Origin: a virus | Length of the DNA: 45,743 nt | Virus genome (UHGV): UHGV-0129770 | Strand: one strand, 5' to 3' | Shown: positions 1 to 45,743 of the stretch, piece after piece | How positions within the stretch are numbered: position 1 is the first letter of the stretch | How the letters are laid out: the number at the start of each line of letters is the position of its first letter | Made by a program: the position numbers and the translations under genes | The notes under the pieces: model-generated | Database searches by the model: none | What the model was told of the DNA's origin: nothing | The model's input: only the letters and a program-made list of their open reading frames with translations

Positions 1-93
1 TTCTTCTGCTGGCAGTACAACGTTGCTACCAGGTCCGTATGTTTCGCGCCACTGCTTGATTGTCAGTAGTCGCTCTTTGGTTATAGTGGTCAT
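1..93 (-). CDS. hypothetical protein, N-terminal fragment (gene runs off the window start)
   Basis: ATG at 93..91 overlaps (ATGA) the stop of the 90..299 ORF; reads MTTITKERLLTIKQWRETYGP...; absent from ORF track because truncated by window edge. Confidence 0.3.
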   Translation of the reverse strand, partial: MTTITKERLLTIKQWRETYGPGSNVVLPAEE

Positions 94-299
94 TTGTTAA
101 CCCTCAAAACTTTATGCCCGGGCGCAAAAGCACGCGTTTTGTCTTTGCTTATTCGCCAGCCATCCTTGCGCGCCTCTTTTGCACAGCCAGTCCATGACGT
201 ACCTATATACTCACCGAAGTCTGGCACTGGATATACACCTTCCGTGCACTGACGGCAGTCACAATAGAGATGCATTGTGTAACTTGCGGCAATAGCCAT
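90..299 (-). CDS. small Cys-rich hypothetical phage protein
   Basis: ORF track; member of contiguous minus-strand operon; paired Cys motifs (CDCRQC ... WTGC). Confidence 0.4.
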   Translation of the reverse strand: MAIAASYTMHLYCDCRQCTEGVYPVPDFGEYIGTSWTGCAKEARKDGWRISKDKTRAFAPGHKVLRVNK

Positions 300-300
300 A

Positions 301-765
301 TCACCCTCCTTTACCCTGAAGCATGGCGTCGCTCCGCTCTATACCATCCAGCGCGATTCGCAGTGCCTGAATTGTGGTAGTGCTATCGTTTGGGGCTATT
401 CCATATCGCTCGAATACAGCTAAATGGTTGCGCATAATCTCAGGCGTAAGCTCTTTGTAAGCATAAGCAAGAGGCTCTGATGCATTATCCGGCACAACCG
501 ACGCAGGCGCGGCAGCATAAACAGGAATAACGTCCGCTTGCTCTTTATTGCTTTCATCCGTTAAAGCCCAGAATAATTTCCCGGCCGGATGTTTGAAAAT
601 ATAAGCAACTGGTTCTGCACTATCAGCTTCGCGCCGCTTCTGTAGCTCTGCTGCCATTGCTCTCACGACTTCAACTGGTGCCCTTGCGGCAAACTCTATG
701 TTGGTGATCAGCTCATTAAGATATTGCTCGCTGGGATACTGTTTCTTATTGGTAATAGTGGTCAT
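301..765 (-). CDS. hypothetical phage protein
   Basis: ORF track; 1-nt gap to neighbours, same strand; no recognisable motif. Confidence 0.45.
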   Translation of the reverse strand: MTTITNKKQYPSEQYLNELITNIEFAARAPVEVVRAMAAELQKRREADSAEPVAYIFKHPAGKLFWALTDESNKEQADVIPVYAAAPASVVPDNASEPLAYAYKELTPEIMRNHLAVFERYGIAPNDSTTTIQALRIALDGIERSDAMLQGKGG

Positions 766-1277
766 GCCGCGTTTCCTTCTTTCTTATTAACAATTACACC
801 GTCATATATTTCATTAAGGTGCCCTCTCAACTCCATGCGCCTTAATGCAGATAACATGTAATCGCATTCAACCTGCTTATTTCCAGTAAATGGCTTATCG
901 TCAGGATTACCCCAACAGCAATTACCCTTGGGCCACCCATGTACTTTCCGTACTCTTCCGTTAACAACGTGAAGTAATCCCCAGCCAGGTGGTAAATCCT
1001 CAATTGAAATAATTCCCGGCTCACTAATAAAGAATCGCCAGTCGCCCATTCCAAGAGACGGATTTTTACGAAAACGCTTTTTTCTATCTGCCAACAAGTC
1101 AGCACGAGAACACTTCGCCTCTATCAGGCATGATGCTGAATTTCTGAATCCCATAGCATCTGGCTGTTCTCCGGTACTGGTTACAGCTATAAAGCGGTCA
1201 TGAAAACAAACCTTGAACCCGTTGCGCTTAAGGAACTTGTACGCAATCTGACAGAGTTCGCGGTGTGTTAACGCCAT
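762..1277 (-). CDS. hypothetical protein (possible nuclease-like fold, D...IEAK motif)
   Basis: ORF track frame 762..1349; start moved to in-frame ATG 1277..1275, which has an AAGGAG SD 6 nt upstream and directly abuts the stop of the 1279..1467 ORF. Confidence 0.4.
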   Translation of the reverse strand: MALTHRELCQIAYKFLKRNGFKVCFHDRFIAVTSTGEQPDAMGFRNSASCLIEAKCSRADLLADRKKRFRKNPSLGMGDWRFFISEPGIISIEDLPPGWGLLHVVNGRVRKVHGWPKGNCCWGNPDDKPFTGNKQVECDYMLSALRRMELRGHLNEIYDGVIVNKKEGNAA

Positions 1278-1278
1278 A

Positions 1279-1467
1279 TCACTCTCCTTTAGTGCGCAAG
1301 TGGTTTTTCCAGCGGTTTTGCGCCGCGCTGGGCTTTTTGCAAAAACCACAATCCATCATCCCGTAATATTTCATCAACCCCATCCGTCGGTTGCTGAGTC
1401 TCACCCACTGCCAGACGCCAGGAGCGTTTCTACGAACTAACAGAATCTTTGCTTTACGGTTTTTCAT
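1279..1467 (-). CDS. small basic hypothetical protein
   Basis: ORF track; ATGA start/stop overlap with an unlisted upstream 58-aa ORF (1464..1640), itself TAATG-coupled to the 1640..2434 gene. Confidence 0.3.
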   Translation of the reverse strand: MKNRKAKILLVRRNAPGVWQWVRLSNRRMGLMKYYGMMDCGFCKKPSAAQNRWKNHLRTKGE

Positions 1468-1639
1468 CGCTTTGCTCTCCTGCGTCTCTTTGCTGCTCGT
1501 CGTGCCGCTGCAATACCGGTATGGCGGCGCTTTGGTGCCGGGATGATGTTGTCAGCCATCAGGACATGTGGCTTTGCAATTAGCGCAGAAGCCCAAAAAC
1601 GAGTCGGGTACGGTAACAAGCCGATACATGCCACACGCA

Positions 1640-2434
1640 TTACTCACCTCCTTTGATGCGAATGCCTGCGGCGCGGATTGCAGCGATGACTTCAGAAACT
1701 TTGTATGCCATTACCGTTTGGTAATCATCGTGAAAATCTGTTCGATGAAGCATGCTGCTACGTTCCGGGAGCGATATTTCCCGAGCATCCAGTTCCTTAA
1801 CGCGTTCCTCCAGTTCGTAGACCCTGCATTGTTCTCTATCATCAATCAGATATAACCCAAGACATTCGCTTTCTACCCAACCGCCAAAATCATGATCGTA
1901 ACGCTCACATGAAAACTCACCGTCACCGTCCTTTGTTGGAATGGTGTAACTATCTAATGGGCCACCATATGTCGGCACATTTCCCAATGTTGGATGCTCA
2001 ATCCACATGAAAAATGCACGTCCGGTTATTGGGCAAATATCTGGCCGCCATTGGTTACGAACAGCCTTGGTTTCGGATAATTCTTCAGCGTGTTGTTTTA
2101 CTTCCTCAAGCTCAACTCTCAGCTTCCCTACCGTTAGCGCAATATCCTCGTTCTCCTGATCGCGGCGTTTTATGTATTGCTGGTTTCTTTCCCGTTCATC
2201 CAGTAGTGCCAAAGCAACCTTTGGGTTGAACGCGGCAACATAACGAGCGTTGTTCTCTGCATTTTTCTGTCCATCAAAGCCGGTCCATTTGATAACGTCT
2301 TCACATCGTTCATCACCGGGCGTGTGCACCGCATAAGTACCAGTATCCGTCGAAATAAATGCGACCCATTCGTCTGGTGTTGCCTTTTCTGCCGCCTCAC
2401 GCAGTACCTGATAGTCAATTGTCATTCTCGCCAT
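1640..2434 (-). CDS. Ea22-like modular phage protein, paralog 1
   Basis: ORF track; central coiled coil LTVGKLRVELEEVKQ and C-terminal ...IRAAGIRIKGGE tail shared with ORFs at 6878, 7516 and 8732. Confidence 0.5.
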   Translation of the reverse strand: MARMTIDYQVLREAAEKATPDEWVAFISTDTGTYAVHTPGDERCEDVIKWTGFDGQKNAENNARYVAAFNPKVALALLDERERNQQYIKRRDQENEDIALTVGKLRVELEEVKQHAEELSETKAVRNQWRPDICPITGRAFFMWIEHPTLGNVPTYGGPLDSYTIPTKDGDGEFSCERYDHDFGGWVESECLGLYLIDDREQCRVYELEERVKELDAREISLPERSSMLHRTDFHDDYQTVMAYKVSEVIAAIRAAGIRIKGGE

Positions 2435-3066
2435 CCTTCACAGTTGTAATCACGACAGCCTTCAAAATCATATGGGCTGTACTGCCAGGTGATTTTTCCG
2501 CAATGCGGACAATTCCAACGCACCTTCCCGCTTCGCGACTTCTTTCTTCTGTTCTGCTTTTTCAACCAGTCAGGCATGACCAAACCTGCGCCCTGAACCA
2601 TTGTTCTGCGGTTAAATTTATTGATATTGAACGTCCGGCGCTTTGCTGCATCAGCAATGGAAAATGGCAACCAAACTATTCCTGGTTCGTTTTTGTTGGC
2701 GACGCTAAAGATGGTCGCTTTACTGAAGTCATCTGTTGGCAATCCACCGTGTTGAAGCCAGTAAACATCGTTGCCGTTCCAGCTACCTTTTTTGTAGGCC
2801 ACATACGCAGTGCAATCTGACTCAATCAGGCTTTCTGTAGGGATGTACTGGCAATCAACGTGCCACACTGCCATTGCATCCACGCTATCCGCGCAAACAG
2901 GCTGATCGATATCTCGCCCACAATTCCAGGCTTTTTGGGCTTCTTCCAGCGTGTAAACATGAGCGCGATCGATATCAGAACTGTAACCATTGCCGTTATG
3001 GCAATGGAATGAGGCGTTATTACCCACAGTTTCACGCAAGCACATCAGGTAAAAGCGGTTATTCAC
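2422..3066 (-). CDS. hypothetical protein with C-terminal Cys-rich zinc-ribbon-like motif
   Basis: ORF track; C-terminus WNCPHCGK...CRDYNCEGW. Confidence 0.45.
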   Translation of the reverse strand: MNNRFYLMCLRETVGNNASFHCHNGNGYSSDIDRAHVYTLEEAQKAWNCGRDIDQPVCADSVDAMAVWHVDCQYIPTESLIESDCTAYVAYKKGSWNGNDVYWLQHGGLPTDDFSKATIFSVANKNEPGIVWLPFSIADAAKRRTFNINKFNRRTMVQGAGLVMPDWLKKQNRRKKSRSGKVRWNCPHCGKITWQYSPYDFEGCRDYNCEGWRE

Positions 3067-3343
3067 TGGTTGCCTCCGCTTCCCACGTTTTCAGACTTTC
3101 ACCACAGAACGGGCAAAATGAAACTCGAATAGGCGATTTAGAAAATTCACCAGACCGCAGCATGATCAGGTCTTGTGAATGAATTAATGCATGGTTATAG
3201 ATTTTGTATTTCAGCAGACCTTTTCGCGTCGTGTATTCAGCGTCATGCTCCAGGGATTGCGTCAACGCCGCGCACGGTTCTATCTTGTTGCCATTAATTT
3301 GGCATTTTGACTCACTCACTGGTTGCCCCCTGAATACGCTCAA
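3059..3343 (-). CDS. hypothetical protein
   Basis: ORF track; overlaps neighbours by a few nt in the operon. Confidence 0.35.
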   Translation of the reverse strand: MSVFRGQPVSESKCQINGNKIEPCAALTQSLEHDAEYTTRKGLLKYKIYNHALIHSQDLIMLRSGEFSKSPIRVSFCPFCGESLKTWEAEATSE

Positions 3344-4046
3344 ACTCGATTACCCACACCCAGGGATTAGCGTTCCAGCATTCTTCACCATAGATGGATT
3401 CCCACAGGCGCTGGAACGCAACCTTGGCCATTGCGAAATCTCCCTTGGGAGTTAGGAATGTTCCCGGGTGATCAGGAAGCAAACTTCCAGCAGGCTGAAC
3501 GCCCTCATCCCTTGCATCGCATTCGCTGATATCGTTCAACCGCTCAACGCGCACGTTGGTAATTTCCAACAGGATGCGTGATGCCCATCGCGGCATGTGA
3601 ATTGATGGACGCCACCCGCCATCAAACTTTTCATTCACAGTGTGAGGTTTCCAGTCGGCATCATCGGATATCGACCACAAACCGTAATCACCAGGCTTTT
3701 GCTCACAACTGGCCCGATAAATCCTTGCTGCGTTCTTCTCATCGCCACGACAAAGGTTGTCGTTCCAGTCCACACTGCAACCATCCTCATTGCCTAATAT
3801 CGCCCACGCCTCACGGACCCATATGCGATCACCAACGTTACCGAACGGGCATAAACCATGTTCAGGTGCATCCATAACGTGGGTATAGACACCATTGCGT
3901 TTCTTTGTCGGTTTACGGATAACTAGGCAGTTATCGGCCCTGACATTTTTTACAGGTCGGCGAGTCTGCGTCTTCCTTCCTTCGAGGATGGCCCTGACCA
4001 TCTCATCGTTAAAAATCATCCCACGTTCTTTCATTTTTTGATCCAC
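3312..4046 (-). CDS. hypothetical phage protein, possible ASCH-like domain
   Basis: N-terminal MIFNDEMVRAILEGRKTQTRR resembles the ASCH GxKxxxxR motif region; call from memory only. Confidence 0.35.
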   Translation of the reverse strand: MDQKMKERGMIFNDEMVRAILEGRKTQTRRPVKNVRADNCLVIRKPTKKRNGVYTHVMDAPEHGLCPFGNVGDRIWVREAWAILGNEDGCSVDWNDNLCRGDEKNAARIYRASCEQKPGDYGLWSISDDADWKPHTVNEKFDGGWRPSIHMPRWASRILLEITNVRVERLNDISECDARDEGVQPAGSLLPDHPGTFLTPKGDFAMAKVAFQRLWESIYGEECWNANPWVWVIEFERIQGATSE

Positions 4047-4050
4047 CTCA

Positions 4051-5046
4051 TCAGTTATTGAACGTGATCACTCCGCGCTCGATGGCGAAGTCAAAAAGCT
4101 GGTTAGCGGCTACGTAAAGGCGTATGCCATGTGCTTTTTCCCATGCCCGAACATCGTTTTCTGCGCTTCTGGCGCAGTCATCGCAAAGAGGAACAGCCCA
4201 GCGGTCGTGTTCGTTTAACGAGCGGGCGCGGTACATGAACGGGTGGTTAACTTTGCCACCGCATCCGATGCACGGACGAGAAACCACAAACCGGAGATAA
4301 GCCGGGCTTTTACCGAGGACCGCTTTTGGTCGGCGCATATAAAGCAGGCCGGAATCCTCATCTACAGACAGGTTGACGATCTGCTCTGCGGTTATGTCCA
4401 CCAGCTCGCGGGTACTGTGCTCCCAGGTGATATCTGATTCTTTCAGCGTACCGGTAGGGATTTCAGTTTTTGGCTGACAAAATGCAATGCGACCAGCTTC
4501 ATCAGGCAGTTCGTCTTTAAGATTCCGGCGAATGGCCCAAAAGGTGAGTTCAACCATGCTCAGATCGCGATCTGGCGGAAGTTTTAACTCGCTGGCAGCC
4601 CAGTTCATAATCCAGTTGGCGCGATTCCGTGACAGTTGGTCTTCCAGCTTGCCGTATCCCTTCATCATGTATTCCGCATCATGCTTCCAGCACAGGCGAA
4701 CGGCAGAACCGTTATAGAAATGGGTGGTTAGCTGGTGGCTGCAATCGCGCTTATCATGCGCCTGGCAATCGTGAATGTTGGTGCTAACCCAGTGAACGAG
4801 AGAATCCTCACCACCTAACGCGTTAAATACACGCTCACTTTGAAAAAAGGGTGCCAGTGACTGGTTGGCAACCAGTGAATAATTCAGGTCAACGACACCA
4901 TCAGGGGTGTTTTCAGCCTGTTCACGCGGCAATGGGGATATAAGAAAACGGCGTCCTGCGCCGATGTAATTGCTGGTGGGCTTATCTACAGGAAAGACAG
5001 CCACACCAGTTTCATTTACGACATATGGGGTGATTATTGCACTCAT
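4051..5046 (-). CDS. hypothetical protein with C-terminal Cys cluster (CIGCGG ... CDDC)
   Basis: ORF track; ATG at 5046..5044 checked in sequence; operator-like inverted repeat 45-70 nt upstream. Confidence 0.45.
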   Translation of the reverse strand: MSAIITPYVVNETGVAVFPVDKPTSNYIGAGRRFLISPLPREQAENTPDGVVDLNYSLVANQSLAPFFQSERVFNALGGEDSLVHWVSTNIHDCQAHDKRDCSHQLTTHFYNGSAVRLCWKHDAEYMMKGYGKLEDQLSRNRANWIMNWAASELKLPPDRDLSMVELTFWAIRRNLKDELPDEAGRIAFCQPKTEIPTGTLKESDITWEHSTRELVDITAEQIVNLSVDEDSGLLYMRRPKAVLGKSPAYLRFVVSRPCIGCGGKVNHPFMYRARSLNEHDRWAVPLCDDCARSAENDVRAWEKAHGIRLYVAANQLFDFAIERGVITFNN

Positions 5047-5089
5047 AATGCATACCGACTCTGTTTTGTTCCGATCGGTAAAATAATAT

Positions 5090-5117
5090 GTTAGAAAACT
5101 AAAATCAATGTTCTAAC
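5090..5117. promoter_or_regulatory. operator-like inverted repeat GTTAGA-N16-TCTAAC (site A)
   Basis: GTTAGA at 5090..5095, TCTAAC at 5112..5117, 16-nt spacer; same architecture at 10343 and 22242. Confidence 0.45.
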
Positions 5118-5143
5118 GTGATTTGAGTGCGTAAATGATTTGA

Positions 5144-5836
5144 TCAGACTTTAAGCTGCCCTCCCTTCACCTGCATTAGCGTCAGATTTCCGCAAAAAAC
5201 CGCGCCCGTGTCTATGTAGTGCTGATTCCAGTATGCTTTTGGTCTTCGTACCGGTGTGTGCCCAAAGATAAAGCGATCTGCGCCTGTGATTTCTCCACCA
5301 ATGCCATCTATCGAATCACCGACGCGACTGCGCGACCAGACAACATCAAAAAACGACACATCCTTACCGAACTGGTACTCTCCACCTGGATAGTCGGCAT
5401 GGGCTATAACGATAGTTTCATGCCCGGTGTTCAACTCAATGATATATGGCAGACGCTTTACCAGCTCCACCAGCGCCTTGGCTAATATTTCCTGATCAGT
5501 GCCCAGCATGAAGAACCATTGTCCGCCATTAATTAGCCAGTTATTCACGTTGCCATCAGGACTTAACGCATCAAGCATCAACCGCTCATGGTTCCCCATT
5601 ACTGCCCTGAACCAGGGCATCTGCAATAGTTCCAGACATTCGACATTTTCAGTACCGCGATCGATAAGGTCGCCAACCGATATCAGTAAATCCTGCGCCG
5701 GGTCAAAATCCACACGATGGAGTTCGGACATCAGTCTGGTGTAGCAACCATGCAGATCACCAACAACCCATATGTTTCTGTAGCCAGAACCATCAATACG
5801 GCTATATAAATTCACTTCATGCATAGTCTGGATCAT
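5144..5836 (-). CDS. serine/threonine protein phosphatase, lambda-type metallophosphoesterase
   Basis: Motifs GDLHG, GDLIDRG and GNHE; start set to ATG 5836..5834, which overlaps (ATGA) the stop of the upstream ORF. Confidence 0.85.
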
Positions 5837-6144
5837 GCGGCAACCTTCTCCCGCAGCCAGATACAAACTGGACCATCTTCAGTGTCATGAATAGAGCCAA
5901 CAAACCAGCCTTCACCCTCTGGTCGCTCCGGTTCCCAGGCGGCAATATCGGGACCAGCTGCGTCCAGATCAAAATCATCTTCATCCATACTGCGAATAGT
6001 CCACTGAAGATTATTTTCCTTCATCCAGGCGTCAAATTCCTCAGTGGAAATATATTCACGACCTGCGCAAAACTTCTCATACTCCGGATGTGTCCAGCAG
6101 CCATATTCATCACGTTCTACCGGCATTTCTTTAATGATGCTCAC
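5833..6144 (-). CDS. hypothetical acidic protein
   Basis: ORF track; GTG start at 6144 checked; coupled to the phosphatase gene. Confidence 0.4.
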
Positions 6145-6365
6145 TCTTCATCCTCCAAGTCGGCAACGGCCTCCATCACATCAGAACCGCGAATAACCTC
6201 AAAAGCACGGCAGGCCATTTCAAACACCTGTTGTTCTTGCGGATGCGGTGACTCCCAATACTTAAAACCAGGTCGATGCTCGTAACCCATCATGGAATAA
6301 AAATCGCCAGCAAGTTCAATCGCGGCATCAACAAGTTCGCGATTTGTCATCGTCTGTTCTGTCAT
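6141..6365 (-). CDS. hypothetical protein
   Basis: ORF track; operon context. Confidence 0.35.
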   Translation of the reverse strand: MTEQTMTNRELVDAAIELAGDFYSMMGYEHRPGFKYWESPHPQEQQVFEMACRAFEVIRGSDVMEAVADLEDEE

Positions 6366-6636
6366 TTGGTTTCTCCTGTCTGAACATCACTATCATCAGG
6401 TCGCCTTTTATCGCTATTCTGGCTGTTGTGCCTGGTTCAATGCGGCTAAGTTCAAATGCGTCATAGAACGCTTCTAATGCCTTCTGGCGTAGTTCCTGTT
6501 TGCGCCGTTTTTTCCACTCTTTTAGGAAAATGGAACCCAGCCATCGCCAGGTACGGGACATGATGTAAAGCCAACCGAGAAGTGCCAGACCGGTATTTAG
6601 GGCCGTATCGATCGTTATCGTGGTGTCGATATTCAC
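6328..6636 (-). CDS. hypothetical membrane-associated protein
   Basis: ORF track; hydrophobic stretch LALLGWLYIM; overlaps neighbour start, so its own start is uncertain. Confidence 0.35.
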   Translation of the reverse strand: MNIDTTITIDTALNTGLALLGWLYIMSRTWRWLGSIFLKEWKKRRKQELRQKALEAFYDAFELSRIEPGTTARIAIKGDLMIVMFRQEKPNDRTDDDKSRTC

Positions 6637-6881
6637 TGTGGTGGCTCCTGCTTTTCTGCCTTTAATACCATGCGAGAACCATCATCCAGCTCCCAATTAA
6701 TTTCACCGCCTTCAGCCATGACTAGATGCCAAACGAGTTGTGCGGCCTCGTTGGTTACATCACGACCGCGATCATTGCCGACACGACGTTTTGTTCCATC
6801 CCCTAAGTCACGCATTTTTGCCAACACGATGGTTTTTGATAGCGGTGAAAAACCAAGCTGTAGTCGTGCGGTATTACTCAC
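6633..6881 (-). CDS. hypothetical protein
   Basis: ORF track; operon context. Confidence 0.35.
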   Translation of the reverse strand: MSNTARLQLGFSPLSKTIVLAKMRDLGDGTKRRVGNDRGRDVTNEAAQLVWHLVMAEGGEINWELDDGSRMVLKAEKQEPPQ

Positions 6882-7519
6882 TGTTTGCCTCCTTTTCGAA
6901 GCTGGTCAGCGAACCTATCAGCTGCATCCGCGCAAGCAGAAGCAACGGAATCAAAAAATGGATCATCTCCGGTATCGCGCATCGTCAAAGCGAATGCCTC
7001 CACCCCTTGTGCCTGTATTTCTACAAGGTATGCCTTAGATGTAGTGCTTTTCGCCTCGCCTAATTCGTTATGAGCGATGTTCGCTATACATGCGATGTCT
7101 ATATCTGGATGATTAATTGGGCAATGGCTAAGAATTGCCTCAAGTGCTGCTTTTTTGCTTTGGCATTCCGCCACCATCGCCCCGCAATTGCTTTCATATT
7201 CGGCAATACGCTGTTTAGCAGCCTCCAGCTCAACACGCAGCTTCTCAAGCGTTAGAGCCATCTCCATGTTCTCTTCCAGCAGTTCAATCACATCAGGATC
7301 GCTATCATCAACTACTGTTATGCGCGATTTTTTGTAATGCTCGTCAGCATAAGTTCGTCCAGTTTTGAAGCATCCGTCGTCCTCCATGCCGGAACAGGCA
7401 TAAACAACATGTGATCCAGATATGCGCTGCATTGACATTTCCTCGCCACAAACAGAGCATTTAGGCGCTGGTTTCGGTGAAAAACGTTCACGTAACGTCT
7501 GATAGTAAAGCTCGCTCAC
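6878..7519 (-). CDS. Ea22-like modular phage protein, paralog 2 (N-terminal Cys4 ribbon)
   Basis: CSVCGEE...YACSG ribbon, coiled coil LTLEKLRVELEAAKQRIAE, C-terminal ADQLRKGGKQ. Confidence 0.5.
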   Translation of the reverse strand: MSELYYQTLRERFSPKPAPKCSVCGEEMSMQRISGSHVVYACSGMEDDGCFKTGRTYADEHYKKSRITVVDDSDPDVIELLEENMEMALTLEKLRVELEAAKQRIAEYESNCGAMVAECQSKKAALEAILSHCPINHPDIDIACIANIAHNELGEAKSTTSKAYLVEIQAQGVEAFALTMRDTGDDPFFDSVASACADAADRFADQLRKGGKQ

Positions 7520-8316
7520 TGGCTGCCTCCTTTGCGAAGCTGTTCAGCGATATCTTCGAGAACACCATCAGAGAATGAGCGGTCAAAATCGCCTTCCCGC
7601 GCATTAGCCATAAACTCAGTAGAGGTAAGAATCATCCGGGCAATATCCGCGGCGTTCTTCGCAGTATCATCAATAAAACCAGCTTCCCAGGCAGCCAGCA
7701 TTCTATTCGCCACAAAGTAAGCGCCCTCCTTGCGTGCTTCAGTCTTCACTTCATCCAGGAAAGTGTCGGTCGCAGGAGTGGTTTTTTGTGGTGATAGGGC
7801 GATACGAATTGTTTCAAGAGCTGGATCTATTTCCACTGTTGGCACCTTGATAAAACCAAGCTGCACGCCATTCATAATGAACGTGCGGCGATCCTCACAT
7901 ATCGCCTTCAGTCTCGCATTCTCCGCAGCCAGCGCCGCGCGATTACCCTCCAGCTCTGCAATGCGCTGTTTTGCGGTATCAAGTTCAATCGATAATTTTT
8001 CCAACTGCTCTTGATGCTTCTTGTATTCCTGATATGCGTGCCAGGACTGACCTTTGCGCACACTATCAGTAATATCAGTAATCTGTTCTGGTGTTAGCGT
8101 GGTCAGTGGCTGTGCTGGGAAAATCAGCACTTTCCCGGAATCCCAATCAAAACCAGCGTGAATTGACTGAACCTCAACTGAGGGTGTTGAACCAATGCTG
8201 CCAGGCGAATGAACAACGATCGTTACATCCATATCGCGACGATGGCTGTGGTTGTTGGACAAAATACGATTCAACAAAATACGATTCACCAACTCAGAAA
8301 ATTTGGAGAATTTCAT
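7516..8316 (-). CDS. Ea22-like modular phage protein, paralog 3
   Basis: C-terminal module TPATDTFLDEV...AEQLRKGGSQ is paralogous to the 8732..9220 product; start set to ATG 8316 (GAGG 6 nt upstream) rather than TTG 8328. Confidence 0.5.
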   Translation of the reverse strand: MKFSKFSELVNRILLNRILSNNHSHRRDMDVTIVVHSPGSIGSTPSVEVQSIHAGFDWDSGKVLIFPAQPLTTLTPEQITDITDSVRKGQSWHAYQEYKKHQEQLEKLSIELDTAKQRIAELEGNRAALAAENARLKAICEDRRTFIMNGVQLGFIKVPTVEIDPALETIRIALSPQKTTPATDTFLDEVKTEARKEGAYFVANRMLAAWEAGFIDDTAKNAADIARMILTSTEFMANAREGDFDRSFSDGVLEDIAEQLRKGGSQ

Positions 8317-8324
8317 GCGGAGCC

Positions 8325-8735
8325 TCAATATGCAAAATAGACCGTTGCCACGCCGTTATAGTGATCAAACGATACGGCGTTTACTTCATAACTGGCCGGG
8401 AGCTTCGAGCCAAGAACGTATCCGGGCCACGTTTTCCATGGAATTTCTCTATTCTCACTACCCCCATATACCGTACATCCAAGTGAACCTACAGCTTCAT
8501 TAGAACGCGTGCCGCACGTTATGAATCCCAGATTTTGCTTACTGCTCTTAATGGTGATTGAGTGAACGCTGGCTGATGCATTAGCAGCACGCTGTGCCTG
8601 TTGGTTTGCGATATTCGCAGAGTTCGCAGCAGCTACAGCAGCCGTAGTCGCGGCGGTAGAGGCTACAATAGCTGCTGAAGCATGCACTTGTTGGATATTC
8701 ACCAACAATGCCGCGACAAAAATCATCTTCTTCAC
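8325..8735 (-). CDS. exported hypothetical protein (signal peptide, Ala/Thr-rich)
   Basis: N-terminus MKKMIFVAALLVNIQQVHASAA is signal-peptide-like; nested between Ea22-like paralogs. Confidence 0.5.
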   Translation of the reverse strand: MKKMIFVAALLVNIQQVHASAAIVASTAATTAAVAAANSANIANQQAQRAANASASVHSITIKSSKQNLGFITCGTRSNEAVGSLGCTVYGGSENREIPWKTWPGYVLGSKLPASYEVNAVSFDHYNGVATVYFAY

Positions 8736-9220
8736 TTGTCAGCTCCTTTGCGAATCTGTTCCGCCCATTCTTCAAGGGATTTCTCCGCATATTCACCGGA
8801 CAGGCCATCAATCGGGTGCGGTTCATTAGCCAACTCTTCTTTCGCTGACAGAATCATGCGTGTAACGTCGAAAACTTCACGTAAAGACTTATTGATAAAT
8901 CCGTGGTTGAAAGCAGCAGCAAGACGGCTTGCGGTATAGTTAATCCCCTCGTTGCGAGCCTCCGCACGAATTTCAGCCAGAAAAGCATCGGTGGCTGGAG
9001 TTTCGCTGTGGTGCAGGGCATCGTTGATAATCATTGCAGCAACTCCGGCCTGCCCTGCATCCGTGACCGACACATGCTCAAGAGTTACAGCCATTGCATG
9101 TTTCAGCCCAGCATTCTCCGCCGCCAGCGCCGAGCGTTCTTTCTCAAGTCGGGAAATTTCCGTTACATACTCAGCGTTACGCTCTGCCAGTTGTGCTGGC
9201 GTTAAACCTTCAGACTTCAT
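8732..9220 (-). CDS. Ea22-like modular phage protein, paralog 4
   Basis: TPATDAFLAEIRAEARNEG...WAEQIRKGADK parallels paralog 3. Confidence 0.5.
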   Translation of the reverse strand: MKSEGLTPAQLAERNAEYVTEISRLEKERSALAAENAGLKHAMAVTLEHVSVTDAGQAGVAAMIINDALHHSETPATDAFLAEIRAEARNEGINYTASRLAAAFNHGFINKSLREVFDVTRMILSAKEELANEPHPIDGLSGEYAEKSLEEWAEQIRKGADK

Positions 9221-9527
9221 GTACTCTCCTTTCGAAATAAACGTACTGATTAATCATGCTCAAGGGCATTTCGAGTTTTTCTGCGATCTCACGGCGGGGA
9301 ACACCACACCGATGAAGCTGCCGTGCCAGTTCTATATCGCCCTGCCGGTATTTGGCTGACGGGTGAAAGTCTCCTTTCAGAATCATGCAGATCCGCAGTT
9401 GCCGCGCTTTGGTTCTGACAGCACTACCGGTACGCCCGATCAGCCTCCCAATACTCACGACTGTCATAGTCCCGGCGCACTGGCGGAGTATCATGATTTC
9501 CGCCCTTCCCCATCCCCGCCAGCTCAC
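9210..9527 (-). CDS. hypothetical protein, possible DNA-binding
   Basis: ORF track; basic helix-rich C-terminal half. Confidence 0.35.
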   Translation of the reverse strand: MSWRGWGRAEIMILRQCAGTMTVVSIGRLIGRTGSAVRTKARQLRICMILKGDFHPSAKYRQGDIELARQLHRCGVPRREIAEKLEMPLSMINQYVYFERRVHEV

Positions 9528-10147
9528 GCTGACATCCTCTGAGACATAAACTCCACAAAACGAACTGCATCTTCAGAAACAACGCCGCATGACTTCAGAT
9601 AATTCATTGCGTCATTAGGTAGCGGATTAGTTGGTTCGGCATTTGCCAGGGATTGAGATAAACGCGTGATTAATTTGACCATTCTCCGCTGCCGGAGGTT
9701 GTATCCTTCAACCAAAGACAGGTAACTGGAAAGGGTTTTGCTTAAGCGGGCGCGAAGCTGATCCGTGCCGTGACATTCAATAGCAACATCACGTAACGCA
9801 TTTACCAGTTCACGGTAAATATGCGGAGCAACCTGGCATTCAATGTTGGTTTGTGACTCATAAATTACAGTCAGCCCCAGCTTTTCAGCCAGCGCGTGCT
9901 CTGCGCGAGCACCAACCGATTCTTCCCATTGATTGAGCAGATAGATCGCATCAGCAGAACGCACCATTGCCAGGCAAATATCCATGTATTCACTCTGGCA
10001 AAGGCCACCAGGTAACACAGCTGGATTCAGAACGATATGCCCTTCAGACATCAGCTCGCTCGCTTTCGCATTAAACGCCGCACGGTTGTAGTCTGGATAA
10101 CCAGTCATCGGCCCCGCGATGTAAATTTTCAAAACACGTTTCACCAT
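9524..10147 (-). CDS. phage protein with N-terminal nucleoside 2-deoxyribosyltransferase-like (DUF4406-type) domain
   Basis: KIYIAGPMTG...NRAAF...LNP motif; start moved from TTG 10174 to ATG 10147, which overlaps (TGATG) the stop of an upstream small ORF. Confidence 0.45.
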   Translation of the reverse strand: MVKRVLKIYIAGPMTGYPDYNRAAFNAKASELMSEGHIVLNPAVLPGGLCQSEYMDICLAMVRSADAIYLLNQWEESVGARAEHALAEKLGLTVIYESQTNIECQVAPHIYRELVNALRDVAIECHGTDQLRARLSKTLSSYLSLVEGYNLRQRRMVKLITRLSQSLANAEPTNPLPNDAMNYLKSCGVVSEDAVRFVEFMSQRMSA

Positions 10148-10299
10148 CAAAATTTCCCCAAAATCGTGACGCAAAACATAAGCACTGCGAAAAGCTCAAT
10201 ACCAAGCTCAAGTAGCGCCAACGCCCCGAAAAACAACACATAGAACAGGCCAATCTCATTCACAGATGGCTGGTGGATCGCACTTAAAGCTATAAGCAT
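10147..10299 (-). CDS. small hydrophobic protein (50 aa), unlisted ORF
   Basis: Own translation: MLIALSAIHQPSVNEIGLFYVLFFGALALLELGIELFAVLMFCVTILGKF; GGAGGA SD upstream; stop overlaps the start of the DUF4406-like gene. Confidence 0.4.
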   Translation of the reverse strand: MLIALSAIHQPSVNEIGLFYVLFFGALALLELGIELFAVLMFCVTILGKF

Positions 10300-10342
10300 C
10301 ATGTCCTCCAAACATTTATCAGTGATGATATTAATGTTTTGT

Positions 10343-10370
10343 GTTAGAAAATCAATTTTGAATATCTAAC
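10343..10370. promoter_or_regulatory. operator-like inverted repeat GTTAGA-N16-TCTAAC (site B), upstream of the ref-like gene
   Basis: GTTAGA 10343..10348, TCTAAC 10365..10370; lies 50 nt upstream of ATG 10420. Confidence 0.45.
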
Positions 10371-10419
10371 CATTTTGATCAATCATAGAAAAATCGTTGA
10401 AAAGTAAGAGACTGCCATC

Positions 10420-10998
10420 ATGCAGAAACAGAGTTATTGGGAGAAACAGAGACAAAAAGCCATGCAAAAATTGGCTGACCCGGCCTGGCGAGAGGAACAA
10501 AGGGCAAAGCGCCTTCAACAAGCTCAACGCCAGCAGCAGCGAGCGAGAGAAAAGGCCGCATCGCCTGAATATCGGCAAAAGAAAAATGAAAAAGCAAAGC
10601 AATATGAACAGCGGAGAAAAGATAAAGCTGTATCCGCTCCGTCCAAAAAAACACGCACGTCACGCGGCCTGAAAGGCAGATCACTCACAGCCGATGAACG
10701 CCGGATACAGACCGCTATCGGTGCTCTCCCCTGCATTGCCTGCCATATTCACGGGCAACATAGCCCAGTGGTATCCCTGCACCATATCTTCGGGAGAACG
10801 GCAGAGAACGCGCATAAATATGTCCTCCCTTTGTGTAAATGGCACCACCAGTACGCAGCGCCAGCCGAGGTCCGAGAACAATATCCCTGGCTGGTCCCTG
10901 TTCATGCTGACGGAAAAATAGGCGGAAAAGCAGATTTCATGCGGCACAATGCCGATGAAATGACGTTGTATCAGATGGCGATTGAATTGATAAATTAG
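10420..10998 (+). CDS. Ref-like recombination enhancement protein (HNH-type nuclease)
   Basis: Basic low-complexity N-terminal half, then ALPCIAC...HHIFGRTA...LPLCKWHHQ...YPWLVPVHADG, an HNH/zinc-binding pattern I recall for P1 Ref; from memory. Confidence 0.55.
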   Translation: MQKQSYWEKQRQKAMQKLADPAWREEQRAKRLQQAQRQQQRAREKAASPEYRQKKNEKAKQYEQRRKDKAVSAPSKKTRTSRGLKGRSLTADERRIQTAIGALPCIACHIHGQHSPVVSLHHIFGRTAENAHKYVLPLCKWHHQYAAPAEVREQYPWLVPVHADGKIGGKADFMRHNADEMTLYQMAIELIN

Positions 10999-11508
10999 TT
11001 TTCTAACATTTTAAGTTGAATTGTAAATTTCTCCGATGTACATTCACTACCGATTGGCACACCGGTCAACTTTTTGAGACAAACTGTTTAGTTTTTCGTA
11101 TTATTGCCGCCGTCATACCTATGGCGGTGCAATATAGGTGGCTGAAAAGCCCCCGTTGACTCACGGTGTTCCAGCCTTTATTGCGCCGCCACCAGACCGT
11201 GGAACAGTCGATGGCGGCTCCGAAAGCAAGGAGTCACTACACTATGAACAACTACAGTCTTTTCCCATCACTCGTCGTCCACCACTCACGCGATAATCTG
11301 CATTCTTTACTCGCGTCGGGGGTGTCAAAATGACTGTTCGCTACCTCAACTTTCAAATCCAGAACATCACTGGCGGTTGCTATGACTGGTTTGTCACTCT
11401 CGGAAAAGAAGTGATCACCGGGAAGCTGGATGAAGTGAAAGTTAAAGCAATGGCCTACGCCTGCAAGCAAGCCCGGAAGAAATCCGCCAAAGCATAAAAT
11501 ACTGACTG

Positions 11509-11537
11509 TTGCGCCCTGGCATTATCGTGGGGTATAT
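11509..11537 (+). promoter_or_regulatory. candidate sigma70 promoter for the antisense RNA / immunity transcript
   Basis: -35 TTGCGC 11509..11514, 17-nt spacer, -10 GTATAT 11532..11537. Confidence 0.35.
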
Positions 11538-11543
11538 TTCTAC

Positions 11544-11623
11544 GGCACCTTAGAAAAACGGGTGCCGGGATTGGAACCCCGGATAATGTCAAAGGCGACA
11601 CAGACGCCGAAAGCGTCTTTTTT
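11544..11623 (+). ncRNA. candidate c4-like antisense regulatory RNA (about 80 nt)
   Basis: Three hairpins: CGGCACC/GGTGCCG; CCGGG-loop AUUGGAAC-CCCGG; AGACGC-cgaa-GCGTCT followed by a T-run at 11618..11623. The loop is complementary to GTTCCAA at 11726..11732 in the downstream leader. Confidence 0.4.
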
Positions 11624-11808
11624 GTGTCATGCCATCGCACAGCCATACGTAGCGTTTAGCTCAGAGATCAATGGTAGTGCTGGCTGGGCTGCCGAAAGGC
11701 AGGCCGGTTCCCTTTGACGCCGGTAGTTCCAACCCAGTCAGTGCTACCGCCATTGAGATTGGAACCTCACGCGGTAGCTCCTTAACTTAGTCAAAGGAGG
11801 CTGCCAAT

Positions 11809-12024
11809 ATGGCTACTATCCCTACCCCAACTCATTCTGAATTTATCTGGCGTTTCTATTCCTGCCAAAAACACCTGTATATCTGCGTCATGGCTGCTAC
11901 CGAAGCAGAGGCGCGCTCATACCTTCCCGAAGAACCCTGCATTTTTGCTGCTCGCTTCACTCTTGATGCGATGGAGATCCTCAATTACTGGAATCTGCCG
12001 ATGAACTGCGTGGAGGCGCACTGA
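11809..12024 (+). CDS. Icd-like small protein (cell-division-inhibitor-like)
   Basis: 71 aa; AAGGAGG SD at 11794..11800; stop overlaps (TGATG) the start of the antirepressor gene; matches the c4-icd-ant layout. Confidence 0.45.
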   Translation: MATIPTPTHSEFIWRFYSCQKHLYICVMAATEAEARSYLPEEPCIFAARFTLDAMEILNYWNLPMNCVEAH

Positions 12025-12950
12025 TGAATCTGTCCATCTCTCAAAAAGCGACAATGACCAGCATTGAGATCGCGGAACTGGTAGGTAAGCGCCCTGATAA
12101 CGTTAAACGCACCATTGAACACCTGGCGGAACGGGGCGTAATATCTTTTCCTCAAATTGAGGAAAAGCCCACCGCAGGCCGCCCGGCGAGCTATTACGTC
12201 TTCGAAGGCGAGCAAGGCAAACGAGACAGCATTATTGTCGTTGCGCAGCTCTCTCCCGAATTCACCGCCCGGCTGGTGGACCGCTGGCGCGAACTGGAGA
12301 ATGCCCGGGTACAGTTAAAATCAAAAGCCGAAATTCTGGCTGAAATGGCGCAAATGCATCTTGAGCATGAACGCCGGATCAACGCCGTAAATGCCCAGGT
12401 AGCCGAGGTATCAGCACAAGTATCGATGGTCGCTGAAACACTCGAGCAAATCAAGAAAGGCAATATGCCGGAAGGTTACATTGGCTACCGCCAGCTGGCG
12501 GCGAAATGTGGCCTGACTGAAGCCAAATGTCGCAACCTGGTTAACGCTTTCCGGATTCCCACCGATACGCATGAGTTTTTAACTCCAGAGGGTTTGCTTG
12601 CGCGACGCTCCATTGTGGCCCTGGCCCCCTTCCGGAAAGCCTTTAAGCAGGTGATGTCGGAGGCAGAACCACGCAATAAACGCTGGTATCATCCAAAGAT
12701 GGGGATGTTTCAGGCAATCCACCATCCTGTGCCTGAAAGCCCAAAGGATAATCTGTCACTACATACCGTCAGAGAGAAGATCAGGACTGGATACGCAACA
12801 GTGTGTCGTCGTTCTTCCTGGCCTGAAGGTATATGGGTGTGGCCCGAAGGTGGATCACGAAAGCACTGGCGCACCATCCGTGACGGGAAAATCCATGCTA
12901 TTGATTTAGCTCCAGAGGATGTTATTGCTATGGACTGGATTGTTAGTTAA
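12024..12950 (+). CDS. Rha-family phage regulatory protein / putative antirepressor
   Basis: N-terminus MTSIEIAELVGKRPDNVKRTIEHL matches the Rha N-terminal domain as I recall it; followed by hairpin ATCCCCGGCG-ac-GCCGGGGAT at 12958..12978. Confidence 0.55.
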   Translation: MNLSISQKATMTSIEIAELVGKRPDNVKRTIEHLAERGVISFPQIEEKPTAGRPASYYVFEGEQGKRDSIIVVAQLSPEFTARLVDRWRELENARVQLKSKAEILAEMAQMHLEHERRINAVNAQVAEVSAQVSMVAETLEQIKKGNMPEGYIGYRQLAAKCGLTEAKCRNLVNAFRIPTDTHEFLTPEGLLARRSIVALAPFRKAFKQVMSEAEPRNKRWYHPKMGMFQAIHHPVPESPKDNLSLHTVREKIRTGYATVCRRSSWPEGIWVWPEGGSRKHWRTIRDGKIHAIDLAPEDVIAMDWIVS

Positions 12951-13009
12951 ATGCTGCATCCCCGGCGACGCCGGGGATTTAACTGCCAAATAATCGGATT
13001 ATCCGCACG

Positions 13010-13321
13010 ATGAAAAAAATAGATTTCACTTATTCTGCCGCCACACTTGAGCGGCGCTTCACCCTCATTAGAGAGTTGGAGCTGTCAAAAGTCTGGTATC
13101 AAATCCTACTGGATGAAGAGTTTTCACTGATGGTTATAGCAGAAAAATTGGCTATGCCTAATGACCGGCACAAGGTCATAGCCAGCCTCGATCTGGTGAC
13201 AAACAGATACTGGGAAACAGAGGAACTACATGAGGCGGGAGTAATTCGTGACCTGATGGAGAATTCCGTTCCCCGCCGCTATCGTGCAGGGAACGGCATC
13301 TCCGTGGTTAAAGGTGTTTAA
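13010..13321 (+). CDS. hypothetical protein
   Basis: ORF track; convergent with the 13318..13710 gene. Confidence 0.35.
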   Translation: MKKIDFTYSAATLERRFTLIRELELSKVWYQILLDEEFSLMVIAEKLAMPNDRHKVIASLDLVTNRYWETEELHEAGVIRDLMENSVPRRYRAGNGISVVKGV

Positions 13322-13710
13322 AGCTCACCTGCGCGCTGTTTTTCAAGCACAGATTTAACATTTGGCGCTTTCCCTTTAAAAGAATGGAAAGTGCCACATT
13401 TTTCTGTTTTAACCTCGCGCAGAGCTTCGCCATCGGCGTTCTGCCATTGATGGGATAATGTCATATCACCGCGAGAAGGAACATCCAGCGAGTACAGCGT
13501 GTAAGTTCCCCCCATCTCCGCATACTCCTGGAACACATAGCTCATTACGTCAGATTCAGTTTTTCGGTGTGCGTTATCAACCTTATTCCCATTCAGAAAT
13601 ATGGCATCCGGATAGATTTTTATATCAAACCGACCGCACTTAACTTGTAAATTTCCGGCGCTCGCGATCAAAGGGAAAGACGCCAGTAAAGCAATAGCCA
13701 ATCTTTTCAA
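13318..13710 (-). CDS. secreted hypothetical protein (signal peptide)
   Basis: N-terminus MKRLAIALLASFPLIASAG is a typical Sec signal. Confidence 0.5.
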   Translation of the reverse strand: MKRLAIALLASFPLIASAGNLQVKCGRFDIKIYPDAIFLNGNKVDNAHRKTESDVMSYVFQEYAEMGGTYTLYSLDVPSRGDMTLSHQWQNADGEALREVKTEKCGTFHSFKGKAPNVKSVLEKQRAGEL

Positions 13711-13730
13711 TTCTGCCTCCGCTGCGTAAC

Positions 13731-14354
13731 TTATTGCCCGTATTTTTTACACCATTGCTCTGCCATTTGTTTGGCTAAAGGCCCGGCTACTGCACTGTAT
13801 TCTGCTGTTTTACTTTGCACACATGAAGCAGATGGTTTTTTATTTCGCTGCTCGGTTAGTTTGCGCTCATAAGCCATCATGCTATCGAACCCGGCAATAT
13901 CACTTTGGCGAAGCATTCCCTTTTTAACCAAAAATTGCTGCCCCTCGGGCACCAGCGCAAGCATAAAAAGTGGTTGTAATAACTCACCTAATCCTTGCTG
14001 GCGATACACTTCGAATTGCTGCCATCCCTGACTTAATCTGGAAAGAGTATCTTTGGTTGAATAACCTGTTTTTGTTATAGCTTTGTCCGTCAGATATGCT
14101 GTATATGCAAAAACGCAAAAGTCAGTTTTACCAATAAACTGAGTTCCAACAGGCCGTAATGGAATGCCCTCTCTCTTGCAAAAGTCCATAATTGCCGCTT
14201 GTGAATGATCCCCACCAGCGTTATTCATAACCTGCTGCCCTGCCCTGAATTGTGCAGGTAACGCAGTTGCATTGGCTGTATTAACAGATACGCATCCCAA
14301 CATAGCCGCGAGCGCGGTCCCTAAAACCCTTAACTTCACTACACCGTCCTTCAT
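13731..14354 (-). CDS. secreted hypothetical protein (signal peptide)
   Basis: N-terminal hydrophobic signal LGTALAAMLGCVSVNTANA. Confidence 0.5.
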   Translation of the reverse strand: MKDGVVKLRVLGTALAAMLGCVSVNTANATALPAQFRAGQQVMNNAGGDHSQAAIMDFCKREGIPLRPVGTQFIGKTDFCVFAYTAYLTDKAITKTGYSTKDTLSRLSQGWQQFEVYRQQGLGELLQPLFMLALVPEGQQFLVKKGMLRQSDIAGFDSMMAYERKLTEQRNKKPSASCVQSKTAEYSAVAGPLAKQMAEQWCKKYGQ

Positions 14355-14571
14355 GTAAACAAAATGAAGTTTTATGTTACAAAAACAATCAACTACATCA
14401 ACATGATTTAGGCCAAATTTCGGTCAAAAAATAAAATCCACAAAAAGTGGTTGACACTATTTTGGAAATCACAAACTGCACATAATCCATCGCGCTAACG
14501 GCTCCCGTTGAAGGTTCTTTTGACGATTAACTTTCAGCCGAAGCGCGGTAGGGAGTCATAACGCCAAAGCA

Positions 14572-14595
14572 GGCCGCCATGTGCGGCCTTTTTTT
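14572..14595 (+). terminator. intrinsic terminator-like hairpin in the leader of the 14623 gene
   Basis: GGCCGC-catgt-GCGGCC followed by TTTTTTT, located 28 nt upstream of ATG 14623. Confidence 0.5.
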
Positions 14596-14622
14596 GTATC
14601 CGTCATCCGTGGAGGAAGGACA

Positions 14623-15276
14623 ATGGAAAAGATCGCAATATTCAGCCTGACCACCAGCAAGCCTCAAATGCTCACTGCAATACTGAAAGACGGTGCTCTC
14701 ATTATTAACGAAGTAAAACCCCTTCCCGCGTCAGCATTGGAGCAAAAGCAAAAAATTCCTCCAGCTATAGCAGCCCTGCGGAAAAGCAAATTTAAGGTAC
14801 TGGTAGACGAAATTACGCCAACGATCTCCGCTGGCACCGGAGCAAGCCAGGTGACTCTCAAGACCCGTCATGCCGATGGCAGAGCAGCAATCATCGTCGG
14901 GATGGAAAGATACAGAGAGTTAAAACTCCAGAAGCTATTATCCCTGCCGCAAAATAACAAAGGTGCTTTCGAAATCCCCGACTCTATCGTTGATACCGAA
15001 TACAACGGTAACGGAGAAGAAGTCTACAGGGTGAACTGGCAGGATATCAGGCCGGAGCATATTCTGATGATCCTGTGTTGCTACGCGACCGTATACCACA
15101 ACGTTGCCAGTGCAGATTACGTAGAGCAGATGACCGGCACAGTCGAGAAAGAGCAAAAAACAGGCATACTCGCTTCGTTCCTGTCCATTATTGGGCATGA
15201 AAAAGTTAAAGCAGGCACCTCCCAGCCAAAGTCACTGGCTGGGAAAGAAGTTGATGAAGATACCGTGATACTTTGA
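14623..15276 (+). CDS. hypothetical protein
   Basis: ORF track frame; start moved to ATG 14623 (GGAGGAAGG SD) because the listed GTG 14581 start lies inside the terminator hairpin. Confidence 0.5.
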   Translation: MEKIAIFSLTTSKPQMLTAILKDGALIINEVKPLPASALEQKQKIPPAIAALRKSKFKVLVDEITPTISAGTGASQVTLKTRHADGRAAIIVGMERYRELKLQKLLSLPQNNKGAFEIPDSIVDTEYNGNGEEVYRVNWQDIRPEHILMILCCYATVYHNVASADYVEQMTGTVEKEQKTGILASFLSIIGHEKVKAGTSQPKSLAGKEVDEDTVIL

Positions 15277-15411
15277 TCACATTAGTAGCTTTGTTAACTC
15301 CCTCAATACCAGGTAGAAGAGTAACAAAAATATTGACGCGAGTATTTGAGTGGTCAATGAAGCGTTCATAAACAGATCAATTAGCATTAATAATTCGAAG
15401 ATAACATCCAT
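15277..15411 (-). CDS. small hydrophobic protein (44 aa), unlisted ORF; toxin-like
   Basis: Own translation: MDVIFELLMLIDLFMNASLTTQILASIFLLLFYLVLRELTKLLM; GGAG about 8 nt upstream; convergent with 14623..15276. Confidence 0.3.
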   Translation of the reverse strand: MDVIFELLMLIDLFMNASLTTQILASIFLLLFYLVLRELTKLLM

Positions 15412-15604
15412 GTCATTCACTCCGTTTAATTTTTAATCTAATGCCAGCAAATGAAGCTGGCCCCCGCATAAAGATTAATGAAAGTCACTTGTCACCAGTG
15501 AGGGGATTTATGAACCACATCCCCCTGAACTGGTGGCCTGTCTGTTTCTCGCATTTCACACCCTGCATACAGTTTTCCCCAGGTTATGACTGAGGGGCTT
15601 TGTT

Positions 15605-15934
15605 ATGGGCTATAGCAGACTCGACGATAGGTACATTGAAGACGATATTTTTCGTGCGCTGTTTCACCAGGAAATGATTAAGCGGGTATCGGAGTATCAC
15701 TCTGATAATTTCCAGTACACGATAAAGATTGATGAAGTATATCGTTCAGACCTTGCAGCCTACAGGGCGTATGGCAATGCAGATTTGCGCTGGGTATTCC
15801 GGGTGCTGGTGGGCCATGAGTCAGAAATGGAAGAAATGCCCACAGGGACCACGTTAACTCTTCCTGATGTGGCATGGCTGAGGAACAAGATCCGTGATTA
15901 CGCGAGCGCGGAACCGGAGATAGAAAATGCCTGA
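15605..15934 (+). CDS. hypothetical protein, first gene of a two-gene operon
   Basis: ORF track; 8-nt overlap with the downstream gene. Confidence 0.45.
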   Translation: MGYSRLDDRYIEDDIFRALFHQEMIKRVSEYHSDNFQYTIKIDEVYRSDLAAYRAYGNADLRWVFRVLVGHESEMEEMPTGTTLTLPDVAWLRNKIRDYASAEPEIENA

Positions 15935-17120
15935 TTTCCTGAAAAACCAGGACGGGCGCTATATCACTGACGGCCTGTCCTCTAAGGACTTCACGCGTTT
16001 ATTCGACCTTATCAGGAAAGAACAAACCCGTAAGCGCCGGCAAGCTCACCGGACGCTGACGCCAGGTAGACTGAGGAACAAATCCGCCGAAGATATTCTC
16101 AAGTTAGGGAAGAAAAAAGGCGGCACGTTCTTCACGCGAGACGACCTGAAAGGTTTCGAAAAGCTACGGAGTAAAACGCGCGAAAAATATGACAGCAAGA
16201 CGGCTGGCATCACATACGCCCAGCTGGTGGCATCCAGCCAGGCAATCGATATTAAGCGTGCAAATAACGCCGTGGATGACGGATCTGGTATCAAAAGAGC
16301 TACACCCGTATCTCTTCGCCACAATGTGATTAATATCCGCGTAGAAGCATCGGATATATCCGTCCACCAGCACCATATCGTCCGGATACGCTTTGAAGAA
16401 TGGGATCAGATGGTTGATGATATCGCAGAAGACGATAAATCAGCTCTCAAAATCACTAAATCACTGTGCGCCGGGCGAGTGTCTTTCGATTGTGACTGTG
16501 GTCGTCATCAATACTGGTATCGTTACATCGCCACTGCGGGTAACTTTGCCCTGGCACCGCCAAAAGAATACGCCTATCCAAAAGTTCGCAACCCGAAGCT
16601 GCAAGGCGTCGCCTGTAAACACGTGATCCACTCAATGACGCGGTTACAGTCCGCCAGTTGGCAAATGAGTATTGCTCGTGCGCTACAAAAGGCTGCAACG
16701 CAAATTGCATTTGGTGACGATCGCCGCCGTACAACCAAACACTTCTCAAAAGAAGACGAGAAGGAGTTTAATCGCAATCGTAGCAGTAAAACGAACGTTG
16801 ACGCTGCCAAGCGAGAATGGAGGCTCTATCAGAAGCGCCAGGCCGCTTTAAGCACAAAACTGGCAAAGGACAACGGCAAGATTGACAAGCTACGTGACCA
16901 ACTGACCAAGGCCAGAAAGTTGTCAGACGCACAGAAAAAACGGGCGGCAGCAAAAGAAGCGGCGTTGCAACGTGAGAAACAGAAAAACAAGGAGCTTCAG
17001 CAACGCCTGGCCGATCAGTTCGCACTGAAGAAGCAGGCGTTCATTGATGCGCTTGTCATGGCTGGAACACCACCAGCACAAGCTGAAAAAATGTTCATGG
17101 AGTATGTAAAAAAAGCATAA
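15927..17120 (+). CDS. SWIM-type zinc-finger protein with basic N-terminus and Lys/Ala-rich coiled-coil C-terminus
   Basis: CxCx(n)CxH pattern FDCDCGRH...GVACKHVIH; stop lies inside the convergent terminator stem. Confidence 0.5.
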   Translation: MPDFLKNQDGRYITDGLSSKDFTRLFDLIRKEQTRKRRQAHRTLTPGRLRNKSAEDILKLGKKKGGTFFTRDDLKGFEKLRSKTREKYDSKTAGITYAQLVASSQAIDIKRANNAVDDGSGIKRATPVSLRHNVINIRVEASDISVHQHHIVRIRFEEWDQMVDDIAEDDKSALKITKSLCAGRVSFDCDCGRHQYWYRYIATAGNFALAPPKEYAYPKVRNPKLQGVACKHVIHSMTRLQSASWQMSIARALQKAATQIAFGDDRRRTTKHFSKEDEKEFNRNRSSKTNVDAAKREWRLYQKRQAALSTKLAKDNGKIDKLRDQLTKARKLSDAQKKRAAAKEAALQREKQKNKELQQRLADQFALKKQAFIDALVMAGTPPAQAEKMFMEYVKKA

Positions 17121-17147
17121 ACCACACATAGCCTAGTAGTTTATGCT
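17114..17147. terminator. convergent hairpin between the SWIM operon and the AT-rich gene
   Basis: 9-bp stem AGCATAAAC / GTTTATGCT with a 16-nt loop, followed by a T-run. Confidence 0.4.
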
Positions 17148-17153
17148 GGGCTT

Positions 17154-17882
17154 TCATTTTTTTGAAAGATCAATTCCAGTATTATCAAACAAACTGGAAA
17201 TATCAGACACCAATTTATTAAAATGCTTGTCATCATTATAGAATGATGTGCTTTTTATAGCGACTATAAAATCACATAAATCTTGCGGAGATTCAATGCT
17301 AACCCCCTTATTTTTATATAGTTCAATAATACTGCCAACATCAGTATGCAATAGTTTTATCGCGCCACAAATTTCTCGCTGTTTCGTAACCAAGTCATTA
17401 AGTTTATTTTCATTTTCATCTAAGATTTGTTTTGAATATTTAGCGTCATTGGTTGCTTGATTTAACTTTGTTTTCTTTCTTTGCAATTCTATTCTTTTAT
17501 CATAATCAGCAACTTCATCTAAATATCTTATTTCAGTGTATAATTTACTTGTTAGCTTAGATATCTTCAGTGTGAGAACAGGAGCTAACACAGATGCAAA
17601 TACTCCATAAACAAATGGGATTACAACGTGATAAACCCACGGGGATACAATCCAATTATCAATGAACGGGACATTACCACCAACAGAAACAATAGATAAT
17701 GTATATAGGATGTCGTCCTTTGACTTTAATATAATTAAAATATCCTTCCAGTTAAAAATTAGAAATGAAATGACAACATATGCAAAAACCTTGTTAAATA
17801 TTTTATCTTTTATTATTTCAGAAAATGATTTTAGTTCTGTTTCATTTATAGACGGATTATCTTTAACTTTTTCTGACATCAT
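17154..17882 (-). CDS. AT-rich membrane protein with two TM helices and a coiled-coil tail; candidate abortive-infection or exclusion effector
   Basis: ORF track; markedly AT-rich by eye compared with flanks; TM segments VFAYVVISFLIFNW and VYHVVIPFVYGVFASVLAPVLTL; no recognisable family. Confidence 0.5.
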   Translation of the reverse strand: MMSEKVKDNPSINETELKSFSEIIKDKIFNKVFAYVVISFLIFNWKDILIILKSKDDILYTLSIVSVGGNVPFIDNWIVSPWVYHVVIPFVYGVFASVLAPVLTLKISKLTSKLYTEIRYLDEVADYDKRIELQRKKTKLNQATNDAKYSKQILDENENKLNDLVTKQREICGAIKLLHTDVGSIIELYKNKGVSIESPQDLCDFIVAIKSTSFYNDDKHFNKLVSDISSLFDNTGIDLSKK

Positions 17883-17903
17883 AGCTTATCCTGATTACTT
17901 TTA

Positions 17904-18104
17904 TTATGGATAGTTAAAAGATTCAACAGGTGATGGTGGTTGAATTGGGTAATGTTTCTTCTCGTACTCCTCAATGAGAAGACTCATAACCTCAAAGAAA
18001 TCACCTTCCGGAGTATTCATTTCCGGTTCGTTATCGAACATCGGTTCGACCGCACGCAGTGCGGCCTCATAATCTTGTTCTGTACGGATAGGTTTAATGT
18101 TCAT
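17904..18104 (-). pseudogene. truncated HigA-family antitoxin (N-terminal domain only, no HTH)
   Basis: IRTEQDYEAALRAVEPMF...PEGDFFEVMSLLIEEYEKKHYPI matches the N-terminal domain of HigA-type antitoxins as I recall them; ORF stops where the HTH should begin; no cognate toxin. Confidence 0.45.
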
Positions 18105-18117
18105 TAATTACAAAGGA

Positions 18118-18142
18118 AAGCCCACTTGCTAAGTGGGCTTTT
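18118..18142. terminator. bidirectional intrinsic terminator downstream of higA
   Basis: AAAGCCCACTT-gct-AAGTGGGCTTT flanked by an A-run and a T-run. Confidence 0.5.
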
Positions 18143-18160
18143 TGTATGTGTTTTACTATA

Positions 18161-18499
18161 TCAGGCTGCTTTTTTATTCAGGTTCCGCTGAGAAATAAAT
18201 TTTTCAGCAGTATTGATACGACTTAACTCTTCCTGAACGCGCATATCATTTTCGACTTCCCACAGATCTACTGCGGTCTGAAGATTAATCCAAAAATCTA
18301 CAGAAGTATCGAATGCTTTTGCCAGGCGATATGCCATATCCATCGTTAGCTTACGATTGTTATTAACAAGAGCACTTACGGTGTTACGATGAACATGAAG
18401 TATTTCTGCTAACTCGTTGATCTTCAGCTCTAACGGCTCCAGGTATTCGTACAGCAGGATATCACCTACGGTCGTCGGTTTTCTGGTTGCCTGTTTCAT
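18161..18499 (-). CDS. higA: HigA-type antitoxin (XRE-family HTH)
   Basis: GDILLYEYLEPLELKINELAEILHVHRNTVSALVNNNRKLTMDMAYRLAKAFDTSVDFWINLQ is the classic HigA/VapI HTH pattern; sits downstream of the toxin gene. Confidence 0.75.
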   Translation of the reverse strand: MKQATRKPTTVGDILLYEYLEPLELKINELAEILHVHRNTVSALVNNNRKLTMDMAYRLAKAFDTSVDFWINLQTAVDLWEVENDMRVQEELSRINTAEKFISQRNLNKKAA

Positions 18500-18569
18500 T
18501 TTTTGCCCTTACTAGCGTGCGTATTAAGTGGACTCTGGTCAGAACCCGGTCCGTAACCGGGTATCTGTT

Positions 18570-18872
18570 TTAGTATTTGTGAGGGTCGAGATACAAGTCC
18601 TCGGCCTTTCCGTTAACCCACTTAAAAATTAACCTATATTGCTTATTCACCCTTACTGATGAATAGCCATTTAGCTTCCCTGACAGTTCCTCATACCGAT
18701 TACCTGGTGGTGATCTTAAATCCTTACAGGTAGTTGCGGCATTGATAATGTCCAACTTCCGTGACAATCTCATATGAATATCAGGAGGTATCTTTCTATG
18801 TGGTGTTGAAAATTCAAAAAAATCATCAAGCCACGCATCCCTGAAATCCTTTATGTTAATTTTTTTGGTCAT
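18570..18872 (-). CDS. higB: HigB-type toxin (RelE/ParE superfamily killer protein)
   Basis: C-terminal half ...YRLIFKWVNGKAEDLYLDPHKY fits the HigB family; toxin-first operon order. Confidence 0.7.
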   Translation of the reverse strand: MTKKINIKDFRDAWLDDFFEFSTPHRKIPPDIHMRLSRKLDIINAATTCKDLRSPPGNRYEELSGKLNGYSSVRVNKQYRLIFKWVNGKAEDLYLDPHKY

Positions 18873-19022
18873 TAGTCATTTGATCCTCCGTGATGATTAC
18901 CGAATGCCATAACTATAGCGCACCGTTGCACTGTGCGCAAGTGCATTTTATGAATTCCCCCTCCTTCATCCAAAATCACAATCTCCAGAAAATCTTCCTT
19001 TCGATACCTGACAGATCGACCT

Positions 19023-19826
19023 TTGAGGATGCTTATGGGCCGTTTTGACGAATGGTTTGCTGACGATGCAAACCTGGCAAGTAAGGAGTCAGAACATGAC
19101 AGCACGCAGAGAGAAACGCCAGCGCCGATTGAAGCGAATGCAGGAGGCGCGCCGGAACATGGCAATACCGGTTCGGATTCATTCAGCATTCTGGAAGAGC
19201 AACCCGCCGCCCAAGCTGATAGCCATGATAATTTTGCTGATAGCAACGGTGGCCTTACTCCGGATGCTGGCGAATCAGATATAGCCATACTTCCATCTTC
19301 CCTGGCTGGCAGAGAACCGACTCCACAGTTAAAAGCACGCTATAACGGGCATAAAGCCTTTAACGACCAAATCCGCGCAGACTGGATGCTGATTATTGAA
19401 TCCAGCCCAGACGCGTTTCAGGCTCTCTTATATCGACCAGATGTTGGCACATATGGGGTAGTCAGCGACGAAACAGGAGAAGAGTCATTCACTGAACTGG
19501 ATAACAACCAACGCGAACTGACTTACCAGGAACCTGAAATCGTTTATGTGCTGGATAACCCTGACGGGCGTGACTCTTTCCATGCGATTGACGCAGACGG
19601 TGAGCAGGATGGCTTAACCGATGATGTTCTGATTCTGCGTATTGCAGCAAATAACGTCCCCGTCGGCTCAATTCTTGAATGGAATGAAGAGATGGTAAAC
19701 GGCGTAGCGCGCCGCTGGTGGTACGTGCACCGTATTTTTAGCTACGGCACACAGCATGTTGGTTCGCTTTACTACTGCATACCTGCCAGGAATTTTGATA
19801 CGACTCAAAACGGAGTGATCGAATGA
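19023..19826 (+). CDS. hypothetical acidic protein (start uncertain)
   Basis: ORF track; a 62-aa TM-containing ORF in another frame (ATG 19097, AAGGAGT SD) overlaps the low-complexity N-terminus, so the true start may be downstream. Confidence 0.35.
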   Translation: MRMLMGRFDEWFADDANLASKESEHDSTQRETPAPIEANAGGAPEHGNTGSDSFSILEEQPAAQADSHDNFADSNGGLTPDAGESDIAILPSSLAGREPTPQLKARYNGHKAFNDQIRADWMLIIESSPDAFQALLYRPDVGTYGVVSDETGEESFTELDNNQRELTYQEPEIVYVLDNPDGRDSFHAIDADGEQDGLTDDVLILRIAANNVPVGSILEWNEEMVNGVARRWWYVHRIFSYGTQHVGSLYYCIPARNFDTTQNGVIE

Positions 19827-20590
19827 CTTCAAATAAAACCCTCCTGGCGCGAACAGGTGAATGGCAAACCTCACGCACAGGAAAATTCCAGACCACGGGC
19901 TTTGAAAACGTGGATAACGCGTTTGCGACGCTAATCAGCAACATTTTTTCTGATATCTTACTGGTGGCCCCCGCGCCGGAAGAAAAACGCTTTGCGTCAT
20001 TCCTGAATCGTCCACCAGCAGAGCGTGTCTATGTGGCCCGTTTCGACAATGCGATCGAGTTTCTTAAAGCAGTTCGTCGCGCAAATGCCGGGCAAGGGAG
20101 AAAACCTGAAAACCAGAACATTAACCGGGATGCTCTCCCCCTGGTCAATATCTCACGCACTATGGATATCAATTATATCAACGATGATCAGCAGATTGAC
20201 CGCAAAAAAGTAGCCAGTTTTTGCGAACCGGATACCGGAATGCCTTTAGCAGAACTGGAATACACCCAGGCCATTCTGACGTATGACGTTACGTTAATGG
20301 CAACTGATAAAGCGACCATGAGTCTGATGTGTAATTCGCTGGGCGCACGGCTTCGCCTGATGACAGGTACACAATTTGAAGCAACCACTCACCTTGTTCG
20401 TGTCCCGGTCCCGCTGATTTGCTCGATACAGGATGCCAAAGAAGTCGGATTTACGGATGTTTCGGCACCAATTGGAGAAGAGCGTATTTATGCCACACAA
20501 GCGCCGATAAGTGTGATTGCAGACGTGATCACAGCATGGGAGTTGGACGCAAAACGTATTATTACCGAAACCTCGATATCTATGGGGTGA
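19823..20590 (+). CDS. hypothetical phage protein
   Basis: ORF track; 4-nt overlap coupling with neighbours. Confidence 0.4.
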   Translation: MTSNKTLLARTGEWQTSRTGKFQTTGFENVDNAFATLISNIFSDILLVAPAPEEKRFASFLNRPPAERVYVARFDNAIEFLKAVRRANAGQGRKPENQNINRDALPLVNISRTMDINYINDDQQIDRKKVASFCEPDTGMPLAELEYTQAILTYDVTLMATDKATMSLMCNSLGARLRLMTGTQFEATTHLVRVPVPLICSIQDAKEVGFTDVSAPIGEERIYATQAPISVIADVITAWELDAKRIITETSISMG

Positions 20591-20593
20591 TAA

Positions 20594-21574
20594 GTGGCCC
20601 AGGAGTTACAACAATATTTTCTACAGTCAGTGCTCATTAACGATAACAAAGTGCCACGAGACTGGATTTTTACCGCAGTATATGTAGAAAAAACCAGCCT
20701 CAAAGCCCCCTTGCTAAAACTGGAAATTCATGACGCTACCGGCACCGTAATTGATGACTGGAAAGCCAAATACGGTGCATCGCTGGTGGCTGAAATGGGC
20801 GATCCAAACGGTAATGCAGGCACTTTTAAAACAGATTTCTTTGTTACGTCTGCAATGCTGGCTGGTGATGTTGTTACCGTTATTGCTGTCAGTGAAGACG
20901 TGCGCAGGTTTAAGATCCCCTCCCCGCGCACAAATTTACATACCAACAAAACACCAGACGCTATATTCAAGGCATATTCCGGCAAACTTAAAATTACCAG
21001 CAGCGTGCTAAAACGCGCAGTTACATATCATCTGAATGCCGGTGACAAACCGTCAAAAATGCTTTCGGAGATAGCGCGAGACAAAGGTGCATTGTGTTGG
21101 GTATGTCGGGGGGAATTTAACTTTTACACCCTGGCTGATCTGATGAAGCAAACGCCATCATTTACCTACGAGGGGAATAACCCTAAAGCAGAATACACTT
21201 TGTCAAAAATGCGCCTACTCCAACAGGAACATGCGACAACAGCAAAGAATCAATATCGTTTTGTTGGGTATTCCATGACCGATGGCTACGTCGAATATGG
21301 CGATAGCTCACTCCCAGTGCGTTATATATCCGACTCTGATATGGAAACTCTTCGCAATATGCAGCTGTCTCTCGTCCCCAAAATGGATATAGAAGTCGCA
21401 GGCAATCCTGATATAAAACCGGGGATGGTGATAGAGATTATCGTATACCGCTATGACCAGGAAAACCGCATTGATGAATCAATGCCCCGTAAGCTGATAG
21501 TAAAAAATGTTGCGCACTTTGAAGACCGCGTAGGCTACACAACACGAATGATATTGGGAGTGCCGAACAAATGA
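20594..21574 (+). CDS. hypothetical phage protein, possibly baseplate-associated
   Basis: ORF track; immediately precedes and overlaps the spike-like gene. Confidence 0.35.
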   Translation: MAQELQQYFLQSVLINDNKVPRDWIFTAVYVEKTSLKAPLLKLEIHDATGTVIDDWKAKYGASLVAEMGDPNGNAGTFKTDFFVTSAMLAGDVVTVIAVSEDVRRFKIPSPRTNLHTNKTPDAIFKAYSGKLKITSSVLKRAVTYHLNAGDKPSKMLSEIARDKGALCWVCRGEFNFYTLADLMKQTPSFTYEGNNPKAEYTLSKMRLLQQEHATTAKNQYRFVGYSMTDGYVEYGDSSLPVRYISDSDMETLRNMQLSLVPKMDIEVAGNPDIKPGMVIEIIVYRYDQENRIDESMPRKLIVKNVAHFEDRVGYTTRMILGVPNK

Positions 21575-22224
21575 AGCGTAGAGCGCAAATTGTTGGAACT
21601 GTGCACCCGGCAGGGCTTATGCGTGCTCAAGTCCGTGTTTTACCTGACTGGAATGGCGTTCCTGATGACGATCTACCCTGGGCGGAATACCTGTTACCCA
21701 TCGGAAACGCTTTTGTACCCACAGTCAAAGGTGACCTGGTCTGGGTAGAGTTTCCTTATTTAGATGTTAACGGTCGAATAGACACCAGACGCCCAATGAT
21801 AGTTGGTGCCGCTCAGGATGCACCGGGAGGAATTCCAAACGTTGCACCAGAAGCATCTGGCAAAGGCAACGGCTGGACGCCGCCGGAAGTAGATGGAGCG
21901 CCTCCCCGCCCCCAAATCTCAGCAACGAAAGACTTCGTTATTCACCGCAACAATATTCTTGAAGTACGAACTGCTGGTGGCGGCTATGAAATTGCCAATA
22001 CGGCTGCAGGCTCAAGGATTGGCATGAATGAGTCCGGGCAGATATATATCATTGGTCCGGCTGATGTAATCGTGAATGCAGGAGGGAGTGTTAACGTCAA
22101 ATCAGCCAACAACATCAATGTTAAAGGGGAAAATATTGCTGTCTCCGCTAACGGAGACATAGCTTTCAAGGCAGGAGGAACCTTTCAGGCCACTGCTAGC
22201 AACTTCGATTTCAAGAAAGGATAG
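21571..22224 (+). CDS. baseplate spike-like protein (gpV/gp5-type N-terminal domain, C-terminal beta-helix repeats)
   Basis: N-terminal AQIVGTVHPAGLMRAQVRV...DLVWVEFPY and C-terminal repeats VNVKSANNINVKGENIAVSANGDIAFKAGG. Confidence 0.45.
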   Translation: MKRRAQIVGTVHPAGLMRAQVRVLPDWNGVPDDDLPWAEYLLPIGNAFVPTVKGDLVWVEFPYLDVNGRIDTRRPMIVGAAQDAPGGIPNVAPEASGKGNGWTPPEVDGAPPRPQISATKDFVIHRNNILEVRTAGGGYEIANTAAGSRIGMNESGQIYIIGPADVIVNAGGSVNVKSANNINVKGENIAVSANGDIAFKAGGTFQATASNFDFKKG

Positions 22225-22241
22225 AAAACGCACCCATTTAT

Positions 22242-22269
22242 GTTAGATAATTAATATGTATTTTCTAAC
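22242..22269. promoter_or_regulatory. operator-like inverted repeat GTTAGA-N16-TCTAAC (site C), upstream of rdgC
   Basis: Part of a 13-bp perfect palindrome CATTTATGTTAGA / TCTAACATAAATG; 15 nt upstream of ATG 22284. Confidence 0.5.
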
Positions 22270-22283
22270 ATAAATGGTGAGAC

Positions 22284-23189
22284 ATGAGATCAGTCGCTTT
22301 CAAAAATATCTTCATCTATCGTCTTTCACGCGAAGTTAGCTGGGATACTGCAGAAGTAAATGCAGCCCTTAGCAAGTTTGTGTTTACCCCATGCGGTTCT
22401 CAGGATATGGCTAAAGCTGGTTGGACCCCCGTTCTTGGCGACAACCTCACCCATGAATACCAGGGTTTTCTTCTGATGCAGCATAAACGAGAGGAAAAAA
22501 TCCTACCTTCTCAAGTACTCAAAGAAGAGTTACAGAAAAAAATCCTGAAACTTGAAGAAGAGCAAGACAGAAAGCTGAAGAAGACCGAAAAAGATTCGCT
22601 GAAGGATGAAGTGCTTCACTCTCTTCTTCCTCGCGCTTTCACGAGAAAATCAGTAGCTAAAATCCTGATAGACCGAAGCAATCATCTGGTTTTTGTCGAG
22701 GCCAGCAGTGCTAAAAAAGCAGAGGATCAGCTGGCTTTGTTACGGAAATCGCTTGGCAGCTTGCCCGTTGTCCCCTTCTCTCCGAAAGACCCATTAGAAC
22801 TGACCATCACTGGCTGGATTAAAAATGGCTTCCCGAACGGTTTCCGTGCCGGTGAGGAAGCGACCTTAAAAGCATTGCTTGATGATGGCGGCGCGGTCCG
22901 CTGCAAAAAAGTGGACCTGCTATCCGACGAGATCATGAGTCATATAGAAGCTGGTAAGGTTGCAACCACAGTTGCGGTTAACTGGCAAGACCGTGCATTT
23001 TTCAGACTGAATGACGATATGAGTATCAAGGCTTTGTCGTTCAGCGACGAATTGTACGACCAGAACGACGATATTGATCGAGAGGATGTTGCGCAACGAT
23101 TTGACGCTGACTTTATCCTGTTTACTGCTGAATTATCCGCGATGTTCACTTCGCTAGTGGAGGCCGTTGGTGGTGAAGCAGAACGTTAA
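22284..23189 (+). CDS. rdgC: recombination-associated protein RdgC homolog
   Basis: Long colinear matches to E. coli RdgC as I recall it: [87 protein letters not shown]. Confidence 0.85.
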
Positions 23190-25461
23190 CCTTAGATATG
23201 GTTCAGTTTGCAGTGGAATTGAAGCAGCGAGCATTGCCTGGGAACCGTTGGGTATGCGTCCGGCGTGGTTTGCTGAAATCGAGCCTTTTCCATCTGCCGT
23301 TCTTGCGCACCGCTGGCCCCATGTCGCCAACCTTGGCGATATGACAAAACTTGCCAAAAAAGTCCTGGCTGGGGAAATCGAATCCCCTGATGTGCTCGTC
23401 GGGGGAACACCTTGTCAGGCATTCAGTATCGCTGGATTACGTGGTGGGCTTGATGATGAGCGTGGCGCGCTAACTTTAAAGTATGTGGAGCTTGCAAATG
23501 CAATTGACGACAAACGGGCTGAGTCATTTCTCAAACCAGCCGTTATCGTCTGGGAAAATGTCCCAGGAGTCTTGTCATCGGCAGATAACGCCTTCGGATG
23601 TTTCCTTGCCGGATTGGCTGGAGAAGATGCGCCATTCGAACCAGGTGCTCGACCTGAATCACGAAAAAGTAACGCGTTCTGGCGGTGGGATGTCAAAACC
23701 AGTTGCCATGCTCCAAAGTGGCCGCAGTGTGGTTGTATTTATGGACCGCAGCGAAAAGTGGCCTGGAGAATCCTTGATGCCCAATACTTCGGAGTGGCAC
23801 AACGACGCCGACGCGTGTTTGTTGTCGCAAGTGCTCGAACAGACCTCGATCCCGCAACGATACTTTTTGAGTTCGAAGGCGTGCGCCGGAATATTGCGCC
23901 GAGCCGAAAAAAGAAGGAAATCGCTTCCGCCATTATTGCAAATGGCGCTGCAATCAGTGGCGAAAGCCTAAATCCATGCCTACACGCTGACATGCCCCCC
24001 GGTATGAAATCGACGAAAGCCGTAAACGCTTTCAGGATGGCGGCATTTGGGGAATATATTGACGATGAAACCGCATCGACAGTAAAGGCAAGAGACTTTA
24101 AAGATGCCACTGACCTTGCCGTTTTTAGCAGCACAGGAGCAGGTTTTTGGTCAGAGGGGCATGGTACATTGCGGGCGCGTGAGCAAGAAAGCCATGAGCA
24201 TCTTGTTACATTAGCTTTTCCTGAGCGTATGAGCGGTACACAACATGCTGCAACTAAGAATACTTCACCATCTCTAATGGCTCAAAATCCAACAGCCGTT
24301 TGCTATGAAGTAAGAAACGCAGAAGTAGCTGTCCGCCGTCTTACCCCTGTCGAATGTGAAAGGCTGCAAGGTTTTCCTGATGGGCATACGTTGATCCCTA
24401 CGGAAAAGCGTAAAACAATTTCCTCAGATGAACTGGCATACCTTCGCAATCACTATCCAGATTTAAGCGAAGAAGAAGCCGCGATGCTCGCTGCTGACGG
24501 GCCGCGTTACAAAGCGATTGGCAACAGCATGGCAGTTCCTGTTATGCAATGGATTGGGTGTCGCATTCTTGCGACTGTGGAAGCTAAACAGCCAAAAACA
24601 ATAAATACCATTACCTACACAAGAAAACTCCGGACTCCGGATGAATATGAACGTCCGATCTTCAAATGGGTAGGCGGTAAATTCTCAGAGTTGCCTACAG
24701 TGCTTGAGCATCTACCACACGGCAAGCGGTTAATAGAACCGTTCGTTGGTGGCGGTTCTGTATTTACGAATGCAGGATTTCGCCACAACCTGCTTAATGA
24801 TATTAACGGTGACCTGATTAACTTCTATCAGACATTGCAGCGAGAAGGACATTCGCTCGTCACGCTGTCATATAGTTTTTTCCAAAATTACAACAACGCT
24901 GACGCTTACCTCGAAGTGCGTGAGGCATTTAACAGAGGAAAGTATGACCAGCTACATCATGCTGCCGCCTTTTTGTACCTTAATCGGCACTGTTTTAATG
25001 GCGTAACGCGGTACAACCAAAATGGCGAGTTCAACGTGGGGTATGGCAAATACAAAGCGCCCTACTTCCCACATGCAGAGATGGAGGCATTTTTGGCTGA
25101 TGACGTACTCAAAAACACGTCCTTTGTATCAGGTGACTTTGCTGGCGTCATCGAGGCGGCTGGTGAAGGCGATGTGATTTTTTGCGATCCGCCGTATGAA
25201 CCGCTGCCGGATACAGAAGGGTTTACCAGTTATTCAGGAAATAGCTTCCGTTTCGACGAACAGAAACGGCTGGTATCTCTATTGGTGGAAGCCCACCAGC
25301 GCGGCGCTAAGGTAGTGATTACAAATAGTGGTGCGCCAAACATCCGTGAACTATATGAAGGAAACGGGTTTAAAGTACATCATATGGCAGCCAGACGGTC
25401 GGTTTCCTGCAAGGCGTCAACACGTGTAGTTGCTAACGATATAATTGCAATAATGAAGTAA
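23167..25461 (+). CDS. bifunctional DNA methyltransferase (N-terminal C5-cytosine domain, C-terminal Dam-like N6-adenine domain)
   Basis: C5 motifs [27 protein letters not shown]; Dam-like [21 protein letters not shown]; no adjacent restriction endonuclease. Confidence 0.8.
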
Positions 25462-25464
25462 AAA

Positions 25465-25492
25465 ACGCCGCAGTAGCGGCGTTTACTTTTTT
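25465..25492. terminator. bidirectional intrinsic terminator shared by the methyltransferase and glnS
   Basis: ACGCCGC-agta-GCGGCGT with an A-run upstream and a T-run downstream. Confidence 0.7.
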
Positions 25493-25509
25493 ATGTGGCG
25501 AAATACCTA

Positions 25510-27171
25510 TTAACCTAACTTCGCCCAAGTATCACGCAGCCCAACGGTGCGGTTAAATACCGGTTTTTCCGCCGTGGAATGGCGGCTGTCGAGGCAGAAA
25601 TAACCTTCACGCTCAAACTGGAATGCTTTACCCGCTACCGCTTCTTTCAGCGACGGTTCAGCAAAGCCCTGTTTGATCACCAGCGATTCCGGGTTAATCA
25701 CCGACAGGAAATCATCCGCAGCACCTGGGTTAGGCACGCTGAACAGACGGTCATACAAACGGATTTCAACCGGCAGCGCATGTGCCGCGCTCACCCAGTG
25801 AATAACACCTTTGACTTTACGACCATCTGCCGGATCTTTGCTTAAGGTGTCGGCGTCATAAGTACAGAAGATGGTGGTGATATTGCCTTCGGCATCTTTC
25901 TCCACGCGTTCTGCCTTAATGACGTAAGCATTACGCAGACGCACTTCTTTACCCAGCACCAGACGTTTGTACTGCTTGTTAGCTTCTTCGCGGAAATCGG
26001 CGCGATCGATCCAAATCTCACCGCTAAACGGCACCTGACGGCTGCCCATTTCCGGTTTGTTCGGATGGTTCGGCATGGTAACCATTTCGCCTTCGCCCTG
26101 ATAGTTTTCGATAACCAGTTTCACCGGATCGATAACCGCCATTGCGCGCGGCGCATTTTCGTTGAGATCTTCACGGATGCAGGATTCCAGCGACGCCATC
26201 TCAATGGTGTTGTCCTGCTTGGTCACGCCGATGCGTTTGCAGAACTCACGAATAGAAGCCGCAGTGTAACCACGACGACGCAGACCGGAAATGGTCGGCA
26301 TACGCGGGTCATCCCAGCCTTCAACGTGCTTGTCGGTCACCAGCAGGTTCAGCTTACGCTTGGACATCACAGTGTATTCCAGATTCAGGCGCGAGAATTC
26401 GTACTGGCGCGGGTGAACAGGAATGGTGATGTTGTCCAGCACCCAGTCGTACAGGCGACGGTTGTCCTGGAACTCAAGCGTACACAGAGAGTGCGTAATA
26501 CCTTCCAGCGCATCGCTGATGCAGTGGGTGAAGTCGTACATCGGGTAGATGCACCACTTGTTGCCAGTCTGGTGGTGTTCAGCAAATTTAATGCGGTACA
26601 GCACCGGATCGCGCATCACGATAAACGGCGAAGCCATGTCGATTTTCGCACGCAGGCAGGCTTTACCTTCTTCAAAACCACCGGCACGCATTTTTTCGAA
26701 CAGCGCCAGGTTCTCTTCAACGCTGCGGTCGCGGTACGGGCTGTTTTTACCCGGTTGCGTCAGGGTGCCGCGATATTCGCGGATCTGTTCCGGCGTCAGT
26801 TCATCAACGTACGCCAGGCCTTTATTGATCAGTTCGATCGCATAGGCGTGGAGCTGATCAAAATAATCGGAGGAGTAACGGACGTTACCAGACCAGTGAA
26901 AACCTAACCACTCTACGTCGTTTTTGATCGACTCAACATACTCGATATCTTCTTTTACCGGGTTAGTGTCGTCGAAACGCAGGTTGCACTGGCCTTTATA
27001 GTCCTGGGCGATCCCGAAGTTCAGGCAGATAGATTTCGCATGGCCAATATGCAGATAGCCATTCGGCTCCGGCGGGAAACGGGTGTGTACTGTGGTGTGC
27101 TTACCACTGGCCAGATCTTCATCGATGATCTGACGAATAAAGTTAGTCGGGCGGGCTTCTGCCTCACTCAT
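25510..27171 (-). CDS. glnS: glutaminyl-tRNA synthetase
   Basis: 553 aa; class I HIGH (PNGYLHIGH) and KMSKS-type (VMSKR) motifs; matches enterobacterial GlnS almost residue for residue from memory; C-terminus here ends ...TWAKLG. Confidence 0.9.
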
Positions 27172-27319
27172 TGTGGATTCCTCAAAGCGTAAACAACGTA
27201 TAACGGCGTATGATCTTATAAGCAGAATAGGCTGACAACCACTAGTTGGTTAGAAATTACTTTCTATAGTTGTTTCAATAATGAGCTTTTTCATCAAGCC
27301 CACTTCTGCTCATAAGTAA

Positions 27320-27400
27320 ACCAGTGCTAAATGGTACACAATTGGCACCAAAAAGGATGTAAAGGTGCACCAAATCGGTGCTACATTGGTACACCTTTGG
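27320..27400. repeat. cluster of short GGTACAC/GGTGCACC-type repeats downstream of the ParG-like gene (approximate bounds)
   Basis: aaatGGTACACaattGGCACCaaaaaggatgtaaaGGTGCACCaaatcGGTGCtacatTGGTACACc. Confidence 0.35.
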
Positions 27401-27439
27401 TTCAATAATTTTTAAGTTCTAAAACCAACCTGAAAGACA

Positions 27440-27724
27440 TTATTTTGCTTCCTCAGACTCCGCTAACATGAGGATTGCATGCCGAATCAAGTTCAATTTG
27501 CTGCGGTTCAGTTTTTTGCTTAAATCATCGAGTACGCCGTACTCATATTCATTAAAGCTCACGCGTATGGATTTAAAGTCACGCGGCGCATCTTTATCTG
27601 GAGTTTGAGTTGCAGCCTCAACGCCCGGCACCAAATCGGCTTTAATGGCGAACTCTTCAATGCGGCGCTCTAGTTCAGGGTCTTTTACAGCTTGTGCATT
27701 CACTGGCTCACGGCGCTTAATCAC
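27440..27724 (-). CDS. ParG-like small centromere-binding protein (ribbon-helix-helix type)
   Basis: 94 aa, immediately downstream of and overlapping the ParA gene; C-terminal region SIRVSFNEYEYGVLDDLSKKLNRSKLNLIRHAILMLAE. Confidence 0.5.
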   Translation of the reverse strand: MIKRREPVNAQAVKDPELERRIEEFAIKADLVPGVEAATQTPDKDAPRDFKSIRVSFNEYEYGVLDDLSKKLNRSKLNLIRHAILMLAESEEAK

Positions 27725-28353
27725 GATAACAACTCCTTAATCAACATCTGGATCTCGCCCTTTGCTTTCCCGTTGTCCATTTCAACAACCCCCTTCCCTT
27801 CTGCCATGCAGTCACGATAAATCTTACGGTCACGGACGACGGTTTTCAGGAGTTCAAGTTGCGGGTATTCAGCAAGATATTCCCTTGCCTCATTGGCTTC
27901 GTTAACAACCGGGTTGGATGGTGCCATAGTCAGCATGGCATACGCCTTAAGTTTAGGGTTGAAATCCATCGCCTCAGCTATAACCTCAACAAGGTGCGGT
28001 AGAGTATCCAGATCCGGCTGGGAAGGACGGAACGGCACCAGAAGCACATCTGCCGCTGTCATGCCTGTACGCATCTCACGACTGTCGCGACCAGCAGTAT
28101 CGACGACAACGTACTCGTAACGTTTATCCAGATCGAGCAGCGTCTCACGAATATTATCGAACTTCTGCACGCAGTGAATGACAGGGGCAACCTCACCTGC
28201 ATTACGGTCTGACGCCCATCGAGCTGCCGTTCCCTGCTTATCAGCATCAATCAAGACGACATCTTTGTTTTTTCGGGCCAGCTCGGCACAAATATTGACG
28301 CTGGTGGTTGACTTGCCACAGCCTCCCTTTTGACTTGCTACCAAGATAATCAT
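27721..28353 (-). CDS. parA: ParA-family partition ATPase (small, deviant Walker A)
   Basis: N-terminus MIILVASQKGGCGKST is a deviant Walker A box; 210 aa. Confidence 0.8.
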   Translation of the reverse strand: MIILVASQKGGCGKSTTSVNICAELARKNKDVVLIDADKQGTAARWASDRNAGEVAPVIHCVQKFDNIRETLLDLDKRYEYVVVDTAGRDSREMRTGMTAADVLLVPFRPSQPDLDTLPHLVEVIAEAMDFNPKLKAYAMLTMAPSNPVVNEANEAREYLAEYPQLELLKTVVRDRKIYRDCMAEGKGVVEMDNGKAKGEIQMLIKELLS

Positions 28354-28399
28354 GTCCGCACCTCGGCTTTATTACGGCTCTATTTTCACACTAAAACGG

Positions 28400-28590
28400 T
28401 ACCGATTTAACACATCAACGGTACAGCAATAGCACCATTCTTAATGCCGGGAGTATAACATCAAATCAGATGGATGCTGGTACACGTTTTGCGCCTGAAT
28501 AGCACTAAATTAGTACCAAATATGTACCAGTACATTAACAACACCAATTCGGCGTTGTTTTGGTGGCACTTCAACACCATTTTGACACCA
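28400..28590. repeat. GGTAC/GTACC-rich repeat cluster upstream of parA, candidate centromere/operator (approximate bounds)
   Basis: Repeated acGGTACcga, caacGGTACAgc, gcTGGTACAcg, ttaGTACCaaatatGTACCaGTACatt by eye. Confidence 0.35.
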
Positions 28591-28593
28591 AAT

Positions 28594-28624
28594 TTGAACA
28601 AAAAAGGCTGCAATTTGCAGCCTT
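28594..28624 (-). terminator. intrinsic terminator of the parMR operon
   Basis: 9-bp stem AAGGCTGCA / TGCAGCCTT with loop att; T-run in the minus-strand sense. Confidence 0.55.
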
Positions 28625-28642
28625 AAGATAGAGTATGAACCG

Positions 28643-28987
28643 TCAATCAGGTAGAGAGTCAGCCAGATTGCGCGCCGACGCGCTTTTGGCAACAACTTGC
28701 TCCTTCACTGGCTCAATGGAGGCAGGGCGCTCCTCAACCGCAGCTGGTAGTTCCAGGAAGGATGCCAGCATTTTTCGGATCAGCTCCGGGTTATTGTCTT
28801 CGGTCAGCAGGGAAGCCAGTAATCCTGGAAGCCTGCTATCGACTTCTCCCAGCGCAAGCCCTGCCAACAATGCGGTTCTTGCCATATCGCTATGTTTTTT
28901 TATCTTCTCGCTCGCCGCCTTTTCATTGGCATAAGCCTCTGGGCGAAGATAAATCATCACTTTCTTACGTTCCTGAGACATGGACAT
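28643..28987 (-). CDS. parR: ParR/StbB-like centromere-binding partition protein
   Basis: MARTALLAGLALGEVDSRLPGLLASLL resembles R1 ParR (RLNRAALTAGLALYRQD...) from memory; directly downstream of parM. Confidence 0.65.
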   Translation of the reverse strand: MSMSQERKKVMIYLRPEAYANEKAASEKIKKHSDMARTALLAGLALGEVDSRLPGLLASLLTEDNNPELIRKMLASFLELPAAVEERPASIEPVKEQVVAKSASARNLADSLPD

Positions 28988-28994
28988 TACCTCG

Positions 28995-29951
28995 TTAACC
29001 GATTGCTTTCAGGCCATGAACAAGAGCAAGTTGCGGGTCATCCGCCACGAAGAAACGGTCATCACGAATATTAACTTGCTCGCGAATTGCATCTGCCACC
29101 AGCGGTGCGCCACCACCGATCACCATGACATGCGTATATCCTTTAAAGTCGCCAATCACATCAAGAACGCGGGTACGCAGACGGTCAATGCTTGCGGCAA
29201 TGGCCTTTTTCACATCACCAATCGCTGATGGGTCATTGATATTGTCGTTCAGATAATCTTCATCGTGGCGGTTAATAATGAGCTGATCGACATTGTAATT
29301 TGACGTTTCGGTATTGGCTCTGGCAAGTGCTTGCCTTACTTCCCTGGTAACCAGAGAGACGCCAAGATTCGAATCGCCAAAAACACGGGAAACTGCCGTC
29401 ATTTGCCCGGCGACCATTGAAACATCAAGGGTAGTTCCACCCAAATCGACGATAAGAACAGAATGGGCAGGGTTCAGATTGTCGCACAGGCCAATTCCTG
29501 CCGGAATAGACTCCGGGCGTACCGTAACTTTCTTAATCGTGAACACATTGCCTTTATTCAGCGTGACGGGGCGCATAAGGCTGGCTTTCTTGCGCTCGAT
29601 GTTATCGAGATTGTATTGCGCGTCGTCGTCGTAAAACTCCGCCAGAGGCAGCGTGACCACAATTTCTACTTCCTGCGGCTCAATGCCACTTGTCAGCAGG
29701 GCATGGTGAACAGCCAGGACGTTAAGCGGGCTGTATTGCCATTCCACGTTATTCGTCGGCAGAACATCTGGCGAGATCAAATCATACGAATACTTTTCGT
29801 CGTCAATGACATAGTTAAACGGCTTGCCCGCACCAAATGTTGCTGACCATCCGCGCTTAAAGCTGTTAGGGCTGATGTGAGTGCGAGTTTCCCCGTCGTG
29901 CTCCCACAGCATTTTGATATTGGTTGAACCATCATCGATAAAAATGCGCAT
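28995..29951 (-). CDS. parM: ParM/StbA actin-like partition ATPase
   Basis: MRIFIDDGSTNIK, ISPNSFKR, NVLAVHHALLTSG, IVDLGGTTLDVS, YGDSSLGVSLVT and GYTHVMVIGGGA match R1 ParM as I recall it; start set to ATG 29951 (GGAG SD) rather than GTG 29975. Confidence 0.85.
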   Translation of the reverse strand: MRIFIDDGSTNIKMLWEHDGETRTHISPNSFKRGWSATFGAGKPFNYVIDDEKYSYDLISPDVLPTNNVEWQYSPLNVLAVHHALLTSGIEPQEVEIVVTLPLAEFYDDDAQYNLDNIERKKASLMRPVTLNKGNVFTIKKVTVRPESIPAGIGLCDNLNPAHSVLIVDLGGTTLDVSMVAGQMTAVSRVFGDSNLGVSLVTREVRQALARANTETSNYNVDQLIINRHDEDYLNDNINDPSAIGDVKKAIAASIDRLRTRVLDVIGDFKGYTHVMVIGGGAPLVADAIREQVNIRDDRFFVADDPQLALVHGLKAIG

Positions 29952-29975
29952 CTTCTTGCTCCACTTCTGAGACAC

Positions 29976-30200
29976 ATTTGAGAATCAAAATGCAATTTTA
30001 AAAGAGAGGCCCCCAAAAATCCACACCAAAAGAGATAAAAAAGAGTGATTATTGAGTTCATTTTGAGAATATCTTAATCACCCAATGAATGATGGTCTGA
30101 CAGTGAGATTTATTTGAGAATGAATTGAGAATACAAAAATATTCCGAAATTGAACTCTCAGTTTGAATGACGAAATAACAAAGTGATGACAATAGGAGGA
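29976..30200. repeat. parC-like centromere/promoter region with TTGAGAAT direct repeats
   Basis: TTGAGAAT at 29978, 30063, 30114 and 30125 plus degenerate copies, immediately upstream of parM. Confidence 0.5.
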
Positions 30201-30217
30201 TAACCAGGAGGTGAAGA

Positions 30218-30502
30218 ATGAGCGCAATAGCCACCAGCGACACCCTTTGCTCTGGTCACGGAGGATTTCCGCCGCGACTGGTAGCTGAAACTGTTCCCTG
30301 GTTCACCGTTAACGGTAAGCCAGTTGTTGTAGATGGTGCCATGTTTCCCAGTCACACTGACGGTAACAGTGCACATCCAGGGGCAGCTGTATCGACGCGA
30401 GTATGGTTTTCGATAGGTGGAAAGGGAGTTGTCTGTGTAGGCGATCCGCTTTCTTGTGGTTCTGTTATCGCCAACGGCGAGGATATTTTTCAGGTTGCAT
30501 AA
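30218..30502 (+). CDS. PAAR-domain spike-tip protein
   Basis: CSGHGG...VNGKPVVVDGA...SHTDG...HPGAAVST...GGKGVVCVGDPLSCGSVI fits the PAAR pattern; GGAGGTG SD. Confidence 0.6.
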   Translation: MSAIATSDTLCSGHGGFPPRLVAETVPWFTVNGKPVVVDGAMFPSHTDGNSAHPGAAVSTRVWFSIGGKGVVCVGDPLSCGSVIANGEDIFQVA

Positions 30503-31305
30503 TGCTTGATTCAATAGGTGAAGTTAAAGCCTTCAAAATTCTGTCAGATGCCGGTATCTCTACACCAGAATCTATAACCATAAGCCGGGCAGCGTCTGTA
30601 AAAGCCTCATCACTCGCCAGCGCCATACAGGGAATAGTTCACGCCGATAAAACCTATCCTGATTCTGTTTCGGCCTGGACTACTCAATTGCTTGGCTTTT
30701 CTGAACAGCTAAATGAGGCCAGCAAAGCGTCTTCATTACTGGCTGATTCTCTTTCCCCTTACACCAAGCCATCAGAGCTGTTACAGATGAAGATTGGCTG
30801 GGAATGCTACGTAAAAGGTAACGAGCTGACCCCCATACCTGCTTTCGCCCTTGTTGAGGGGATGGGGAATGTTTCCATTCCGCAATCTCTAACGGACGCA
30901 TTGACGGCGCTAAAACTTGATGCTCTGAAAACCGCCATGAACGCCATTAACGCAAAAATAGAAGCTGCTGGAAGTGCTGGTGGTGATAGCAATGGTGGAC
31001 AGGGTGGTGCTGGGGGCGCTCAGGCTCCAGTCATTACTCAGGATGAAATTGAAGCTTTACGGGAAGCAGTGACAGCCGCCGAAGTTTTACTCTCCGAAAT
31101 TAACTCAGCAAGTGAGAGTGTCGTAGCCCTTACAGGTCGCATTAAAACGTCAACCACTCAGGCAACCAAAGGTTTAGAGAACGCTGTCGCCATCACGTTA
31201 ACTGGTTCTCTACTGGATGATGCAGTAATGAGTCCGGCAATCAGTTTAATCATGCCACAAGGCGTTATCGATGCGCTCCAAAAGAACACCAAAAAGGAAC
31301 CATAG
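30502..31305 (+). CDS. hypothetical virion-associated protein
   Basis: ORF track frame 30403..31305; start moved to ATG 30502, which overlaps (TAATG) the PAAR stop. Confidence 0.45.
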   Translation: MLDSIGEVKAFKILSDAGISTPESITISRAASVKASSLASAIQGIVHADKTYPDSVSAWTTQLLGFSEQLNEASKASSLLADSLSPYTKPSELLQMKIGWECYVKGNELTPIPAFALVEGMGNVSIPQSLTDALTALKLDALKTAMNAINAKIEAAGSAGGDSNGGQGGAGGAQAPVITQDEIEALREAVTAAEVLLSEINSASESVVALTGRIKTSTTQATKGLENAVAITLTGSLLDDAVMSPAISLIMPQGVIDALQKNTKKEP

Positions 31306-31360
31306 CAACACCACTTAGGAACACAAAAGGATGTGAATTGGTACATGTTTAACACCAAAA

Positions 31361-31834
31361 ATGAACCTAAAGAGGATGGTTTTGAAAAAGATAATTTTGA
31401 TTGTAATTGCGCTTTTAGCCATTTCTGGAATTTACCGAACAACGACGGCAGTTATCGAACACATCAGGTATGTCCGAGCGCTTGAAGACTCAAAATCACA
31501 ACTGGAAAGCACGAACAACACGCTTTCTACCGCATTACAGTTAAGTGAGAACGCTCGCTCAGCCATGCTGACCGAAAACGAAAGAATTAAAGCACTGGAA
31601 AAGGAGTACCAGCGCAAAACAGCAGAACTGAATGCCAACCTAATCAAACAACGGGAGGAAAGCCAGAATGAAATCACTCGCCTTGAAAATGCGTTACGCC
31701 GTGCTGGGATTAACGATGTGCGTGTGCCTGATGACGTTATCAGGATGCAGCGGGAACGGGCAAAAGCCATCAACCAGCGTGCCAGTGAAAATTACCGTAG
31801 AAGCCACCAGCAAGCCGCAGGCAAATCTGATTGA
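31361..31834 (+). CDS. Rz-like inner-membrane spanin
   Basis: N-terminal TM helix IILIVIALLAISGIY, then a long coiled coil; a lipoprotein ORF is embedded in the +1 frame. Confidence 0.6.
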   Translation: MNLKRMVLKKIILIVIALLAISGIYRTTTAVIEHIRYVRALEDSKSQLESTNNTLSTALQLSENARSAMLTENERIKALEKEYQRKTAELNANLIKQREESQNEITRLENALRRAGINDVRVPDDVIRMQRERAKAINQRASENYRRSHQQAAGKSD

Positions 31835-32000
31835 TTACTCCCCTTGTTTAGTGCCAGAAGACACGCCAGTGCTGTTAAACAAGTATCCGACATACGCTGA
31901 ACAGTTATTCAGCACGATCGACGAATGCAACCAACGAAACGCACTGAATAACCAAAGAAACAGGGAGATTTGGGAAGGGAAGGGGGATCAAGGCTCCTGA
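31668..32000 (+). CDS. Rz1-like outer-membrane lipoprotein spanin (start uncertain)
   Basis: Lipobox LTLSGC after a signal peptide; begins inside the Rz frame and extends past its stop. Confidence 0.55.
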   Translation: MKSLALKMRYAVLGLTMCVCLMTLSGCSGNGQKPSTSVPVKITVEATSKPQANLIDYSPCLVPEDTPVLLNKYPTYAEQLFSTIDECNQRNALNNQRNREIWEGKGDQGS

Positions 32001-32446
32001 AGCCAGATGTCCTGGCTGTCAGCTTCTTCGAAACCGTGACAGACGTTAAAGTCACTCAAACGATACTGACGCTGACGGCCCCTATTTCGCTCATGCCAAT
32101 GCATATATCCACCAGCAAATGCCAGCGGACAATCGCTATAGTCTATGTAACCAATACCATTCCCCAAACGTGCTTCGCGCGCACCAGCTTTCCAGGACAG
32201 TAGAAAAGAGTCACGATCCGCCAGCATAACAACAAAATCGTCCGGATCTCCGATACAGTGAAGAATACCTGCCTTACATAACTGCTTGAGCGCTTTTGAC
32301 TGGCTCAGGATGTCTTCTCCGTAATACTGAAAACAATCATCAACAACAGCGGGATAGCCTGTCGGGGGATTCAGGCTGGTTGGTATAGCTGACGCGATCG
32401 CCAGCATTAAGCGATATTGTGTTTTTGATGGGTTAACGTGACTCAT
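31988..32446 (-). CDS. hypothetical protein
   Basis: ORF track; convergent with the spanin genes. Confidence 0.35.
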   Translation of the reverse strand: MSHVNPSKTQYRLMLAIASAIPTSLNPPTGYPAVVDDCFQYYGEDILSQSKALKQLCKAGILHCIGDPDDFVVMLADRDSFLLSWKAGAREARLGNGIGYIDYSDCPLAFAGGYMHWHERNRGRQRQYRLSDFNVCHGFEEADSQDIWLQEP

Positions 32447-32462
32447 TTCGTCCCTTGTTTAC

Positions 32463-32897
32463 TCATTGTCGCCATGCATTTTTTAACTCAGGAATATCTG
32501 CCATTTCAATTAACTTGCGAAGTCCAGCACTGACTTTCCCATTGCCAACCATAGCAAGCCAATCTCTTACAGCTTTCGGCATGTAGAGCGTTGCAGTTAC
32601 CGGCTCTTCAACCCTGGCAGGACATCCGCATACAGGCCATTTAATTGATTCCATAACTTCGGATGCCGGGGTGAGGGCGGGGACATTGAGTATATCTCTA
32701 CCAGAAAACTGGATAACGATCCGTTCAGCGAGCGAGAGTATCTCACTTTCGGCAAGAATTGATGCCAACTGCGCCTCAACAAGAAAGCGACTTGTTGTGT
32801 TCAGAGAGTGGCTCTTAGCGCCATTTTTATACGAAACAAAGATTCGATACGCCATAACTCTAATGATTTGTGTTAGAAAACTAAAATTAAACCACAT
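32463..32897 (-). CDS. hypothetical protein (start uncertain: ATG 32897 or 32855)
   Basis: ORF track; a GTTAGA half-site at 32872..32877 lies inside or just upstream of the 5' end depending on the start. Confidence 0.35.
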   Translation of the reverse strand: MWFNFSFLTQIIRVMAYRIFVSYKNGAKSHSLNTTSRFLVEAQLASILAESEILSLAERIVIQFSGRDILNVPALTPASEVMESIKWPVCGCPARVEEPVTATLYMPKAVRDWLAMVGNGKVSAGLRKLIEMADIPELKNAWRQ

Positions 32898-33013
32898 AAC
32901 AACATGTGTGTTAATAGATTTTATTTTACTAAACCTATTGACTAAATCACAAAGTAGGTATTGTTAGCCCGTCAAAAGAACCTTCACGCCGCGCCCGAAT
33001 TTAGGGCTTAACC

Positions 33014-34711
33014 GTGAATAAAAACATTCAGCCAGCTCGTGATCGCGAGCGCGAGATTATGAATCGGGCGGCAAGCGTCATGGCTATGACCGTCGATCCG
33101 ACCACCGATGCAGCAGGCAACATGATTGCTGACCAGGCAGTAATGATGGAAAACCTGGATAAAGCAATCCAGAAAGTGCCTATGTTTGAAGGCGTAAATC
33201 CAGAGGTCGCTCGTCAGATCACTGGTGGGTGGGCTATGTCTCTGCATGAGTATAAACGTCAACATGGTCATTACCCGGCAAGTGACATCCTGGCGAACGC
33301 ACACATGGCTCTTGAACGCCTAATGACTGAATGTGCCAGTGATACCCACGAAGGCACGGGTAAGGCAATGTTTGAGTCTGTCGCGCAATCAATGCGTAGC
33401 TCTGACGGCGTAATGAAAGTTGCTCAATATGCTGCTCTAATTCTGCCTGCCTCTCTGGGCGCTGCTACCAGTGATGCCTGTACTTTTGTTCCTTGTGATC
33501 GTGACGAGTCAAATATTTATGAACTGGTCAACGTAGCAGGCACAAAATTCGGCACCTTCAAACAAGGTGACGAACTGAATATGCAGTCAGCTGGTGTTTA
33601 TTCTCAAATGAAGCGCCTGTATACCCTTTCCACTAAAGGGGATGGCAGCACCAAAACCTTCCAGTTCGACATCCAAAATTTTGAGGGACAATCCTGCCCG
33701 CTTCGCGCTGGTTATAACAAACTGCTGATCAACCGCAAACCGTCCAAAGTTGACGACGGCGATGGCAACCTTTATTTCAATGCTAAAGACAGCAAAGGTA
33801 AAGCTTTCTCAGCGACTGCCAAAGTTGCCTATGACACTGGTGTCATTGACATTACATTTACCCAGGCTCCGCCAGAAGGTACTGAAATTGCTGTTCAGGT
33901 CGAAATTAACATCGAGCGCAATCCAAGCCTGATTCCTGTGATCAACCAGGCTATGCGTAAGTACGAAGTTCGTCCGTCCCAGTACGTAATTGCTTCCGAA
34001 CACACGGTAATGTCCGCATCCGATTTAAGCCGTGAGCACGGCCTTGAATTAGCGGCACTTCAGTTCTCCGCGATGCGTAACTGGATCTCCCATGAAACCG
34101 ACATCATGCGTCTGCGCACCCTGGTATTCCATACCGTTTATGGTCGTGAATTTGATGTGGCTCTGCCGGAAGCTCAAAACTATGAGTCCTGGGTCGGCCT
34201 CCTGCGTCACGTAGTAAACGCTCTGTCTCAAGAAATGGCAAATCGTACCCTGACAACGGGTATTCGTGGCGGCTTTGCTGGTGGTGACGCCGCGAACTTC
34301 CTGCGCTCTCTGCCTCCACAGCACTTCCAGATCGCACCAGGTTACGTTCAGTCGCCGTATGTACAGTACATCGGCACCCTGTTTGGCACGATTCGTATTT
34401 ACGAAGTGCCGCAACCTGTCTGTGAGCAATTCCAGGCACAGGGATATGACTTCGGGCTGGATGACATCTTCTTCTATGGGCGTGGCGAAGGCATCGGTAA
34501 AGCCGGTCTGATTGCTGGTGATGCAGTCCCAGCAATCCCTTACGTGCACGAAACCAATCCGTCTCTCGTTAACCGTACCACTCTCTGGGGCAGTGCCATC
34601 AACGAAGTACATCCTCGCAACGGTGAAAACTACTTCACCCGCCTGCGTCTGACTCGCGCCAAAGAAGGTGCTATCGACATGCTGACAGGCAAGGTTAACG
34701 AAAAAAAGTGA
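33014..34711 (+). CDS. large virion structural protein, possibly major capsid
   Basis: 565 aa, GTG start, heads the structural block; function inferred from position and size only. Confidence 0.4.
   Translation: MNKNIQPARDREREIMNRAASVMAMTVDPTTDAAGNMIADQAVMMENLDKAIQKVPMFEGVNPEVARQITGGWAMSLHEYKRQHGHYPASDILANAHMALERLMTECASDTHEGTGKAMFESVAQSMRSSDGVMKVAQYAALILPASLGAATSDACTFVPCDRDESNIYELVNVAGTKFGTFKQGDELNMQSAGVYSQMKRLYTLSTKGDGSTKTFQFDIQNFEGQSCPLRAGYNKLLINRKPSKVDDGDGNLYFNAKDSKGKAFSATAKVAYDTGVIDITFTQAPPEGTEIAVQVEINIERNPSLIPVINQAMRKYEVRPSQYVIASEHTVMSASDLSREHGLELAALQFSAMRNWISHETDIMRLRTLVFHTVYGREFDVALPEAQNYESWVGLLRHVVNALSQEMANRTLTTGIRGGFAGGDAANFLRSLPPQHFQIAPGYVQSPYVQYIGTLFGTIRIYEVPQPVCEQFQAQGYDFGLDDIFFYGRGEGIGKAGLIAGDAVPAIPYVHETNPSLVNRTTLWGSAINEVHPRNGENYFTRLRLTRAKEGAIDMLTGKVNEKK
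34702..34708 (+). other. A_AAA_AAG -1 slippery heptamer at the stop codon of the 33014..34711 gene
   Basis: Frame checked: GAA AAA AAG TGA; the -1 frame continues 35 codons (VMVANVSVSPTSLDVDEGETIAANTSKAQKKTKQK) to TAA at 34813..34815. Confidence 0.45.
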
Positions 34712-34858
34712 TGGTGGCGAACGTGTCGGTATCACCAACGTCACTTGACGTAGATGAAGGTGAAACTATCGCCGCGAACACTTCAAAGGCACAGAAAAAA
34801 ACAAAGCAGAAGTAAGGCAAAAACACGCCCCTGAATAAGGGGCGTTCAGGAGAAAAGA

Positions 34859-35137
34859 ATGGCAAACATTCAAGTAACTATCACGCCATCTGACGCAACA
34901 GACAAATCTTTCACTGTTGAGTCAGATCACCCTGAAATTGTCCGGGTTGATGGCACTACATGTACCGCTCTTAAGGCCGGGCAGGCGGTGCTGACAATCA
35001 AAACAAATGACGGCAATAAAACCGCACAGTGCACAGTCACTGTTAGGGAGGCACATAAAAGCGTAAGCACCGTCAGTGTTGAACCAACTACGAAAGAAGT
35101 AACCGTAGGCGATAACTTCACGGTAAGCCAATCCTGA
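34859..35137 (+). CDS. Ig-like (Big_2-type) domain protein, candidate capsid decoration protein
   Basis: VTITPSDATDKSFTVESDHPEIVRVDGTTCTALKAGQAVLTIKTNDGNKTAQCTVTV fits the Big_2 pattern; AGGAG SD; bracketed by hairpins at 34825..34845 and 35143..35167. Confidence 0.55.
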   Translation: MANIQVTITPSDATDKSFTVESDHPEIVRVDGTTCTALKAGQAVLTIKTNDGNKTAQCTVTVREAHKSVSTVSVEPTTKEVTVGDNFTVSQS

Positions 35138-35204
35138 TCAGAGGCTGCCCATTAACCGTGGGTAGCCTTGCCTCGTTCTCTCGCTTTAGAGGATAAGAAC
35201 CAGC

Positions 35205-36863
35205 ATGAATAAGATTAGTTTTTCGGTAGGGCAGGCAGCTGGCGTTGCTGTAATGTCAGTAAATGCTGACGCTACCCTCACCAATACCAGCGGTGGCGCA
35301 TCCGTCTTTGCTGGGCTTGTAATATCGCGTCGTGGCGCACCGGGTAAGGTACTGAAAGTTGACGATACGACTTATCAAAGCGTATTAGGTTCACCGATTC
35401 ACCCTCGCCAGGGCGCGGCATTTGAACCATATCGCCACGTGGAGCGTGCAGTAAAAGGCGGCTCTGGATATGTCGTTCGAGTTTGCGCTAAAGACATGAA
35501 GGTGCCGGGTATTTCTGTTTCCGTTGTGGGCAAAGCAAAAGCGGCAAAGGCGAGCAAAGAACTTTCCGTTGAACCTACTGAAACCACAGTAAATCCAGGT
35601 GACACATTAAGCGTTGGTGTTGCTTCAACTGCAACGACTCAATCAGTGACCTTCACACCCAAAGAGACGCCCCAGATTAAAGGTGGAGAGAAGGCATTAT
35701 TCTTCATCAAAGATGGTGATGCATCTCAAAATCGCACGTTATCACTAACTCGCGATGATGAAGAAAGCGAACTCTTTACGCTGACGCTGAAAGAAAAACA
35801 AACCGATGGGTCCATTGAGGTGCTGGAAAGCCACCAAGTGTCTTTCAATCCAGAAGGCACCAACGACATGGGCCAACCAGCATGGATTCCGACACTGCTT
35901 GAAAGCCAGTCCACTCGCATTGGTGCCGTACTGGCAGATAATGCAGAAGCATCCGCTGCTCAACTCATTTTTGAGGATGTAGCTTTTGAAGGTGGTACTG
36001 ATGGAAATCTGTCCGAAATTAACGCTGCAGACTATCTGGAAGCATTAAAGGTTCTCGAAGCTTCAGAGGTTAATTACACCGCATTGCTGTCATTGGGTTG
36101 TTATGACGCATCCGCCTTAGCCGCAATCAAAAAGCTGGCTGAAGATGTTCGCGTAGACATGTTCTATGACCTGAAGGGCAACCAGACACCTGAAAACGCT
36201 ATTTCAGAAGCGAAAAGCCATAGTTTTGGCGGCTCACATCAACCAAGCCGTTACTACTTCCCGCTCTCCTGCCGAGATACTTTCACTGGAATGAATGTCG
36301 TCTATGGCATTAGCTGCGACGCATTCGTAGCGAAGGCAAAAGGAGTGGCGCTGGTACCGGATGTTGGTGGTTGGCATTACGCACCGGCAGGTATATCACG
36401 CGCGATTATTGATCGACAGAACATTGCCCGAATTCCAAATATCGGTGCAGTTGATCGTGAGGCGTTCGTTCTTGCGCGCATTAATCCAGTTTCAGTTGCT
36501 GCTGACGGGTCCGTTTACATTGACGACTCTTTAACAACTTACAGCAAAAACAACTATCTGCGATTCCAGCATGTGTCTTCCTTGATGAACGCCATCGCCA
36601 GAGATTTCTATGAAGTAGCTCAGGCGATTAAGCACGAACCGGATGGCATTACCAAAGAAACGCTAATGAAAGCAATGACTGAATTGCTTGACCGTTACGT
36701 TGCAGCCGGTGCGCTGGTTACTCCACGTGACAAGTCCCAGGGTGAAGATCCATATGTTGTTCAGGTTGTCCAAAAGGACATCGATCTGTGGGAAGTGTCC
36801 TGGTCTGTTTGTCCGACCGGTACAGCTCGCCGAATCGTCGGTAAGCCAATTCTGATGCGCTGA
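35205..36863 (+). CDS. tail sheath-like protein with an inserted Ig-like segment
   Basis: GTDGN...DYLEALKVLE...ALLSLGCYD and C-terminal RINP...YIDD...RFQHV pattern resemble contractile sheath proteins; a tube-like gene lies downstream. Confidence 0.5.
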   Translation: MNKISFSVGQAAGVAVMSVNADATLTNTSGGASVFAGLVISRRGAPGKVLKVDDTTYQSVLGSPIHPRQGAAFEPYRHVERAVKGGSGYVVRVCAKDMKVPGISVSVVGKAKAAKASKELSVEPTETTVNPGDTLSVGVASTATTQSVTFTPKETPQIKGGEKALFFIKDGDASQNRTLSLTRDDEESELFTLTLKEKQTDGSIEVLESHQVSFNPEGTNDMGQPAWIPTLLESQSTRIGAVLADNAEASAAQLIFEDVAFEGGTDGNLSEINAADYLEALKVLEASEVNYTALLSLGCYDASALAAIKKLAEDVRVDMFYDLKGNQTPENAISEAKSHSFGGSHQPSRYYFPLSCRDTFTGMNVVYGISCDAFVAKAKGVALVPDVGGWHYAPAGISRAIIDRQNIARIPNIGAVDREAFVLARINPVSVAADGSVYIDDSLTTYSKNNYLRFQHVSSLMNAIARDFYEVAQAIKHEPDGITKETLMKAMTELLDRYVAAGALVTPRDKSQGEDPYVVQVVQKDIDLWEVSWSVCPTGTARRIVGKPILMR

Positions 36864-36900
36864 TTTATAACCCCCGCTAAATGATGCGGGGGAGAGAGGT

Positions 36901-37641
36901 TTGAATATGAAAAATTATACTGCTGATCCTTTTATGCGTGCGATTTTCGGTTCTGGCTGCTTTGAAAGCGGTGATAAATCCACGCAGGACAATAATGATA
37001 ACGCCATGCTGGAAAGCGCAGGACAGAAAGGAAAGGACACTCAACCAAAGCCCAAAGACGACATTGAAACCGCGATGATGGAAGCGGTTGAATCCCGTGC
37101 ACAAGGTGATATGCGCAGCCTGGCAGCTTCCATGATTGCTGGTTGGGTTGAAGATGGTGATCCGGAGGCTGACTCATTTGATGCATTAGCAATCACTATG
37201 GCTGGCCTGGCTGATATCGATGAAGACACCGATTTCACCGATGAGCAAATCGATGCTTATAACGATGCTCTCGCAGCTCTTGCTGATGCAGCTGTTGCGC
37301 TTGGCGCTGATCAGGACGATGTAACCGAAATGATCGACGATGAAGATGACTCAGCTGCCGAACGTGTTTATGACGCTCTTTCCGAAAGCGACACCGACAT
37401 GATGGAAACAGCTATTGCCATTTACACCGTTGCTGGTGGTGATAGCGCAATGCTGGAAGCGGTACGTAAAAAAGTGGTTCGTGATGGCAAGGTTACCATC
37501 ATCCGTAAACGCCCGCGTCCTCGCCGCATGACGTCATTGCAAAAACAGGCGCTGAAAAAAGCACGCCGCAAAGCACATACATCCGTAGCGAATATCAACC
37601 GCAAAAAATCAATGCGCATTCGCAAAAAACGCGGTTTGTAA
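36901..37641 (+). CDS. acidic virion-associated protein with a basic C-terminal tail
   Basis: Asp/Glu-rich body, then RKRPRPRRMTSLQKQALKKARRKAH...RKKRGL. Confidence 0.4.
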   Translation: MNMKNYTADPFMRAIFGSGCFESGDKSTQDNNDNAMLESAGQKGKDTQPKPKDDIETAMMEAVESRAQGDMRSLAASMIAGWVEDGDPEADSFDALAITMAGLADIDEDTDFTDEQIDAYNDALAALADAAVALGADQDDVTEMIDDEDDSAAERVYDALSESDTDMMETAIAIYTVAGGDSAMLEAVRKKVVRDGKVTIIRKRPRPRRMTSLQKQALKKARRKAHTSVANINRKKSMRIRKKRGL

Positions 37642-37690
37642 GTGACATAGGCCGTCTGCAAAGGTGGCCTCTACCTGGGAGAAATAGCGT

Positions 37691-38281
37691 TTGATTTGCG
37701 GCGCGATAATGCCTGACGGAATAAGTCCGTTAATGAAGGTTTATATCCTCTCTTCAGAGGATATGGTCGTCGGTTATATCGGTGAAGGATCTACCGCAGA
37801 ACTGTCATCAATGTGGCAATCACCATTTGAAAACCAGTCAGTAGGAGGTTTGCTTGGCGGTATTAGCGCTGCGGCTGGCTCTCTTGCAGATACGCTTCAG
37901 ACCGCAACCGGCGTAACAACAAAAACCCTCTTCAACTCAATGCTTGTTTGGGAAGGTCAGCAACCGCCTGAATTTAATCTGGTAATTGATTTCATGGCGA
38001 CAACGAACGCGCAACTTGAAGTGAACGCAGCCATTACAGCATTGCTGAAGATGGAATCGCCGGAACTGAACAATGTAGCGCCATTCGGTCGTCGCCCGGA
38101 GACAGTAACGTTAAACATAGGTAGGAACATAGCCCTTACCGACGTTGTTATCAAAAGCGTGAGTTACCAACTGGACGCCCCGCGCACACCGGAAGGCTAT
38201 TTCACTCATAACACGGTAACCCTGCAATGCAGCGGTAACACATCGATCAACCGTAGCAATATCTCATCTGTTTTTGTGTAG
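37691..38281 (+). CDS. hypothetical tail or baseplate-associated protein (start uncertain)
   Basis: ORF track; lies between the sheath-like and tube-like genes. Confidence 0.4.
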   Translation: MICGAIMPDGISPLMKVYILSSEDMVVGYIGEGSTAELSSMWQSPFENQSVGGLLGGISAAAGSLADTLQTATGVTTKTLFNSMLVWEGQQPPEFNLVIDFMATTNAQLEVNAAITALLKMESPELNNVAPFGRRPETVTLNIGRNIALTDVVIKSVSYQLDAPRTPEGYFTHNTVTLQCSGNTSINRSNISSVFV

Positions 38282-38289
38282 GAGTATTT

Positions 38290-38781
38290 ATGTCCGGTTT
38301 TGCAAATACAAAAGCCGATATGGCCTTTCTAAAATCCCGGTTTAATAAAAACCTGGCTGCAGGCGAAAAACTTATTGGTTCTGAATATTGGATGACCATT
38401 AAGGGTTACGAACATCTGTCTGTACTAGTTCGTACAGCTCAGTTACCAGAAATGACACGTGAAGATGTGGAGGATTACGCCCCTGGTGGCATGAAATTCA
38501 ACCAGCACGGACCATTACGCAACTCTGGTGAATTTCAGGTTACATGCGCGGAAACTATCGAAGGCGCAGTTCTCGCCGCTGTAAAACAGATGGTATACGG
38601 AAAAGAATATCTGGAAATTACCTTACAGGCGGCGGCTGAATCGAATAGCGGTAACCATAAAGGTCTGATCCGCACATATTCTCATTGCAAAGTGTATTCC
38701 GACGCCGTGGACTTCTCATCCGAAGACGTAACAGCGGTCGTTAAGCCTTCCCTGCGTATTGTTTACAACTGGGTAGAGTGA
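38290..38781 (+). CDS. tail tube-like protein
   Basis: 163 aa directly after the sheath block; C-terminus ...LRIVYNWVE resembles the T4 gp19 C-terminus (...LALDYWE) from memory. Confidence 0.45.
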   Translation: MSGFANTKADMAFLKSRFNKNLAAGEKLIGSEYWMTIKGYEHLSVLVRTAQLPEMTREDVEDYAPGGMKFNQHGPLRNSGEFQVTCAETIEGAVLAAVKQMVYGKEYLEITLQAAAESNSGNHKGLIRTYSHCKVYSDAVDFSSEDVTAVVKPSLRIVYNWVE

Positions 38782-38833
38782 TCTCTTTCCCGCCCTTGTG
38801 GCGGGAATTCCTTGTATTTGAGTTGTAGGTACG

Positions 38834-39385
38834 ATGACACCAACCGAATTATTAGAAAGCGTTAAAGCACGATTTAATCCACTGCTTGTGCGTGAAGAAG
38901 AAACGCTGAAAGCCTTCCTGATCAAAGCTCTGACCACGTATCAGGACAGGGCAGGGGTAGTGAAAACGTTAAAACTTGAAAAAGCTGGTGGTACTGCAAT
39001 CCCGTTGCCAGAAGATTATCTCTCTCTGGTTCATGTTACTGACAACAACGGCTTGTTGGTCTATTCGGATGAATTATCCGGATTTATTGAATTAGAGCTA
39101 ACAGGTTCAGAACGCTGGCCTTTTCGAATGCTGTATCTGGTTAATCTACGCGACAGAGAGCTGGATGAATGGCAAGTGCCTCCTGCAATCATTGGAATGT
39201 TGGAGGAATATCTGGAGGCACTTATCAATGTAAGAAATGTCGCCCGGCAGCGTAGAGCGTCCATCGACGGGAAATTTGACTACTCCGATCTGCCCGATGA
39301 AGCCACACTATATGCCCGCGTGCAGGAGATTGAGGAAAAAATGTCCTCAAACCGGGCCATTATTCCGGGGGCTACCATTTTTTAA
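38834..39385 (+). CDS. hypothetical phage structural/assembly protein
   Basis: ORF track; structural-operon context. Confidence 0.4.
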   Translation: MTPTELLESVKARFNPLLVREEETLKAFLIKALTTYQDRAGVVKTLKLEKAGGTAIPLPEDYLSLVHVTDNNGLLVYSDELSGFIELELTGSERWPFRMLYLVNLRDRELDEWQVPPAIIGMLEEYLEALINVRNVARQRRASIDGKFDYSDLPDEATLYARVQEIEEKMSSNRAIIPGATIF

Positions 39386-39400
39386 CGCTGGAGGCGCAGA

Positions 39401-40108
39401 GTGAGTATTTTCAGCATCGTTGGTAGAACGTTGACCACCGCATTGTCATTTAACACGAAATCATTCACCAGCAACCTCATTAGCGACATTCTTGATAAAG
39501 CCATATCAGGCGGCGGGGTAAGCGGGAATTACAGTAGCGATATTGCCTACGGGAAAAATATTGTTGCTGCCGCTATGCGTATCCGTTACGCCCAGGGGTG
39601 GCAGTGGACCGTTGAAGTGGATGGCCTGAACGGCTTCGATATGTTCGTGAAGGATATCACCTACAGCAGTGGAAACATTGAGACAGAAAGCAAGGTGATC
39701 GGCAGCGTAGAGTTCAGCAAGCCAACCTATGTTAGCGCCGGACCGGTCACTATGACCGTGAGGGATACCGAAGATGGCAAGATCATGGACTGGTTCAAAG
39801 AGCGTCGTTCTCGTGTAACAAATCCTGATGGAACAATAAACCTTCCTCCTGAATATCTGATGAAAATCCGTGTCTACCGGGTGACTCAGGACGGCGGAAA
39901 AGAACTGGAAGAAGAAATGCGCGTATTTCCTACTCAACTTGGGGAAATCACTCGCTCACGTGATCAGGTGTCAGAGTTCTTGTCATACCCAATCACTTTC
40001 CAGAAATACACATCCGCAGGCTCAGGTGTTTCTGCTTTGGTCAACGGTGCCGCTGGCATGGCTACAAGTGCGTTAAAGGGGGCTGTGAGTGGAGTGATCA
40101 AATTCTGA
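39401..40108 (+). CDS. hypothetical phage structural protein
   Basis: ORF track; GGAGG SD; last gene before the replicon module. Confidence 0.4.
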   Translation: MSIFSIVGRTLTTALSFNTKSFTSNLISDILDKAISGGGVSGNYSSDIAYGKNIVAAAMRIRYAQGWQWTVEVDGLNGFDMFVKDITYSSGNIETESKVIGSVEFSKPTYVSAGPVTMTVRDTEDGKIMDWFKERRSRVTNPDGTINLPPEYLMKIRVYRVTQDGGKELEEEMRVFPTQLGEITRSRDQVSEFLSYPITFQKYTSAGSGVSALVNGAAGMATSALKGAVSGVIKF

Positions 40109-40195
40109 ATAGCTTTAATTATGTGTGCTGGAGGGTTGCTCATTTCCCGTCAGCACCCACGCCCTCAACGATAGCGGGTAGGGAAGGTAGCGCAA

Positions 40196-40494
40196 TTTTG
40201 AGGGCATTTTTTACATCATTAATCCATCTGTAATGAAGGCATTCTTTACACATTTCAATAATATCAATCAGTTAACACAGTGAATGATAATAAAAAAGCG
40301 CAATAAGAATGCACGATACGCACGATATTGGTTGAGGGTGATTTTTACATAATCCTTACATATCAATATGTTATATAAAAACACAACTTGCCAATAACAA
40401 GATACATGCAATTAAGATGTAAAAATTGCCCTCAATTGCCGATCGTTAAGGGCAAATTCTACACCTTGAGAGGGGTGTAAAAATTGCCCTTAAG
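40196..40494. repeat. iteron-like repeats downstream of the rep gene, in both orientations
   Basis: TGAGGGCA at 40198, TGAGGGTG at 40333, inverted TTGCCCTCA at 40426, TTAAGGGCAA at 40446, inverted TTGCCCTTAA at 40484 overlapping the rep stop. Confidence 0.6.
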
Positions 40495-41245
40495 ACTGCT
40501 GATAGGTAAATTTTATCCTGGTAACTTTGCCGCCTTCCGTCACCTCTGAGAAGACTATTTTCATTTTTGTATTTTTTTCAATCTCTGCTACAGCCTTCGT
40601 TAAAAAACTTCTCTTAAATTCGGCATACCGCTGATAGCTTTTTGGTAACCCATAACGCTCCCGCATCCATTCGACGCCAAGTATGGCAAAGCCGCTTCCA
40701 TCATCCTTCCTGTACTGGCATAAGGACTCATAAAGCCGCATAGAATAAGGATTTGTAAGGCGAGATACTTCGGTAAAATTCAGCCTTGTGAATCTCTTAT
40801 CAAGCAGAGTAAAAAACGGCATGAGATATGGATTAAGATGAATAATGTAAGTCCCGCGCCGTGGTGAATAGGCATCCTTAATCATCCAAGGATAAGACTC
40901 ATAACTGTCTTCTGATTCGGTCGATTCATCAGGGTTATATATCGTAACTTTCTTCTCGCTAAGACCTGAAATGGCCTTACGAATATCCTTGCTGGCTTCA
41001 GCAGAGGGCAAATTATACATCTCTGCATATTCGTTGACCGTCAACTCACAGGCACCTGAACCAAGAACGCCATCCTTAGAAGCATAGCGAAGTCTTCCCA
41101 CCACAATAAACAACAGTCGCTTTTGGTCGCGAGTCAGGTGATAAGCAGCCTCCGTGATCTCATTGGCTTGTGCCAAACTACGACTAATAGGTGTCGCTGA
41201 CTCAATCAGGCTGACGGCTTTTGCTGTTAATTCCGCTCTGTTCAT
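40490..41245 (-). CDS. RepE/RepA-type (Rep_3 family) plasmid replication initiator
   Basis: ITEAAYHLTRDQKRLLFIVV, AEASKDIRKA, YESYPWMIKDAYSPRRGTYIIHLNPYLMPFF, NPYSMRLYESLCQYRKDDGSG are colinear with F-plasmid RepE as I recall it; start set to ATG 41245 (251 aa) rather than TTG 41278. Confidence 0.8.
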   Translation of the reverse strand: MNRAELTAKAVSLIESATPISRSLAQANEITEAAYHLTRDQKRLLFIVVGRLRYASKDGVLGSGACELTVNEYAEMYNLPSAEASKDIRKAISGLSEKKVTIYNPDESTESEDSYESYPWMIKDAYSPRRGTYIIHLNPYLMPFFTLLDKRFTRLNFTEVSRLTNPYSMRLYESLCQYRKDDGSGFAILGVEWMRERYGLPKSYQRYAEFKRSFLTKAVAEIEKNTKMKIVFSEVTEGGKVTRIKFTYQQS

Positions 41246-41268
41246 AACCCTGTGTGATCCTTCAAATG

Positions 41269-41388
41269 GTGAGGGCAATTTTTACATCACTTTGAGGGCA
41301 ATTACTACACCTTTTGAGGGCAAATCTTACACCTTCTGAGGGCAAATCTTACACCGATCGTATCTAATTGAGGGCAAATCTTACACCA
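41269..41388. repeat. array of five direct iterons upstream of rep
   Basis: TGAGGGCAA(A/T)TCTTACACC-like units at 41270, 41293, 41315, 41337 and 41369, about 22-bp period. Confidence 0.75.
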
Positions 41389-41530
41389 GACTCCTCTACA
41401 GCCCGCGCCACTACTGGCTCCAGCGACGCCTAAAAAGGATCTAAAAAGGATTAAAAATGGAAAAAGGTTTATAAAAATACTCTGTGTATATGTGAGTAGC
41501 GTCACTTAAGGTGTAAAAATCACCCTCAAT
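41389..41530. promoter_or_regulatory. putative origin region: AT-rich stretch bounded by an inverted iteron
   Basis: AT-rich run taaaaaggatctaaaaaggattaaaaatggaaaaaggtttataaaaatac at 41431..41480; inverted iteron GGTGTAAAAATCACCCTCAAT at 41510..41530. Confidence 0.45.
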
Positions 41531-41633
41531 AATCGCTTCTCGACCGGCAAAGATCTTCATTCAATCCCCATCGCAAATCACACACTCCCTATCCTCTGGA
41601 AAATGAACAGATACCTGCTTTTCGGAGGAATAA

Positions 41634-42455
41634 TTGAACATTCCAAAATTTCCATTGCCTTCCCGTCCTGAGACAGAAATTCAGTTCCACGCCCCTACCG
41701 TGAAGGATGCGCTGAAATATTCTGACCTGAACCCGGCAGAAGATGAGGCAACTACTACAGAGTACCTTAACTCTATGCAGGATGGTGAAATTAACGACAG
41801 TGCTAACTGGACAGTTCAGGATCGCAGAACTGCTCTTTGGTGGATATTTGTTAATTCGCGCCCCGATGCAGTAATGACCTACTCCTATGAGTGCAGTCAC
41901 TGCGGTAATACGCATCATGCAGATATTAACCTGAGCGACCTGGCCCAAACAGTAGAAATACTCACTGTACCTCCTTACGTGAAAACCAACGTACCAGTAA
42001 ATGGAGTACCAACTGACTGGATACTTAAACCATTAACCGGGAAAGGCGCGGAACTCCTTGAACGAATGCGAGCTTCACTTCCTGATATGAAAAGCCCCGA
42101 ATACAGTGCTGGCGTGGCACGGATGCGAATTGCTGAACTCGCTTTATGCACGGCGCTTGAAGACGATCCGGAGGACTTCACTCAGGCCGCTAACCGACGC
42201 TTTGACATCATTGAAAGCATGGCGCTTGAAACTGAATTTACTCCGCTTGTGGCTCGCATACAGCTTATGCAAAAAGACCTACGCCACGGCCTGAAAATGT
42301 CTATTGAGAGAGGCACAAGCCGACTGATCCTGCCTCCGCAACATTGCAAAAACGCTAAGGAGGGTGCAGATGTGACAACCACACTGTACGTCCCCTTTCT
42401 CAATAGAGAGTTTATCCCATCAATTAGATCTGAATGGATGGCTAACCATTATTAA
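41634..42455 (+). CDS. hypothetical protein (TTG start)
   Basis: ORF track; GGAGGA SD 4 nt before TTG; contains CSHCGNTHH. Confidence 0.45.
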   Translation: MNIPKFPLPSRPETEIQFHAPTVKDALKYSDLNPAEDEATTTEYLNSMQDGEINDSANWTVQDRRTALWWIFVNSRPDAVMTYSYECSHCGNTHHADINLSDLAQTVEILTVPPYVKTNVPVNGVPTDWILKPLTGKGAELLERMRASLPDMKSPEYSAGVARMRIAELALCTALEDDPEDFTQAANRRFDIIESMALETEFTPLVARIQLMQKDLRHGLKMSIERGTSRLILPPQHCKNAKEGADVTTTLYVPFLNREFIPSIRSEWMANHY

Positions 42456-42469
42456 CAACCTGACTCTAT

Positions 42470-45400
42470 ATGGATATCAGCCCGTTAGCGACGTTGAAAA
42501 ATTACCGCAATGGCGAGCACTCCATATGTCAAAAGCCCTGGAAGAAAAATACAAAGCTCAAGCTGGGAAACGTTGATCGCGCTGGTAAAAGAGAGGTTAT
42601 TTTGAAAGAGAATAAAGACCGTATCGCAATAATTGACGCTATTCAGGAGGCGAGCACAAACGAACTTAAAGCTCTTGCTGAGGTTAAAGACGCCATTCTT
42701 TCTGGGGCAAGCACCATAACTCAACAGGACGAAAGGCAAGGCAGAGTTAGCAACAGACTATCACGCAGGCGTAAAGACTACGAGCAAAGTACATCTGATA
42801 GCGTTAGAGATGTCCAAACTAACCCATATAAAAAACGTCTCCCTGCTAAAAAGGAAAGGGCACCGATAAACCAAACCGTGGACCGCTCTATCGTTGCAAC
42901 GAACACACCAGAAAGTGTTCGCTCCGTGCAATCACGTCAGACCATCCGAAAACCGGACGGTTTTATACCGGTAGCTGCTAATTCAGCCCCTCTTGAACCA
43001 CAATCCCCCCAAAGTCTAAAAGGCCCGCTGCGGGATAGTAGTGGACGTTTTGTATCCCAAAAAAGCAATGAGGATGTAGCCAAAAAAAAAGAATTGCAGA
43101 ACGCACGTAAAGCCGACGCAAAATTACAAGCTGGCTTTCTCAGAAAGCTAGGTTCCATTATGGGGGTAGATGGCAATCAGTCTTCCAGTGAAGAGTCTTT
43201 AACAAATGCAGCTGGTGTCGGTGCTGGTGGGCCGTTATGGATGGCGGCTCGTGGCATGTACGACATAACTAAAGAGATCACAGGTAAAGCAGAATCTCTT
43301 AAAGAATGGGTAGAAAAGGGAAAAAAAGAAACATCAACCTCGAAAGCGATATCACCAGTAATTACTTATCCGGCGGCGGTGAATTCTCAAAAAGCAACAT
43401 CTGCAAAAGCGTTCAATAACGCTGTTGAGACAAAATCCGCACAAGCAGTAGAAGAGCAAACCAAAATTCTTCAGACCAATGACAACAAAATAATTGATGG
43501 TCTGGAAAATGTCTCCGACGAAGTAGTTAAGCTACGCAAATCAGTATCTTCTGGGAATAAGTTCGGCTTAAGTGATCTCTGGAGAAATCGAGCAAGCAGA
43601 AGAAATAAAATCAATATTGGCGATCAGGCTGGTAAAAATAAACGGAACAAACCGAAAAGGAAAGGTCGCAATCTGGGGAAAAAAGCCCTTTCTGTTGGTG
43701 AAAAAGCCGCTGCCGGAACCGCTGCTGCTGGAGCTGGTGCCGGAGCTGCAAAGACTGTTAAAACAAAGGTTAGTAAAGCCAAAGACATCAGCACCACAAG
43801 CGACGCATCTAAGGGTATTGCTAAAGAAACAAAAAACACAGCAAAGGCAGTTAAGCCAGCAGGTGTTGTTGCCGAAGAGGCCACAATTAAAACAGGTGAA
43901 ACTGTTGCAAAGAAAAAAACCGAATCCGTAGCCCTCAAAAGTGCTGCAAAAATAGGTGTTAAATCAGCTGCTTCTACAGCTGCAAGAGCTATCCCGATCA
44001 TCGGATCGCTAGCTATGGCGGGATATGACGCTATAGATGGTTACACTGATACAGATGCGCAAAAGGCAGCCTTTGGATTAAGTGACGATGATGCTGTATC
44101 CGAACAGCAAAAAACGGCTTACGCAACAGCTAATGTGCTCGATATGGGGGGCTTGGTGTCGGGCGCAACGAACTTGATAGGGAAAGGAATTTCTGCGCTA
44201 GGATTTGAAAGAGCAGGTGAAAAACTTCAGAATTTTGATACCGGAGATATTGCTCGTGGTGTTAACGGCGCGGTAGATATCACCAAATCTGTTTTTGGTA
44301 GCCTTAAGGATACATTTTTATCCACTGACGAAAACACGAAACAAGTAAAAAAAGCTGTTGAAGACGGCACCAAAAAAACTGTCGATGCGATTCATTCTCT
44401 AGGTGAACAATTACAAGGTGGGCGTAATGGCGAGGATGGAGTTGGTGAGCACGGGTATACTTCTCCAACTGAATTTAGTGCACCTGCCAACAACACCATT
44501 GCAGCGGATCTGAATATTGGCGGCAGCAACGCTAAAAACCGCAATTACCGAAATAATAATCTCGGCAATCTTGTTTTTGCCAACCAGGAAGGGGCGACGC
44601 TGGAATCGCCAAATGCAAAAGGTGAACAACGTTTTGCGCGATTTAACACACCTGAAGAAGGGATCAGGGCACTGGCAAACCAGGTTTCCAGCTATTACAA
44701 CGGCACCAGTGCCGCAGCGGGATATCAGAAGTTACAGACGGTATCCAGCATCATTTCAAAATGGGCACCGCCAAATGAGAACAATACTAACCAATATATT
44801 GATAACGTCAGTAAATATCTTGGTGTATCGCCTAATGAAAAAATAGATGTCAGCAAACCAGAGGTTATGACGCAATTAGTTCGTGCAATTGCGACGAAAG
44901 AAGGCGGAAATCCGGCAGTTAATAATGAGTTCATTAAGAACGCACTTGGAGCATTTAACACAAACACTGGTCGATGGGAGGGGCAATTCTCTGATGAAAC
45001 ATTGGCGCGGATTAATAAAATTCAGAAAGAAAATGGTGGTCAGCTAATTGCCCGCGATTCGCAATATAGTGTTGGTCGCAAGGTAAAATATGCTAATGGA
45101 AAATCTCCAGCTCAACCAGTTTTGAATGCCGTTCCGACAGCAACACAACAGCCAATTGAGGTTGCACAACATGCCCAGGCAGTCAAAAAGCCACAAAAAA
45201 CAGGTAACCAACCACAACCGATTAATCCAGAGAACGCTGATGTTAATACCGGCTCTCCATCGAGTTTGCTTGAGCGGTTAATCGCAATAAATGAAAGCGG
45301 AATCAGTGGTGCAAGTAATTTATTTGGCGGCGCGGCTACCAGCCTTGCTGGAACAAGTCTGGACCTGGTAAAGGATTTTGCGTTGGCTACTTCGTTTGGT

Positions 45401-45743
45401 TCTATATCTTCGCTTTCCGAAAAAGCGAAAGGAATGGATCAGGCTCTTACTGAAAAGATATCCGGCTTAACCGGTAAATCTTTTGGATTTAAAAAAGCTT
45501 CTCAAGTGGCTGATATCGCAACAGCCATACAACAAAAACGCACTGTTAATCACGATACAGAAATCATTGATCTACTTCCGGGAGATCAAGTATCCCCTTC
45601 TACTCCGAAAACTCCACAGCAGGAGCAGGCTCTGGCAATCAGCCAGGCTATGGCGGGCTTTTCGTCTGCAGCGCCAGCACCGAAAACCCCACAGCAGGAG
45701 CAGGCTCTGGCAATCAGCCAGGCTATGGCGGGCTTTTCGTCTG
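42470..45743 (+). CDS. very large virion protein, partial (tape-measure- or injection-protein-like); continues past window end
   Basis: Own translation finds no stop in this frame from ATG 42470 to the window end (over 1090 codons); Lys/Ala-rich low-complexity stretches; tandem repeats at the 3' end; not in ORF track because it has no stop. Confidence 0.55.
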   Translation, partial: MDISPLATLKNYRNGEHSICQKPWKKNTKLKLGNVDRAGKREVILKENKDRIAIIDAIQEASTNELKALAEVKDAILSGASTITQQDERQGRVSNRLSRRRKDYEQSTSDSVRDVQTNPYKKRLPAKKERAPINQTVDRSIVATNTPESVRSVQSRQTIRKPDGFIPVAANSAPLEPQSPQSLKGPLRDSSGRFVSQKSNEDVAKKKELQNARKADAKLQAGFLRKLGSIMGVDGNQSSSEESLTNAAGVGAGGPLWMAARGMYDITKEITGKAESLKEWVEKGKKETSTSKAISPVITYPAAVNSQKATSAKAFNNAVETKSAQAVEEQTKILQTNDNKIIDGLENVSDEVVKLRKSVSSGNKFGLSDLWRNRASRRNKINIGDQAGKNKRNKPKRKGRNLGKKALSVGEKAAAGTAAAGAGAGAAKTVKTKVSKAKDISTTSDASKGIAKETKNTAKAVKPAGVVAEEATIKTGETVAKKKTESVALKSAAKIGVKSAASTAARAIPIIGSLAMAGYDAIDGYTDTDAQKAAFGLSDDDAVSEQQKTAYATANVLDMGGLVSGATNLIGKGISALGFERAGEKLQNFDTGDIARGVNGAVDITKSVFGSLKDTFLSTDENTKQVKKAVEDGTKKTVDAIHSLGEQLQGGRNGEDGVGEHGYTSPTEFSAPANNTIAADLNIGGSNAKNRNYRNNNLGNLVFANQEGATLESPNAKGEQRFARFNTPEEGIRALANQVSSYYNGTSAAAGYQKLQTVSSIISKWAPPNENNTNQYIDNVSKYLGVSPNEKIDVSKPEVMTQLVRAIATKEGGNPAVNNEFIKNALGAFNTNTGRWEGQFSDETLARINKIQKENGGQLIARDSQYSVGRKVKYANGKSPAQPVLNAVPTATQQPIEVAQHAQAVKKPQKTGNQPQPINPENADVNTGSPSSLLERLIAINESGISGASNLFGGAATSLAGTSLDLVKDFALATSFGSISSLSEKAKGMDQALTEKISGLTGKSFGFKKASQVADIATAIQQKRTVNHDTEIIDLLPGDQVSPSTPKTPQQEQALAISQAMAGFSSAAPAPKTPQQEQALAISQAMAGFSS
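45606..45743 (+). repeat. in-frame 75-bp tandem repeat inside the large virion gene
   Basis: Unit 45606..45680 repeats from 45681 with one mismatch (t45613 vs c45688); encodes PKTPQQEQALAISQAMAGFSSAAPA. Confidence 0.8.

What the first reader, a model, noticed from the sequence alone, without database searches (positions are those of the whole stretch)
1640..9220. Array of four mosaic Ea22-like paralogs within one operon
ORFs 1640..2434, 6878..7519, 7516..8316 and 8732..9220 share a coiled-coil block (L-T-x-x-K-L-R-V-E-L-E...) and a conserved C-terminal tail (..QLRKGG..) but carry different N-terminal modules, one with a Cys4 ribbon. Paralogs 3 and 4 also share a TPATD(A/T)FL...ARxEG module. 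A signal-peptide protein is nested between them. This modular shuffling suggests a rapidly diversifying family, possibly host-interaction or anti-defence functions.
Basis: seen in the sequence. Interest (0 to 1): 0.45.

Follow-up and report, generated by a model that had tools for sequence, protein, structure and literature searches.

The report
Mosaic Ea22/EaE accessory genes, phage-plasmid
Four neighbouring genes in a P1/D6-like phage-plasmid are ordinary, already-annotated members of the mosaic Ea22/EaE accessory proteins of lambda- and P22-like phages, built from swappable modules around a coiled coil; their "conserved tail" is mostly the ribosome-binding site of the next gene.

Summary
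The four minus-strand ORFs exist as described, but they are not four paralogs of one family. A (1640-2434) is a true Ead/Ea22 protein (Pfam PF13935, 113 bits; a 100% identical protein is already annotated). C and D are relatives of P22 EaE, not of Ea22, and do not match PF13935. B is an Ead/EaE chimera. Profiles of the Ead and EaE groups show no detectable homology (hhalign probability 2%); B alone links them.

Module shuffling is real. Among 282 full-length homologs, 11 N-terminal clusters and 14 C-terminal clusters occur in 28 combinations. Breakpoints sit at short conserved blocks: the Ead core, ALAAENAGLK and TPATDAFLAE.

The shared "..RKGG.." tail is encoded by an invariant AAAGGAG. This is the Shine-Dalgarno site of the next, overlapping gene, so it is a DNA-level constraint and not evidence of protein homology.

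The setting is a P1/D6-like phage-plasmid, not a lambdoid prophage; the B-C-SP-D block is 98.6% identical to plasmid pDEC12A-1. Ea22 mosaicism and several variants per genome are already published.

Function is inferred only: non-essential coiled-coil oligomers with exchangeable heads, as for lambda and Stx-phage Ea22, which favour lysogeny. There is no evidence for an anti-defence role. Interest is low.

The parts
1640..2434 (-). Gene A, 264 aa: a bona fide Ead/Ea22-like protein
   Evidence: Pfam PF13935 at 113.5 bits against a cut-off of 27, residues 5-122. 34% identity to lambda Ea22 over 214 aa, E 3e-23, and 50% to phiV10 p48. A 100% identical protein is annotated 'ead/Ea22-like family protein' (P0121).
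2096..2212 (-). A, aa 75-113: Ead core / coiled-coil block (LLDERERNQQYIKRRDQENEDIALTVGKLRVELE), an island of conserved DNA
   Evidence: 85-99% nucleotide identity to lambda, P22 eaD, phiV10 p48, pDEC12A-1 and D6 genes, whose flanking 102 nt are at a random level of 0.25-0.45. It is one of the few segments of gene A shared with pDEC12A-1, at 91%.
1796..2095 (-). A, aa 114-213: beta-rich cassette inserted between the coil and the tail domain
   Evidence: Absent from the pDEC12A-1 Ead gene, which joins the coil directly to the tail domain. Invariant among A-type homologs. AF2 predicts strands, but at low confidence.
1643..1795 (-). A, aa 214-264: C-terminal helical segment ending in the Ead-type tail AGIRIKGGE
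   Evidence: 93.5% nucleotide identity to the pDEC12A-1 Ead gene. The tail is shared with lambda Ea22, P22 EaD and phiV10 p48.
1648..1654 (-). AAAGGAG inside the tail of A: Shine-Dalgarno site for the overlapping downstream ORF 1464-1640 (TAATG)
   Evidence: The same junction and downstream ORF occur in phiV10 (p48 followed by p49).
1464..1640 (-). 58-aa ORF translationally coupled to A
   Evidence: Start overlaps the stop of A. The sequence just downstream of phiV10 p48 is identical over the stretch shown and lies at the annotated p49 position; a 58-aa gene is also called at this position in L007.
6878..7519 (-). Gene B, 213 aa: an Ead/EaE chimera (Ead-type N-half with Cys-rich insert, coiled coil, short EaE-type C-terminal module and tail)
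   Evidence: Pfam PF13935 at 49.6 bits. hhalign against the Ead profile 92% (B 82-123) and against the EaE profile 97.6% (B 88-172). A 99% identical protein is annotated ead/Ea22-like.
7364..7465 (-). B, aa 19-52: putative zinc-ribbon insert, CxxC-x17-C-x7-C
   Evidence: C21, C24 and C42 are conserved in 108-111 of 120 homologs; C50 in only 41.
6889..6895 (-). AAAGGAG inside the tail of B: Shine-Dalgarno site for the DUF7446 gene 6633-6881 (GTGA overlap)
7516..8316 (-). Gene C, 266 aa: EaE-like protein (own N-module, coiled coil, linker cassette, TPATD junction, long EaE C-terminal module)
   Evidence: No Pfam Ead hit. 55% identity to P22 EaE, E 5e-49. phrog_368, 6026 and 14548. 97% identical homologs are annotated 'hypothetical'.
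7861..8043 (-). C, aa 92-152: long helix / coiled coil including AKQRIAELEGNRAALAAENARLK
   Evidence: AF2 predicts one helix over residues 92-152, with pLDDT about 79-91 for residues 101-140. Heptad a/d positions are 62% hydrophobic against a 37% background. The EaE profile cross-hits designed coiled-coil peptides in the PDB.
7720..7779 (-). C, aa 180-199: junction block TPATDTFLDEVKTEARKEGA
   Evidence: Invariant or nearly invariant P-A-T-D-x-F-L-x-E in the EaE alignments. Cassette breakpoints in homologs flank it.
7527..7533 (-). AAAGGAG inside the tail of C: Shine-Dalgarno site for gene B (GTGA overlap)
8325..8735 (-). 136-aa signal-peptide ORF between D and C; a moron-like insert, not a family member
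   Evidence: phrog_8805 at 7e-86, no Pfam hit. Present in pDEC12A-1 and absent from D6. Found in only 5 phage records.
8732..9220 (-). Gene D, 162 aa: the minimal EaE-like protein (coil, linker, TPATD junction, long EaE C-terminal module)
   Evidence: 69% identity to phiV10 p46 'eae-like', 34.5% to P22 EaE (E 4e-23) and 37% to C (E 1e-21). No Pfam hit.
8945..9001 (-). D, aa 74-92: junction block TPATDAFLAEIRAEARNEG
   Evidence: D6 orf91 is 95% identical in DNA to D up to this block and then switches to a different short C-terminal module. By my reading of the table, many representative hits end at D residue 88 or start at residues 67-75.
8743..8749 (-). AAAGGAG inside the tail of D: Shine-Dalgarno site for the signal-peptide ORF (GTGA overlap)
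90..10311 (-). Long leftward accessory gene string that holds all four genes. It also carries a small hydrophobic ORF, DUF4406, an HTH-like ORF, DUF7446, DUF4752, Ppp phosphatase and DUF968/PdcB-like genes. It runs off the left end of the window.
   Evidence: About 20 co-directional ORFs, mostly with overlapping stop and start codons and only two gaps of about 100 nt. Pfam assignments. Terminator-like sites no more frequent than in shuffles. Collinear with pDEC12A-1 and D6.

Best explanation
What they are. The four ORFs belong to the mosaic 'ea-region' accessory proteins of lambdoid and P22-like phages. Here they sit in the long leftward accessory operon of a P1/D6-like phage-plasmid. A is an Ead/Ea22 protein, C and D are EaE-type proteins (relatives of P22 EaE), and B is an Ead/EaE chimera.

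Architecture (shown). Each protein has the same layout: an interchangeable N-terminal module, a leucine-zipper-like coiled coil, an optional linker cassette, an interchangeable C-terminal module, and a short tail.

How the genes evolve (shown). Modules are swapped between phages, prophages and phage-plasmids at short conserved blocks. For three of them the DNA itself is conserved: the 102-nt Ead core, the ALAAENAGLK heptads and the 3' tail. The TPATDAFLAE junction is conserved at the protein level. The genes were not made by local duplication.

The tail (shown at sequence level). The conserved tail is primarily the Shine-Dalgarno site AAAGGAG of the next, translationally coupled gene.

How the proteins work (inferred from published work on lambda and Stx-phage Ea22; about 0.3 confidence). 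They would be non-essential, early-expressed oligomers. The coiled coil would provide tetramer or dimer assembly, and the variable end modules would provide partner specificity, biasing the element toward lysogeny or plasmid carriage and host survival.
For: Family assignment:
- Pfam PF13935 matches A and B only.
- D and C match P22 EaE, ES18 gp43 and phiV10 p46.
- A matches lambda Ea22, P22 EaD and phiV10 p48.
- P22 itself carries EaE and eaD in one PL operon.
- hhalign: Ead against EaE 2%; B against each, 92% and 97.6%.

Shuffling:
- P0113 is the C N-module with the D C-terminal module. P0114 is an Ead N-module with the C C-terminal module. P0100 and D6 orf91 carry the same short C-terminal module on C-type and D-type N-halves.
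- 11 N-clusters and 14 C-clusters occur in 28 combinations. The Cys-rich N-module of B occurs with 12 C-terminal types, and tail class follows the C-terminal cluster.
- The Ead core is 85-99% identical in DNA between genes with random-level flanks.
- The pDEC12A-1 Ead gene shares little with A beyond the core and the tail segment.
- By my reading of the table, representative hits break at D residues about 70-88.

Not local duplicates: within the window the genes share only 22-52-nt patches.

Tail as ribosome-binding site:
- AAAGGAG lies 6-9 nt before an overlapping GTG or ATG start in all four genes.
- The residue after K-G varies (G, A, V, E), but its codon always starts with G, which preserves GGAG.
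- Of 8 AAAGGAG sites on this strand in 1-10400, six were checked against start codons and lie directly upstream of one.
- The unrelated gene 301-765 has the same ending.

Coiled coil: AF2 predicts long helices, with high confidence in C, and heptad occupancy is above background.

Function by analogy: lambda Ea22 is tetrameric, its C-terminal domain is dimeric, it is pro-lysogenic and mosaic, and up to three variants occur per genome (PMC10834534, PMC7093339). It is non-essential by CRISPRi (PMC10695390).
Against: - No experiment addresses any of these four proteins, or any EaE-type protein.
- The pro-lysogenic phenotype was measured in integrating lambdoid phages, not in a plasmid prophage, and its mechanism is unknown even there.
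- The alignments used for the profile comparison are shallow (Neff about 1.9), so very remote Ead-EaE homology cannot be excluded. PHROGs places all four in phrog_368.
- The tail may also have a protein-level role. It is retained in lambda ea22 although the downstream start there is dead, and residues upstream of the AAAGGAG (IRI, AEQL) are also conserved.
- Structure models were too poor (mean pLDDT 51 and 56) to test domain folds.
- Operon status and timing of expression are inferred from gene arrangement only.
Confidence: 0.8

Rival explanations
1. The four genes are a true paralog array, made by tandem duplication inside this operon and then diverged rapidly under diversifying selection.
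For: All four hit phrog_368. C and D share a 153-aa module at 37% identity. The genes lie close together on one strand.
Against: - DNA similarity within the window is limited to 22-52-nt patches.
- D is much closer to phiV10 p46 (69%) and C to P22 EaE (55%) than they are to each other.
- Related plasmids carry other module combinations at the same positions.
- The Ead and EaE profiles are not detectably homologous.
- Diversity among homologs falls into discrete identity classes produced by cassette swaps, with invariant stretches in between.
Confidence: 0.07
2. The variable end modules are anti-defence or host-takeover effectors (decoys, inhibitors or sensors), presented on an oligomeric scaffold and diversified by an arms race with host immunity.
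For: - The combinatorial variety of end modules is very high.
- The genes sit in a non-essential accessory operon beside other small accessory genes: Ppp phosphatase, DUF968/PdcB-like, a methyltransferase in relatives, and Ref.
- Some homologs carry DUF551. That domain is reported in YfdS and in a phage enzyme that counters restriction (PMC10834534).
Against: - No member has a demonstrated anti-defence activity in the literature searched.
- PADLOC gave no hit, although that library holds defence proteins, not anti-defence proteins.
- Published phenotypes concern the lysis-lysogeny balance.
- Yeast two-hybrid surveys found no partner for lambda Ea22 (PMC10834534).
- This reading is compatible with the best explanation and is not exclusive of it.
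Confidence: 0.15
3. The shared segments are low-complexity or coiled-coil coincidences, and the genes are unrelated.
For: A-C, A-D and B-D are not significant pairwise. The Ead against EaE profile comparison aligns only a heptad stretch, at 2% probability. The tail is explained by a ribosome-binding site.
Against: A-B, B-C and C-D are significant. Pfam, PHROG and BLAST matches to named phage proteins are strong: 1e-32 for Pfam and 1e-49 to 1e-63 for BLAST. The same modules recur at more than 90% identity in other architectures.
Confidence: 0.03

Closest known systems
Lambda Ea22 and the Stx-phage Ea22 variants V1-V3 (Pfam PF13935 / InterPro IPR025153, Ead_Ea22; PDB 8DSX for the lambda C-terminal domain)
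   Same: A, and the N-half of B, share the N-terminal motif (I/N)YQALREAAEKA and the core LLDERERNQQYIKRRDQENEDIALTVGKLRVELE. A also shares the tail GIRIKG(G)E. The layout is the same three-part one: N-region, coiled coil, variable C-terminal domain. The published mosaicism and several variants per genome also match (PMC10834534).
   Different: The C-terminal cassette of A is unrelated to the solved lambda C-terminal domain (no PDB hit). The host element is a P1/D6-like plasmid prophage, not an exo-xis region driven by pL. B carries a Cys-rich insert and an EaE-type C-terminus. C and D do not belong to this family.
P22 EaE (with ES18 gp43, the phiV10 p46 'eae-like protein' and epsilon15 Eae-like protein)
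   Same: C (55% identity, E 5e-49) and D (34.5% to P22 EaE, 69% to phiV10 p46) share the ALAAENAxLK coil, the TPATDAFLAE junction, the helical C-terminal module and the tail AxQ(L/I)RKGxxx.
   Different: C has an extra N-terminal module of about 90 aa (phrog_6026) and a linker cassette that is also found in phiV10 p46. EaE has no Pfam family, no solved structure and no known function.
P22 ea region: EaE, orf45, eaF, eaD in the PL operon
   Same: An EaE-type and an Ead-type gene lie in one early accessory operon, separated by small ORFs, each translationally coupled to the next gene through a stop/start overlap.
   Different: This window has two EaE-type genes, a chimera and, about 4.4 kb further on, an Ead gene, interspersed with P1/D6-type genes (ppp, a pdcB-like DUF968 gene).
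Variable accessory region of P1, P7 and D6 phage-plasmids (P7 upf88.3; D6 orf91, orf92 and orf100)
   Same: Same genomic position and neighbours (ppp, pdcB-like gene, DUF4406, ref). The B-C-SP-D block is 98.6% identical to pDEC12A-1. RefSeq already labels the D6 and P7 genes ead/Ea22-like.
   Different: No complete E. coli genome or phage record covers 80% or more of window 1400-9600 in one place. This particular combination of cassettes is one mosaic among many.

Membership tests
Ead/Ea22 (Pfam PF13935) | Score above the Pfam gathering threshold (27 bits) for Ead_Ea22 | tested here: met
   Met by A (113.5 bits, residues 5-122) and B (49.6 bits, residues 2-124). Not met by C or D, which give no hit at E up to 0.01. 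Membership therefore holds for A and B only.
Ead/Ea22 (Pfam PF13935) | Conserved core ...QQYIK.RDQE.EDIALTVGKLRVELE and N-terminal (I/N).YQALRE motif | tested here: met
   A has both, and the core is identical to that of lambda. B has YYQTLRE and a partial core (ENMEMALTLEKLRVELE). C has only LEKLSIELD, and D has neither.
Ead/Ea22 (Pfam PF13935) | Ead-type C-terminal tail (A/T)GI(R/K)(I/V)KG(G)E | tested here: met
   A ends AGIRIKGGE, like lambda, P22 EaD and phiV10 p48. B, C and D carry the EaE-type tail instead.
Ead/Ea22 (functional definition from lambda and Stx phages) | Tetrameric protein with a dimeric C-terminal domain; deleting it favours lytic growth (a pro-lysogenic role) | not testable with these tools
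   Known only from PMC10834534 and PMC7093339. AF2 monomer models here were of low confidence.
EaE-like (P22 EaE; no Pfam model) | Significant full-length similarity to P22 EaE and phiV10 p46, including the TPATDAFLAE junction and the helical C-terminal module | tested here: met
   C against P22 EaE: 55% over 160 aa, E 5e-49. D against phiV10 p46: 69%, E 3e-63. D against P22 EaE: E 4e-23. B matches the EaE profile only over residues 88-172. A does not match.
Single superfamily uniting Ead and EaE (as in phrog_368) | Detectable homology between the Ead and EaE profiles outside the chimeras | tested here: not met
   hhalign of A2 against A3 gives probability 2.2% and E 0.02, with only a heptad stretch aligned. 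The alignments are shallow, so this is weak negative evidence. All four do hit phrog_368.
Zinc-ribbon (Cys4) domain in B | Four conserved metal-binding Cys in two knuckles | tested here: inconclusive
   B has C21-x2-C24 ... C42-x7-C50. Three Cys are conserved in 108-111 of 120 homologs, and the fourth in only 41. No structure model was made for B.
Known anti-phage defence systems (PADLOC) | Match to any PADLOC-DB model | tested here: not met
   No hit for A-D, the signal-peptide ORF or five neighbouring genes.

The most novel reading that the evidence does not exclude
Neighbouring proteins share heptad blocks pairwise: A-B share LTxxKLRVELE, B-C share AKQRIAE(L/Y)E, and C-D share ALAAENAxLK. 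They also appear to be co-translated from one operon. They might therefore form mixed coiled-coil oligomers, so that one phage-plasmid builds a combinatorial set of multi-headed complexes. The conserved heptad DNA would then serve both as the recombination site for cassette exchange and as the assembly code. Nothing here tests this. The evidence does not exclude it, but it does not favour it either.
Probability: 0.08. Interest if true: 0.55.

Novelty: new member of a known kind. Interest (0 to 1): 0.2.

Why it matters
It matters little beyond annotation. The result corrects the label: there are two families plus a chimera, not four Ea22 paralogs. It shows that lambdoid and P22 'ea' cassettes circulate through P1/D6-like phage-plasmids. 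It also gives a concrete caution: a conserved C-terminal peptide motif in tightly packed phage operons can be the footprint of the next gene's ribosome-binding site and should not be read as protein homology. The shuffling pattern (28 combinations of 11 N-clusters and 14 C-clusters) could help anyone trying to find the still unknown partners of Ea22-type proteins, because it marks the coiled coil as the constant scaffold and the end modules as the specificity elements.

Tried and rejected
- Structure route. AlphaFold2 on A and on C, with alignments of 15 and 14 homologs, gave mean pLDDT 51 and 56. Only the C coiled coil was confident. I therefore ran no fold search, since matches to such models would be meaningless.
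- PDB by sequence. There was no hit for A or C alone. [quoted passage not shown] The EaE profile gives only coiled-coil cross-hits.
- NCBIfam gave no model for any of the five proteins. PADLOC gave none.
- The weak Pfam hits of C (phage scaffold, TSC22, BRE1) are below threshold, and I rejected them as generic coiled-coil cross-matches.
- Lambdoid prophage context was rejected. The window carries Ref, a C4 antisense RNA/immI region, Rep3, ParM and a Dmt-like methylase, and it matches P1, P7 and D6 and plasmids of about 90 kb.
- The P1 C1-operator consensus ATTGCTCTAATAAATTT has no match within 3 mismatches. No sigma-70 consensus promoter was found upstream of the operon. Regulation and timing therefore remain unknown.
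- Literature. I found nothing on EaE function and nothing linking Ead/Ea22-like proteins to defence. The D6-like plasmid population paper does not discuss this region. The P1 genome paper is not held.

Full report
**1. What is in the sequence**

The four ORFs exist on the minus strand as described:
- A, 1640-2434, 264 aa
- B, 6878-7519, 213 aa
- C, 7516-8316, 266 aa
- D, 8732-9220, 162 aa

A 136-aa ORF with a signal-peptide-like N-terminus (8325-8735) lies between D and C. All five sit in a string of about 20 co-directional ORFs running from about 10311 down past position 90. Most have overlapping stop and start codons, and only two gaps reach about 100 nt. Terminator-like sites are no more frequent than in shuffled sequence: 16 found against 11.6 +/- 3.3 expected. 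A single operon is therefore plausible but not shown.

**2. Genomic setting**

The window is not a lambdoid prophage. It matches P1, P7 and D6-type phage-plasmids and E. coli plasmids of about 90-97 kb. Window 4049-11000, which includes B, C, the signal-peptide ORF and D, is collinear with plasmid pDEC12A-1 at 98.6% identity. Phage D6 matches at about 94% but lacks C and the signal-peptide ORF.

The rest of the window fits this setting. It carries:
- Ref
- a C4 antisense RNA/immI region followed by a Rha/Ant gene
- a fused Dcm-Dam methylase
- ParM
- a Rep3 initiator with adjacent 22-bp repeats

A protein 100% identical to A is encoded on P1-type plasmids, in a gene string that also holds ppp, pap, hot, humD, phd/doc, a pdcB-like gene and lpa. 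No complete E. coli genome or phage record covers 80% or more of window 1400-9600 in one place. That already points to a mosaic region.

**3. Are the four proteins related?**

Pfam Ead_Ea22 (PF13935) matches A (113.5 bits) and B (49.6 bits) but not C or D. All four hit phrog_368.

Pairwise BLASTP gives a chain, not a clique:

| Pair | Result |
|---|---|
| A-B | 58% over a 26-aa coil block |
| B-C | 28% over 162 aa, E 6e-9 |
| C-D | 37% over 153 aa, E 5e-22 |
| A-C, A-D, B-D | not significant |

A tblastn search of D against phages finds P22 EaE, ES18 gp43, the phiV10 p46 'eae-like protein' and Stx phages. Against named phage proteins:
- C is 55% identical to P22 EaE (E 5e-49).
- D is 69% identical to phiV10 p46.
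- A matches lambda Ea22 (34% over 214 aa, E 3e-23), phiV10 p48 (50%) and P22 EaD.

P22 itself carries EaE, orf45, eaF and eaD in its PL operon.

A profile of six Ead proteins against a profile of nine EaE proteins gives hhalign probability 2.2%. B matches the Ead profile over residues 82-123 (92%) and the EaE profile over residues 88-172 (97.6%).

So A is Ead/Ea22, C and D are EaE-like, and B is a chimera that links the two groups. The alignments are shallow, so very remote common ancestry is not excluded.

**4. Module shuffling**

Homolog architectures show clean cassette exchange:
- P0113: the C N-module and coil with the D C-terminal module.
- P0114: an Ead N-module with the C C-terminal module.
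- P0100 and D6 orf91: the same short C-terminal module (QGVEMFAE...ELRKGGNQ) on C-type and D-type N-halves respectively.
- P0077: a long extra linker cassette.
- phiV10 p46: the C-type linker joined to the D-type C-terminal module.

I took 282 full-length homologs from the three searches and clustered the first 60 residues and the 60 residues before the tail. This gave 11 N-clusters and 14 C-clusters in 28 combinations. The Cys-rich N-module of B occurs with 12 C-terminal types. Tail class (Ead or EaE) strictly follows the C-terminal cluster. The sample is biased toward relatives of A, B and C.

An exhaustive search with D found only 417 clusters at 50% identity (E up to 1e-3) among 1.84 billion representatives. 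By my reading of the table, many hits cover only D residues about 20-88 or only about 67/75-160. They overlap on TPATDAFLAEIRA, residues 74-88.

**5. DNA breakpoints**

Within the window the four genes share only short patches:
- A-B: 52 nt at 79%
- B-C: 35 nt at 89% (the tail)
- C-D: 35 nt at 86% (ALAAENA) and 22 nt at 91% (the tail)

So there has been no recent duplication.

Other breakpoints point the same way:
- The 102-nt Ead core is 85-99% identical between A, lambda, P22 eaD, phiV10 p48, pDEC12A-1 and D6 genes. Their flanking 102 nt are at random-level identity.
- The pDEC12A-1 Ead gene shares with A the core (91%), the last 51 codons (93.5%) and a short 47-nt 5' patch (83%). The 100-aa beta-rich cassette of A (1796-2095) is replaced there.
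- D6 orf91 is 95% identical to D for its first 300 nt and switches right after the TPATD junction.

These are the short conserved islands at which homologous recombination would be expected to exchange cassettes. That step is inference. The TPATD block of C and D is conserved as protein but not detectably as DNA, which suggests a protein-level role for that block.

**6. The 'conserved tail'**

In all four genes the tail is encoded by ...CG(N)(ATC)AAAGGAG(G)..., and the AAAGGAG lies 6-9 nt before the overlapping start of the next gene:

| Gene | Overlap | Next gene |
|---|---|---|
| A | TAATG | ORF 1464-1640 |
| B | GTGA | DUF7446 gene, 6633-6881 |
| C | GTGA | gene B |
| D | GTGA | signal-peptide ORF |

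Across these genes and lambda ea22, P22 EaE, phiV10 p46 and p48 and the pDEC12A-1 Ead gene, the residue after K-G varies (G, A, V, E). Its codon always starts with G, which preserves GGAG.

There are 8 AAAGGAG sites on this strand in 1-10400. Six were checked against start codons and lie directly upstream of one. These include the site in the unrelated gene 301-765, which also ends ..KGG*.

The tail is therefore chiefly an embedded Shine-Dalgarno site for translational coupling, and probably also a 3' recombination boundary. It is not independent evidence of protein homology.

Two tail classes exist. GIRIKG(G)E travels with Ead-type C-terminal modules, and (A/E)Q(L/I)RKGGxQ with EaE-type modules. 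Lambda ea22 keeps AAAGGAGAGTGAG although the downstream start is dead (ATC, where pDEC12A-1 has ATG). Inheritance or some protein-level role may therefore also contribute.

**7. Other claims in the finding**

- Cys4 ribbon in B: present in B itself. Only three Cys are conserved in 108-111 of 120 homologs; the fourth is C in 41, Y in 40 and D in 30. This is inconclusive.
- Signal-peptide ORF: phrog_8805, no Pfam hit, and found in only 5 phage records. It looks like a moron-like insert. It is present in pDEC12A-1 and absent from D6.

**8. Structure and function**

AF2 models were poor (A mean pLDDT 51; C mean 56). The exception is the long helix of C, residues 92-152, with pLDDT about 79-91 for residues 101-140. 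I ran no fold search on these models. Heptad a/d positions are enriched in hydrophobic residues in all four coils.

The literature establishes the following for lambda Ea22:
- It has an N-region, a coiled coil and a C-terminal domain.
- It is tetrameric, with a dimeric C-terminal domain.
- It is non-essential.
- It favours lysogeny, by an unknown mechanism.

By analogy, and at about 0.3 confidence, A-D are oligomeric scaffolds that carry exchangeable partner-binding modules and tune the lysogeny or carriage decision of the phage-plasmid. I found no evidence for or against an anti-defence role.

**9. Verdict**

The genes are already annotated. A is identical and B 99% identical to 'ead/Ea22-like family protein' entries, and C is 97% identical to 'hypothetical protein' entries. 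The phenomenon is published for Ea22.

The modest additions from this analysis are:
- C and D are EaE-type, not Ea22-type.
- B is a chimera of the two groups.
- The tail is explained by a ribosome-binding site.
- These cassettes also circulate in P1/D6-like phage-plasmids.

Noticed in passing
window 8259-8292 (inside gene C): A 15-bp tandem duplication (2.3 copies, 94% match) gives VNRILLNRILSNN where the common 261-aa homologs have VNRILSNN. This is a 5-aa in-frame duplication specific to this copy.
   Followed up: partly
window 25510-27171 (-): A full-length class I Glu/Gln-tRNA-synthetase-like ORF of 553 aa sits on a phage-plasmid: catalytic domain 1.5e-129 plus both anticodon-binding domains.
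   Followed up: no
window 11545-11754 (+): Rfam matches to isrK (11545-11623, 62.7 bits) and C4 antisense RNA (11667-11754, 77.1 bits). This is a P1/P7 immI-type immunity region just upstream of a Rha/Ant-like ORF at 12024-12950.
   Followed up: partly
window 40490-41355: A Rep3-type replication initiator (40490-41278, -) lies next to 3.9 copies of a 22-bp repeat (41270-41355), probably iterons. ParM is at 28995-29975.
   Followed up: no
window 45605-45743: A 75-bp tandem repeat (1.9 copies, 98% match) runs off the right end of the window.
   Followed up: no
window 17001-18000: A low-GC island (32.5% against about 48% elsewhere) contains ORF 17154-17882 (-, 242 aa), which has no Pfam hit.
   Followed up: no
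window 10147-10420: A small hydrophobic 54-aa ORF (10147-10311, -) with a strong GGAGG Shine-Dalgarno site opens the operon. A 13-nt inverted repeat (10343-10370) lies in the divergent region toward ref. There is no P1 C1-operator match.
   Followed up: partly
P0118 (homolog of C); window about 7870 and 6850: One database protein fuses C residues 1-150 to the DUF7446 protein at a shared QLGF microhomology. This implies a deletion that removes the rest of C and all of B.
   Followed up: partly
L004 4147-4845 (phiV10 p48); L002 3595-4242 (D6 orf100): One recurrent Ead-type C-terminal cassette carries a Walker-A-like motif, VVVSGFTGCGKS, within a segment of only about 70 aa.
   Followed up: no
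L005 about 1030-1050 (lambda, downstream of ea22): Lambda ea22 keeps the AAAGGAGAGTGAG tail and ribosome-binding site, but the downstream start seen in pDEC12A-1 (ATG) is ATC in lambda. Lambda therefore looks like a degenerate version of a formerly coupled gene pair.
   Followed up: partly
window 301-765 (-) and 90-299 (-): An unrelated 154-aa ORF also ends ..LQGKGG*, encoded by AAAGGAGGG just before the ATG of the next ORF. This shows that the ..KGG tail recurs wherever genes are coupled in this operon.
   Followed up: yes

Follow-up and report, generated by a model that had tools for sequence, protein, structure and literature searches.

The window analysed here is the 45,743-nucleotide stretch of the virus genome UHGV-0129770, which is ~95% identical to the phage-plasmid D6, a distant relative of P1, and corresponds roughly to coordinates 41.6-85 kb of D6. 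An inverted repeat, GTTAGA-N16-TCTAAC, is found exactly at 5090-5117, 10343-10370 and 22242-22269, and has no other match in the window. Each of these repeats is composed of two asymmetric half-sites of ~20 bp, consensus ATTTGTGTTAGAAAAYTAAT, placed head-to-head, and the half-site is the unit of the motif. With a 20-nt scoring matrix, for which the three paired sites were the only training set, a total of six operator-type loci was obtained in the window, all of them intergenic.

The first paired candidate operator (5084..5123; core 5090-5117; half-sites of 24.7 and 22.5 bits) is situated between ppp (5144-5866, minus strand) and a pdcB-like DUF968 gene (4051-5046, minus strand). It is kept in the same register in D6, pUTAK-19-1 and an S. 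dysenteriae plasmid, and the DUF968 gene is also preceded by a GTTAGAAAATTAA site in a lineage whose C1 repressor is 44% identical. The minus strand reads TTGATT-N17-TATTTT, a promoter-like arrangement that appears to overlap the downstream half-site. The second pair (10337..10376; core 10343-10370; 27.0 and 18.8 bits) lies in the divergent region between an orf88-like gene (start ~10301, minus strand), the head of a long leftward accessory operon, and ref (10420-10998, plus strand). The orthologous site of the S. dysenteriae plasmid has a nearly identical TGTGTTAGAAA.TCAATTTTGAAT.TCTAAC block; the orf88-side flank has diverged strongly, and the ref-proximal side keeps the block GATCAATCATAG. 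The third pair (22236..22275; core 22242-22269; 29.1 and 26.7 bits) immediately precedes the rdgC (hrdC-like) methylase operon, with the ATG at 22284. A -10-like GATAAT (22246-22251), part of a promoter-like TAGAAA-N18-GATAAT, is inside the upstream half-site, and the N16 spacing is present in all D6-like rdgC loci from IMG/VR.

Two single half-sites outside the training set were also recovered. One of them (10994..11013, minus strand, 23.8 bits) overlaps the ref stop codon (10996-10998) and lies upstream of a second c4/icd/ant-like immunity module, which comprises an isrK-like RNA (11545-11623), a C4 RNA (11667-11754), icd (11809-12024) and ant (12024-12950), the two RNAs being identified through Rfam matches. 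The partner position scores -14.9 bits, and the site is therefore taken to be monovalent; a putative promoter, TTGAAT-N17-TACATT, is found directly downstream of it. The other (32866..32885, plus strand, 25.1 bits) sits 10 nt upstream of an orf52-like gene (ATG ~32855, minus strand), in a region divergent from the major capsid gene (33014-34711). Its partner position scores -13.1 bits, 16 nt are the same as in the left half of the 5084..5123 site, and the site is kept in D6, pUTAK and the S. dysenteriae plasmid. We also note a weak, uncertain single half-site (TTTTATGTTACAAAAACAAT; 14370..14389, plus strand, 17.5 bits) in the divergent region between a simB-like gene and mat, whose orthologs in D6 and pUTAK score 18.1 bits and have GTTATA cores; no counterpart of at least 12 bits is found in the S. 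dysenteriae plasmid. As a consensus promoter scan gave nothing at the 5084..5123 site and weak matches elsewhere, the promoter assignments were made by eye.

The bare GTTAGA hexamer is not enriched in the window (13 observed vs 15.5 expected), so the special part of the motif is the pairing together with the extended half-site. GTTAGA-N16-TCTAAC was present in none of 100 dinucleotide-preserving shuffles, against three real sites, and when spacers of 12-20 nt and up to one mismatch were allowed, 16 was the sole spacing found in the window and two complete relatives. Under the matrix null, 0.24 matches reaching 14 bits are expected per window and the top score is 20.5, and TGTTAGAAAAYTAA with up to two mismatches has six matches in the window vs 0.97 expected. 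An earlier note on this DNA, made from the sequence alone, had described three sites with identical half-sites and 16-nt spacing, two further partial or half-sites, and a motif that should exceed its frequency in shuffled sequence; all of this is borne out, the two partial sites being those at 10994-11013 and 32866-32885. The perfect palindrome that it placed upstream of rdgC is likewise real and essentially as described, with a perfect stretch of 14 nt rather than 13 bp.

Beyond the window, in complete relatives, the motif occurs at about 13 loci, all intergenic. The approximately 13 loci of D6 are confined to the non-coding 10.5% of its genome, and 12 intergenic half-sites of at least 17 bits are present vs 0.04 expected from a Markov model of the intergenic DNA only. 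The sites are spread over >90 kb of the element and are also found before lpa, pmgS, c4-icd-ant, ref and hrdC/rdgC in complete relatives, positions at which P1 carries C1 operators defined by experiment. Single half-sites are as common as pairs; well-conserved ones without partner lie at c1, pmgS, the ref stop and cre/orf117, and for some sites counted as single a weak partner scores no lower than the 99th percentile of the background. Core blocks of the sites are kept in the S. dysenteriae plasmid. Plasmid pK91 of S. Typhi is a D6-like remnant only and of limited use for comparison.

As the earlier note had stated, the repressor is not identifiable in the window: tblastn found no C1 homolog there, and c1 is located outside, at D6 227-1264, between pacB and cre/rox in D6, pUTAK-19-1 and all relatives examined. 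With the repressor outside the window, we infer the link to C1 through these relatives. The D6 repressor is a collinear homolog of P1 C1 (21% identity, BLASTP E 2e-8) with a helical C-terminal extension of ~100 aa relative to it. Precomputed Pfam assignments place its family in PF27008 (Phage_P7_repressor_C1); a local Pfam search gave no match for D6 or P1 C1 and no Pfam helix-turn-helix domain. Relative to the c1 ATG, a motif site spans -33 to -14 in D6, pUTAK and 17 IMG/VR loci, and is invariant in the latter, where C1 is 79-100% identical. In complete relatives, the motif precedes the c1 start codon by 14 nt in every lineage examined. It is just upstream of c1 in the S. dysenteriae plasmid, pK91, L045 and L046, and a c1-proximal site is found in plasmids with C1 of 70% and 68% identity and in contigs with C1 of 51% and 44% identity.

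The motif tracks the repressor lineage. It is retained across lineages with C1 44-100% identical, takes the form TTCTAAGG in a relative with C1 30% identical, and is CTCTAAT in P1. The counts are 17 for TTCTAAC in D6, 12 for TTCTAAG in a Leclercia plasmid (C1 30% identical) and 18 for CTCTAAT in P1, and each of the three is rare in the other two genomes.

The C1 operators of P1/P7 have a 17-bp asymmetric consensus, ATTGCTCTAATAAATTT, with 22 dispersed sites (PMC8546580; annotation AF234172), and experimental control of ref, dmt and kilA by C1 in P1 has been reported (PMC4713147). The present element resembles the P1 ImmC system in having a repressor of the same family and many dispersed copies before early and accessory genes. 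The sites are likewise asymmetric, occur singly and in some cases paired, share a TCTAA/TTAGA core, and take orthologous positions at c1, lpa, pmgR/S, c4-icd-ant, ref, the ref stop and hrdC/dmt. The annotated P1 operators matched by position are Oref, Omat, Odmt (upstream of uhr-hrdC-dmt), Oc4, Olpa and OpmgR. The lpa sites of the two systems are 71 vs 74 nt from the lpa ATG, and Omat (P1 2628-2645) shares with the 10994..11013 site both its orientation and the way in which it overlaps the ref stop codon.

The P1 consensus, however, has no match with up to three mismatches in the window, by which P1/P7 immunity specificity is rejected. The D6-type half-site and the P1 operator have the TCTAA core in common; in all, no more than 10-11 of 17 positions agree, and the sequence is AT-rich. 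Judged by its operators, the element is a heteroimmune relative. The unit is ~20 bp long in contrast to 17 bp in P1, and the pairs are arranged head-to-head with cores 22 bp apart, whereas those of P1 Oban are tail-to-tail and overlapping, with cores ~11-12 bp apart. A tblastn search with the P1 Coi and Lxc (Lxc/Bof) proteins against D6, pUTAK-19-1 and the window returned nothing at E <=1, and Lxc was not detected in a D6-like plasmid (PMC6799933). Coi (inactivator) and Lxc/Bof (corepressor) are accessory, rather than core, features of the P1-type C1 regulon.

Multiple asymmetric operator or “stoperator” sites are also known from mycobacteriophages of the L5/L1 type (PMC1934351; PMC6550527). 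The likeness consists in one repressor acting through many dispersed asymmetric sites rather than through a small number of palindromic operators at a single switch; the repressor family and the host are unrelated. Moreover, the L5/L1 stoperators are found within transcription units, share one orientation and act by blocking elongation, whereas the D6-type sites are all intergenic, at promoters. Operators of the lambda type are palindromic and cluster at a single switch, where helix-turn-helix dimers (CI/Cro) bind them. The three reported sites are similar to these in being inverted repeats that overlap promoters, and differ in that single half-sites accompany the pairs in equal measure, the sites are scattered rather than clustered, and the repressor lacks a Pfam helix-turn-helix domain.

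Very probably, the sites serve as operators for the C1-type master repressor of an E. coli phage-plasmid that is D6-like and related to P1. The proposal of the earlier note that they serve a prophage repressor gains support from the c1-adjacent site, the P1 operator positions and the lineage-linked change of the motif. The motif, its statistics, the intergenic placement, the conservation, the positions at c1 and at P1 orthologs, the homology of the repressor and the lineage-specific change are direct observations, from which we infer physical binding of C1, its stoichiometry and repression.

An alternative is that a DNA-binding protein other than C1 is responsible, be it a phage regulator, e.g., a small helix-turn-helix protein of an accessory operon, or IHF, Fis or H-NS. 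In its AT-richness and intergenic placement the motif resembles many nucleoid-protein sites, and H-NS binds the ref regulatory region of P1 (PMC4713147). Nevertheless, a host factor explains neither the change of the motif with the phage C1 lineage and its constancy within the D6 clade, nor the invariant site just upstream of c1, nor the match to P1 C1 operator positions at about eight loci, and the site interiors, read by eye, do not fit the IHF consensus WATCAANNNNTTR. We regard this explanation, including another regulator that has co-evolved with the element, as unlikely.

It is highly improbable that the inverted repeats are nucleic-acid structures (RNA hairpins, terminators or cruciforms) instead of protein operators. 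The site in favor of this view is that of rdgC, where an extended stem-loop (22231..22280, plus strand) encloses the operator pair and folds at -19.4 kcal/mol (z -6.5). Its arms of 18 nt (22234-22251 / 22260-22277) are 94% complementary, with 14 nt perfect, and the 3' arm extends to GGUG of the rdgC Shine-Dalgarno sequence; the hairpin covers the ribosome-binding site. Across the rdgC loci 98.4% of cells are paired in the stem of 19 pairs, 7 pairs have changed on both sides, and the covariation score was reached by 0 of 500 shuffles; among the 12 cells that depart without two-sided change, eight are G-U/U-G on the sense strand and four are unpaired. In contrast, the folds of 5084..5123 and 10337..10376 are weak, at -7.3 kcal/mol (z -2.9) and -6.8 kcal/mol (z -1.4), and the RNA hairpin is rejected as a general explanation. 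Intrinsic terminators are rejected as well, since no G+C-rich stem with a T-run overlaps any of the three repeats. These results, together with the finding that most motif copies in complete elements are partnerless half-sites, suggest that structure is only an added role at rdgC, where the compensatory changes that keep the long palindrome point to a further function as an RNA hairpin.

Lpa-dependent late promoters of the P1 type, which also carry a short repeat-like box upstream of the -10 element, are an exceedingly improbable reading and were rejected: the box extracted from P1 (AAGTGACTT at -22, 4-5 nt from -10) is unlike GTTAGA, the only perfect P1-type late promoter match in the window lies elsewhere (15472-15490), and the motif precedes c1, lpa, ref and c4-icd-ant, which are C1-controlled and not late in P1. 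Chance recurrence of AT-rich promoter-like sequence would fit the frequency of the GTTAGA hexamer alone, but is refuted to near certainty by expectations far below the observed counts (shuffles, matrix null, Markov model and TGTTAGAAAAYTAA count) and by sites conserved across lineages whose surrounding DNA has diverged.

For the sites as C1 operators, the following mode of action is proposed. Each repressor molecule would recognise one ~20-bp asymmetric ATTTGTGTTAGAAAAYTAAT half-site. At the pdcB-like operon, orf88/ref and the rdgC-methylase operon, two half-sites would be used head-to-head in a fixed 20-bp register, which would place the paired cores about two helical turns apart on the same DNA face, and single half-sites would be used at the ref stop codon/second immunity module and at orf52. 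As the sites overlap or abut candidate sigma-70 promoter elements, bound C1 would block RNA polymerase, and the early and accessory operons would be silent in the plasmid-prophage state. Antirepressor action would free these operons together. The repressor itself would be supplied from the gene next to pacB and the cre/rox locus, outside the window.

To our knowledge, the fold of C1-family master repressors has not been solved. The predicted structure of C1, a model of moderate quality, resembles Tus; PDB sequence searches with C1, as single sequence and as profile, found nothing, and a BFVD fold search gave nothing significant. C1-family repressors may be Tus-like monomeric clamps, which would explain asymmetric sites of 17-20 bp, and in the D6 branch a helical module may have been gained at the C-terminus, joining two monomers bound to head-to-head sites with two helical turns between them. 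At rdgC, read-through transcripts from the late tail operon would have the rdgC ribosome-binding site masked by the hairpin; transcripts from the C1-controlled promoter within the hairpin would be devoid of the 5' arm and hence translated. The joint reading, in which C1 is a Tus-like monomeric clamp, the D6 C-terminal extension a coupling module and the rdgC element both operator and translational insulator, is speculative and rather doubtful as a whole.

An operator set is expected in this kind of element, and it does not overturn current understanding. Among the annotations of the D6 GenBank record are rox and cix sites but no operators, and no description of the motif or of D6 operators was found in full-text literature searches, whose scope lay outside the text of the D6 genome paper (Gilcrease and Casjens 2018). 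Knowledge of the operators would make immunity groups readable from sequence, predict accessory genes that are silent in lysogens (ref, the rdgC-methylase operon and antirepressors) and offer a design basis for reporters or titration decoys, a purpose that the P1 operator has already served. CTCTAAT (P1), TTCTAAC (D6) and TTCTAAG (Leclercia-type) form a small natural series for the evolution of C1 specificity. D6-like phage-plasmids are common in E. coli, Salmonella and Shigella, and 149 plasmid records carry the D6-type repressor.

Exact matches to GTTAGA-N16-TCTAAC are found in the window at 5090-5117 (site 1, at a pdcB-like DUF968 gene), 10343-10370 (site 2, between orf88 and ref) and 22242-22269 (at rdgC, an hrdC-like gene) and nowhere else in it, exactly as the earlier note had listed them, and none of 100 dinucleotide-preserving shuffles contained any such match. 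The GTTAGA hexamer alone occurs in the window at chance level (13 observed vs 15.5 expected), so what stands out is the pairing, together with sequence outside the hexamer. A spacer of 16 nt was the only one recovered when spacers of 12-20 nt, with at most one mismatch, were searched in the window and two complete relatives. The arms of the rdgC site extend to 18 nt with 94% complementarity, 14 nt of them being perfect. Alignment of the six arms and their flanks gave a 20-nt asymmetric half-site consensus, ATTTGTGTTAGAAAAYTAAT. A matrix trained on these six arms alone scores single half-sites in the window at 32866-32885, upstream of an orf52-like gene, with 25.1 bits and at 10994-11013 with 23.8 bits; the two partial sites first noticed in these places are therefore strong single copies. 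A weaker copy at 14370-14389, in the simB-like/mat divergent region, scores 17.5 bits and is followed by a next-best match of 13.9 bits, the null expectation being 0.24 matches per window at 14 bits or more. The partner positions of the single copies score at background level, which indicates that single and paired sites coexist. The real unit of the repeat is the 20-nt asymmetric half-site.

The window is ~95% identical to Escherichia phage D6 (MF356679), a phage-plasmid whose record relates it gene by gene to P1, and to many ~92-kb E. coli plasmids such as pUTAK-19-1; it corresponds to roughly 41.6-85 kb of D6 in reverse orientation. The six-arm matrix identifies ~17 half-sites at 13 loci in D6, with a clear score gap beneath. 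Although 89.5% of D6 is coding, every one of the 13 loci falls between genes, any overlap at a stop codon amounting to no more than 5 bases. Twelve half-sites of at least 17 bits were seen vs 0.04 expected under a second-order Markov model restricted to the intergenic DNA of D6; the motif frequency across the full element thus exceeds the shuffled expectation, the comparison on which the operator reading had been made to depend.

Systems of this kind are familiar from P1 and P7. P1 is reported to carry 22 dispersed operators that share an asymmetric 17-bp consensus, ATTGCTCTAATAAATTT (PMC8546580), and experimental C1 control of P1 ref, dmt, kilA, ssb and ban is reported in PMC4713147. The putative D6-type operators lie at the same places as the C1 operators of the richly annotated P1 record. 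Oref, upstream of ref, corresponds to D6 76612-76651 (window 10337-10376); Omat, which overlaps the ref stop codon, corresponds in the same orientation to D6 75975-75994 (window 10994-11013); and Odmt, upstream of uhr-hrdC-dmt, corresponds to D6 64111-64150 (window 22236-22275). Outside the window, Oc4, upstream of c4-icd-ant, is matched by D6 21242-21281, Olpa, which precedes the lpa ATG by 71 nt, by D6 4627-4646, which precedes it by 74 nt, and OpmgR by D6 9068-9087 and 10317-10336, which flank pmgS. A further D6-type site (D6 194-213) precedes the c1 start codon by 14 nt, and by analogy suggests autoregulation as in P1. No P1-type operator is present in the window within three mismatches. 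The paired geometry also differs between P1 and the D6 type, since Oban, the only annotated pair of P1, is tail-to-tail and overlapping, whereas the D6-type pairs are head-to-head. The D6 GenBank record annotates rox and cix sites and leaves the D6-type operators and head-to-head pairs unannotated; no description of them was found in the searchable literature, and an earlier mention in the D6 genome paper is possible.

As the earlier note had stated, the repressor itself cannot be identified in the window: the position of D6 c1 is outside it, and tblastn with D6 or P1 C1 returned nothing significant. In D6, orf1 (“similar to P1 gene C1”) is situated at 227-1264, between pacB and the cre/rox locus. 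D6 C1 (345 aa) is collinear with P1 C1 (283 aa), sharing 21% identity across 240 residues (E 2e-8) and having an additional C-terminal stretch of ~100 residues. A large protein database places both D6 C1 and its relatives in Pfam family PF27008 (Phage_P7_repressor_C1). Homologs of Coi and Lxc are not detectable in D6-type elements; Lxc was likewise not detected in a D6-like plasmid (PMC6799933). PDB sequence searches for C1 gave no match, nor did a BFVD fold search with an AlphaFold2 model of D6 C1, which was built from a 9-sequence alignment and is of moderate quality (mean pLDDT 70, pTM 0.45). The best PDB matches of this model in Foldseek are those of E. coli Tus-Ter DNA (E 1.5e-6, probability 1.0), at a TM-score of only 0.29-0.34. 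Tus binds as a monomer to an asymmetric site. A Tus-related fold would fit asymmetric C1 operators, a lead whose confidence is limited by the model quality.

The site upstream of c1, TTTTATGTTAGAAAACTAAA, is invariant in 17 IMG/VR loci with C1 79-100% identical, which likewise retain the site after cre and the one before lpa. In a S. dysenteriae plasmid whose C1 is 70% identical, the three paired sites are all preserved with unchanged register, as are most of the single ones; at orf88/ref, the operator block of this plasmid is nearly identical and the orf88-side sequence strongly divergent. In two contigs, L045 (C1 51% identical) and L046 (C1 44% identical), GTTAGAAAA is found upstream of c1 and lpa, downstream of cre and ahead of the DUF968/pdcB gene. 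Upstream of c1, where D6 has the proximal site only, these contigs have two GTTAGAAAA sites in opposite orientation ~80-95 nt apart (L045 9887/9969, L046 9881/9975), which bracket the presumed c1 promoter. Leclercia adecarboxylata pE1_003 (NZ_CP042508; C1 30% identical) instead has a different candidate operator, TTCTAAGG, ahead of c1, ref and further genes. The heptamer TTCTAAC occurs 17, 5 and 7 times in D6, the Leclercia plasmid and P1, respectively, TTCTAAG 3, 12 and 7 times, and CTCTAAT 8, 5 and 18 times. These reciprocal counts indicate that the TCTAA core is common to the family and that the flanking bases track the repressor lineage. We also note that the most frequent 9-mers of pE1_003 contain Chi (GCTGGTGGC and variants), and that S. 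Typhi pK91 (NZ_CP029871), a conjugative IncFIB resistance plasmid, harbors at ~59.9-67 kb a D6-like remnant with phd/doc, dut, cre, c1 and its upstream operator, and without phage structural genes.

The motif statistics, P1-operator positions, C1 homology and lineage tracking support the original proposal of prophage master repressor operators, and we infer that the repeat very probably serves as the binding site of a C1-type repressor. A regulator other than C1 could bind the same sites and retains a small probability; a host factor, for its part, would not vary with the C1 lineage of the phage. RNA structure cannot account for the motif in general, since folding is weak at sites 1 and 2 and the majority of copies have no partner. 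None of the three repeats is overlapped by an intrinsic-terminator-like site. Late promoters are excluded, because the P1 late box AAGTGACTT differs and the one such box in the window lies elsewhere. This perfect P1 late-promoter pattern (AAGTGACTTTCATTAATCT, 15472-15490, minus strand) is intergenic between mat and a gp26-like baseplate gene; at the corresponding gp26 locus of P1, two late promoters stand back-to-back.

In the proposed C1 mechanism, the protein would engage each half-site in a manner similar to that of P1 C1 at its asymmetric operator, and two C1 molecules would be placed head-to-head at three promoters, with cores 22 bp apart, or about two helical turns. Candidate promoter elements appear to overlap the operators. 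At rdgC, a promoter-like TAGAAA-N18-GATAAT has its -10 inside the upstream half-site, and GTTAGATAATT is unchanged across 13 distinct variants of the sequence; candidates picked by eye are TTGATT-N17-TATTTT at site 1 and, leftward, TTGATT-N16-TAATAT at site 2.

The rdgC operator pair lies within a palindrome (22231-22280) that is complementary in 13 distinct D6-like variants. Outside the invariant core the arms vary and stay complementary throughout (ATTTATG/CATAAAT, ATTTGTG/CACAAAT, AATTGTG/CACAATT, AAAACTGTG/CACAGTTTT). Both-side changes occur in 7 of 19 pairs of the stem, 98.4% of cells pair across the 13 variants, and the covariation score was reached by none of 500 shuffles; sliding the partner by 1-3 columns left pairing at only 33-52%. 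Among the 12 cells departing without a both-side change, 4 are unpaired and the other 8 are G-U/U-G on the sense strand. Because the operator next to c1 does not vary across the same lineages, a shift in repressor specificity does not account for the changes in the arms. These point to selection on base pairing, for which RNA is the simplest setting, and suggest that the palindrome forms an RNA hairpin in addition to an operator. The predicted fold has -19.4 kcal/mol, and its 3′ arm extends as far as GGUG of the rdgC Shine-Dalgarno sequence, part of which it covers. Plausibly, read-through transcripts from the upstream tail operon would form the hairpin and leave rdgC untranslated, and transcripts from a C1-controlled promoter inside the hairpin would lack the 5′ arm and permit translation.

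Rfam matches to isrK (11545-11623, plus strand, 62.7 bits) and C4 antisense RNA (11667-11754, plus strand, 77.1 bits) precede icd (11809-12024) and an antirepressor gene (12024-12950). Together they constitute a second ImmI-like immunity module, another copy of which is present in D6 outside the window. A full-length glutaminyl-tRNA synthetase gene, glnS, is located at 25510-27171 (minus strand) and is annotated in D6 and pUTAK-19-1 as well. The strongest inverted repeat of the window (40446-40493; 20-nt arms, 90% complementary, 8-nt loop) overlaps the 3′ end of a RepB-like replication initiator ORF (40490-41278, minus strand) and reaches just downstream of it.

Follow-up and report, generated by a model that had tools for sequence, protein, structure and literature searches.

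The window analyzed here, a 45,743-nucleotide viral genome (UHGV-0129770), very probably carries at 11509 to 12950 an ordinary immI-type switch of a P1-family phage-plasmid, composed of a C4 RNA, icd, and an antirepressor gene and belonging to a kind already described. The DNA is that of a D6-like, P1-family phage-plasmid: Escherichia coli plasmid NZ_CP117014 is 99.6% identical over the module region, 452 plasmid records match the module stretch, and orf82-orf87 of phage D6 (NC_050154) are 95% identical to the locus. Experiments have taken the same layout apart in P1 and also in Gifsy-1 (Hershko-Shalev et al., 2016; PMC4825925), where the small RNA is IsrK. In P1 and P7, c4 blocks ant and determines heteroimmunity (PMC12197685; PMC8198154); in D6-like prophages, homologs of c4, icd, and the antirepressor have been described in an ImmI-related region, along with a second c4/icd region (PMC6799933). 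Here, we identify the RNAs of the locus, the complementarities among them, their three-way covariation, and the homologies of the adjoining genes (Table 1). A preliminary description of this DNA had proposed a P1 immI-like antisense module. All of the sequence features that it listed are present, and its outline (C4, icd, and a coupled antirepressor) stands; by comparison with Rfam, the roles that it had given to the RNAs are inverted.

TABLE 1 Features of the immunity locus (window coordinates)
Feature	Position	Strand	Basis or remark
C4b, second C4-like RNA	11117..11196	+	Sub-threshold Rfam C4
Putative C4b targets	TGGAACA 11200-11206; GAGTCA 11231-11236	+	Latter overlaps Shine-Dalgarno AAGGAG (11228-11233)
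29-aa ORF	11244..11333	+	Overlaps 55-aa ORF by ATGA
55-aa ORF	11330..11497	+	PHROG 7786, function unknown
Promoter-like site	11509..11538	+	-35 TTGCGC, 18-nt spacer, -10 TATATT (11533-11538)
isrK-type small RNA	11545..11623	+	Rfam RF01394; a1 and b1 sites, intrinsic terminator
C4 antisense RNA, 88 nt	11667..11754	+	Rfam RF01695
a2 target TTGGAAC	11759..11765	+	Complement of C4 a'
b2 target GTCAAAGG	11790-11797	+	Overlaps Shine-Dalgarno AAGGAGG (11794-11800) of Icd-like ORF
Icd-like ORF, 71 aa	11809..12024	+	NCBIfam NF033153; P1 Icd homologue
Rha-type antirepressor, 308 aa	12024..12950	+	Pfam Phage_pRha; PHROG 63

A C4 RNA precedes the icd-like gene

The covariance model of the C4 family matched over its full length (model positions 1-87/87), scoring 77.1 bits (gathering score, 45). 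The preliminary description had proposed this very search, and it was positive, but the match lies in what had been taken for the icd leader. The predicted minimum free energy of the RNA, -46.5 kcal/mol (z = -5.0), was equaled by none of 200 shuffled sequences. Across 39 distinct leaders of D6-like, P1-like, and Stx phages, which form the covariation set used throughout, 99.7% of long-stem cells are paired and 8 of the 16 pairs in that stem are altered on both sides, as are 4 of the 5 pairs in the first hairpin; the closing stem and two internal hairpins with compensatory changes that define a C4 RNA are therefore present. Two recognition elements are exposed, b' (CCTTTGAC, 11711-11718) in a hairpin loop and a' (GTTCCAA, 11726-11732) in a single-stranded junction. 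They can form 7 bp with a2 (a':a2) and 8 bp with b2 (b':b2), and b2 lies at the ribosome-binding site of the icd-like ORF. The GTTCC elements previously regarded as targets in the icd leader (11706-12 and 11726-32) are thus C4's own b' and a' elements.

Two ORFs that cross these RNAs were rejected as genes. The plus-strand ORF at 11671..11790 (PGAP "ash family protein") spans the C4 RNA and is not conserved as a protein, and the minus-strand ORF at 11455..11646 (D6 orf84) spans RNA elements. Both stand as questionable ORFs in the annotation of D6 or the plasmids, and RNA genes are unlisted in the D6 and plasmid feature tables examined (by design, those of the plasmids leave out RNA genes).

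The isrK-type RNA carries copies of the C4 target sites

The RNA upstream of C4 matched the isrK model with 62.7 bits (gathering score 50; model positions 1-77/77). This is the three-hairpin RNA of about 80 nt, with an intrinsic terminator and a displayed loop sequence, that the preliminary description had located correctly. Its fold (-24.9 kcal/mol; z = -2.3 versus shuffled sequences) places AUUGGAAC (11570-11577) in the loop of hairpin 2, and its 3' end carries a terminator-like site (11602..11618) with a 6-bp G+C-rich stem and a U6 tail. The a1 site (TTGGAAC, 11571-11577) lies in this hairpin loop and is followed by b1 (GTCAAAGG, 11588-11595). The Rfam c4-a1b1 model (RF03163) scored 22.4 bits at 11532..11585, under its gathering score of 46.7, whereas it scores 51 bits in P1 and 48.1 bits in Gifsy-1; the a1/b1 element of the window occupies the c4-a1b1 position yet fits the isrK model better. 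At the level of sequence, the layout is that of isrK: after a promoter-like site and an intrinsic terminator come a complementary RNA and an antirepressor gene.

The first position of the isrK model lies 7 nt past the end of the promoter-like site. The preliminary description had placed a sigma70-like promoter at 11509..11537, and a site is indeed there, though it agrees with the consensus at 8 of 12 positions and went unreported by a consensus promoter scan. In alignment, it falls in the same columns as TTGACA and TATATT upstream of isrK in Gifsy-1 and in Stx2 phage F039. The operator consensus of P1 C1, ATTGCTCTAATAAATTT, had 0 matches in the window with up to 3 mismatches allowed; D6 C1 may recognize a different operator from that of P1 C1. 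By its alignment, the site is the positional homolog of the Gifsy-1 isrK promoter, which was defined by deletion (PMC4825925).

Because TTGGAAC and GTCAAAGG have the same sense in the 79-nt RNA as at the icd ribosome-binding site, this RNA is unable to pair there. It is best read as a copy of the a/b target, that is, as a putative decoy or anti-antisense RNA for C4 and not as a repressor. Hfq binding by IsrK and its activation in trans of translation from the read-through mRNA have been demonstrated in Gifsy-1 only (PMC4825925).

Target sites covary with the C4 recognition elements

The 7-mer TTGGAAC alone is not enriched in the window (5 matches versus 7.7 expected). The composite TTGGAAC-N(5-30)-GTCAAAGG, in contrast, occurs three times within 230 nt (as a1b1, as its complement in C4, and as a2b2) versus 0.00 expected; these counts, together with covariation across relatives, rule out a chance origin of the sites. 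Upstream, a1:a' and b1:b' are paired in 99.0% of cells, with 9 of 15 pairs altered on both sides and a covariation score of 0.433 (0.138 when shuffled, with 0 of 500 shuffles reaching the observed value, and at most 0.125 in slid controls). Downstream, a':a2 and b':b2 are paired in 99.3% of cells, again with 9 of 15 pairs altered on both sides (score, 0.429 versus 0.135); the separate values are 100% and 5 of 7 pairs for a2 with a' and 98.7% and 4 of 8 pairs for b2 with b'. Two alleles of a and two of b are found in all four combinations, the three sites remaining in register in each, and the overlap of b2 with the Shine-Dalgarno sequence is exact in every allele. Immunity specificity would be set by the sequences of the a and b sites; the allele table holds at least six a-site and at least four b-site sequences and their predicted specificities.

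In predicted duplexes, cognate pairs are the most stable, and the C4 RNA of the window pairs with a1b1 at -30.5 kcal/mol and with a2b2 at -22.4 kcal/mol. The minimum free energy structure of the whole leader likewise pairs a1/b1 with a'/b'; in Gifsy-1, the equivalent long-range helix has been proven by compensatory mutations (PMC4825925). In one natural variant (L035), the a1 site is mismatched to its own a', and a1 pairing is therefore not strictly required. A local hairpin that would hide the icd Shine-Dalgarno sequence (11773-11805) was also predicted, but it was no better than shuffled sequences (z = -0.39) and was rejected.

The icd-like ORF overlaps a Rha-type antirepressor gene

The Icd-like ORF matched the NCBIfam phage_ICD_like model (NF033153) with 49.5 bits (cutoff, 25) and is 63% identical to the cell-division inhibitor Icd of P1 (E 5e-28); a Pfam search of this ORF returned nothing, and its D6 counterpart, orf83, is annotated as Icd-like. 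Its stop codon and the start codon of the antirepressor gene share one base within TGATG, as had been described beforehand, and this overlap suggests translational coupling from icd to ant. The antirepressor scored 30.5 bits against Pfam Phage_pRha (cutoff, 29.9) and matched PHROG 63, "anti-repressor Ant," with an E value of 1.3e-64. It shares 64% identity with the second Ant encoded by this plasmid type, and BLASTP detected no similarity to P1 Ant1 (E 0.29); nor was any detectable to Gifsy-1 AnrP (E 0.82).

A second C4-like element lies upstream

C4b scored 40.2 bits against the Rfam C4 model, short of its gathering score (45 bits), with an E value of 2.4e-4 for the whole window. It folds into a Y shape (-36.2 kcal/mol; z = -4.6) that 0 of 200 shuffles equaled, and it is near-invariant among loci that share about 82% identity in their flanks; a U.U mismatch is replaced by C-G there. 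Its UGUUCCA (11167-11173) and hairpin loop UGACUC (11157-11162) are exact complements of the putative targets, and the composite of these targets occurs once in the window versus 0.07 expected. Loops and targets alike are invariant among the relatives, so that no covariation between them is seen. The GGAAC/GTTCC elements at 11172..11210, which the preliminary description had linked to the icd/ant switch, are real (GTTCCA, 11168-11173; TGGAAC, 11200-11205), but they belong to C4b and to its target. This element and its targets form a separate upstream module, outside the icd/ant switch.

The overlapping 29-aa and 55-aa ORFs are the presumed output of the C4b module. Indels of -3 and +9 nt in this region among relatives are in frame, and in one related locus (L107), a 61-aa Icd-like ORF (NF033153, 47.1 bits) takes the place of the 29-aa ORF. 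The 55-aa ORF is present in just 33 viral contigs, almost all D6-like, and no relatives turned up among GTDB species representatives. C4b is absent from the annotation of every record examined. The same phage type also carries, beside C4b, two full C4-icd-ant operons with differing loop sequences.

Proposed mechanism and alternatives

We infer the following for how transcripts start, end, and are processed and for the direction and strength of regulation. A single promoter (about 11509-11538) would direct transcription from about 11545. Most transcripts probably end at the intrinsic terminator, releasing a 79-nt isrK-type RNA that would expose a1 and b1, while read-through would extend transcription into C4 (11667-11754) and then a2/b2, icd, and ant. 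By analogy with P1, C4 would be excised from this precursor and its a' (GUUCCAA) and b' (CCUUUGAC) would pair with a2 and b2. Because b2 overlaps the icd Shine-Dalgarno sequence, icd would remain untranslated when C4 pairs with it; ant, whose start codon overlaps the stop of icd, would consequently be silenced as well. In P1, ant is also silenced through premature transcription termination, or polarity, c4 lowering ant transcription. P1 c4 is reported to be processed by RNase P and the polarity to be Rho dependent (Citron & Schuster, 1990; Biere et al., 1992; Hartmann et al., 1995).

Both as part of the precursor (in cis) and as the short RNA (in trans), the a1/b1 RNA would compete with a2/b2 for C4; its two sites match those of the mRNA target, and it is predicted to be the tighter binder. 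Such competition would yield more Icd and Ant and hence prophage induction. The literature examined gave no account of what a1/b1 does in P1; in Gifsy-1, a shift toward induction by such an RNA has been demonstrated for IsrK (PMC4825925).

A more elaborate reading, against which we lean somewhat, is a layered RNA immunity network in D6-like phage-plasmids comprising an a1/b1 sponge, recombining a/b sites, and a third C4-like riboregulator. The terminated isrK-type RNA, by binding C4 more tightly than the mRNA does, may set the threshold for induction; independent recombination of the a and b sites may generate combinatorial immunity specificities; and C4b may control the 29-aa/55-aa ORF pair, which would be the remnant of a decayed icd module.

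Pairing of C4 with nascent a1/b1 and a2/b2 might instead act mainly as in phage P4, by stopping transcription prematurely, either at the terminator of isrK or inside icd, with the block to translation as a secondary effect. An intrinsic terminator does lie directly downstream of a1/b1, the P4 cI (CI RNA) region is 72.6% identical to window positions 11662-11806, and P1 c4, as noted above, lowers ant transcription by polarity. The authors of the Gifsy-1 study themselves raise the analogy to seqA/CI/seqC and discuss a role for termination, but they also measured a 139-fold effect of IsrK with a translational fusion versus 8-fold with a transcriptional fusion (PMC4825925). This difference, and the exact overlap of b2 with the Shine-Dalgarno sequence in every allele, point to ribosome occlusion, and we consider termination unlikely as the main mode of action. 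The two mechanisms are compatible and not mutually exclusive.

We think it very improbable that the short ORF over C4 (11671..11790), the counterpart of "orf45" in Gifsy-1, is translated and that control acts on this translation, to which the downstream genes are coupled. The ATG at 11671 does open a frame of 39 codons, closed by TAG 11788-11790 and adjoining b2, and in Gifsy-1 a start-codon mutation or an inserted stop reduced anrP activation (PMC4825925). However, the frame shows no protein conservation (it stops at codon 15 in one allele, and in others it enters icd or shifts frame), its stem codons vary freely in a compensatory RNA pattern, and between C4 and ant the window has an Icd ORF of its own, preceded by a strong Shine-Dalgarno sequence.

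Hardly credible, finally, is the preliminary proposal that the 79-nt RNA is itself the C4-like repressor, its AUUGGAAC loop pairing with GTTCC in the leader to block icd translation: it has a promoter-like site, a terminator, and a loop (hairpin 2) complementary to GGTTCC (11706-11711) and GTTCCAA (11726-11732), but Rfam assigns it to isrK and places C4 at 11667..11754, its pairing partners are the C4 recognition loops, its a1/b1 sites are identical and not complementary to a2/b2 and therefore cannot occlude the icd ribosome-binding site, and its Gifsy-1 homolog activates rather than represses the downstream antirepressor (PMC4825925).

Significance

The C4 switch preferred here would decide whether the antirepressor is made, and with it the quiescence of the plasmid prophage and immunity to related phages. 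Phage-plasmids like D6 and P1 are common in E. coli and Salmonella, and the analysis offers improved annotation and a catalogue of specificity alleles. It also identifies Gifsy-1 IsrK as the a1/b1 element within a C4 module and places "orf45" inside a C4 RNA. This link joins two literatures that a 2025 review still treats separately.

Comparison with known systems

The immI locus of P1 and P7 (a1b1-c4-a2b2-icd-ant1/2) has its RNA elements in the same order and on the same strand as the window, with a C4 RNA of the Rfam family, b2 at the icd ribosome-binding site, and an icd homolog directly after c4. As in the window, icd (380..601) and ant1 (598..1641) of P1 overlap, and as in the window's family, the loop sequences of P1 and P7 define specificity alleles. 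The a'/b' sequences of P1 and the window differ. The antirepressor of the window is Rha type instead of homologous to Ant1/Ant2, and no match to the operator consensus of P1 C1 marks a C1-controlled promoter like that of P1 (operator Op51). Whereas a1/b1 of P1 fits the c4-a1b1 model, that of the window fits isrK and has its own intrinsic terminator. The window module adjoins ref; P1 immI adjoins sim, kilA, and repL.

Our scan of Gifsy-1 found isrK (79 bits), an overlapping c4-a1b1 match (48.1 bits), and C4 (69 bits) 26 nt downstream of isrK. The Gifsy-1 isrK-"orf45"/STnc1160-anrP locus thus shares with the window an isrK RNA with aligned promoter and terminator, a C4 RNA, and an antirepressor, and its helix b-I (PMC4825925) is the counterpart of the predicted long-range a1:a' helix. 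Unlike the window, it has no icd gene, and its authors describe the C4-equivalent region as a translated 45-codon "orf45" coupled to anrP (PMC4825925). Gifsy-1 is an integrated lambdoid prophage and the window element a plasmid prophage, and their antirepressors are unrelated.

In the immunity system of P4 (seqA-CI RNA-seqC), the CI RNA region is the nucleotide homolog of the window's C4 region, and target copies lie both upstream and downstream of the RNA, as in the window. P4, unlike the window, is without icd or ant, and its CI RNA acts by premature transcription termination of the replication genes (PMC4825925).

Phage D6 and the D6-like plasmid prophages (NC_050154; pYU39_89, PMC6799933) carry the same locus. 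The D6 record has no RNA genes here and has the antisense orf84 annotated across the RNAs. The two differ in specificity allele, the window having a GGAAC and b GUCAAAGG and D6 having a GAGAC and b GCAAAAGG.

Tandem isrK-type and C4 RNAs precede icd

An Rfam covariance-model scan of the whole window returned two above-threshold matches, to the C4 antisense RNA and isrK families (Table). The preliminary description had proposed a c4/icd/ant-like module repressed by an RNA of about 80 nt, and the covariance-model check that it suggested was positive for the C4 family. All of the sequence features that it listed are present, including the hairpin RNA, which is 79 nt long, ends in a terminator-like stem and U6, and exposes AUUGGAAC in a loop of its predicted fold. 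GGTTCC (11706-11711) and GTTCCAA (11726-11732) are also found as described; these, however, are recognition elements of C4 itself and not targets, as had been thought. The proposed outline of RNA control thus stands in part: a C4 RNA exists, but it sits in the supposed leader, and the candidate repressor is the upstream element termed a1/b1 by P1 workers. The promoter assigned to this upstream RNA matches the consensus weakly (8/12) and was not returned by our promoter scan. In alignments with a Stx2 phage and with the Gifsy-1 isrK promoter, however, its −35 falls on TTGACA and its −10 on TATATT, and its spacing from the RNA start is right.

Table. Features of the C4-icd-ant region and of the upstream C4b module
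Feature	Coordinates	Description
C4b promoter-like site	11076-11104	GAGACA-17-TATTAT
C4b, C4-like RNA	11117..11196	40.2 bits, below gathering score; E 2.4e-4 over whole window
29-aa ORF	11244-11333	overlaps 55-aa ORF by ATGA
55-aa ORF, downstream of 29-aa ORF	ends 11497	PHROG 7786, function not assigned
isrK	11545..11623	Rfam 62.7 bits (gathering score 50)
a1b1	11571-11595	composite-motif occurrence
C4 antisense RNA	11667..11754	Rfam 77.1 bits (gathering score 45)
b' element of C4		CCUUUGAC, hairpin loop
a' element of C4		GUUCCAA, junction
Complement of composite within C4	11711-11732	composite-motif occurrence
a2b2	11759-11797	composite-motif occurrence
icd	11809..12024 (+)	71 aa
ant	12024..12950 (+)	308 aa

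C4 elements covary with both target copies

The window contains the composite motif TTGGAAC-N-GTCAAAGG exactly three times (0.00 expected), and b2 overlaps the icd Shine-Dalgarno sequence AAGGAGG (11794-11800). We examined covariation in 39 distinct leaders drawn from 80 viral contigs encoding Icd relatives, with a Stx2 phage added. Across these leaders, a' and b' pair with a1 and b1 in 99.0% of cells and with a2 and b2 in 99.3%, and in each test 9 of 15 pairs have changed on both sides. Covariation scores were 0.433 for a1/b1 (0.138 shuffled) and 0.429 for a2/b2 (0.135 shuffled); none of 500 shuffles reached the observed value in either test, and slid controls scored ≤0.125. Half of the pairs in the long stem of C4 (8/16) are likewise compensatory.

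Two a alleles (GGAAC and GAGAC) and two b alleles (GUCAAAGG and GCAAAAGG) are seen in all four combinations, with the three copies always in register, and the additional alleles GGCCU, GGUCU, GGCGU, and AGGAC behave in the same way. The window carries GGAAC with GUCAAAGG, whereas phage D6 carries GAGAC with GCAAAAGG. The sole leader of the 39 whose upstream copy mismatches C4 (L035, 2201..2506) has a GAGAC-type a1 with GGAAC-type a' and a2, and is probably a recombinant with its breakpoint between a1 and C4. Among predicted duplexes, cognate combinations are the most stable; in the window, C4:a1b1 (−30.5 kcal/mol) is predicted to be tighter than C4:a2b2 (−22.4 kcal/mol), and the whole-leader fold (−111.8 kcal/mol, z = −4.8) forms the a1/b1:a'/b' helix.

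In the best-supported model, C4 would occlude the icd Shine-Dalgarno sequence by pairing with a2/b2, silencing the coupled ant, and the isrK-type a1/b1 RNA would compete for the C4 elements and relieve the block; transcription, termination, processing, and effect sizes we infer. A P4-like termination mechanism may coexist with this translational block; the cI region of P4 is homologous at the nucleotide level. A different reading takes the "orf45"-type frame over C4 (11671..11790, +) as protein coding, and a PGAP "ash family protein" CDS in NZ_CP117014 sits exactly on C4 in this frame; among alleles, however, the frame stops early, shifts, or runs on into icd, and it is not conserved as a protein. 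Along with the antisense orf84 of D6 (11455..11646, −), which spans the isrK and C4 region, it looks like an annotation artifact over RNA genes. The assignment of the 11545..11623 RNA as the antisense repressor is contradicted by the sequence because a1/b1 are identical, not complementary, to the Shine-Dalgarno-proximal sites.

The locus belongs to a known plasmid-prophage module

The 71- and 308-aa ORFs overlap within TGATG, as previously described. The former scores 49.5 bits against the NCBIfam Icd-like model (cutoff, 25) and shares 63% identity with P1 Icd. The latter passes Pfam Phage_pRha narrowly (30.5 versus 29.9) and matches PHROG 63, "anti-repressor Ant" (E 1.3e-64); similarity to P1 Ant1 or Gifsy-1 AnrP was not detectable. 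Immediately 3' of the ant stop codon lies a G+C-rich inverted repeat (CCCCGGCG..CGCCGGGG, 12953..12985) that may mark the operon end; it lacks a long T-run, and the terminator scan did not report it.

Over 11100..13000, identity is 95.1% to the P1-like plasmid prophage D6 and 99.6% to Escherichia coli plasmid NZ_CP117014; this region matches 452 plasmid records, chiefly from Escherichia and Salmonella. The homologous stretch of D6 reads ref-like nuclease, orf86, orf85, antisense orf84, "Icd-like" orf83, "anti-repressor Ant" orf82, and a pmgF-like gene, with no RNA genes annotated. The c4-icd-antirepressor module is not new: work on D6-like prophages published in 2019 places c4, icd, and an antirepressor in an ImmI-related region and reports a second region of the same kind (PMC6799933). 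In one public Stx2 phage record, tandem isrK and C4 annotations stand upstream of a gene named Rha-type or regulatory in other records.

A complete plasmid of the same type (NZ_CP117014.1) carries two full modules, that of the window and one adjoining repL, which lies outside the window (about 69.7-70.9 kb; L119 21713..22894). The repL-adjacent module has a c4-a1b1 element (55 bits) and an aligned C4 sequence the same as the P1 c4 match; its Icd and Rha-type Ant are 43% and 64% identical to those of the window. A single phage therefore carries a pair of paralogous antirepressor operons whose C4 RNAs differ in loop sequence, one of the two having P1 specificity.

A C4-like element lies upstream

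GTTCCA (11168-11173) and TGGAAC (11200-11205) are present upstream as described, but belong to a separate, third C4-like element, C4b (fold z = −4.6); none of the records examined lists C4b as an RNA. Its junction UGUUCCA is exactly complementary to TGGAACA (11200-11206), and its hairpin loop UGACUC to GAGTCA (11231-11236), which overlaps the Shine-Dalgarno sequence of the 29-aa ORF. C4b is near-invariant even where the flanks of the locus retain only about 82% identity; relatives show one stem change (U.U to C-G), and ORF indels are in frame. Because loops and targets never vary, the support for this pairing comes only from conservation and complementarity. In contig IMGVR_UViG_2908543018_000007 (L107, 1133..1668), a C4b-like RNA precedes an intact 61-aa Icd-like ORF (NF033153, 47 bits), in the position of the 29-aa ORF, and then the 55-aa ORF, with a minus-strand ORF resembling window 13318..13710 immediately after it; the isrK-C4-icd-ant module is apparently absent there. 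This arrangement suggests that the 29-aa ORF is an icd remnant and that C4b is part of an immI-like paralogous module in which icd has decayed along the D6 lineage.

Immediately past the ref stop codon come a hairpin, CCGAUUGGCACACCGG, and then a T-run (11050..11075). The hairpin is similar to hairpin 2 of isrK and is complementary to the C4b junction at all but one of 9 positions. Relatives differ in the hairpin with no corresponding change in C4b; it may be a degenerate a1-type site.

Comparison with P1/P7 and Gifsy-1

P1/P7 and Gifsy-1, both studied by experiment, share the layout of the window. In P1/P7, c4 RNA pairs with ant mRNA near the ribosome-binding site, blocking antirepressor synthesis, and determines heteroimmunity (PMC12197685; PMC8198154). 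The P1 immI region equivalent to isrK of the window matches Rfam c4-a1b1 (51 bits) and, with a lower score, isrK (35 bits); a C4 match (68.8 bits) comes next. In Gifsy-1, short IsrK targets the read-through transcript in trans and thereby turns on translation of the antirepressor encoded downstream, and compensatory mutations (G28A/C162U and G31A/C159U) proved a long-range helix between mid-IsrK and a downstream segment (PMC4825925); the a1/b1:a'/b' helix predicted here is the same helix. A 2025 review still gives IsrK and c4 as unrelated entries. In Gifsy-1 (L120 34131..34329, −), isrK (79 bits) overlaps an above-threshold c4-a1b1 match (48 bits), and a C4-family RNA (69 bits) begins 26 nt downstream of isrK, so that both start codons published for "orf45" (+107 and +120) fall within C4.

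Follow-up and report, generated by a model that had tools for sequence, protein, structure and literature searches.

A conserved 44-codon gene for a predicted membrane peptide, with a putative P1-type late promoter, in the mat–gene 26 interval of D6-like phage-plasmids

Introduction

In bacteriophage P1, the late promoter of gene 26 (LP26) diverges from LPpmgL, the late promoter of the small gene pmgL (81 aa), the two sharing a single palindromic box. Late promoters are explicitly marked in the P1 RefSeq record; each consists of a 9-nt "-22 region" separated by 4 nt from a 6-nt -10 element, and the consensus of eight annotated P1 late promoters is AAGTGACTT-N4-TAnAAT. The same record describes LydD and LydE as a small putative holin and antiholin, whose genes are downstream of lyz, a gene with the late promoter LPlyz.

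The DNA analysed here is a stretch of 45,743 nt from the virus genome UHGV-0129770 (the window), ~99% identical to Escherichia phage D6, which is a P1-like phage-plasmid. About 119 PLSDB plasmids of E. coli, Salmonella, and Shigella are likewise ~99% identical to the window region, and the region is present in 98 of 5,426 complete E. coli genomes, plasmid-borne every time; D6-like phage-plasmids are a clinically common family in these three groups of bacteria. The window has the same layout as P1 LP26 and LPpmgL, with the small gene orf77 divergent from gene 26. PmgL, the positional counterpart in P1, was considered as a homologue of the orf77 product and rejected, since the two show no alignment. 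That an orf77 gene exists is already on record: it is the hypothetical protein YP_009914754 / ASR76398 of the GenBank and RefSeq D6 records and the family phrog_38362, entries that give no function, promoter, or structure. New here are the evidence for selection, a predicted fold, the link to late promoters, and the architecture of the locus.

Gene order and features of the locus

The local gene order is mat (+), orf77 (-), gene 26 (+), and gene 25 (+) (Table 1), and the stop codon of orf77 abuts that of the convergent mat gene. A scan of genome contigs with Mat as query returned just one near-identical locus. The interval between mat and gene 26 is a cassette-exchange slot, occupied in different plasmids by a RelE/HigA cassette or by IS elements. 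Two relatives, the pSa1423 plasmids L007 and L008, were left out of the comparison because their assemblies are riddled with indels.

Table 1. Features in and around the mat–gene 26 interval of the window
Feature	Position	Strand	Remarks
mat homologue (maturation control)	14623..15276	+	convergent with orf77
orf77	15277..15411	-	44-codon gene, predicted helix-kink-helix membrane peptide; D6 orf77, PHROG 38362
Shine-Dalgarno GGAG	15420..15423	-	8 nt upstream of the ATG
Conserved small stem-loop GCCAGC-loop-GCTGGC	15443..15461	-	close to where the orf77 mRNA is predicted to begin
Putative P1-type late promoter of orf77	15472..15490	-	-22 box AAGTGACTT 15490..15482; gap TCAT; -10 TAATCT 15477..15472
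D6 "orf76" (27 aa)	15485..15568	-	not a gene
Long imperfect hairpin	15493..15535	not assigned	arms 15493-15507 and 15519-15535, 11-nt loop
Gene-26 late-promoter motif TTTCACA-N7-TACAGT	15554..15573	+	D6-type late box
Gene 26 homologue (baseplate wedge)	15605..15934	+	divergent late partner of orf77
Gene 25	15927-17120	+	

The orf77 gene

The first-pass annotation had described an unannotated minus-strand ORF of 44 aa, almost wholly hydrophobic and preceded by a plausible Shine-Dalgarno sequence. The translation is exactly as described (MDVIFELLMLIDLFMNASLTTQILASIFLLLFYLVLRELTKLLM). The word "unannotated" holds for the ORF track of that first stage and for most plasmid records produced by PGAP, which leaves orf77 uncalled in most of the ~100 complete plasmids carrying it, but not for the GenBank and RefSeq records of D6, where the gene is listed. 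The window ORF and D6 orf77 are the same gene, with 98.5% identical DNA and identical peptides, and the 44-position profile of phrog_38362 is matched over its full length with E = 1.2e-30 for one allele of the gene (allele A) and E = 2.4e-15 for the other (allele B).

A length of 44 codons is uninformative by itself, as 76 ORFs of at least 25 aa occur in the surrounding 6 kb, and we judge orf77 to be a real gene because of comparative data and not because of its size. Every good-quality relative keeps the gene at exactly 44 codons; the codons are intact in the window, in D6, in the relatives L009-L012, L016-L018, and L026, and in the allele-B plasmids L003, L004, L005, and L020. Allele A reads MDVIFELLMLIDLFMNASLTTQ... 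and allele B MNIFNKLIDLLNKFISASLTQQ..., and the C-terminal FLLLFYLVLRELTKLLM is common to both. Between the alleles, synonymous sites in codons 2-27 are saturated (pS ~0.84) at a pN of ~0.4, while pN/pS within each allele is 0.04-0.3. The synonymous changes outnumber the nonsynonymous ones by 11 to 3 between the window and L011, and by 14 to 7 between L003 and L005. Third codon positions hold most of the variation, the variable columns at codon positions 1/2/3 numbering 3/4/15 in allele A and 7/2/12 in allele B. T occupies 62% of second codon positions in orf77 versus 18% of third positions, and for this reason the hydrophobicity of the product is a coding signal and not the by-product of a T-rich strand. 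A GGA(G) sequence is found at a spacing of 8-9 nt from the start codon in both alleles, the exception being L009 and L010, where the Shine-Dalgarno sequence is degraded to AGTG.

The hydrophobic character and the ribosome-binding site seen at first pass, the latter with the exception just given, are thus real, and conservation in related elements, named there as a check, is found in the form of an ORF kept at 44 codons under purifying selection. On these comparative grounds orf77 is a genuine, conserved gene restricted to the D6-like phage-plasmid lineage and, judged by their divergence, its two alleles are old.

The gene is also dispensable, because it carries IS insertions in otherwise intact plasmids. 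A TnpB/IS200-IS605-type element is located inside orf77 at 15321-15326 in several such plasmids, 3' of a TTAC, the tetranucleotide that IS200/IS605 elements usually target, and IS2 is found at ~15406 (codon 2) in pDEC12A-1. A few database copies of orf77 are truncated or frameshifted. Disruption of the ORF in close relatives had been put forward at first pass as a sign that it is not a gene; such disruption does occur, by IS insertion in a minority of the plasmids, but it does not imply non-gene status.

The predicted peptide and its family

AlphaFold2, run on the family alignment, gives a model with a pLDDT of 94.5, in which helices span residues 2-16 and 19-43 with a kink at A17-S18. The best 19-residue Kyte-Doolittle window (residues 18-36) scores 2.07, which exceeds the usual transmembrane threshold, and the N-terminal helix is amphipathic, most so in allele B (hydrophobic moment 2.29). 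The product is accordingly modelled, at the level of prediction, as a variable amphipathic N-terminal helix followed by a conserved transmembrane C-terminal helix ending RELTKLLM, and the peptide would be inserted in the membrane.

Searches of Pfam, NCBIfam, and PADLOC with orf77 (E <= 10 or 1) returned no matches. An HMMER profile search, run exhaustively over 1.84 billion representatives, retrieved only eight copies, near-identical or truncated, which are the family itself, and a word-indexed protein search likewise found only the orf77 family. With tblastn, D6 was the sole match among phages, P1 and P7 being without orf77, and matches among plasmids were limited to those of Escherichia, Salmonella, and Shigella. 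By these searches, orf77 forms an orphan family that is limited to D6-like plasmids.

Upstream region and putative late promoter

From the ATG to ~60 nt upstream, the two alleles are strongly divergent (43% identity), with two conserved islands. The core of the small stem-loop, CCAGC/GCTGG, is invariant in all variants and is flanked by an outer pair that changes from G-C in allele A to A-T in L020 and L005. The loops vary in sequence and in length (7 or 10 nt), and the arms are 84% identical between the alleles versus 37% for the loop. The stem-loop may serve as a 5' stabiliser of the mRNA. RNAalifold applied over both alleles yields only a 7-bp stem-loop, away from the Shine-Dalgarno sequence, with a covariation term of +0.71.

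Farther upstream, a block of 22 nt (15471-15492) is 97% identical between the alleles, compared with 43-54% for its flanks, and is located at a conserved 81 or 84 nt from the ATG. Within the block, relatives differ only in the fourth base of the putative -10 element (TAATCT, TAACCT, TAAACT). The -22 box of orf77 fits the 9-bp P1-type late pattern AAGTNACTT and is identical at 9/9 positions to the box of P1 LPmat and to the eight-promoter P1 consensus; the 4-nt gap is likewise that of P1, and the -10 element follows TAnnnT. In all, 13 nt (TGACAAGTGACTT) are identical between P1 LPmat and the orf77 promoter. The strict P1 late pattern occurs once in the 86.6 kb of D6 (0.1 expected), in the correct orientation and 61 nt upstream of the orf77 ATG. 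The predicted transcription start is at ~15465, which would give a 5'UTR of ~54 nt.

Because the upstream block matches the late -22 box, the spacing, and the -10 element of P1, orf77 is probably transcribed from a P1-type late promoter, and is probably a late lytic gene; late timing and dependence on Lpa would be expected from the same likeness. With a position matrix, the promoter scores 13.6 bits and ranks second of 91,450 positions, a score that 52% of shuffled 45-kb windows attain at one or more positions. Since the matrix score by itself is not significant, the case for the promoter rests on position, orientation, and conservation together. Allele A is without a good -35 element (CTCACT/TTCACT), and a scan for sigma-70 promoters and terminators found nothing convincing upstream or downstream of orf77. 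Two other roles for the conserved block were considered. A repressor operator was rejected, as the block is unique in D6, and so was long-range pairing between the block and the Shine-Dalgarno sequence, seen in a single-sequence minimum free energy structure, as it is not conserved in allele B.

The D6-like phages have late-promoter motifs of their own. The motif WWTCACA-N7-TANNNT has three matches in the window (0.28 expected), and each of the five matches in D6 precedes a late gene (26, 23, pmgB, prt, or ddrB) by 30-50 nt and is on its coding strand; prt and ddrB played no part in deriving the motif. The main late operons of D6 have a related box (e.g., AAATCACAA; AAATGACTA in P1) with a gap of 6 nt and not 4, and gene 16 has a candidate box with a 4-nt gap. 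The Lpa-like activator of D6, encoded by orf4 outside the window, is only ~31% identical to P1 Lpa; this divergence and the different gap speak against a firm assignment of the 4-nt-gap orf77 promoter to the resident activator. The layout around gene 26 also differs in detail from that in P1: instead of one palindromic box there are two boxes ~65 nt apart with the hairpin between them, and at gene 26 the gap is 6 nt.

The long hairpin

A long imperfect hairpin upstream of the ORF had been noted at first pass and taken as a possible regulatory RNA or leader structure. The hairpin itself can be confirmed, arms and 11-nt loop included, with a dG of about -23 kcal/mol (-22.8 to -26.7 kcal/mol; z = -2.0 to -2.3 versus shuffles). 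The role as a leader or regulatory RNA cannot, as the predicted promoter is located between the hairpin and orf77, and as allele-B relatives have orf77 but not this hairpin. It is located between the orf77 box, which ends at 15490, and the gene-26 late motif at 15554-15573; being upstream of both promoters, it would therefore be in neither late transcript. The hairpin is separate from orf77 and is not its leader.

A more likely role is suggested by the relatives. In ~19 allele-B plasmids, a plus-strand relE/parE-higA cassette takes the position of the hairpin. The cassette ends in a strong hairpin of its own (-20 to -23 kcal/mol), whose stem (CAGCGTCACC/GGTGACGCTG) is invariant and whose loops vary, and this hairpin abuts the same CTTTCTCGCATTTCACA late-promoter sequence as the one in the window. 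Because the RelE/HigA relatives have the terminal hairpin of the cassette in its place, an insulator or terminator is a better reading of the window hairpin than a leader. It is probably a terminator-like or insulator element and not a canonical terminator: a terminator scanner applied to 15100-15750 and to the L003 junction found no canonical terminator, neither hairpin passes the strict U-tract rule, and the tail of the window hairpin (GCCTGTCTGTTTCTCGCATTTC) is T-rich but interrupted. No terminator was found between the mat stop codon and the long hairpin, and the mat transcript would run antisense through orf77. A canonical plus-strand terminator precedes the gene-7 late motif.

In L012, a deletion of 15-22 nt (the extent depends on the alignment) leaves a shorter hairpin that still forms, and L011 has a 1-nt deletion. 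A substitution in L026 and L011 keeps the pairing solely on the minus strand, as G·U, so that the hairpin may act on either strand. A segment of ~120 nt (15453-15574) is invariant in L009 and L010, which are 87% identical; this invariance could reflect constraint or recombination. The hairpin was rejected as a part of the late promoter, since it is outside both promoter motifs. Two ORFs in the same region were rejected as genes. D6 "orf76" has no intact counterpart in L012 or L011, has indels inside, and matches no family; a 50-aa plus-strand ORF (15441-15593) likewise has no intact counterparts in L012 and L011, whose indels fall inside it.

Discussion

We hold, with moderate confidence for the account as a whole, that orf77 encodes a late-expressed small membrane peptide with an envelope-directed late function, and that the hairpin is a separate element. 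The gene would be transcribed leftward from the P1-type late promoter, paired divergently with the late promoter of gene 26, and synthesis of its peptide would fall in the late part of lytic growth, under the Lpa-type activator of the phage. The mRNA would have a 5'UTR of the predicted length that begins with the conserved stem-loop, and the product would be a small helix-kink-helix peptide of the inner membrane, serving a non-essential function directed at the envelope. The hairpin would stop read-through into the late tail genes, from mat in the window and from relE-higA in the variants.

Concerning the function itself, our leading guess is that orf77 modulates lysis or membrane permeabilisation in a holin- or antiholin-like manner. 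Like the P1 holins and antiholins LydA, LydC, LydD, and LydE, the orf77 product is small, is predicted to combine one hydrophobic with one amphipathic helix and to be expressed late, and is dispensable. Differences are also evident. The Pfam, PHROG, tblastn, and HMMER searches revealed no holin or antiholin of similar sequence, typical holins are longer than 44 aa, and, unlike a gene of a holin lysis cassette, orf77 is not adjacent to an endolysin gene or to lydAB, with lydA and lydB ~40 kb away in D6.

The main rival, which we regard as unlikely, is that orf77 is a moron made constitutively in lysogeny, e.g., for superinfection exclusion or for modulation of a host membrane protein, and that the P1-like box is coincidental or irrelevant. 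Morons are described in PMC3594210 as independent transcription units within phage operons. The orientation of orf77 agrees with such a role, as it is read against the lytic genes on either side and in the same direction as nearby accessory genes (simB-like, orf73, and higBA), and so does its position in an accessory slot with turnover of cassettes. Allele B, furthermore, has a TTGACT/TTGATT hexamer 19 nt upstream of the same -10 element, which is the layout of Pmat, the predicted sigma-70 promoter of P1. A comparable -35 element does not exist in allele A, however, and the sigma-70 scan detects no promoter upstream of orf77. The invariant bases coincide with the late -22 box and the -10 element and not with a -35/-10 pair, and downstream of orf77 there is no canonical terminator.

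Considerably less probable is a type I toxin-antitoxin system for post-segregational killing, in which orf77 would be a membrane-depolarising toxin acting in the plasmid state and a cis-antisense RNA, running from ~15401 to the long hairpin, the antitoxin. With the Enterobacteria type I toxins Hok, Ldr, TisB, Ibs, ShoB, Zor, and DinQ, orf77 has in common its size (44 aa, below 60 aa), its hydrophobicity with a single transmembrane segment, and its plasmid location. The carrier is a low-copy plasmid-prophage, in sibling plasmids the slot holds a type II toxin-antitoxin module, and a promoter-like site on the plus strand (15365-15394) could give an RNA complementary to the start codon, the Shine-Dalgarno sequence, and the 5'UTR that ends at the hairpin. 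Repeated hits by IS elements, as in orf77, recall chromosomal hok loci, but the insertions at 15321-15326 could also be explained by the IS200/IS605 preference for TTAC. The promoter-like site is weak, at chance level (two found, 1.5 expected), and not conserved in allele B, from which the hairpin is absent as well, and no 5'UTR fold that would sequester the Shine-Dalgarno sequence is conserved.

Unlike for the toxins named above, neither an antitoxin RNA nor a long structured leader was found for orf77. Searches of Pfam, NCBIfam, PADLOC, and HMMER placed it in none of the families Hok/Gef, Ldr, TisB, Ibs, ShoB, Fst, or other toxin families. Rfam, searched at permissive E-values over 14900-15900, gave chance-level matches only, including a 16-bit partial match to fstAT (E = 8.9), and in the literature searched no link was found between type I systems and P1-like phage-plasmids. 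The only strongly conserved upstream element is the late-promoter motif, which has the wrong timing for post-segregational killing. Of the resemblance to type I toxins suggested by the first-pass annotation, only small size and hydrophobicity were recovered.

Slightly more doubtful still is the idea that orf77 is a membrane-toxin trap, set off by the Lpa of a heterologous P1-type phage or by the resident late programme, with a late transcript that may also shut mat off by antisense. The promoter of orf77 matches the P1 consensus exactly in a phage whose Lpa is ~31% identical to that of P1 and whose main late boxes are differently spaced. If the trap were real, orf77 would be an abortive infection, exclusion, or lysis-timing device, and the two ancient N-terminal alleles would reflect diversifying adaptation.

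Finally, it is very improbable that no protein is made and that the ORF is fortuitous, the conserved DNA serving only the 3' region or terminator of mat and promoter elements: ORFs of this size are common in the region, PGAP usually does not call orf77, the 3' 60 nt are near-identical between the alleles, which a function at the DNA or RNA level or recent recombination could explain, and random substitution could leave the ORF open with a probability that is not very low (P ~0.12-0.15), but purifying selection is frame-specific in both alleles, period-3 signals are seen both in the excess of third-position changes and in the T content of second positions, the length is exactly 44 codons in spite of saturated synonymous divergence, and the start codon and the Shine-Dalgarno spacing are conserved.

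Small phage proteins are under-annotated, and for orf77 the combination of selection, predicted fold, and putative late promoter makes a testable gene of a "hypothetical" entry. As by-products, late-promoter motifs of D6-like phages are defined and the mat–gene 26 slot is identified. Should the orf77 product, as a late membrane peptide, modulate lysis or exclusion, the lytic control of P1-like phages would gain a small component; otherwise, orf77 would be an ordinary orphan accessory gene.

Accessory regions at orf77 and in the tail operon

The interval between mat and gene 26 is a cassette-exchange slot, listed below for the window and for L003, L004, L005 and L020 (all allele B) and L019. 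In about 19 plasmids it holds a type II toxin–antitoxin module of the relE/parE-higA type, accompanied in every case by allele B of orf77, and in other plasmids orf77 itself is interrupted by a TnpB IS or IS2. Genes 25 and 7 of the P1-type tail operon are separated by a second accessory island. Besides higA/higB and a fragment of an HTH regulator, it carries orf73, for which no PADLOC match was obtained.

A member of the orf77 family was also found on a 642-kb contig (L026; GCA_041140025.1, JBBYYJ010000002.1, 481-487 kb). The synteny 25-26, orf77, mat matches the window, and gene 7 apparently follows directly after gene 25, without the accessory island. The locus may belong to a D6-like element, either inserted into a chromosome or linked with one during assembly.

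Upstream of mat, the products of two minus-strand genes have signal-peptide-like N-termini (MKRLAIALLASFPLIASA... and MKDGVVKLRVLGTALAAMLGCVSVNTANA...). In D6 the region is different and has an annotated simB-like gene.

Features of the window and of related loci
Feature	Position	Strand	Details
Exchange slot, window	~15339-15544		in the mat–gene 26 interval
Exchange slot, L003	3140-4017		also in L004, L005, L019, L020
Accessory island	17154-19034		between genes 25 and 7
orf73	in island		242 aa; N-terminal hydrophobic segments, coiled coil
HTH regulator fragment	in island
higA/higB	in island	-
Signal-peptide-like genes	13318-14354	-	upstream of mat
Strong canonical terminator	14571-14589	+	AGGCCGCcatgtGCGGCCT then TTTTTTT
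Well-folding segment	15205-15300	both scored	3' end of mat and start of orf77 3' region
Perfect 9-bp stem	15220-15244		TCCCAGCCA/TGGCTGGGA, within mat
Canonical terminator	18927-18945	+	upstream of gene-7 late motif
D6-type late motif, window	15554-15573, 18975-18993, 32945-32964, 41576-41595
D6-type late motif, D6	25221, 27727
Repeated 19-mer	10332-10350, 32861-32879	+	TAATGWTTTGTGTTAGAAA

Transcription signals

Whereas mat in P1 is served by Omat, Pmat and LPmat, its counterpart in the window instead has a strong terminator close upstream. Since only about 30 nt separate this terminator from the mat ATG (14623), there is no space for an intervening promoter, and mat expression may need read-through or antitermination. 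At the other end of mat, the segment reaching into the orf77 3' region, which includes the 9-bp stem, folds unusually well on both strands (z = -4.5 on the plus and -3.4 on the minus strand), and the orf77 transcript could have its 3' end here.

The D6-type late-promoter motif, WWTCACA-N7-TAnnnT, is present upstream of genes 26, 7 (as a variant), 23, pmgB, prt and ddrB. Its box is similar to the P1 -22 box, but is positioned 2 nt farther from the -10 element.

The 19-mer TAATGWTTTGTGTTAGAAA occurs twice in the window, compared with 0.03 copies expected. One copy is located 5' of ref and the other between orf52 (minus strand) and gene 23 (plus strand), and the repeat is a candidate operator for a C1-type repressor of D6-like phages.

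What the first reader, a model, noticed from the sequence alone, without database searches (positions are those of the whole stretch)
15605..17120. Two-gene operon encoding a SWIM zinc-finger protein of unknown role
The 109-aa and 397-aa ORFs overlap by 8 nt. The larger product combines a basic N-terminus, a CxCx(n)CxH SWIM-type zinc finger and a Lys/Ala/Gln-rich coiled-coil C-terminus, suggesting a nucleic-acid-binding protein. It lies in the accessory region between secreted-protein genes and the toxin-antitoxin cluster and converges on the AT-rich gene. Such modules in this position are often anti-defence or defence functions, but that is inference.
Basis: inference. Interest (0 to 1): 0.45.

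Follow-up and report, generated by a model that had tools for sequence, protein, structure and literature searches.

The report
Phage P1-type tail genes 26 and 25
These two overlapping genes are the phage D6 copies of bacteriophage P1's late tail-building genes 26 (a baseplate protein) and 25 (a "tail stability" protein), not a defence module. The one small new point is that the poorly understood gene-25 protein carries a conserved SWIM-type zinc finger.

Summary
ORFs 15605-15934 (109 aa) and 15927-17120 (397 aa) overlap by 8 nt. The larger product is basic, has a CxC-x38-CxH motif and ends in a long helical hairpin.

The interpretation as an accessory or defence-type module is wrong. The window is 98% identical to phage-plasmid D6, where these ORFs are annotated as homologues of P1 genes 26 and 25.
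- Gp26 is a baseplate protein resolved in P1 cryo-EM structures.
- Gene 25 is annotated "tail stability" and known from amber mutants.
- In 241 of 244 viral loci the 26-like gene precedes the 25-like gene, and likewise in 61 of 78 bacterial genomes. Both sit inside a virion-gene string (TerL-mat-26-25-7-24-6-5-capsid-sheath).
- The "accessory" look arises because D6-like elements carry an AT-rich cassette (orf73 plus HigBA) inserted between genes 25 and 7.

What is modestly new:
- The zinc-ligand motif is invariant across the gp25 family, and the only notable fold match is the SWIM protein ZSWIM8.
- Every family member examined is strongly basic.
- Gp25 is the only product of its operon without a solved-structure relative.

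I infer a low-copy, zinc-dependent tail-completion factor. The mechanism is unproven.

The parts
15592..15597 (+). Shine-Dalgarno-like GAGGGG, 7 nt upstream of the gene 26 start codon
   Evidence: Read directly from the sequence.
15605..15934 (+). Orthologue of P1 gene 26 (109 aa, acidic, pI 4.8). It is the baseplate 'plug' or wedge-associated protein, T4 gp53-like.
   Evidence: PHROG 1269 'baseplate wedge subunit', 3.9e-36. D6 annotation reads 'similar to P1 gene 26'. phmmer gives 1e-16 to P1 Gp26 in PDB 9ay5/9vzk. P1 cryo-EM places six copies between hub and wedges.
15916..15919 (+). GGAG Shine-Dalgarno-like element for gene 25, inside the 3' end of gene 26. The 8-nt overlap at 15927-15934 suggests translational coupling.
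   Evidence: Read from the sequence. Near-zero spacing is the rule in relatives: 222 of 238 same-strand pairs lie within 50 nt.
15927..17120 (+). Orthologue of P1 gene 25 ('tail stability'), 397 aa, 45.5 kDa, pI 10.1
   Evidence: PHROG 1722, 4.2e-197. D6 annotation reads 'similar to P1 gene 25', 99.2% identical. It is 57% identical to P1 gp25 over residues 1-334. The family has 653 cluster representatives.
16491..16622 (+). SWIM-type zinc-finger core, C189-x-C191-x38-C230-x-H232, with an invariant E214/P218/N222/G227 loop between the ligand pairs
16797..17060 (+). C-terminal Lys/Ala/Gln-rich helical hairpin (residues 291-378), followed by a short terminal helix
   Evidence: AlphaFold2 secondary structure shows H291-330, H334-378 and H383-396. 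Composition. The P1 record notes myosin-like coiled-coil similarity for this region.
17130..17162 (+). Terminator-like hairpin plus U-run directly after the gene 25 stop codon. It separates 26-25 from the inserted cassette.
   Evidence: Terminator scan. RNA fold -13 kcal/mol, z -2.75. There is no counterpart in P1, where gene 7 starts 4 nt after gene 25.

Best explanation
The two ORFs are the phage D6-type orthologues of bacteriophage P1 late morphogenesis genes 26 and 25. They are the promoter-proximal part of an ancestral, translationally coupled gene string: (TerL)-mat-26-25-7-24-6-5-(major capsid, sheath). In D6-like phage-plasmids an AT-rich cassette has been inserted between genes 25 and 7. 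It carries orf73, a truncated regulator and a HigB/HigA toxin-antitoxin pair. This leaves 26-25 as a stand-alone pair ending in its own terminator-like hairpin.

Shown: Gp26 is a small acidic baseplate protein that glues the wedge ring to the central hub in P1 virions.

Shown by sequence and fold prediction: Gp25 is a 45-kDa, uniformly basic protein built around a SWIM-type Cys2-Cys-His zinc finger, with a C-terminal helical hairpin.

Inferred: gp25 is needed in small amounts during tail completion to keep the sheath extended. It most likely acts as a zinc-stabilised protein-protein (or polyanion-binding) adaptor or assembly factor. In the finished particle it is absent, sub-stoichiometric or disordered. 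P1's record labels genes 25 and 7 'tail stability' and gene 24 'baseplate or tail stability'. Gp7 is now known to be the stopper and gp24 the tail terminator. I therefore favour action at the terminator or neck end, or on the baseplate lock, rather than in building the baseplate itself.
For: Identity:
- The DNA is 98% identical to D6.
- D6 annotates these ORFs as 'similar to P1 gene 26' and 'similar to P1 gene 25'.
- PHROG 1269 scores 4e-36 and PHROG 1722 scores 4e-197.
- The larger protein is 57% identical to P1 gp25.
- The smaller protein matches P1 Gp26 in PDB 9ay5/9vzk at 1e-16.

Context:
- A gp26-like gene is present beside the gp25-like gene in 241 of 244 viral loci, mostly with -8 to +12 nt spacing. 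The architectures are mat-26-25-7-24-6-5 or TerL-x-26-25-x-MCP-sheath.
- The same holds in 61 of 78 genomes from Desulfobacterota and Gamma- and Betaproteobacteria.
- Genes 25 and 7 abut in about 115 loci, but D6-like loci carry inserts of 294-2878 nt.
- The insert has 36.5% GC, against 49.3% for 26-25.

Role:
- P1 record notes read: 26 'baseplate', 25 'tail stability', 7 'tail stability', 24 'baseplate or tail stability'.
- Genes 25 and 26 were discovered as amber mutants, so they count as essential. CRISPRi knock-down lowers plating only about 10-fold.
- P1 gp25 gave only 2 peptides in virion mass spectrometry, and HHpred found no role.
- The 2026 P1 cryo-EM study lists gp26, gp7, gp24, gp6 and gp5 but never mentions gp25.
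- The window's gp26, gp7, gp24, gp6 and gp5 each match a P1 chain in the PDB, and gp25 matches none.

Domain:
- C189, C191, C230 and H232 are invariant.
- The full-length model has pLDDT 81.8.
- pI is 9.5-10.7 in 48 of 48 members, while neighbouring structural proteins are acidic.
Against: - The mechanistic part is inference. No experiment or structure places gp25 anywhere or shows zinc binding.
- The weak virion mass-spectrometry signal could mean a true minor structural protein rather than a departing assembly factor.
- Cryo-EM with imposed symmetry cannot exclude a flexible or asymmetric component.
- The Pfam SWIM model does not reach threshold for the query.
- The CxC-to-CxH spacer of 38 residues is longer than in the SWIM fingers I recall from the original description (6-25 residues, from memory).
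- The 'tail stability' phenotype is known to me only through annotation strings. The primary paper (Walker and Walker 1983) was not available.
- The CRISPRi data are confounded by ineffective roadblocks.
Confidence: 0.8

Rival explanations
1. Gp25 is a genuine, permanent virion component, for example a flexible baseplate or neck appendage, or a protein in the tail lumen or portal channel bound to the DNA end. It has simply escaped symmetric cryo-EM reconstruction.
For: Two gp25 peptides were found in purified P1 virions. The tape measure, tripod and fibres were also unresolved in the same maps. The basic charge and zinc finger would suit contact with DNA or with acidic neighbours such as gp7, pI 4.2.
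Against: Two independent near-complete models of the P1 tail and baseplate have no unassigned density attributed to it. Coverage was only 8.4%, and the authors themselves doubt a structural role. A tenfold-only effect of knock-down fits a low requirement.
Confidence: 0.3
2. The pair is an accessory defence, anti-defence or restriction-evasion module carried in a variable region of the phage-plasmid.
For: It sits next to a HigBA pair, an AT-rich gene and a fragment resembling PD-Lambda-2_B. SWIM domains occur in some bacterial helicase-associated proteins (my own knowledge).
Against: The pair is core, not variable. It is present and syntenic with tail and head genes in 241 of 244 viral loci and across phyla. 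It has core-like GC content. It is homologous to genes known from P1 amber mutants. PADLOC shows only a noise-level hit, E 0.009, over the coiled coil. The variable DNA is the inserted cassette downstream.
Confidence: 0.02
3. Gp25 is a DNA- or RNA-binding regulator that controls expression of the downstream tail genes, rather than taking part in assembly.
For: All 48 members are strongly basic. It has a zinc finger. It lies next to 'mat' (maturation control) in most relatives. One homologue has been annotated as an MvaT-like regulator.
Against: The MvaT label rests on a low-complexity Lys/Ala-rich tail. No HTH or known DNA-binding family is detected consistently. Structurally characterised SWIM domains such as ZSWIM8 act in protein complexes (and my own knowledge). 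The annotated phenotype is a specific tail defect, not loss of late proteins. Some protein copurifies with virions.
Confidence: 0.07

Closest known systems
Bacteriophage P1 gp25 ('tail stability' protein; PHROG 1722) and its D6 orthologue orf74
   Same: Full-length homology: 99.2% identity to D6, and 57% to P1 over residues 1-334. Same length class. Same position directly after gene 26. Same C-terminal coiled-coil region.
   Different: The C-terminal 60 or so residues diverge from P1. In D6 and this window gene 25 is no longer followed by gene 7, but by a terminator-like hairpin and an inserted cassette.
Bacteriophage P1 Gp26 baseplate plug (PDB 9ay5, 9vzk), the counterpart of T4 gp53
   Same: Sequence match 1e-16 over residues 4-99. 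PHROG 1269. A small acidic protein encoded at the head of the operon.
   Different: It is 109 aa against 125 aa in P1. The direct Pfam Phage_gp53 match is below threshold (13.6 bits against a cut-off of 21), so the link to T4 gp53 rests on the P1 structural work.
SWIM zinc-finger domain (Pfam PF04434; e.g. human ZSWIM8, PDB 9rwz)
   Different: The spacer between the ligand pairs is 38 residues and carries its own invariant E..PK..NP..G loop. The Pfam model misses the query and gives only weak hits, best E 0.01, in 6 of 48 relatives. Here the domain sits in a basic coiled-coil protein of a virion-assembly operon.
Non-structural or catalytic tail-assembly factors of myoviruses (e.g. T4 gp51/gp26-type hub assembly factors), by functional analogy only
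   Same: Genetically required for a correct tail, yet absent or nearly absent from the finished particle. The P1 proteomics authors drew the same analogy for gp25, gp7 and gp16.
   Different: No sequence or fold relationship was found. The comparison concerns how it may work, not family membership.

Membership tests
P1 gene 25 family (PHROG 1722/4315, 'tail stability' protein) | Full-length sequence homology to P1 gp25 | tested here: met
   PHROG 1722 at 4.2e-197 over residues 2-396. tblastn gives 57% identity to P1 and 99.2% to D6.
P1 gene 25 family (PHROG 1722/4315, 'tail stability' protein) | Position directly downstream of a gene 26 homologue, within a virion morphogenesis gene string | tested here: met
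   True in the window, in 241 of 244 viral loci and in 61 of 78 bacterial genomes.
P1 gene 25 family (PHROG 1722/4315, 'tail stability' protein) | Loss of function gives unstable or contracted tails and no plaques | not testable with these tools
   Known only for P1, from annotation and citing papers.
P1 Gp26 / T4 gp53-like baseplate plug | Sequence homology to P1 Gp26 as modelled in the baseplate | tested here: met
   phmmer gives 1e-16 to 9ay5_S/9vzk. PHROG 1269 at 3.9e-36.
P1 Gp26 / T4 gp53-like baseplate plug | Match to Pfam Phage_gp53 (PF11246) above the gathering score | tested here: not met
   E 0.052, 13.6 bits against a cut-off of 21. The T4 link rests on HHpred and cryo-EM work on P1.
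SWIM zinc finger (PF04434) | CxCxnCxH metal-ligand signature, conserved in homologues | tested here: met
   C189, C191, C230 and H232 are invariant in 48 sequences down to 22% identity. The spacer of 38 residues is unusually long.
SWIM zinc finger (PF04434) | Significant match to the Pfam model | tested here: not met
   No hit for the query at E<=1. 6 of 48 relatives hit weakly, best E 0.01.
SWIM zinc finger (PF04434) | Fold resembling a solved SWIM domain | tested here: inconclusive
SWIM zinc finger (PF04434) | Binds zinc | not testable with these tools
   Needs metal analysis of purified protein.
Anti-phage defence or anti-defence modules | Match to a known defence-system protein model | tested here: not met
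   PADLOC finds nothing for the 109-aa protein. For the 397-aa protein there is one noise-level hit, E 0.0094 and 13.4 bits, over the coiled coil.
Anti-phage defence or anti-defence modules | Patchy, accessory distribution among related elements | tested here: not met
   The pair is near-universal and syntenic with tail genes. The variable DNA is the neighbouring cassette.

The most novel reading that the evidence does not exclude
The gp25 family may be a previously unrecognised class of myovirus tail-completion factor. It would be a uniformly basic SWIM zinc-finger and coiled-coil protein that is genetically essential yet not part of the finished, symmetric virion. It would act as a zinc-dependent chaperone or adaptor, possibly binding DNA or the acidic stopper, terminator or plug proteins, to lock the sheath in its extended state. 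That would be the first defined biological role for a SWIM domain in a virus of bacteria.
Probability: 0.35. Interest if true: 0.45.

Novelty: already known. Interest (0 to 1): 0.2.

Why it matters
For this scan, the finding should be filed as ordinary. It is a core tail-assembly gene pair of a D6/P1-type phage-plasmid, already annotated as such in GenBank. It is not a candidate defence or anti-defence system.

The residual value is narrow but real. P1 gp25 is one of the last products of the P1 morphogenetic operons without a molecular role. The analysis shows three things about its family:
- it is built around an invariant SWIM-type zinc site;
- it is strongly basic in every lineage examined;
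- it is the only product of its operon missing from solved P1 virion structures.

This turns a vague "tail stability" label into directly testable hypotheses: zinc-ligand mutants, partner mapping and presence or absence in particles. The analysis also shows that the 25/7 junction is a cargo-insertion hotspot in D6-like plasmid prophages. That junction is where defence-related cargo should be sought instead.

Tried and rejected
- Solved-structure relatives of gp25 by sequence, with the single protein and with a 48-member profile: only noise.
- Pfam on the query: nothing.
- The AlphaFold-database fold library was not available. BFVD was used instead.
- Late-promoter search upstream of genes 26 and 7. 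The P1 LP26 element has no obvious counterpart. An inverted repeat at 15482-15502 is unique in the window. A shared 'TTTATGAA' element is no more frequent than chance. In most relatives mat runs straight into gene 26, so upstream regions are not comparable. The promoter is left unassigned.
- Profile-profile tests for hidden homology between P1-type neighbours (gp7, gp24, mat) and the ABMM1-type neighbours (PHROG 4597, 5187, 4545): all negative. A PHROG-4597 profile finds nothing in the PDB.
- Rosetta-stone fusions of gp26 and gp25: none among 269 family proteins.
- Primary literature (Walker and Walker 1983, Lobocka 2004, Gilcrease and Casjens 2018): not held in the library.
- Literature searches for a SWIM finger in P1 gp25 or in phage virion proteins: nothing found.
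- A scaffolding-protein reading was considered, because ABMM1-like and Rb1-like phages place the gene close upstream of the capsid gene. I rejected it because P1's annotated gene-25 phenotype is a tail defect, and because the P1 capsid protein loses its own N-terminal 124 residues to the prohead protease.

Full report
OBSERVATION

They share 8 nt. Each is preceded by a Shine-Dalgarno-like element, GAGGGG at 15592-15597 and GGAG at 15916-15919.

The larger protein has these properties:
- 45.5 kDa, pI 10.07, and basic in all three thirds.
- It contains C189-x-C191-x38-C230-x-H232.
- AlphaFold2 (mean pLDDT 81.8, pTM 0.72) predicts N-terminal helices, a mixed beta/alpha core and a long C-terminal helical hairpin at 291-378.

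Gene 25 converges on an AT-rich minus-strand gene at 17154-17882 (29% GC). A hairpin at 17130-17152 plus a U-run lies right after its stop codon (-13 kcal/mol, z -2.75).

IDENTITY

The region 15400-17200 is 98% identical to Escherichia phage D6, a P1-like plasmid prophage. The D6 record annotates the two genes as orf75 'baseplate wedge subunit, similar to P1 gene 26' and orf74 'tail protein, similar to P1 gene 25'.

Independent checks agree:
- The small protein matches PHROG 1269 (baseplate wedge subunit, 3.9e-36), and the large one matches PHROG 1722 (tail protein, 4.2e-197).
- The large protein is 57% identical to P1 gp25 over residues 1-334.
- The small one matches P1 Gp26 in PDB entries 9ay5 and 9vzk at 1e-16.

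In P1 the genes run 26-25-7-24-6-5 from late promoter LP26. The record's notes read: 'baseplate' (26), 'tail stability' (25), 'tail stability' (7), 'baseplate or tail stability' (24), 'tail length' (6) and 'baseplate' (5).

CONTEXT IN RELATIVES

A profile search of 1.84 billion representative proteins found 653 family members with E<=0.001, and 349 with E<=1e-10. Those listed are mostly 330-450 aa long.

I fetched 244 loci from viral contigs, some contigs twice, and labelled neighbours with iteratively built HMMs.
- A gp26-like gene accompanies the gp25-like gene in 241 of the 244 loci. In 222 of 238 same-strand pairs the two lie within 50 nt, typically -8 to +12 nt.
- Two architectures dominate. 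One is [TerL]-mat-26-25-7-24-6-5-[major capsid-sheath]. The other, in Acinetobacter phage ABMM1-like genomes, is TerL-PHROG4545-26-25-PHROG4597-PHROG5187-capsid-x-x-sheath.

A scan of one genome per bacterial species found the family in Desulfobacterota (Desulfosarcina, Desulfovibrio, Bilophila) and Gammaproteobacteria (Vibrio, Xenorhabdus, Psychrobacter, Halomonas). It also occurs in Betaproteobacteria (Nitrosomonas, Vitreoscilla, Paraburkholderia). Many contigs are 70-95 kb.
- In 61 of 78 of these genomes a gp26-like gene lies directly upstream.
- A third arrangement also appears: TerL-24-26-25-PHROG4597-capsid-sheath.

Among cultured phages only P1-like phages, D6, Cronobacter phage JK004, Acinetobacter phage ABMM1 and Xanthomonas phage Rb1 carry the gene. 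The pair is therefore a core unit of the virion module of a large P1-related myovirus clade, not accessory DNA.

WHY IT LOOKED ACCESSORY

Genes 25 and 7 abut (-11 to +11 nt) in about 115 loci. D6-like loci instead have inserts of many different sizes there, from 294 to 2878 nt.

In the window the insert is 1902 nt at 36.5% GC. The 26-25 pair has 49.3% GC and genes 7-24-6-5 have 48.2%. The insert carries:
- orf73 (PHROG 8191, unknown function);
- a 66-aa ORF resembling the N-terminus of PD-Lambda-2_B;
- an HTH antitoxin-like gene and a HigB toxin (PF05015, 4.8e-35).

Upstream, mat normally overlaps the start of gene 26 in relatives, but here it is separated by 328 nt. The 'two-gene operon' is thus a fragment of a longer ancestral late operon, cut off by inserted cargo and ending in a terminator-like hairpin. 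I could not identify its promoter.

WHAT THE PROTEINS DO

Gp26 is settled by others' work. Two P1 cryo-EM studies place six copies between the central hub and the wedges, as a T4 gp53-like or 'plug' protein.

Gp25 is not settled.
- P1 virion proteomics found only two peptides (8.4% coverage). HHpred gave no role, and the authors allowed that it may be an assembly cofactor.
- The 2026 whole-virion study lists head, connector and baseplate proteins, including gp26, gp7 (stopper), gp24 (terminator), gp6 (hub) and gp5 (spike). It never mentions gp25.
- The window's gp26, gp7, gp24, gp6 and gp5 each hit a P1 chain in the PDB (9ay5/9vzk, 9ums, 8jan, 9vzk, 9vzk). Gp25 hits nothing, as a single sequence or as a profile.
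- Genes 25 and 26 were discovered as amber mutants, so they count as essential. CRISPRi knock-down reduced plating only about tenfold, though the authors suspect ineffective roadblocks.

NEW DETAILS ON GP25

Across 48 family members sharing 22-51% identity with the query, only twelve columns are invariant. They include C189, C191, C230, K231 and H232, together with E214, P218, N222 and G227 in the loop between the ligand pairs.

Fold evidence points to a SWIM-type domain:
- Foldseek against viral models returns small uncharacterised phage proteins. Two of them are named SWIM-type, from Achromobacter phage Motura and Burkholderia phage BcepSauron.
- The Pfam SWIM model misses the query and hits 6 of 48 relatives weakly.

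I therefore call it SWIM-type, with an unusually long and conserved insert. It is not a certified PF04434 member.

All 48 members have pI 9.5-10.7. The neighbouring structural families are acidic to neutral, with medians of 5.3 (gp26), 4.2 (gp7), 5.3 (gp24), 6.6 (gp6) and 5.4 (gp5). No gp26-gp25 fusion exists among 269 family proteins. Literature searches found no report of a SWIM finger in P1 gp25.

MECHANISM (INFERRED)

The P1 record labels genes 25 and 7 'tail stability' and gene 24 'baseplate or tail stability'. Gp7 is now known to be the stopper and gp24 the tail terminator. Gene 26 is instead labelled 'baseplate'. Together with its near-absence from particles, this suggests the following. 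Gp25 acts after baseplate formation. It works in small amounts, through a zinc-stabilised interaction module and a basic surface. It helps to complete or lock the extended tail, at the terminator or neck end or on the baseplate lock. It is not a stoichiometric building block.

Rival readings, with my confidence in each:
- A flexible or asymmetric minor virion protein: 0.3.
- A nucleic-acid-binding regulator: 0.07.
- A defence or anti-defence function: 0.02. PADLOC gives no meaningful hit, and the distribution is core.

VERDICT

The feature is already known and annotated as P1 genes 26 and 25 in phage D6. Interest is low. The caveat is that the SWIM-type zinc site, the uniform basicity and the 'missing from the structure' status give concrete handles on an unresolved P1 protein.

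Noticed in passing
window 17121-19022: An AT-rich cassette (36.5% GC; orf73 29% GC) lies on the opposite strand between tail genes 25 and 7, which abut in about 115 related loci. D6-like loci show at least 15 different insert sizes here (294-2878 nt). The 25/7 junction therefore looks like a cargo-insertion hotspot.
   Followed up: partly
window 17904-18104 (-): A 66-aa ORF matches the first 65 residues of the defence protein model PD-Lambda-2_B (2.5e-16). Compared with D6, the window lacks about 200 bp here, which truncates D6 orf72, a 119-aa 'transcriptional regulator'.
   Followed up: partly
window 18161-18499 (-) and 18570-18872 (-): A HigB-like toxin (PF05015, 4.8e-35) with an HTH_3 antitoxin-like partner, as annotated in D6.
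   Followed up: partly
window 17154-17882 (-): orf73 is a 242-aa protein encoded at 29% GC. It belongs to PHROG 8191 (unknown function) and has no PADLOC or significant Pfam hit. It is the most foreign-looking gene of the cassette.
   Followed up: no
window 14581-15276 (+) and related loci such as L032, L035, L048: In most relatives the 'mat' (maturation control) gene overlaps the start of gene 26 and often follows the large terminase gene. The ancestral string is therefore TerL-mat-26-25-7-24-6-5. In P1 mat lies far away, and in D6 it is 328 nt upstream. Its molecular role is also undefined.
   Followed up: partly
L004 5699-6247 (ABMM1), L003 8884-9387 (Rb1) and many loci: In ABMM1-like, Rb1-like and Nitrosomonas-type genomes an acidic protein of about 170-190 aa (PHROG 4597, unknown function) always follows the gp25-like gene. 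In Rb1-like and Nitrosomonas-type genomes it directly precedes the capsid gene, and in ABMM1-like genomes PHROG 5187 lies in between. It has no detectable similarity to P1 gp7 or gp24 or to any PDB chain.
   Followed up: partly
L003 7800-8879 (Xanthomonas phage Rb1): The gp25-family gene of phage Rb1 is annotated 'transcriptional regulator MvaT'. This is probably a mis-annotation driven by the Lys/Ala-rich tail. Rb1 also lacks a detectable gp26-like gene upstream.
   Followed up: no
window 15482-15502: A near-perfect inverted repeat, AAGTCACTTGTCACCAGTGAG, lies about 100 nt upstream of gene 26 and is unique in the window. It could be a regulatory site, but no function was established.
   Followed up: partly

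Follow-up and report, generated by a model that had tools for sequence, protein, structure and literature searches.

The gene at 17154..17882 on the minus strand of the window, by which we mean the whole stretch of 45,743 nt that was analysed, is an accessory ('moron') gene in a P1-type tail operon, and it belongs to a real but unnamed and previously undescribed protein family. Among closely related elements it occurs as a series of strongly diverged alleles, built from a conserved membrane module, a long helical stalk and a small C-terminal head. Our reading, which is tentative, is that the product may be an autonomous accessory membrane protein taking part in phage and mobile-element conflict, with the membrane module as anchor or effector and the variable stalk and head as specificity determinant. 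That it is a candidate anti-phage or exclusion factor is hypothetical, and the support is circumstantial: the hypervariability of the gene, its distribution over temperate elements and plasmids only, and its toxin-antitoxin (TA) and defence neighbours.

The window itself is a D6-like (P1-type) phage-plasmid, since it is 94% identical to Escherichia phage D6, which is a P1-type plasmid prophage, and encodes the P1-type immI elements (the C4 antisense RNA and isrK), a Rep3 initiator, glnS, a fused Dcm/Dam methylase and a Ref-type nuclease. The matches among plasmids point the same way, as the target stretch shows 95–100% identity with 71 PLSDB plasmids of ~87–95 kb and with one 216-kb record, nearly all of them non-mobilisable. 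No site fitting the P1 C1-operator consensus was found within the window.

In P1 the gene order 26-25-7-24-6-5 is contiguous, and genes 25 and 7 are separated by 3 nt. In D6-like elements an island on the opposite strand stands between the homologues of these two genes, and in the window it consists of higB, higA, a 66-aa HigA stub and, as the last gene, the target. The contiguity of genes 25 and 7 in P1, together with an island that is AT-rich, of opposite strand and bounded by hairpins, is the anatomy of a moron. The features of the island and its flanks are as follows.

15927..17120, plus strand: homologue of P1 tail gene 25 (by homology), flank of the slot
17130..17152, no strand: convergent hairpin where the target and gene 25 meet with their 3' ends, delimiting the hypervariable cassette on the right-hand side
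17154..17882, minus strand: target gene, encoding a helical protein of 242 aa with a predicted membrane anchor, allele of the window type in the PHROG 8191 family
17157..17309, minus strand: codons 192–242, small three-helix C-terminal domain, variable
17310..17561, minus strand: codons 108–191, long amphipathic helix that varies more than any other segment and may form a cytoplasmic coiled-coil stalk
17562..17810, minus strand: codons 25–107, conserved membrane module, the sole part alignable between alleles at the DNA level
17889..17892, minus strand: AGGA, Shine-Dalgarno-like, 6 nt ahead of the ATG and within the 21-nt spacer that follows the HigA stub
17904..18104, minus strand: 66-aa stub, the N-terminal half of a K-12-type HigA whose HTH half is lost (matches in relatives, PADLOC and PHROG)
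18117..18141, minus strand: hairpin with an 11-bp stem between higA and the stub, terminator-like, with a T-tract that is weak in the island direction
18161..18499, minus strand: HigA antitoxin (TIGR02607, 7.9e-30; HTH_3)
18570..18872, minus strand: HigB toxin of the Rts1/HigB-like type (PF05015, 4.8e-35)
19023..19826, plus strand: homologue of P1 tail gene 7 (by homology), the other flank of the slot

The earlier note had described the neighbourhood as a hotspot, with a truncated antitoxin gene directly upstream of the target and an intact higBA module adjoining, and all of this was borne out. The target starts 21 nt past the stop of the stub, which corresponds to the N-terminal half of an E. 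coli K-12-type HigA, is 89% identical to the 119-aa protein of the relatives and also matches the N-terminus of PD-Lambda-2_B (2.5e-16; positions 1–65 of a 402-position profile) and PHROG 10398; the complete higB and higA are recognised by the profiles given above. The cargo of the slot between the homologues of genes 25 and 7 differs from element to element. Most D6-like elements have TA genes and a family member there, but L045 has a K-12-type higBA only and L031, a diverged P1-like element, a family member only, while L046 carries an AlpA-like gene and L047 an unrelated 179-aa gene.

The AT-richness of the gene against its flanks, which had been judged by eye, was confirmed by a windowed GC calculation. 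The target has a GC content of 0.292 (GC3 0.231) as compared to 0.474 for the window, and it is the lowest-GC 729-nt stretch of the 45.7 kb (z = -5.3), the next non-overlapping stretch being at 0.379. The explanation offered for this, a recent horizontal insertion, we reject. The GC content lies below that of the host locus, by 0.05–0.21, in all 17 of the 17 family members checked, and AT-richness is therefore a trait of the family and not a mark of recent insertion at this locus; the gene is also present in the slot throughout the D6-like lineage. The recent events in the slot are instead allele replacement and mosaic recombination. The idea that an AT-rich mRNA could be a special substrate for HigB was dropped, as AAA codons make up 7.4% in the target and another gene reaches 7.8%.

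A word-indexed search yielded close relatives only, but an exhaustive profile search of 1.84 billion representatives gave 50 clusters at E < 1e-3, of which 22 were below 1e-10. The family as treated here is these ~50 clusters at 50% identity, with members mostly of 205–270 aa. The earlier note had found no family to which the protein could be assigned, and this holds for named families, but the window protein matches phrog_8191 over its full length (6.6e-121, 1–242/242), and in a set of 25 aligned members PHROG 8191 is matched by 25, PHROG 13369 by 19 and PHROG 4780 by 17, all three labelled 'unknown function'. Searches of the literature by accession, by PHROG identifier and by HigBA third genes found no description of the family.

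The window protein has no match in Pfam, NCBIfam or PADLOC, the last being the defence-database search that had been proposed, which agrees with the claim that it has no recognisable catalytic motif. When 25–30 members were run against family libraries, only scattered coiled-coil artefacts were obtained (JetC, LmuB, SMC, ZapB, BRE1). A sequence profile search of the PDB returned generic coiled coils alone, at E >= 0.013, and fold libraries gave nothing beyond generic coiled-coil noise, so that the matches in sequence and structure are limited to proteins such as ZapB, SMC and ATP-synthase b. Direct profile comparison was negative for RexA/B, SieA/B, P22 gp17, HK97 gp15, gp22 and gp23, Rz and the holins of HK97 and P22. 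Thus, in the libraries and profiles compared, no homology was found to known defence, exclusion, abortive-infection, holin or spanin proteins.

The open reading frame is as had been described, with an ATG start and 242 codons on the minus strand. The two N-terminal transmembrane helices proposed from the sequence are supported by two Kyte-Doolittle peaks, at residues 34–52 and 86–104, which are conserved across the family, and by helices in an AlphaFold2 model. This model, made as a monomer from 30 sequences with a pLDDT of 73.6 and a pTM of only 0.36, shows helices at 13–43 and 45–53, a short hairpin, one helix through 81–191, in which the stalk runs on from the second hydrophobic helix, and three short C-terminal helices. 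The membrane module comprises the motif KDKxFNKxFxYxxxSFLxxNW..I.I..KSK.DI, a short loop and the second hydrophobic helix, which carries the invariant P89, G93 and P101. In alignments of 25 and 30 members N44 is also invariant and S39 and S54 are nearly so, and the four invariant residues are kept even between members at 17–25% identity. Pairwise identity averages 0.42 and 0.34 over the two helices as compared to 0.13–0.18 elsewhere; the C-terminal domain has a weakly conserved Y..G.KIE..DL..FL motif.

Of the coiled-coil tail that had been claimed, the long helix stands, but the coiled coil itself is plausible rather than proven, since the 3.5-residue hydrophobic periodicity in residues 108–191, although above that of shuffled sequences (p ~0.015), is exceeded by a stronger 3.6-residue peak. 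There are four K/R among the 15 residues after helix 2 and none among the 15 before it, from which we infer by the positive-inside rule that both termini, the stalk and the head are cytoplasmic. Both this topology and the oligomeric state are predictions.

A comparison of 28 D6-like loci showed that identity is mostly 96–100% in the TA genes and in the tail genes on either side. In the same slot there are at least seven classes of target alleles, with amino acid identities of 96–100%, 59%, 44–47%, 40–41%, 36–38%, 35% and 29%, and orf73 of D6 is the allele at 59% identity to the window type. The nucleotide identity falls from 99–100% in the flanks to 54–68% in the gene within ~50–100 nt, and the divergent stretch starts near the end of the HigA stub and ends at the convergent hairpin before gene 25. 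Between alleles the identity is 45–95% in the membrane module, 10–30% in the stalk and 15–45% in the head. Close pairs are mosaics, with segment identities of for instance 84/69/96% and 95/82/97%, and across the segments of one pair dS is 0.07, 0.93, 0.89 and 0.14. Such several-fold jumps in dS within one pair indicate intragenic recombination rather than point-mutational positive selection.

The pN/pS among close target alleles is ~0.2–0.3, as compared to 0.02–0.19 for tail gene 25, which together with residues that stay invariant at 17–25% identity implies that the target is a genuine coding gene under selection; dN/dS in the membrane module is 0.09–0.31. Gene-wide positive selection is unsupported, with pN/pS below 1, and the local dN/dS above 1 in two short segments rests on few changes. 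A coiled coil may be under little constraint, and this by itself could account for the speed at which the tail diverges. Inactivated copies were also found, namely truncations by IS903B and IS110 in Klebsiella plasmids and split ORFs at two other loci, and repeated inactivation is typical of costly accessory genes.

The association with TA genes extends beyond the window, as five different TA modules lie directly upstream of family members in different elements, on the same strand and with spacers of 14–117 nt. They are a K-12-type HigB (PF09907) with the 119-aa HigA, a PF05015 HigB/HigA with an orphan 119-aa HigA, a ParE/HTH pair, TacA/TacT, and a distant HigB with a 139-aa HTH protein. Furthermore, the P1-like element L028 and Klebsiella IncFIB plasmids, which have nothing else in common, share at 95% identity a higB-HTH-member block of 1,731 bp that reaches from ~190 bp upstream of higB to 2 nt beyond the member ORF, and this block has moved intact between phage-plasmid and Klebsiella plasmids. 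In the D6 lineage the likely history is that a K-12-type higB-higA-member arrangement had its higB replaced by an Rts1-type higBA, after which the orphan HigA eroded. In the window allele the replacement removed a terminator-like hairpin, a 62-bp spacer and a promoter-like site (9/12) that in D6-type alleles lies inside the 3' half of higA, this DNA being absent from the window, and no promoter scoring >= 8/12 was found within 220 nt upstream of the target. With no promoter of its own detected, and with its position immediately behind the stub, the target is probably expressed by read-through and co-transcribed with higBA, its translation then starting 21 nt after the stub.

These arrangements raise the question if the target is the obligate third component of a tripartite TA-based abortive-infection system, that is, a membrane effector or sensor working with the TA pair. 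There are precedents in HigBAC/CmdTAC, where the third gene encodes a SecB-like chaperone, and in PD-lambda-2 (HigB-like, HigA-peptidase and P4-antitoxin-like), both of which have a RelE/HigB-type TA followed by a third downstream gene, as here, and in both the third gene (HigC, PD-lambda-2C) is required for defence (PMC9519451, PMC11980606); the N-terminal domain of PD-Lambda-2_B is also common to the stub upstream of the target. However, the target is not SecB-like, and no SecB or chaperone domain was found in Pfam, NCBIfam or PADLOC; nor does it match the PD-lambda-2 profiles A, B and C, of which only _B is matched, by the stub, while the HigB is without a PADLOC match. The strict linkage of the third gene in HigBAC/CmdTAC does not extend to the target family. 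Members stand alone in at least eight contexts, on an Enterobacter chromosome, in other prophages and on plasmids, the slot of L045 has a TA module without a member, and Klebsiella plasmids retain higB-HTH where IS903B or IS110 cuts the member. The type of TA is also independent of the type of allele, as the 46% allele occurs with both TA configurations and the 37% allele likewise, the fold of the partner antitoxin is not conserved (Xre-HTH in some, RHH TacA in others), and the member remains intact where the orphan K-12-type HigA has been reduced to a stub or to split ORFs. That a membrane protein encoded downstream of higBA can be independent is shown by HigX of Caulobacter, which is membrane-associated, lacks conserved synteny and acts independently of the TA pair (PMC13384398), although HigX differs in being a transcription factor that binds DNA and is ancestral to alpha-proteobacteria, whereas the target lacks a DNA-binding domain and its gene is accessory, mobile and AT-rich. 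We consider an obligate tripartite system quite unlikely. With members found alone and TA modules found without a member, the target is apparently not an obligate TA component, and the TA genes would be a frequent travelling companion and its probable transcriptional driver. A related suggestion, that the target is a membrane toxin held in check by the HTH protein upstream, so that orf72 and orf73 of D6 would form a TA-like pair, agrees with the 119-aa HigA-type HTH protein lying directly upstream in D6 and many relatives, and small hydrophobic proteins are often toxic. In the ancestral arrangement, however, the PF09907 HigB has this 119-aa protein as its cognate antitoxin, the window allele is intact and common with the HTH half deleted (10 of 10 window-type loci, and 69 PLSDB plasmids at >= 95% identity), and the stand-alone copies have no HTH neighbour, all of which makes a toxin of this kind extremely improbable.

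The position of the gene also brings classical superinfection exclusion to mind, in which genome entry by P1/D6-like or other phages would be blocked at the inner membrane, as by P22 SieA, T4 Imm and HK97 gp15. P22 SieA and SieB, lambda SieB and RexB are prophage-expressed membrane proteins that protect the lysogen, and P22 sieA stands, like the target, on the opposite strand beside virion genes, after the ejection-protein genes. To our knowledge none of these four proteins has a long coiled-coil tail. HK97 gp15 is likewise encoded by a moron in the tail region of a temperate phage, and it has no enzymatic domain but consists of a hydrophobic helix and, behind it, a charged helical tail. A small membrane protein encoded in or next to the tail genes and opposite to the late operon would fit this pattern, and competition between related elements would be in keeping with such variable alleles. 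Only simB, among the sim exclusion genes of P1, is reported from D6-like elements (PMC6799933), which leaves room for another exclusion function. On the other hand gp15 has 62 aa and one transmembrane helix and is encoded on the same strand as the tail genes, as compared to 242 aa, two hydrophobic helices and a ~110-residue helix in the target, and the HHalign probability between the two is 1.6%. The target has no sequence or profile similarity to P22 SieA/SieB, lambda SieB or RexB (probability <= 2%), and the hmmsearch scores for SieA, SieB and gp15 are <= 5.5 bits. RexB has four transmembrane helices and requires RexA; similarity of the target to RexA or RexB is absent, and so is a RexA-like neighbour in the window. 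Moreover, the prediction places the large variable part in the cytoplasm, where it would be better suited to sensing an intracellular cue than to intercepting an ejection apparatus, the differences between alleles are not mirrored in the adjoining tail genes, and the family is also found on non-phage plasmids and a chromosome. A classical entry block is in our judgement clearly improbable. A role outside conflict might be to organise the membrane or tether the plasmid prophage, to modulate lysis or the assembly of virions, or to bring about a lysogenic conversion unrelated to phages. Such a role would draw on the generic scaffold architecture of a membrane anchor with a long cytoplasmic coiled coil, on the purely generic matches, on the place among tail genes and on the lack of a match in the defence library. 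However, P1 lacks the gene, as do some D6-like relatives with a full set of tail genes, and thus it is not needed for morphogenesis; it lies opposite to the late operon and outside the lysis cassette, and it has no holin or spanin similarity. Such extreme allelic diversity in near-identical elements would also be unusual for a structural or housekeeping gene, and the target is often inactivated, which leaves a role of this kind unlikely.

In kind, the target resembles prophage-encoded membrane morons and 2-TM defence effectors. CBASS-type 2-TM (SLATT-like) and other membrane-disrupting effectors have, like the target, a two-helix module with conserved polar, Gly and Pro residues and conflict-type neighbourhoods, and by this analogy we favour a membrane-disrupting 2-TM effector as the mechanistic model. 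There are differences, as none of 25 members matches SLATT in Pfam and no cyclase or signalling partner lies near any locus. The PADLOC '2TM effector' profile gave one weak match (4e-4), in 1 of 25 members.

The distribution of the family was followed in several collections. D6 is the sole match among 50,697 phage records. In PLSDB 148 plasmids carry the family (81 from Escherichia, 46 from Klebsiella, 16 from Salmonella, 3 from Enterobacter and 2 from Shigella), and among complete E. coli genomes it is found in 78 of 5,426, always single-copy and always on plasmids. A scan of 185,579 species-representative genomes, made by a single short peptide pattern, found one locus. The family is thus confined to temperate elements and plasmids, a distribution that fits a function in the carried state. 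Beside one stand-alone copy there is an OLD-family ATPase (HEC-04/AriA/GajA-like, 1e-33) and a cytosine methyltransferase, and beside another a full-length Tmn (1312 bits). This adjacency to defence genes is seen for two stand-alone copies, the other contexts being uninformative. Guilt by association is weak, since accessory regions of plasmids and prophages generally abound in TA modules and defence genes.

To return to the autonomous conflict protein, which is the reading we put forward as a possibility, the target would act alone in the lysogenic or plasmid-bearing cell as a candidate conflict factor. The conserved two-helix module may be its anchor or effector, for instance by forming an oligomer and so disturbing the membrane or the route of entry, and the fast-diversifying cytoplasmic stalk and head would recognise an invader-derived cue. 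In D6-like elements its expression would ride on the adjoining TA operon. It is conceivable, although doubtful, that the family represents a new kind of single-protein, membrane-anchored sensor-effector of Enterobacterales phage-plasmids, prophages and plasmids. The two-helix module would then execute exclusion or abortive infection, the recombining coiled coil and head would set the specificity, and the interchangeable RelE/ParE/GNAT TA operons would serve as a stress-responsive expression platform, an architecture that to all appearance is undescribed.

Should the target prove to act in defence or exclusion, the catalogue would gain a new and readily testable single-gene family, with at least seven natural alleles and the mosaic variants as a ready-made specificity panel, and the case could show how TA operons are put to a second use in expressing the effectors beside them. 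Should it not, a protein family without annotation and a hotspot for morons within the P1-type tail operon have nonetheless been documented. A hypervariable gene for a predicted membrane-anchored protein, at a fixed slot of elements that otherwise hardly differ, is a natural candidate for deciding the competition between phage-plasmids, phages and plasmids. D6-like phage-plasmids are of clinical interest as vehicles of resistance genes, and they are present in ~1–2% of complete E. coli genomes as well as in Salmonella, Shigella and Klebsiella.

The gp25|gp7 slot, the insertion site between the homologues of P1 tail genes 25 and 7, is a general cargo hotspot within the tail operon, and its content in three D6-like plasmids was as follows.

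L045: higBA of the K-12 type, alone
L046: a gene of the AlpA family, alone
L047: a "stationary phase growth adaptation protein" of 179 aa, which matched nothing in Pfam or PADLOC

A few kb from this slot there is a second variable toxin-antitoxin slot, the interval that separates the mat homologue from that of gene 26. It spans only about 330 nt in the window (15277–15604), and some relatives carry an extra RelE/HigA-like pair there:

L019 (locus of a related element), 7394–7687
L027 (locus of a related element), 8136–8713
L047, 3642–4213

The 66-aa HigA stub in the window (17904–18104, minus strand) matched the first 65 positions of the PADLOC profile PD-Lambda-2_B (2.5e-16), and it also has a dedicated PHROG of 66 residues, 10398 (1.6e-42); this N-terminal domain of toxin-binding type thus recurs as a separate small ORF.

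In the loci L043 and L044 and in at least 40 Klebsiella IncFIB plasmids, higB, the HTH gene and a member of the family of the 242-aa membrane-anchored protein form a trio, flanked by IS66/IS903B and histidine-utilisation genes. Most of these records have the family member truncated by IS903B or IS110 at about codon 137–173, and in the records so interrupted higB and the HTH gene are intact. Within the spacer that separates the HTH gene from the family member in the trio shared with the P1-like element L028 (L043 6881–6949) lies a perfect inverted repeat of 14 bp, rich in AT (ATAACTAAATCACC/GGTGATTTAGTTAT). This repeat might serve the HTH protein as an operator, or might act as a weak terminator. 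In the D6-type alleles the corresponding spacer holds a different, GC-rich hairpin.

Further genes and RNAs were located in the window:

11545–11754, plus strand, isrK Hfq-binding RNA (62.7 bits), then C4 antisense RNA (77.1 bits)
13731–14354, minus strand, 207-aa ORF with a signal-like hydrophobic stretch at the N-terminus
23167–25461, fused C5-cytosine/N6-adenine methyltransferase, 764 aa
25510–27171, minus strand, full glutaminyl-tRNA synthetase gene (PF00749, 1.5e-129)
40490–41278, minus strand, Rep3-type replication initiator gene

The 207-aa ORF had no Pfam match; because D6 carries a larger, simB-like gene at the equivalent position, it may represent an exclusion-related gene that has diverged or been shortened. 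The methyltransferase adjoins the glutaminyl-tRNA synthetase gene, and such a synthetase gene was reported earlier in D6-like elements (PMC6799933). The RNA pair is the immI immunity region of P1 type, with icd/ant-like genes downstream. The replication initiator gene coincides with the region second-lowest in GC (40188–41278, 0.379), which presumably also spans the Rep3 iteron region.
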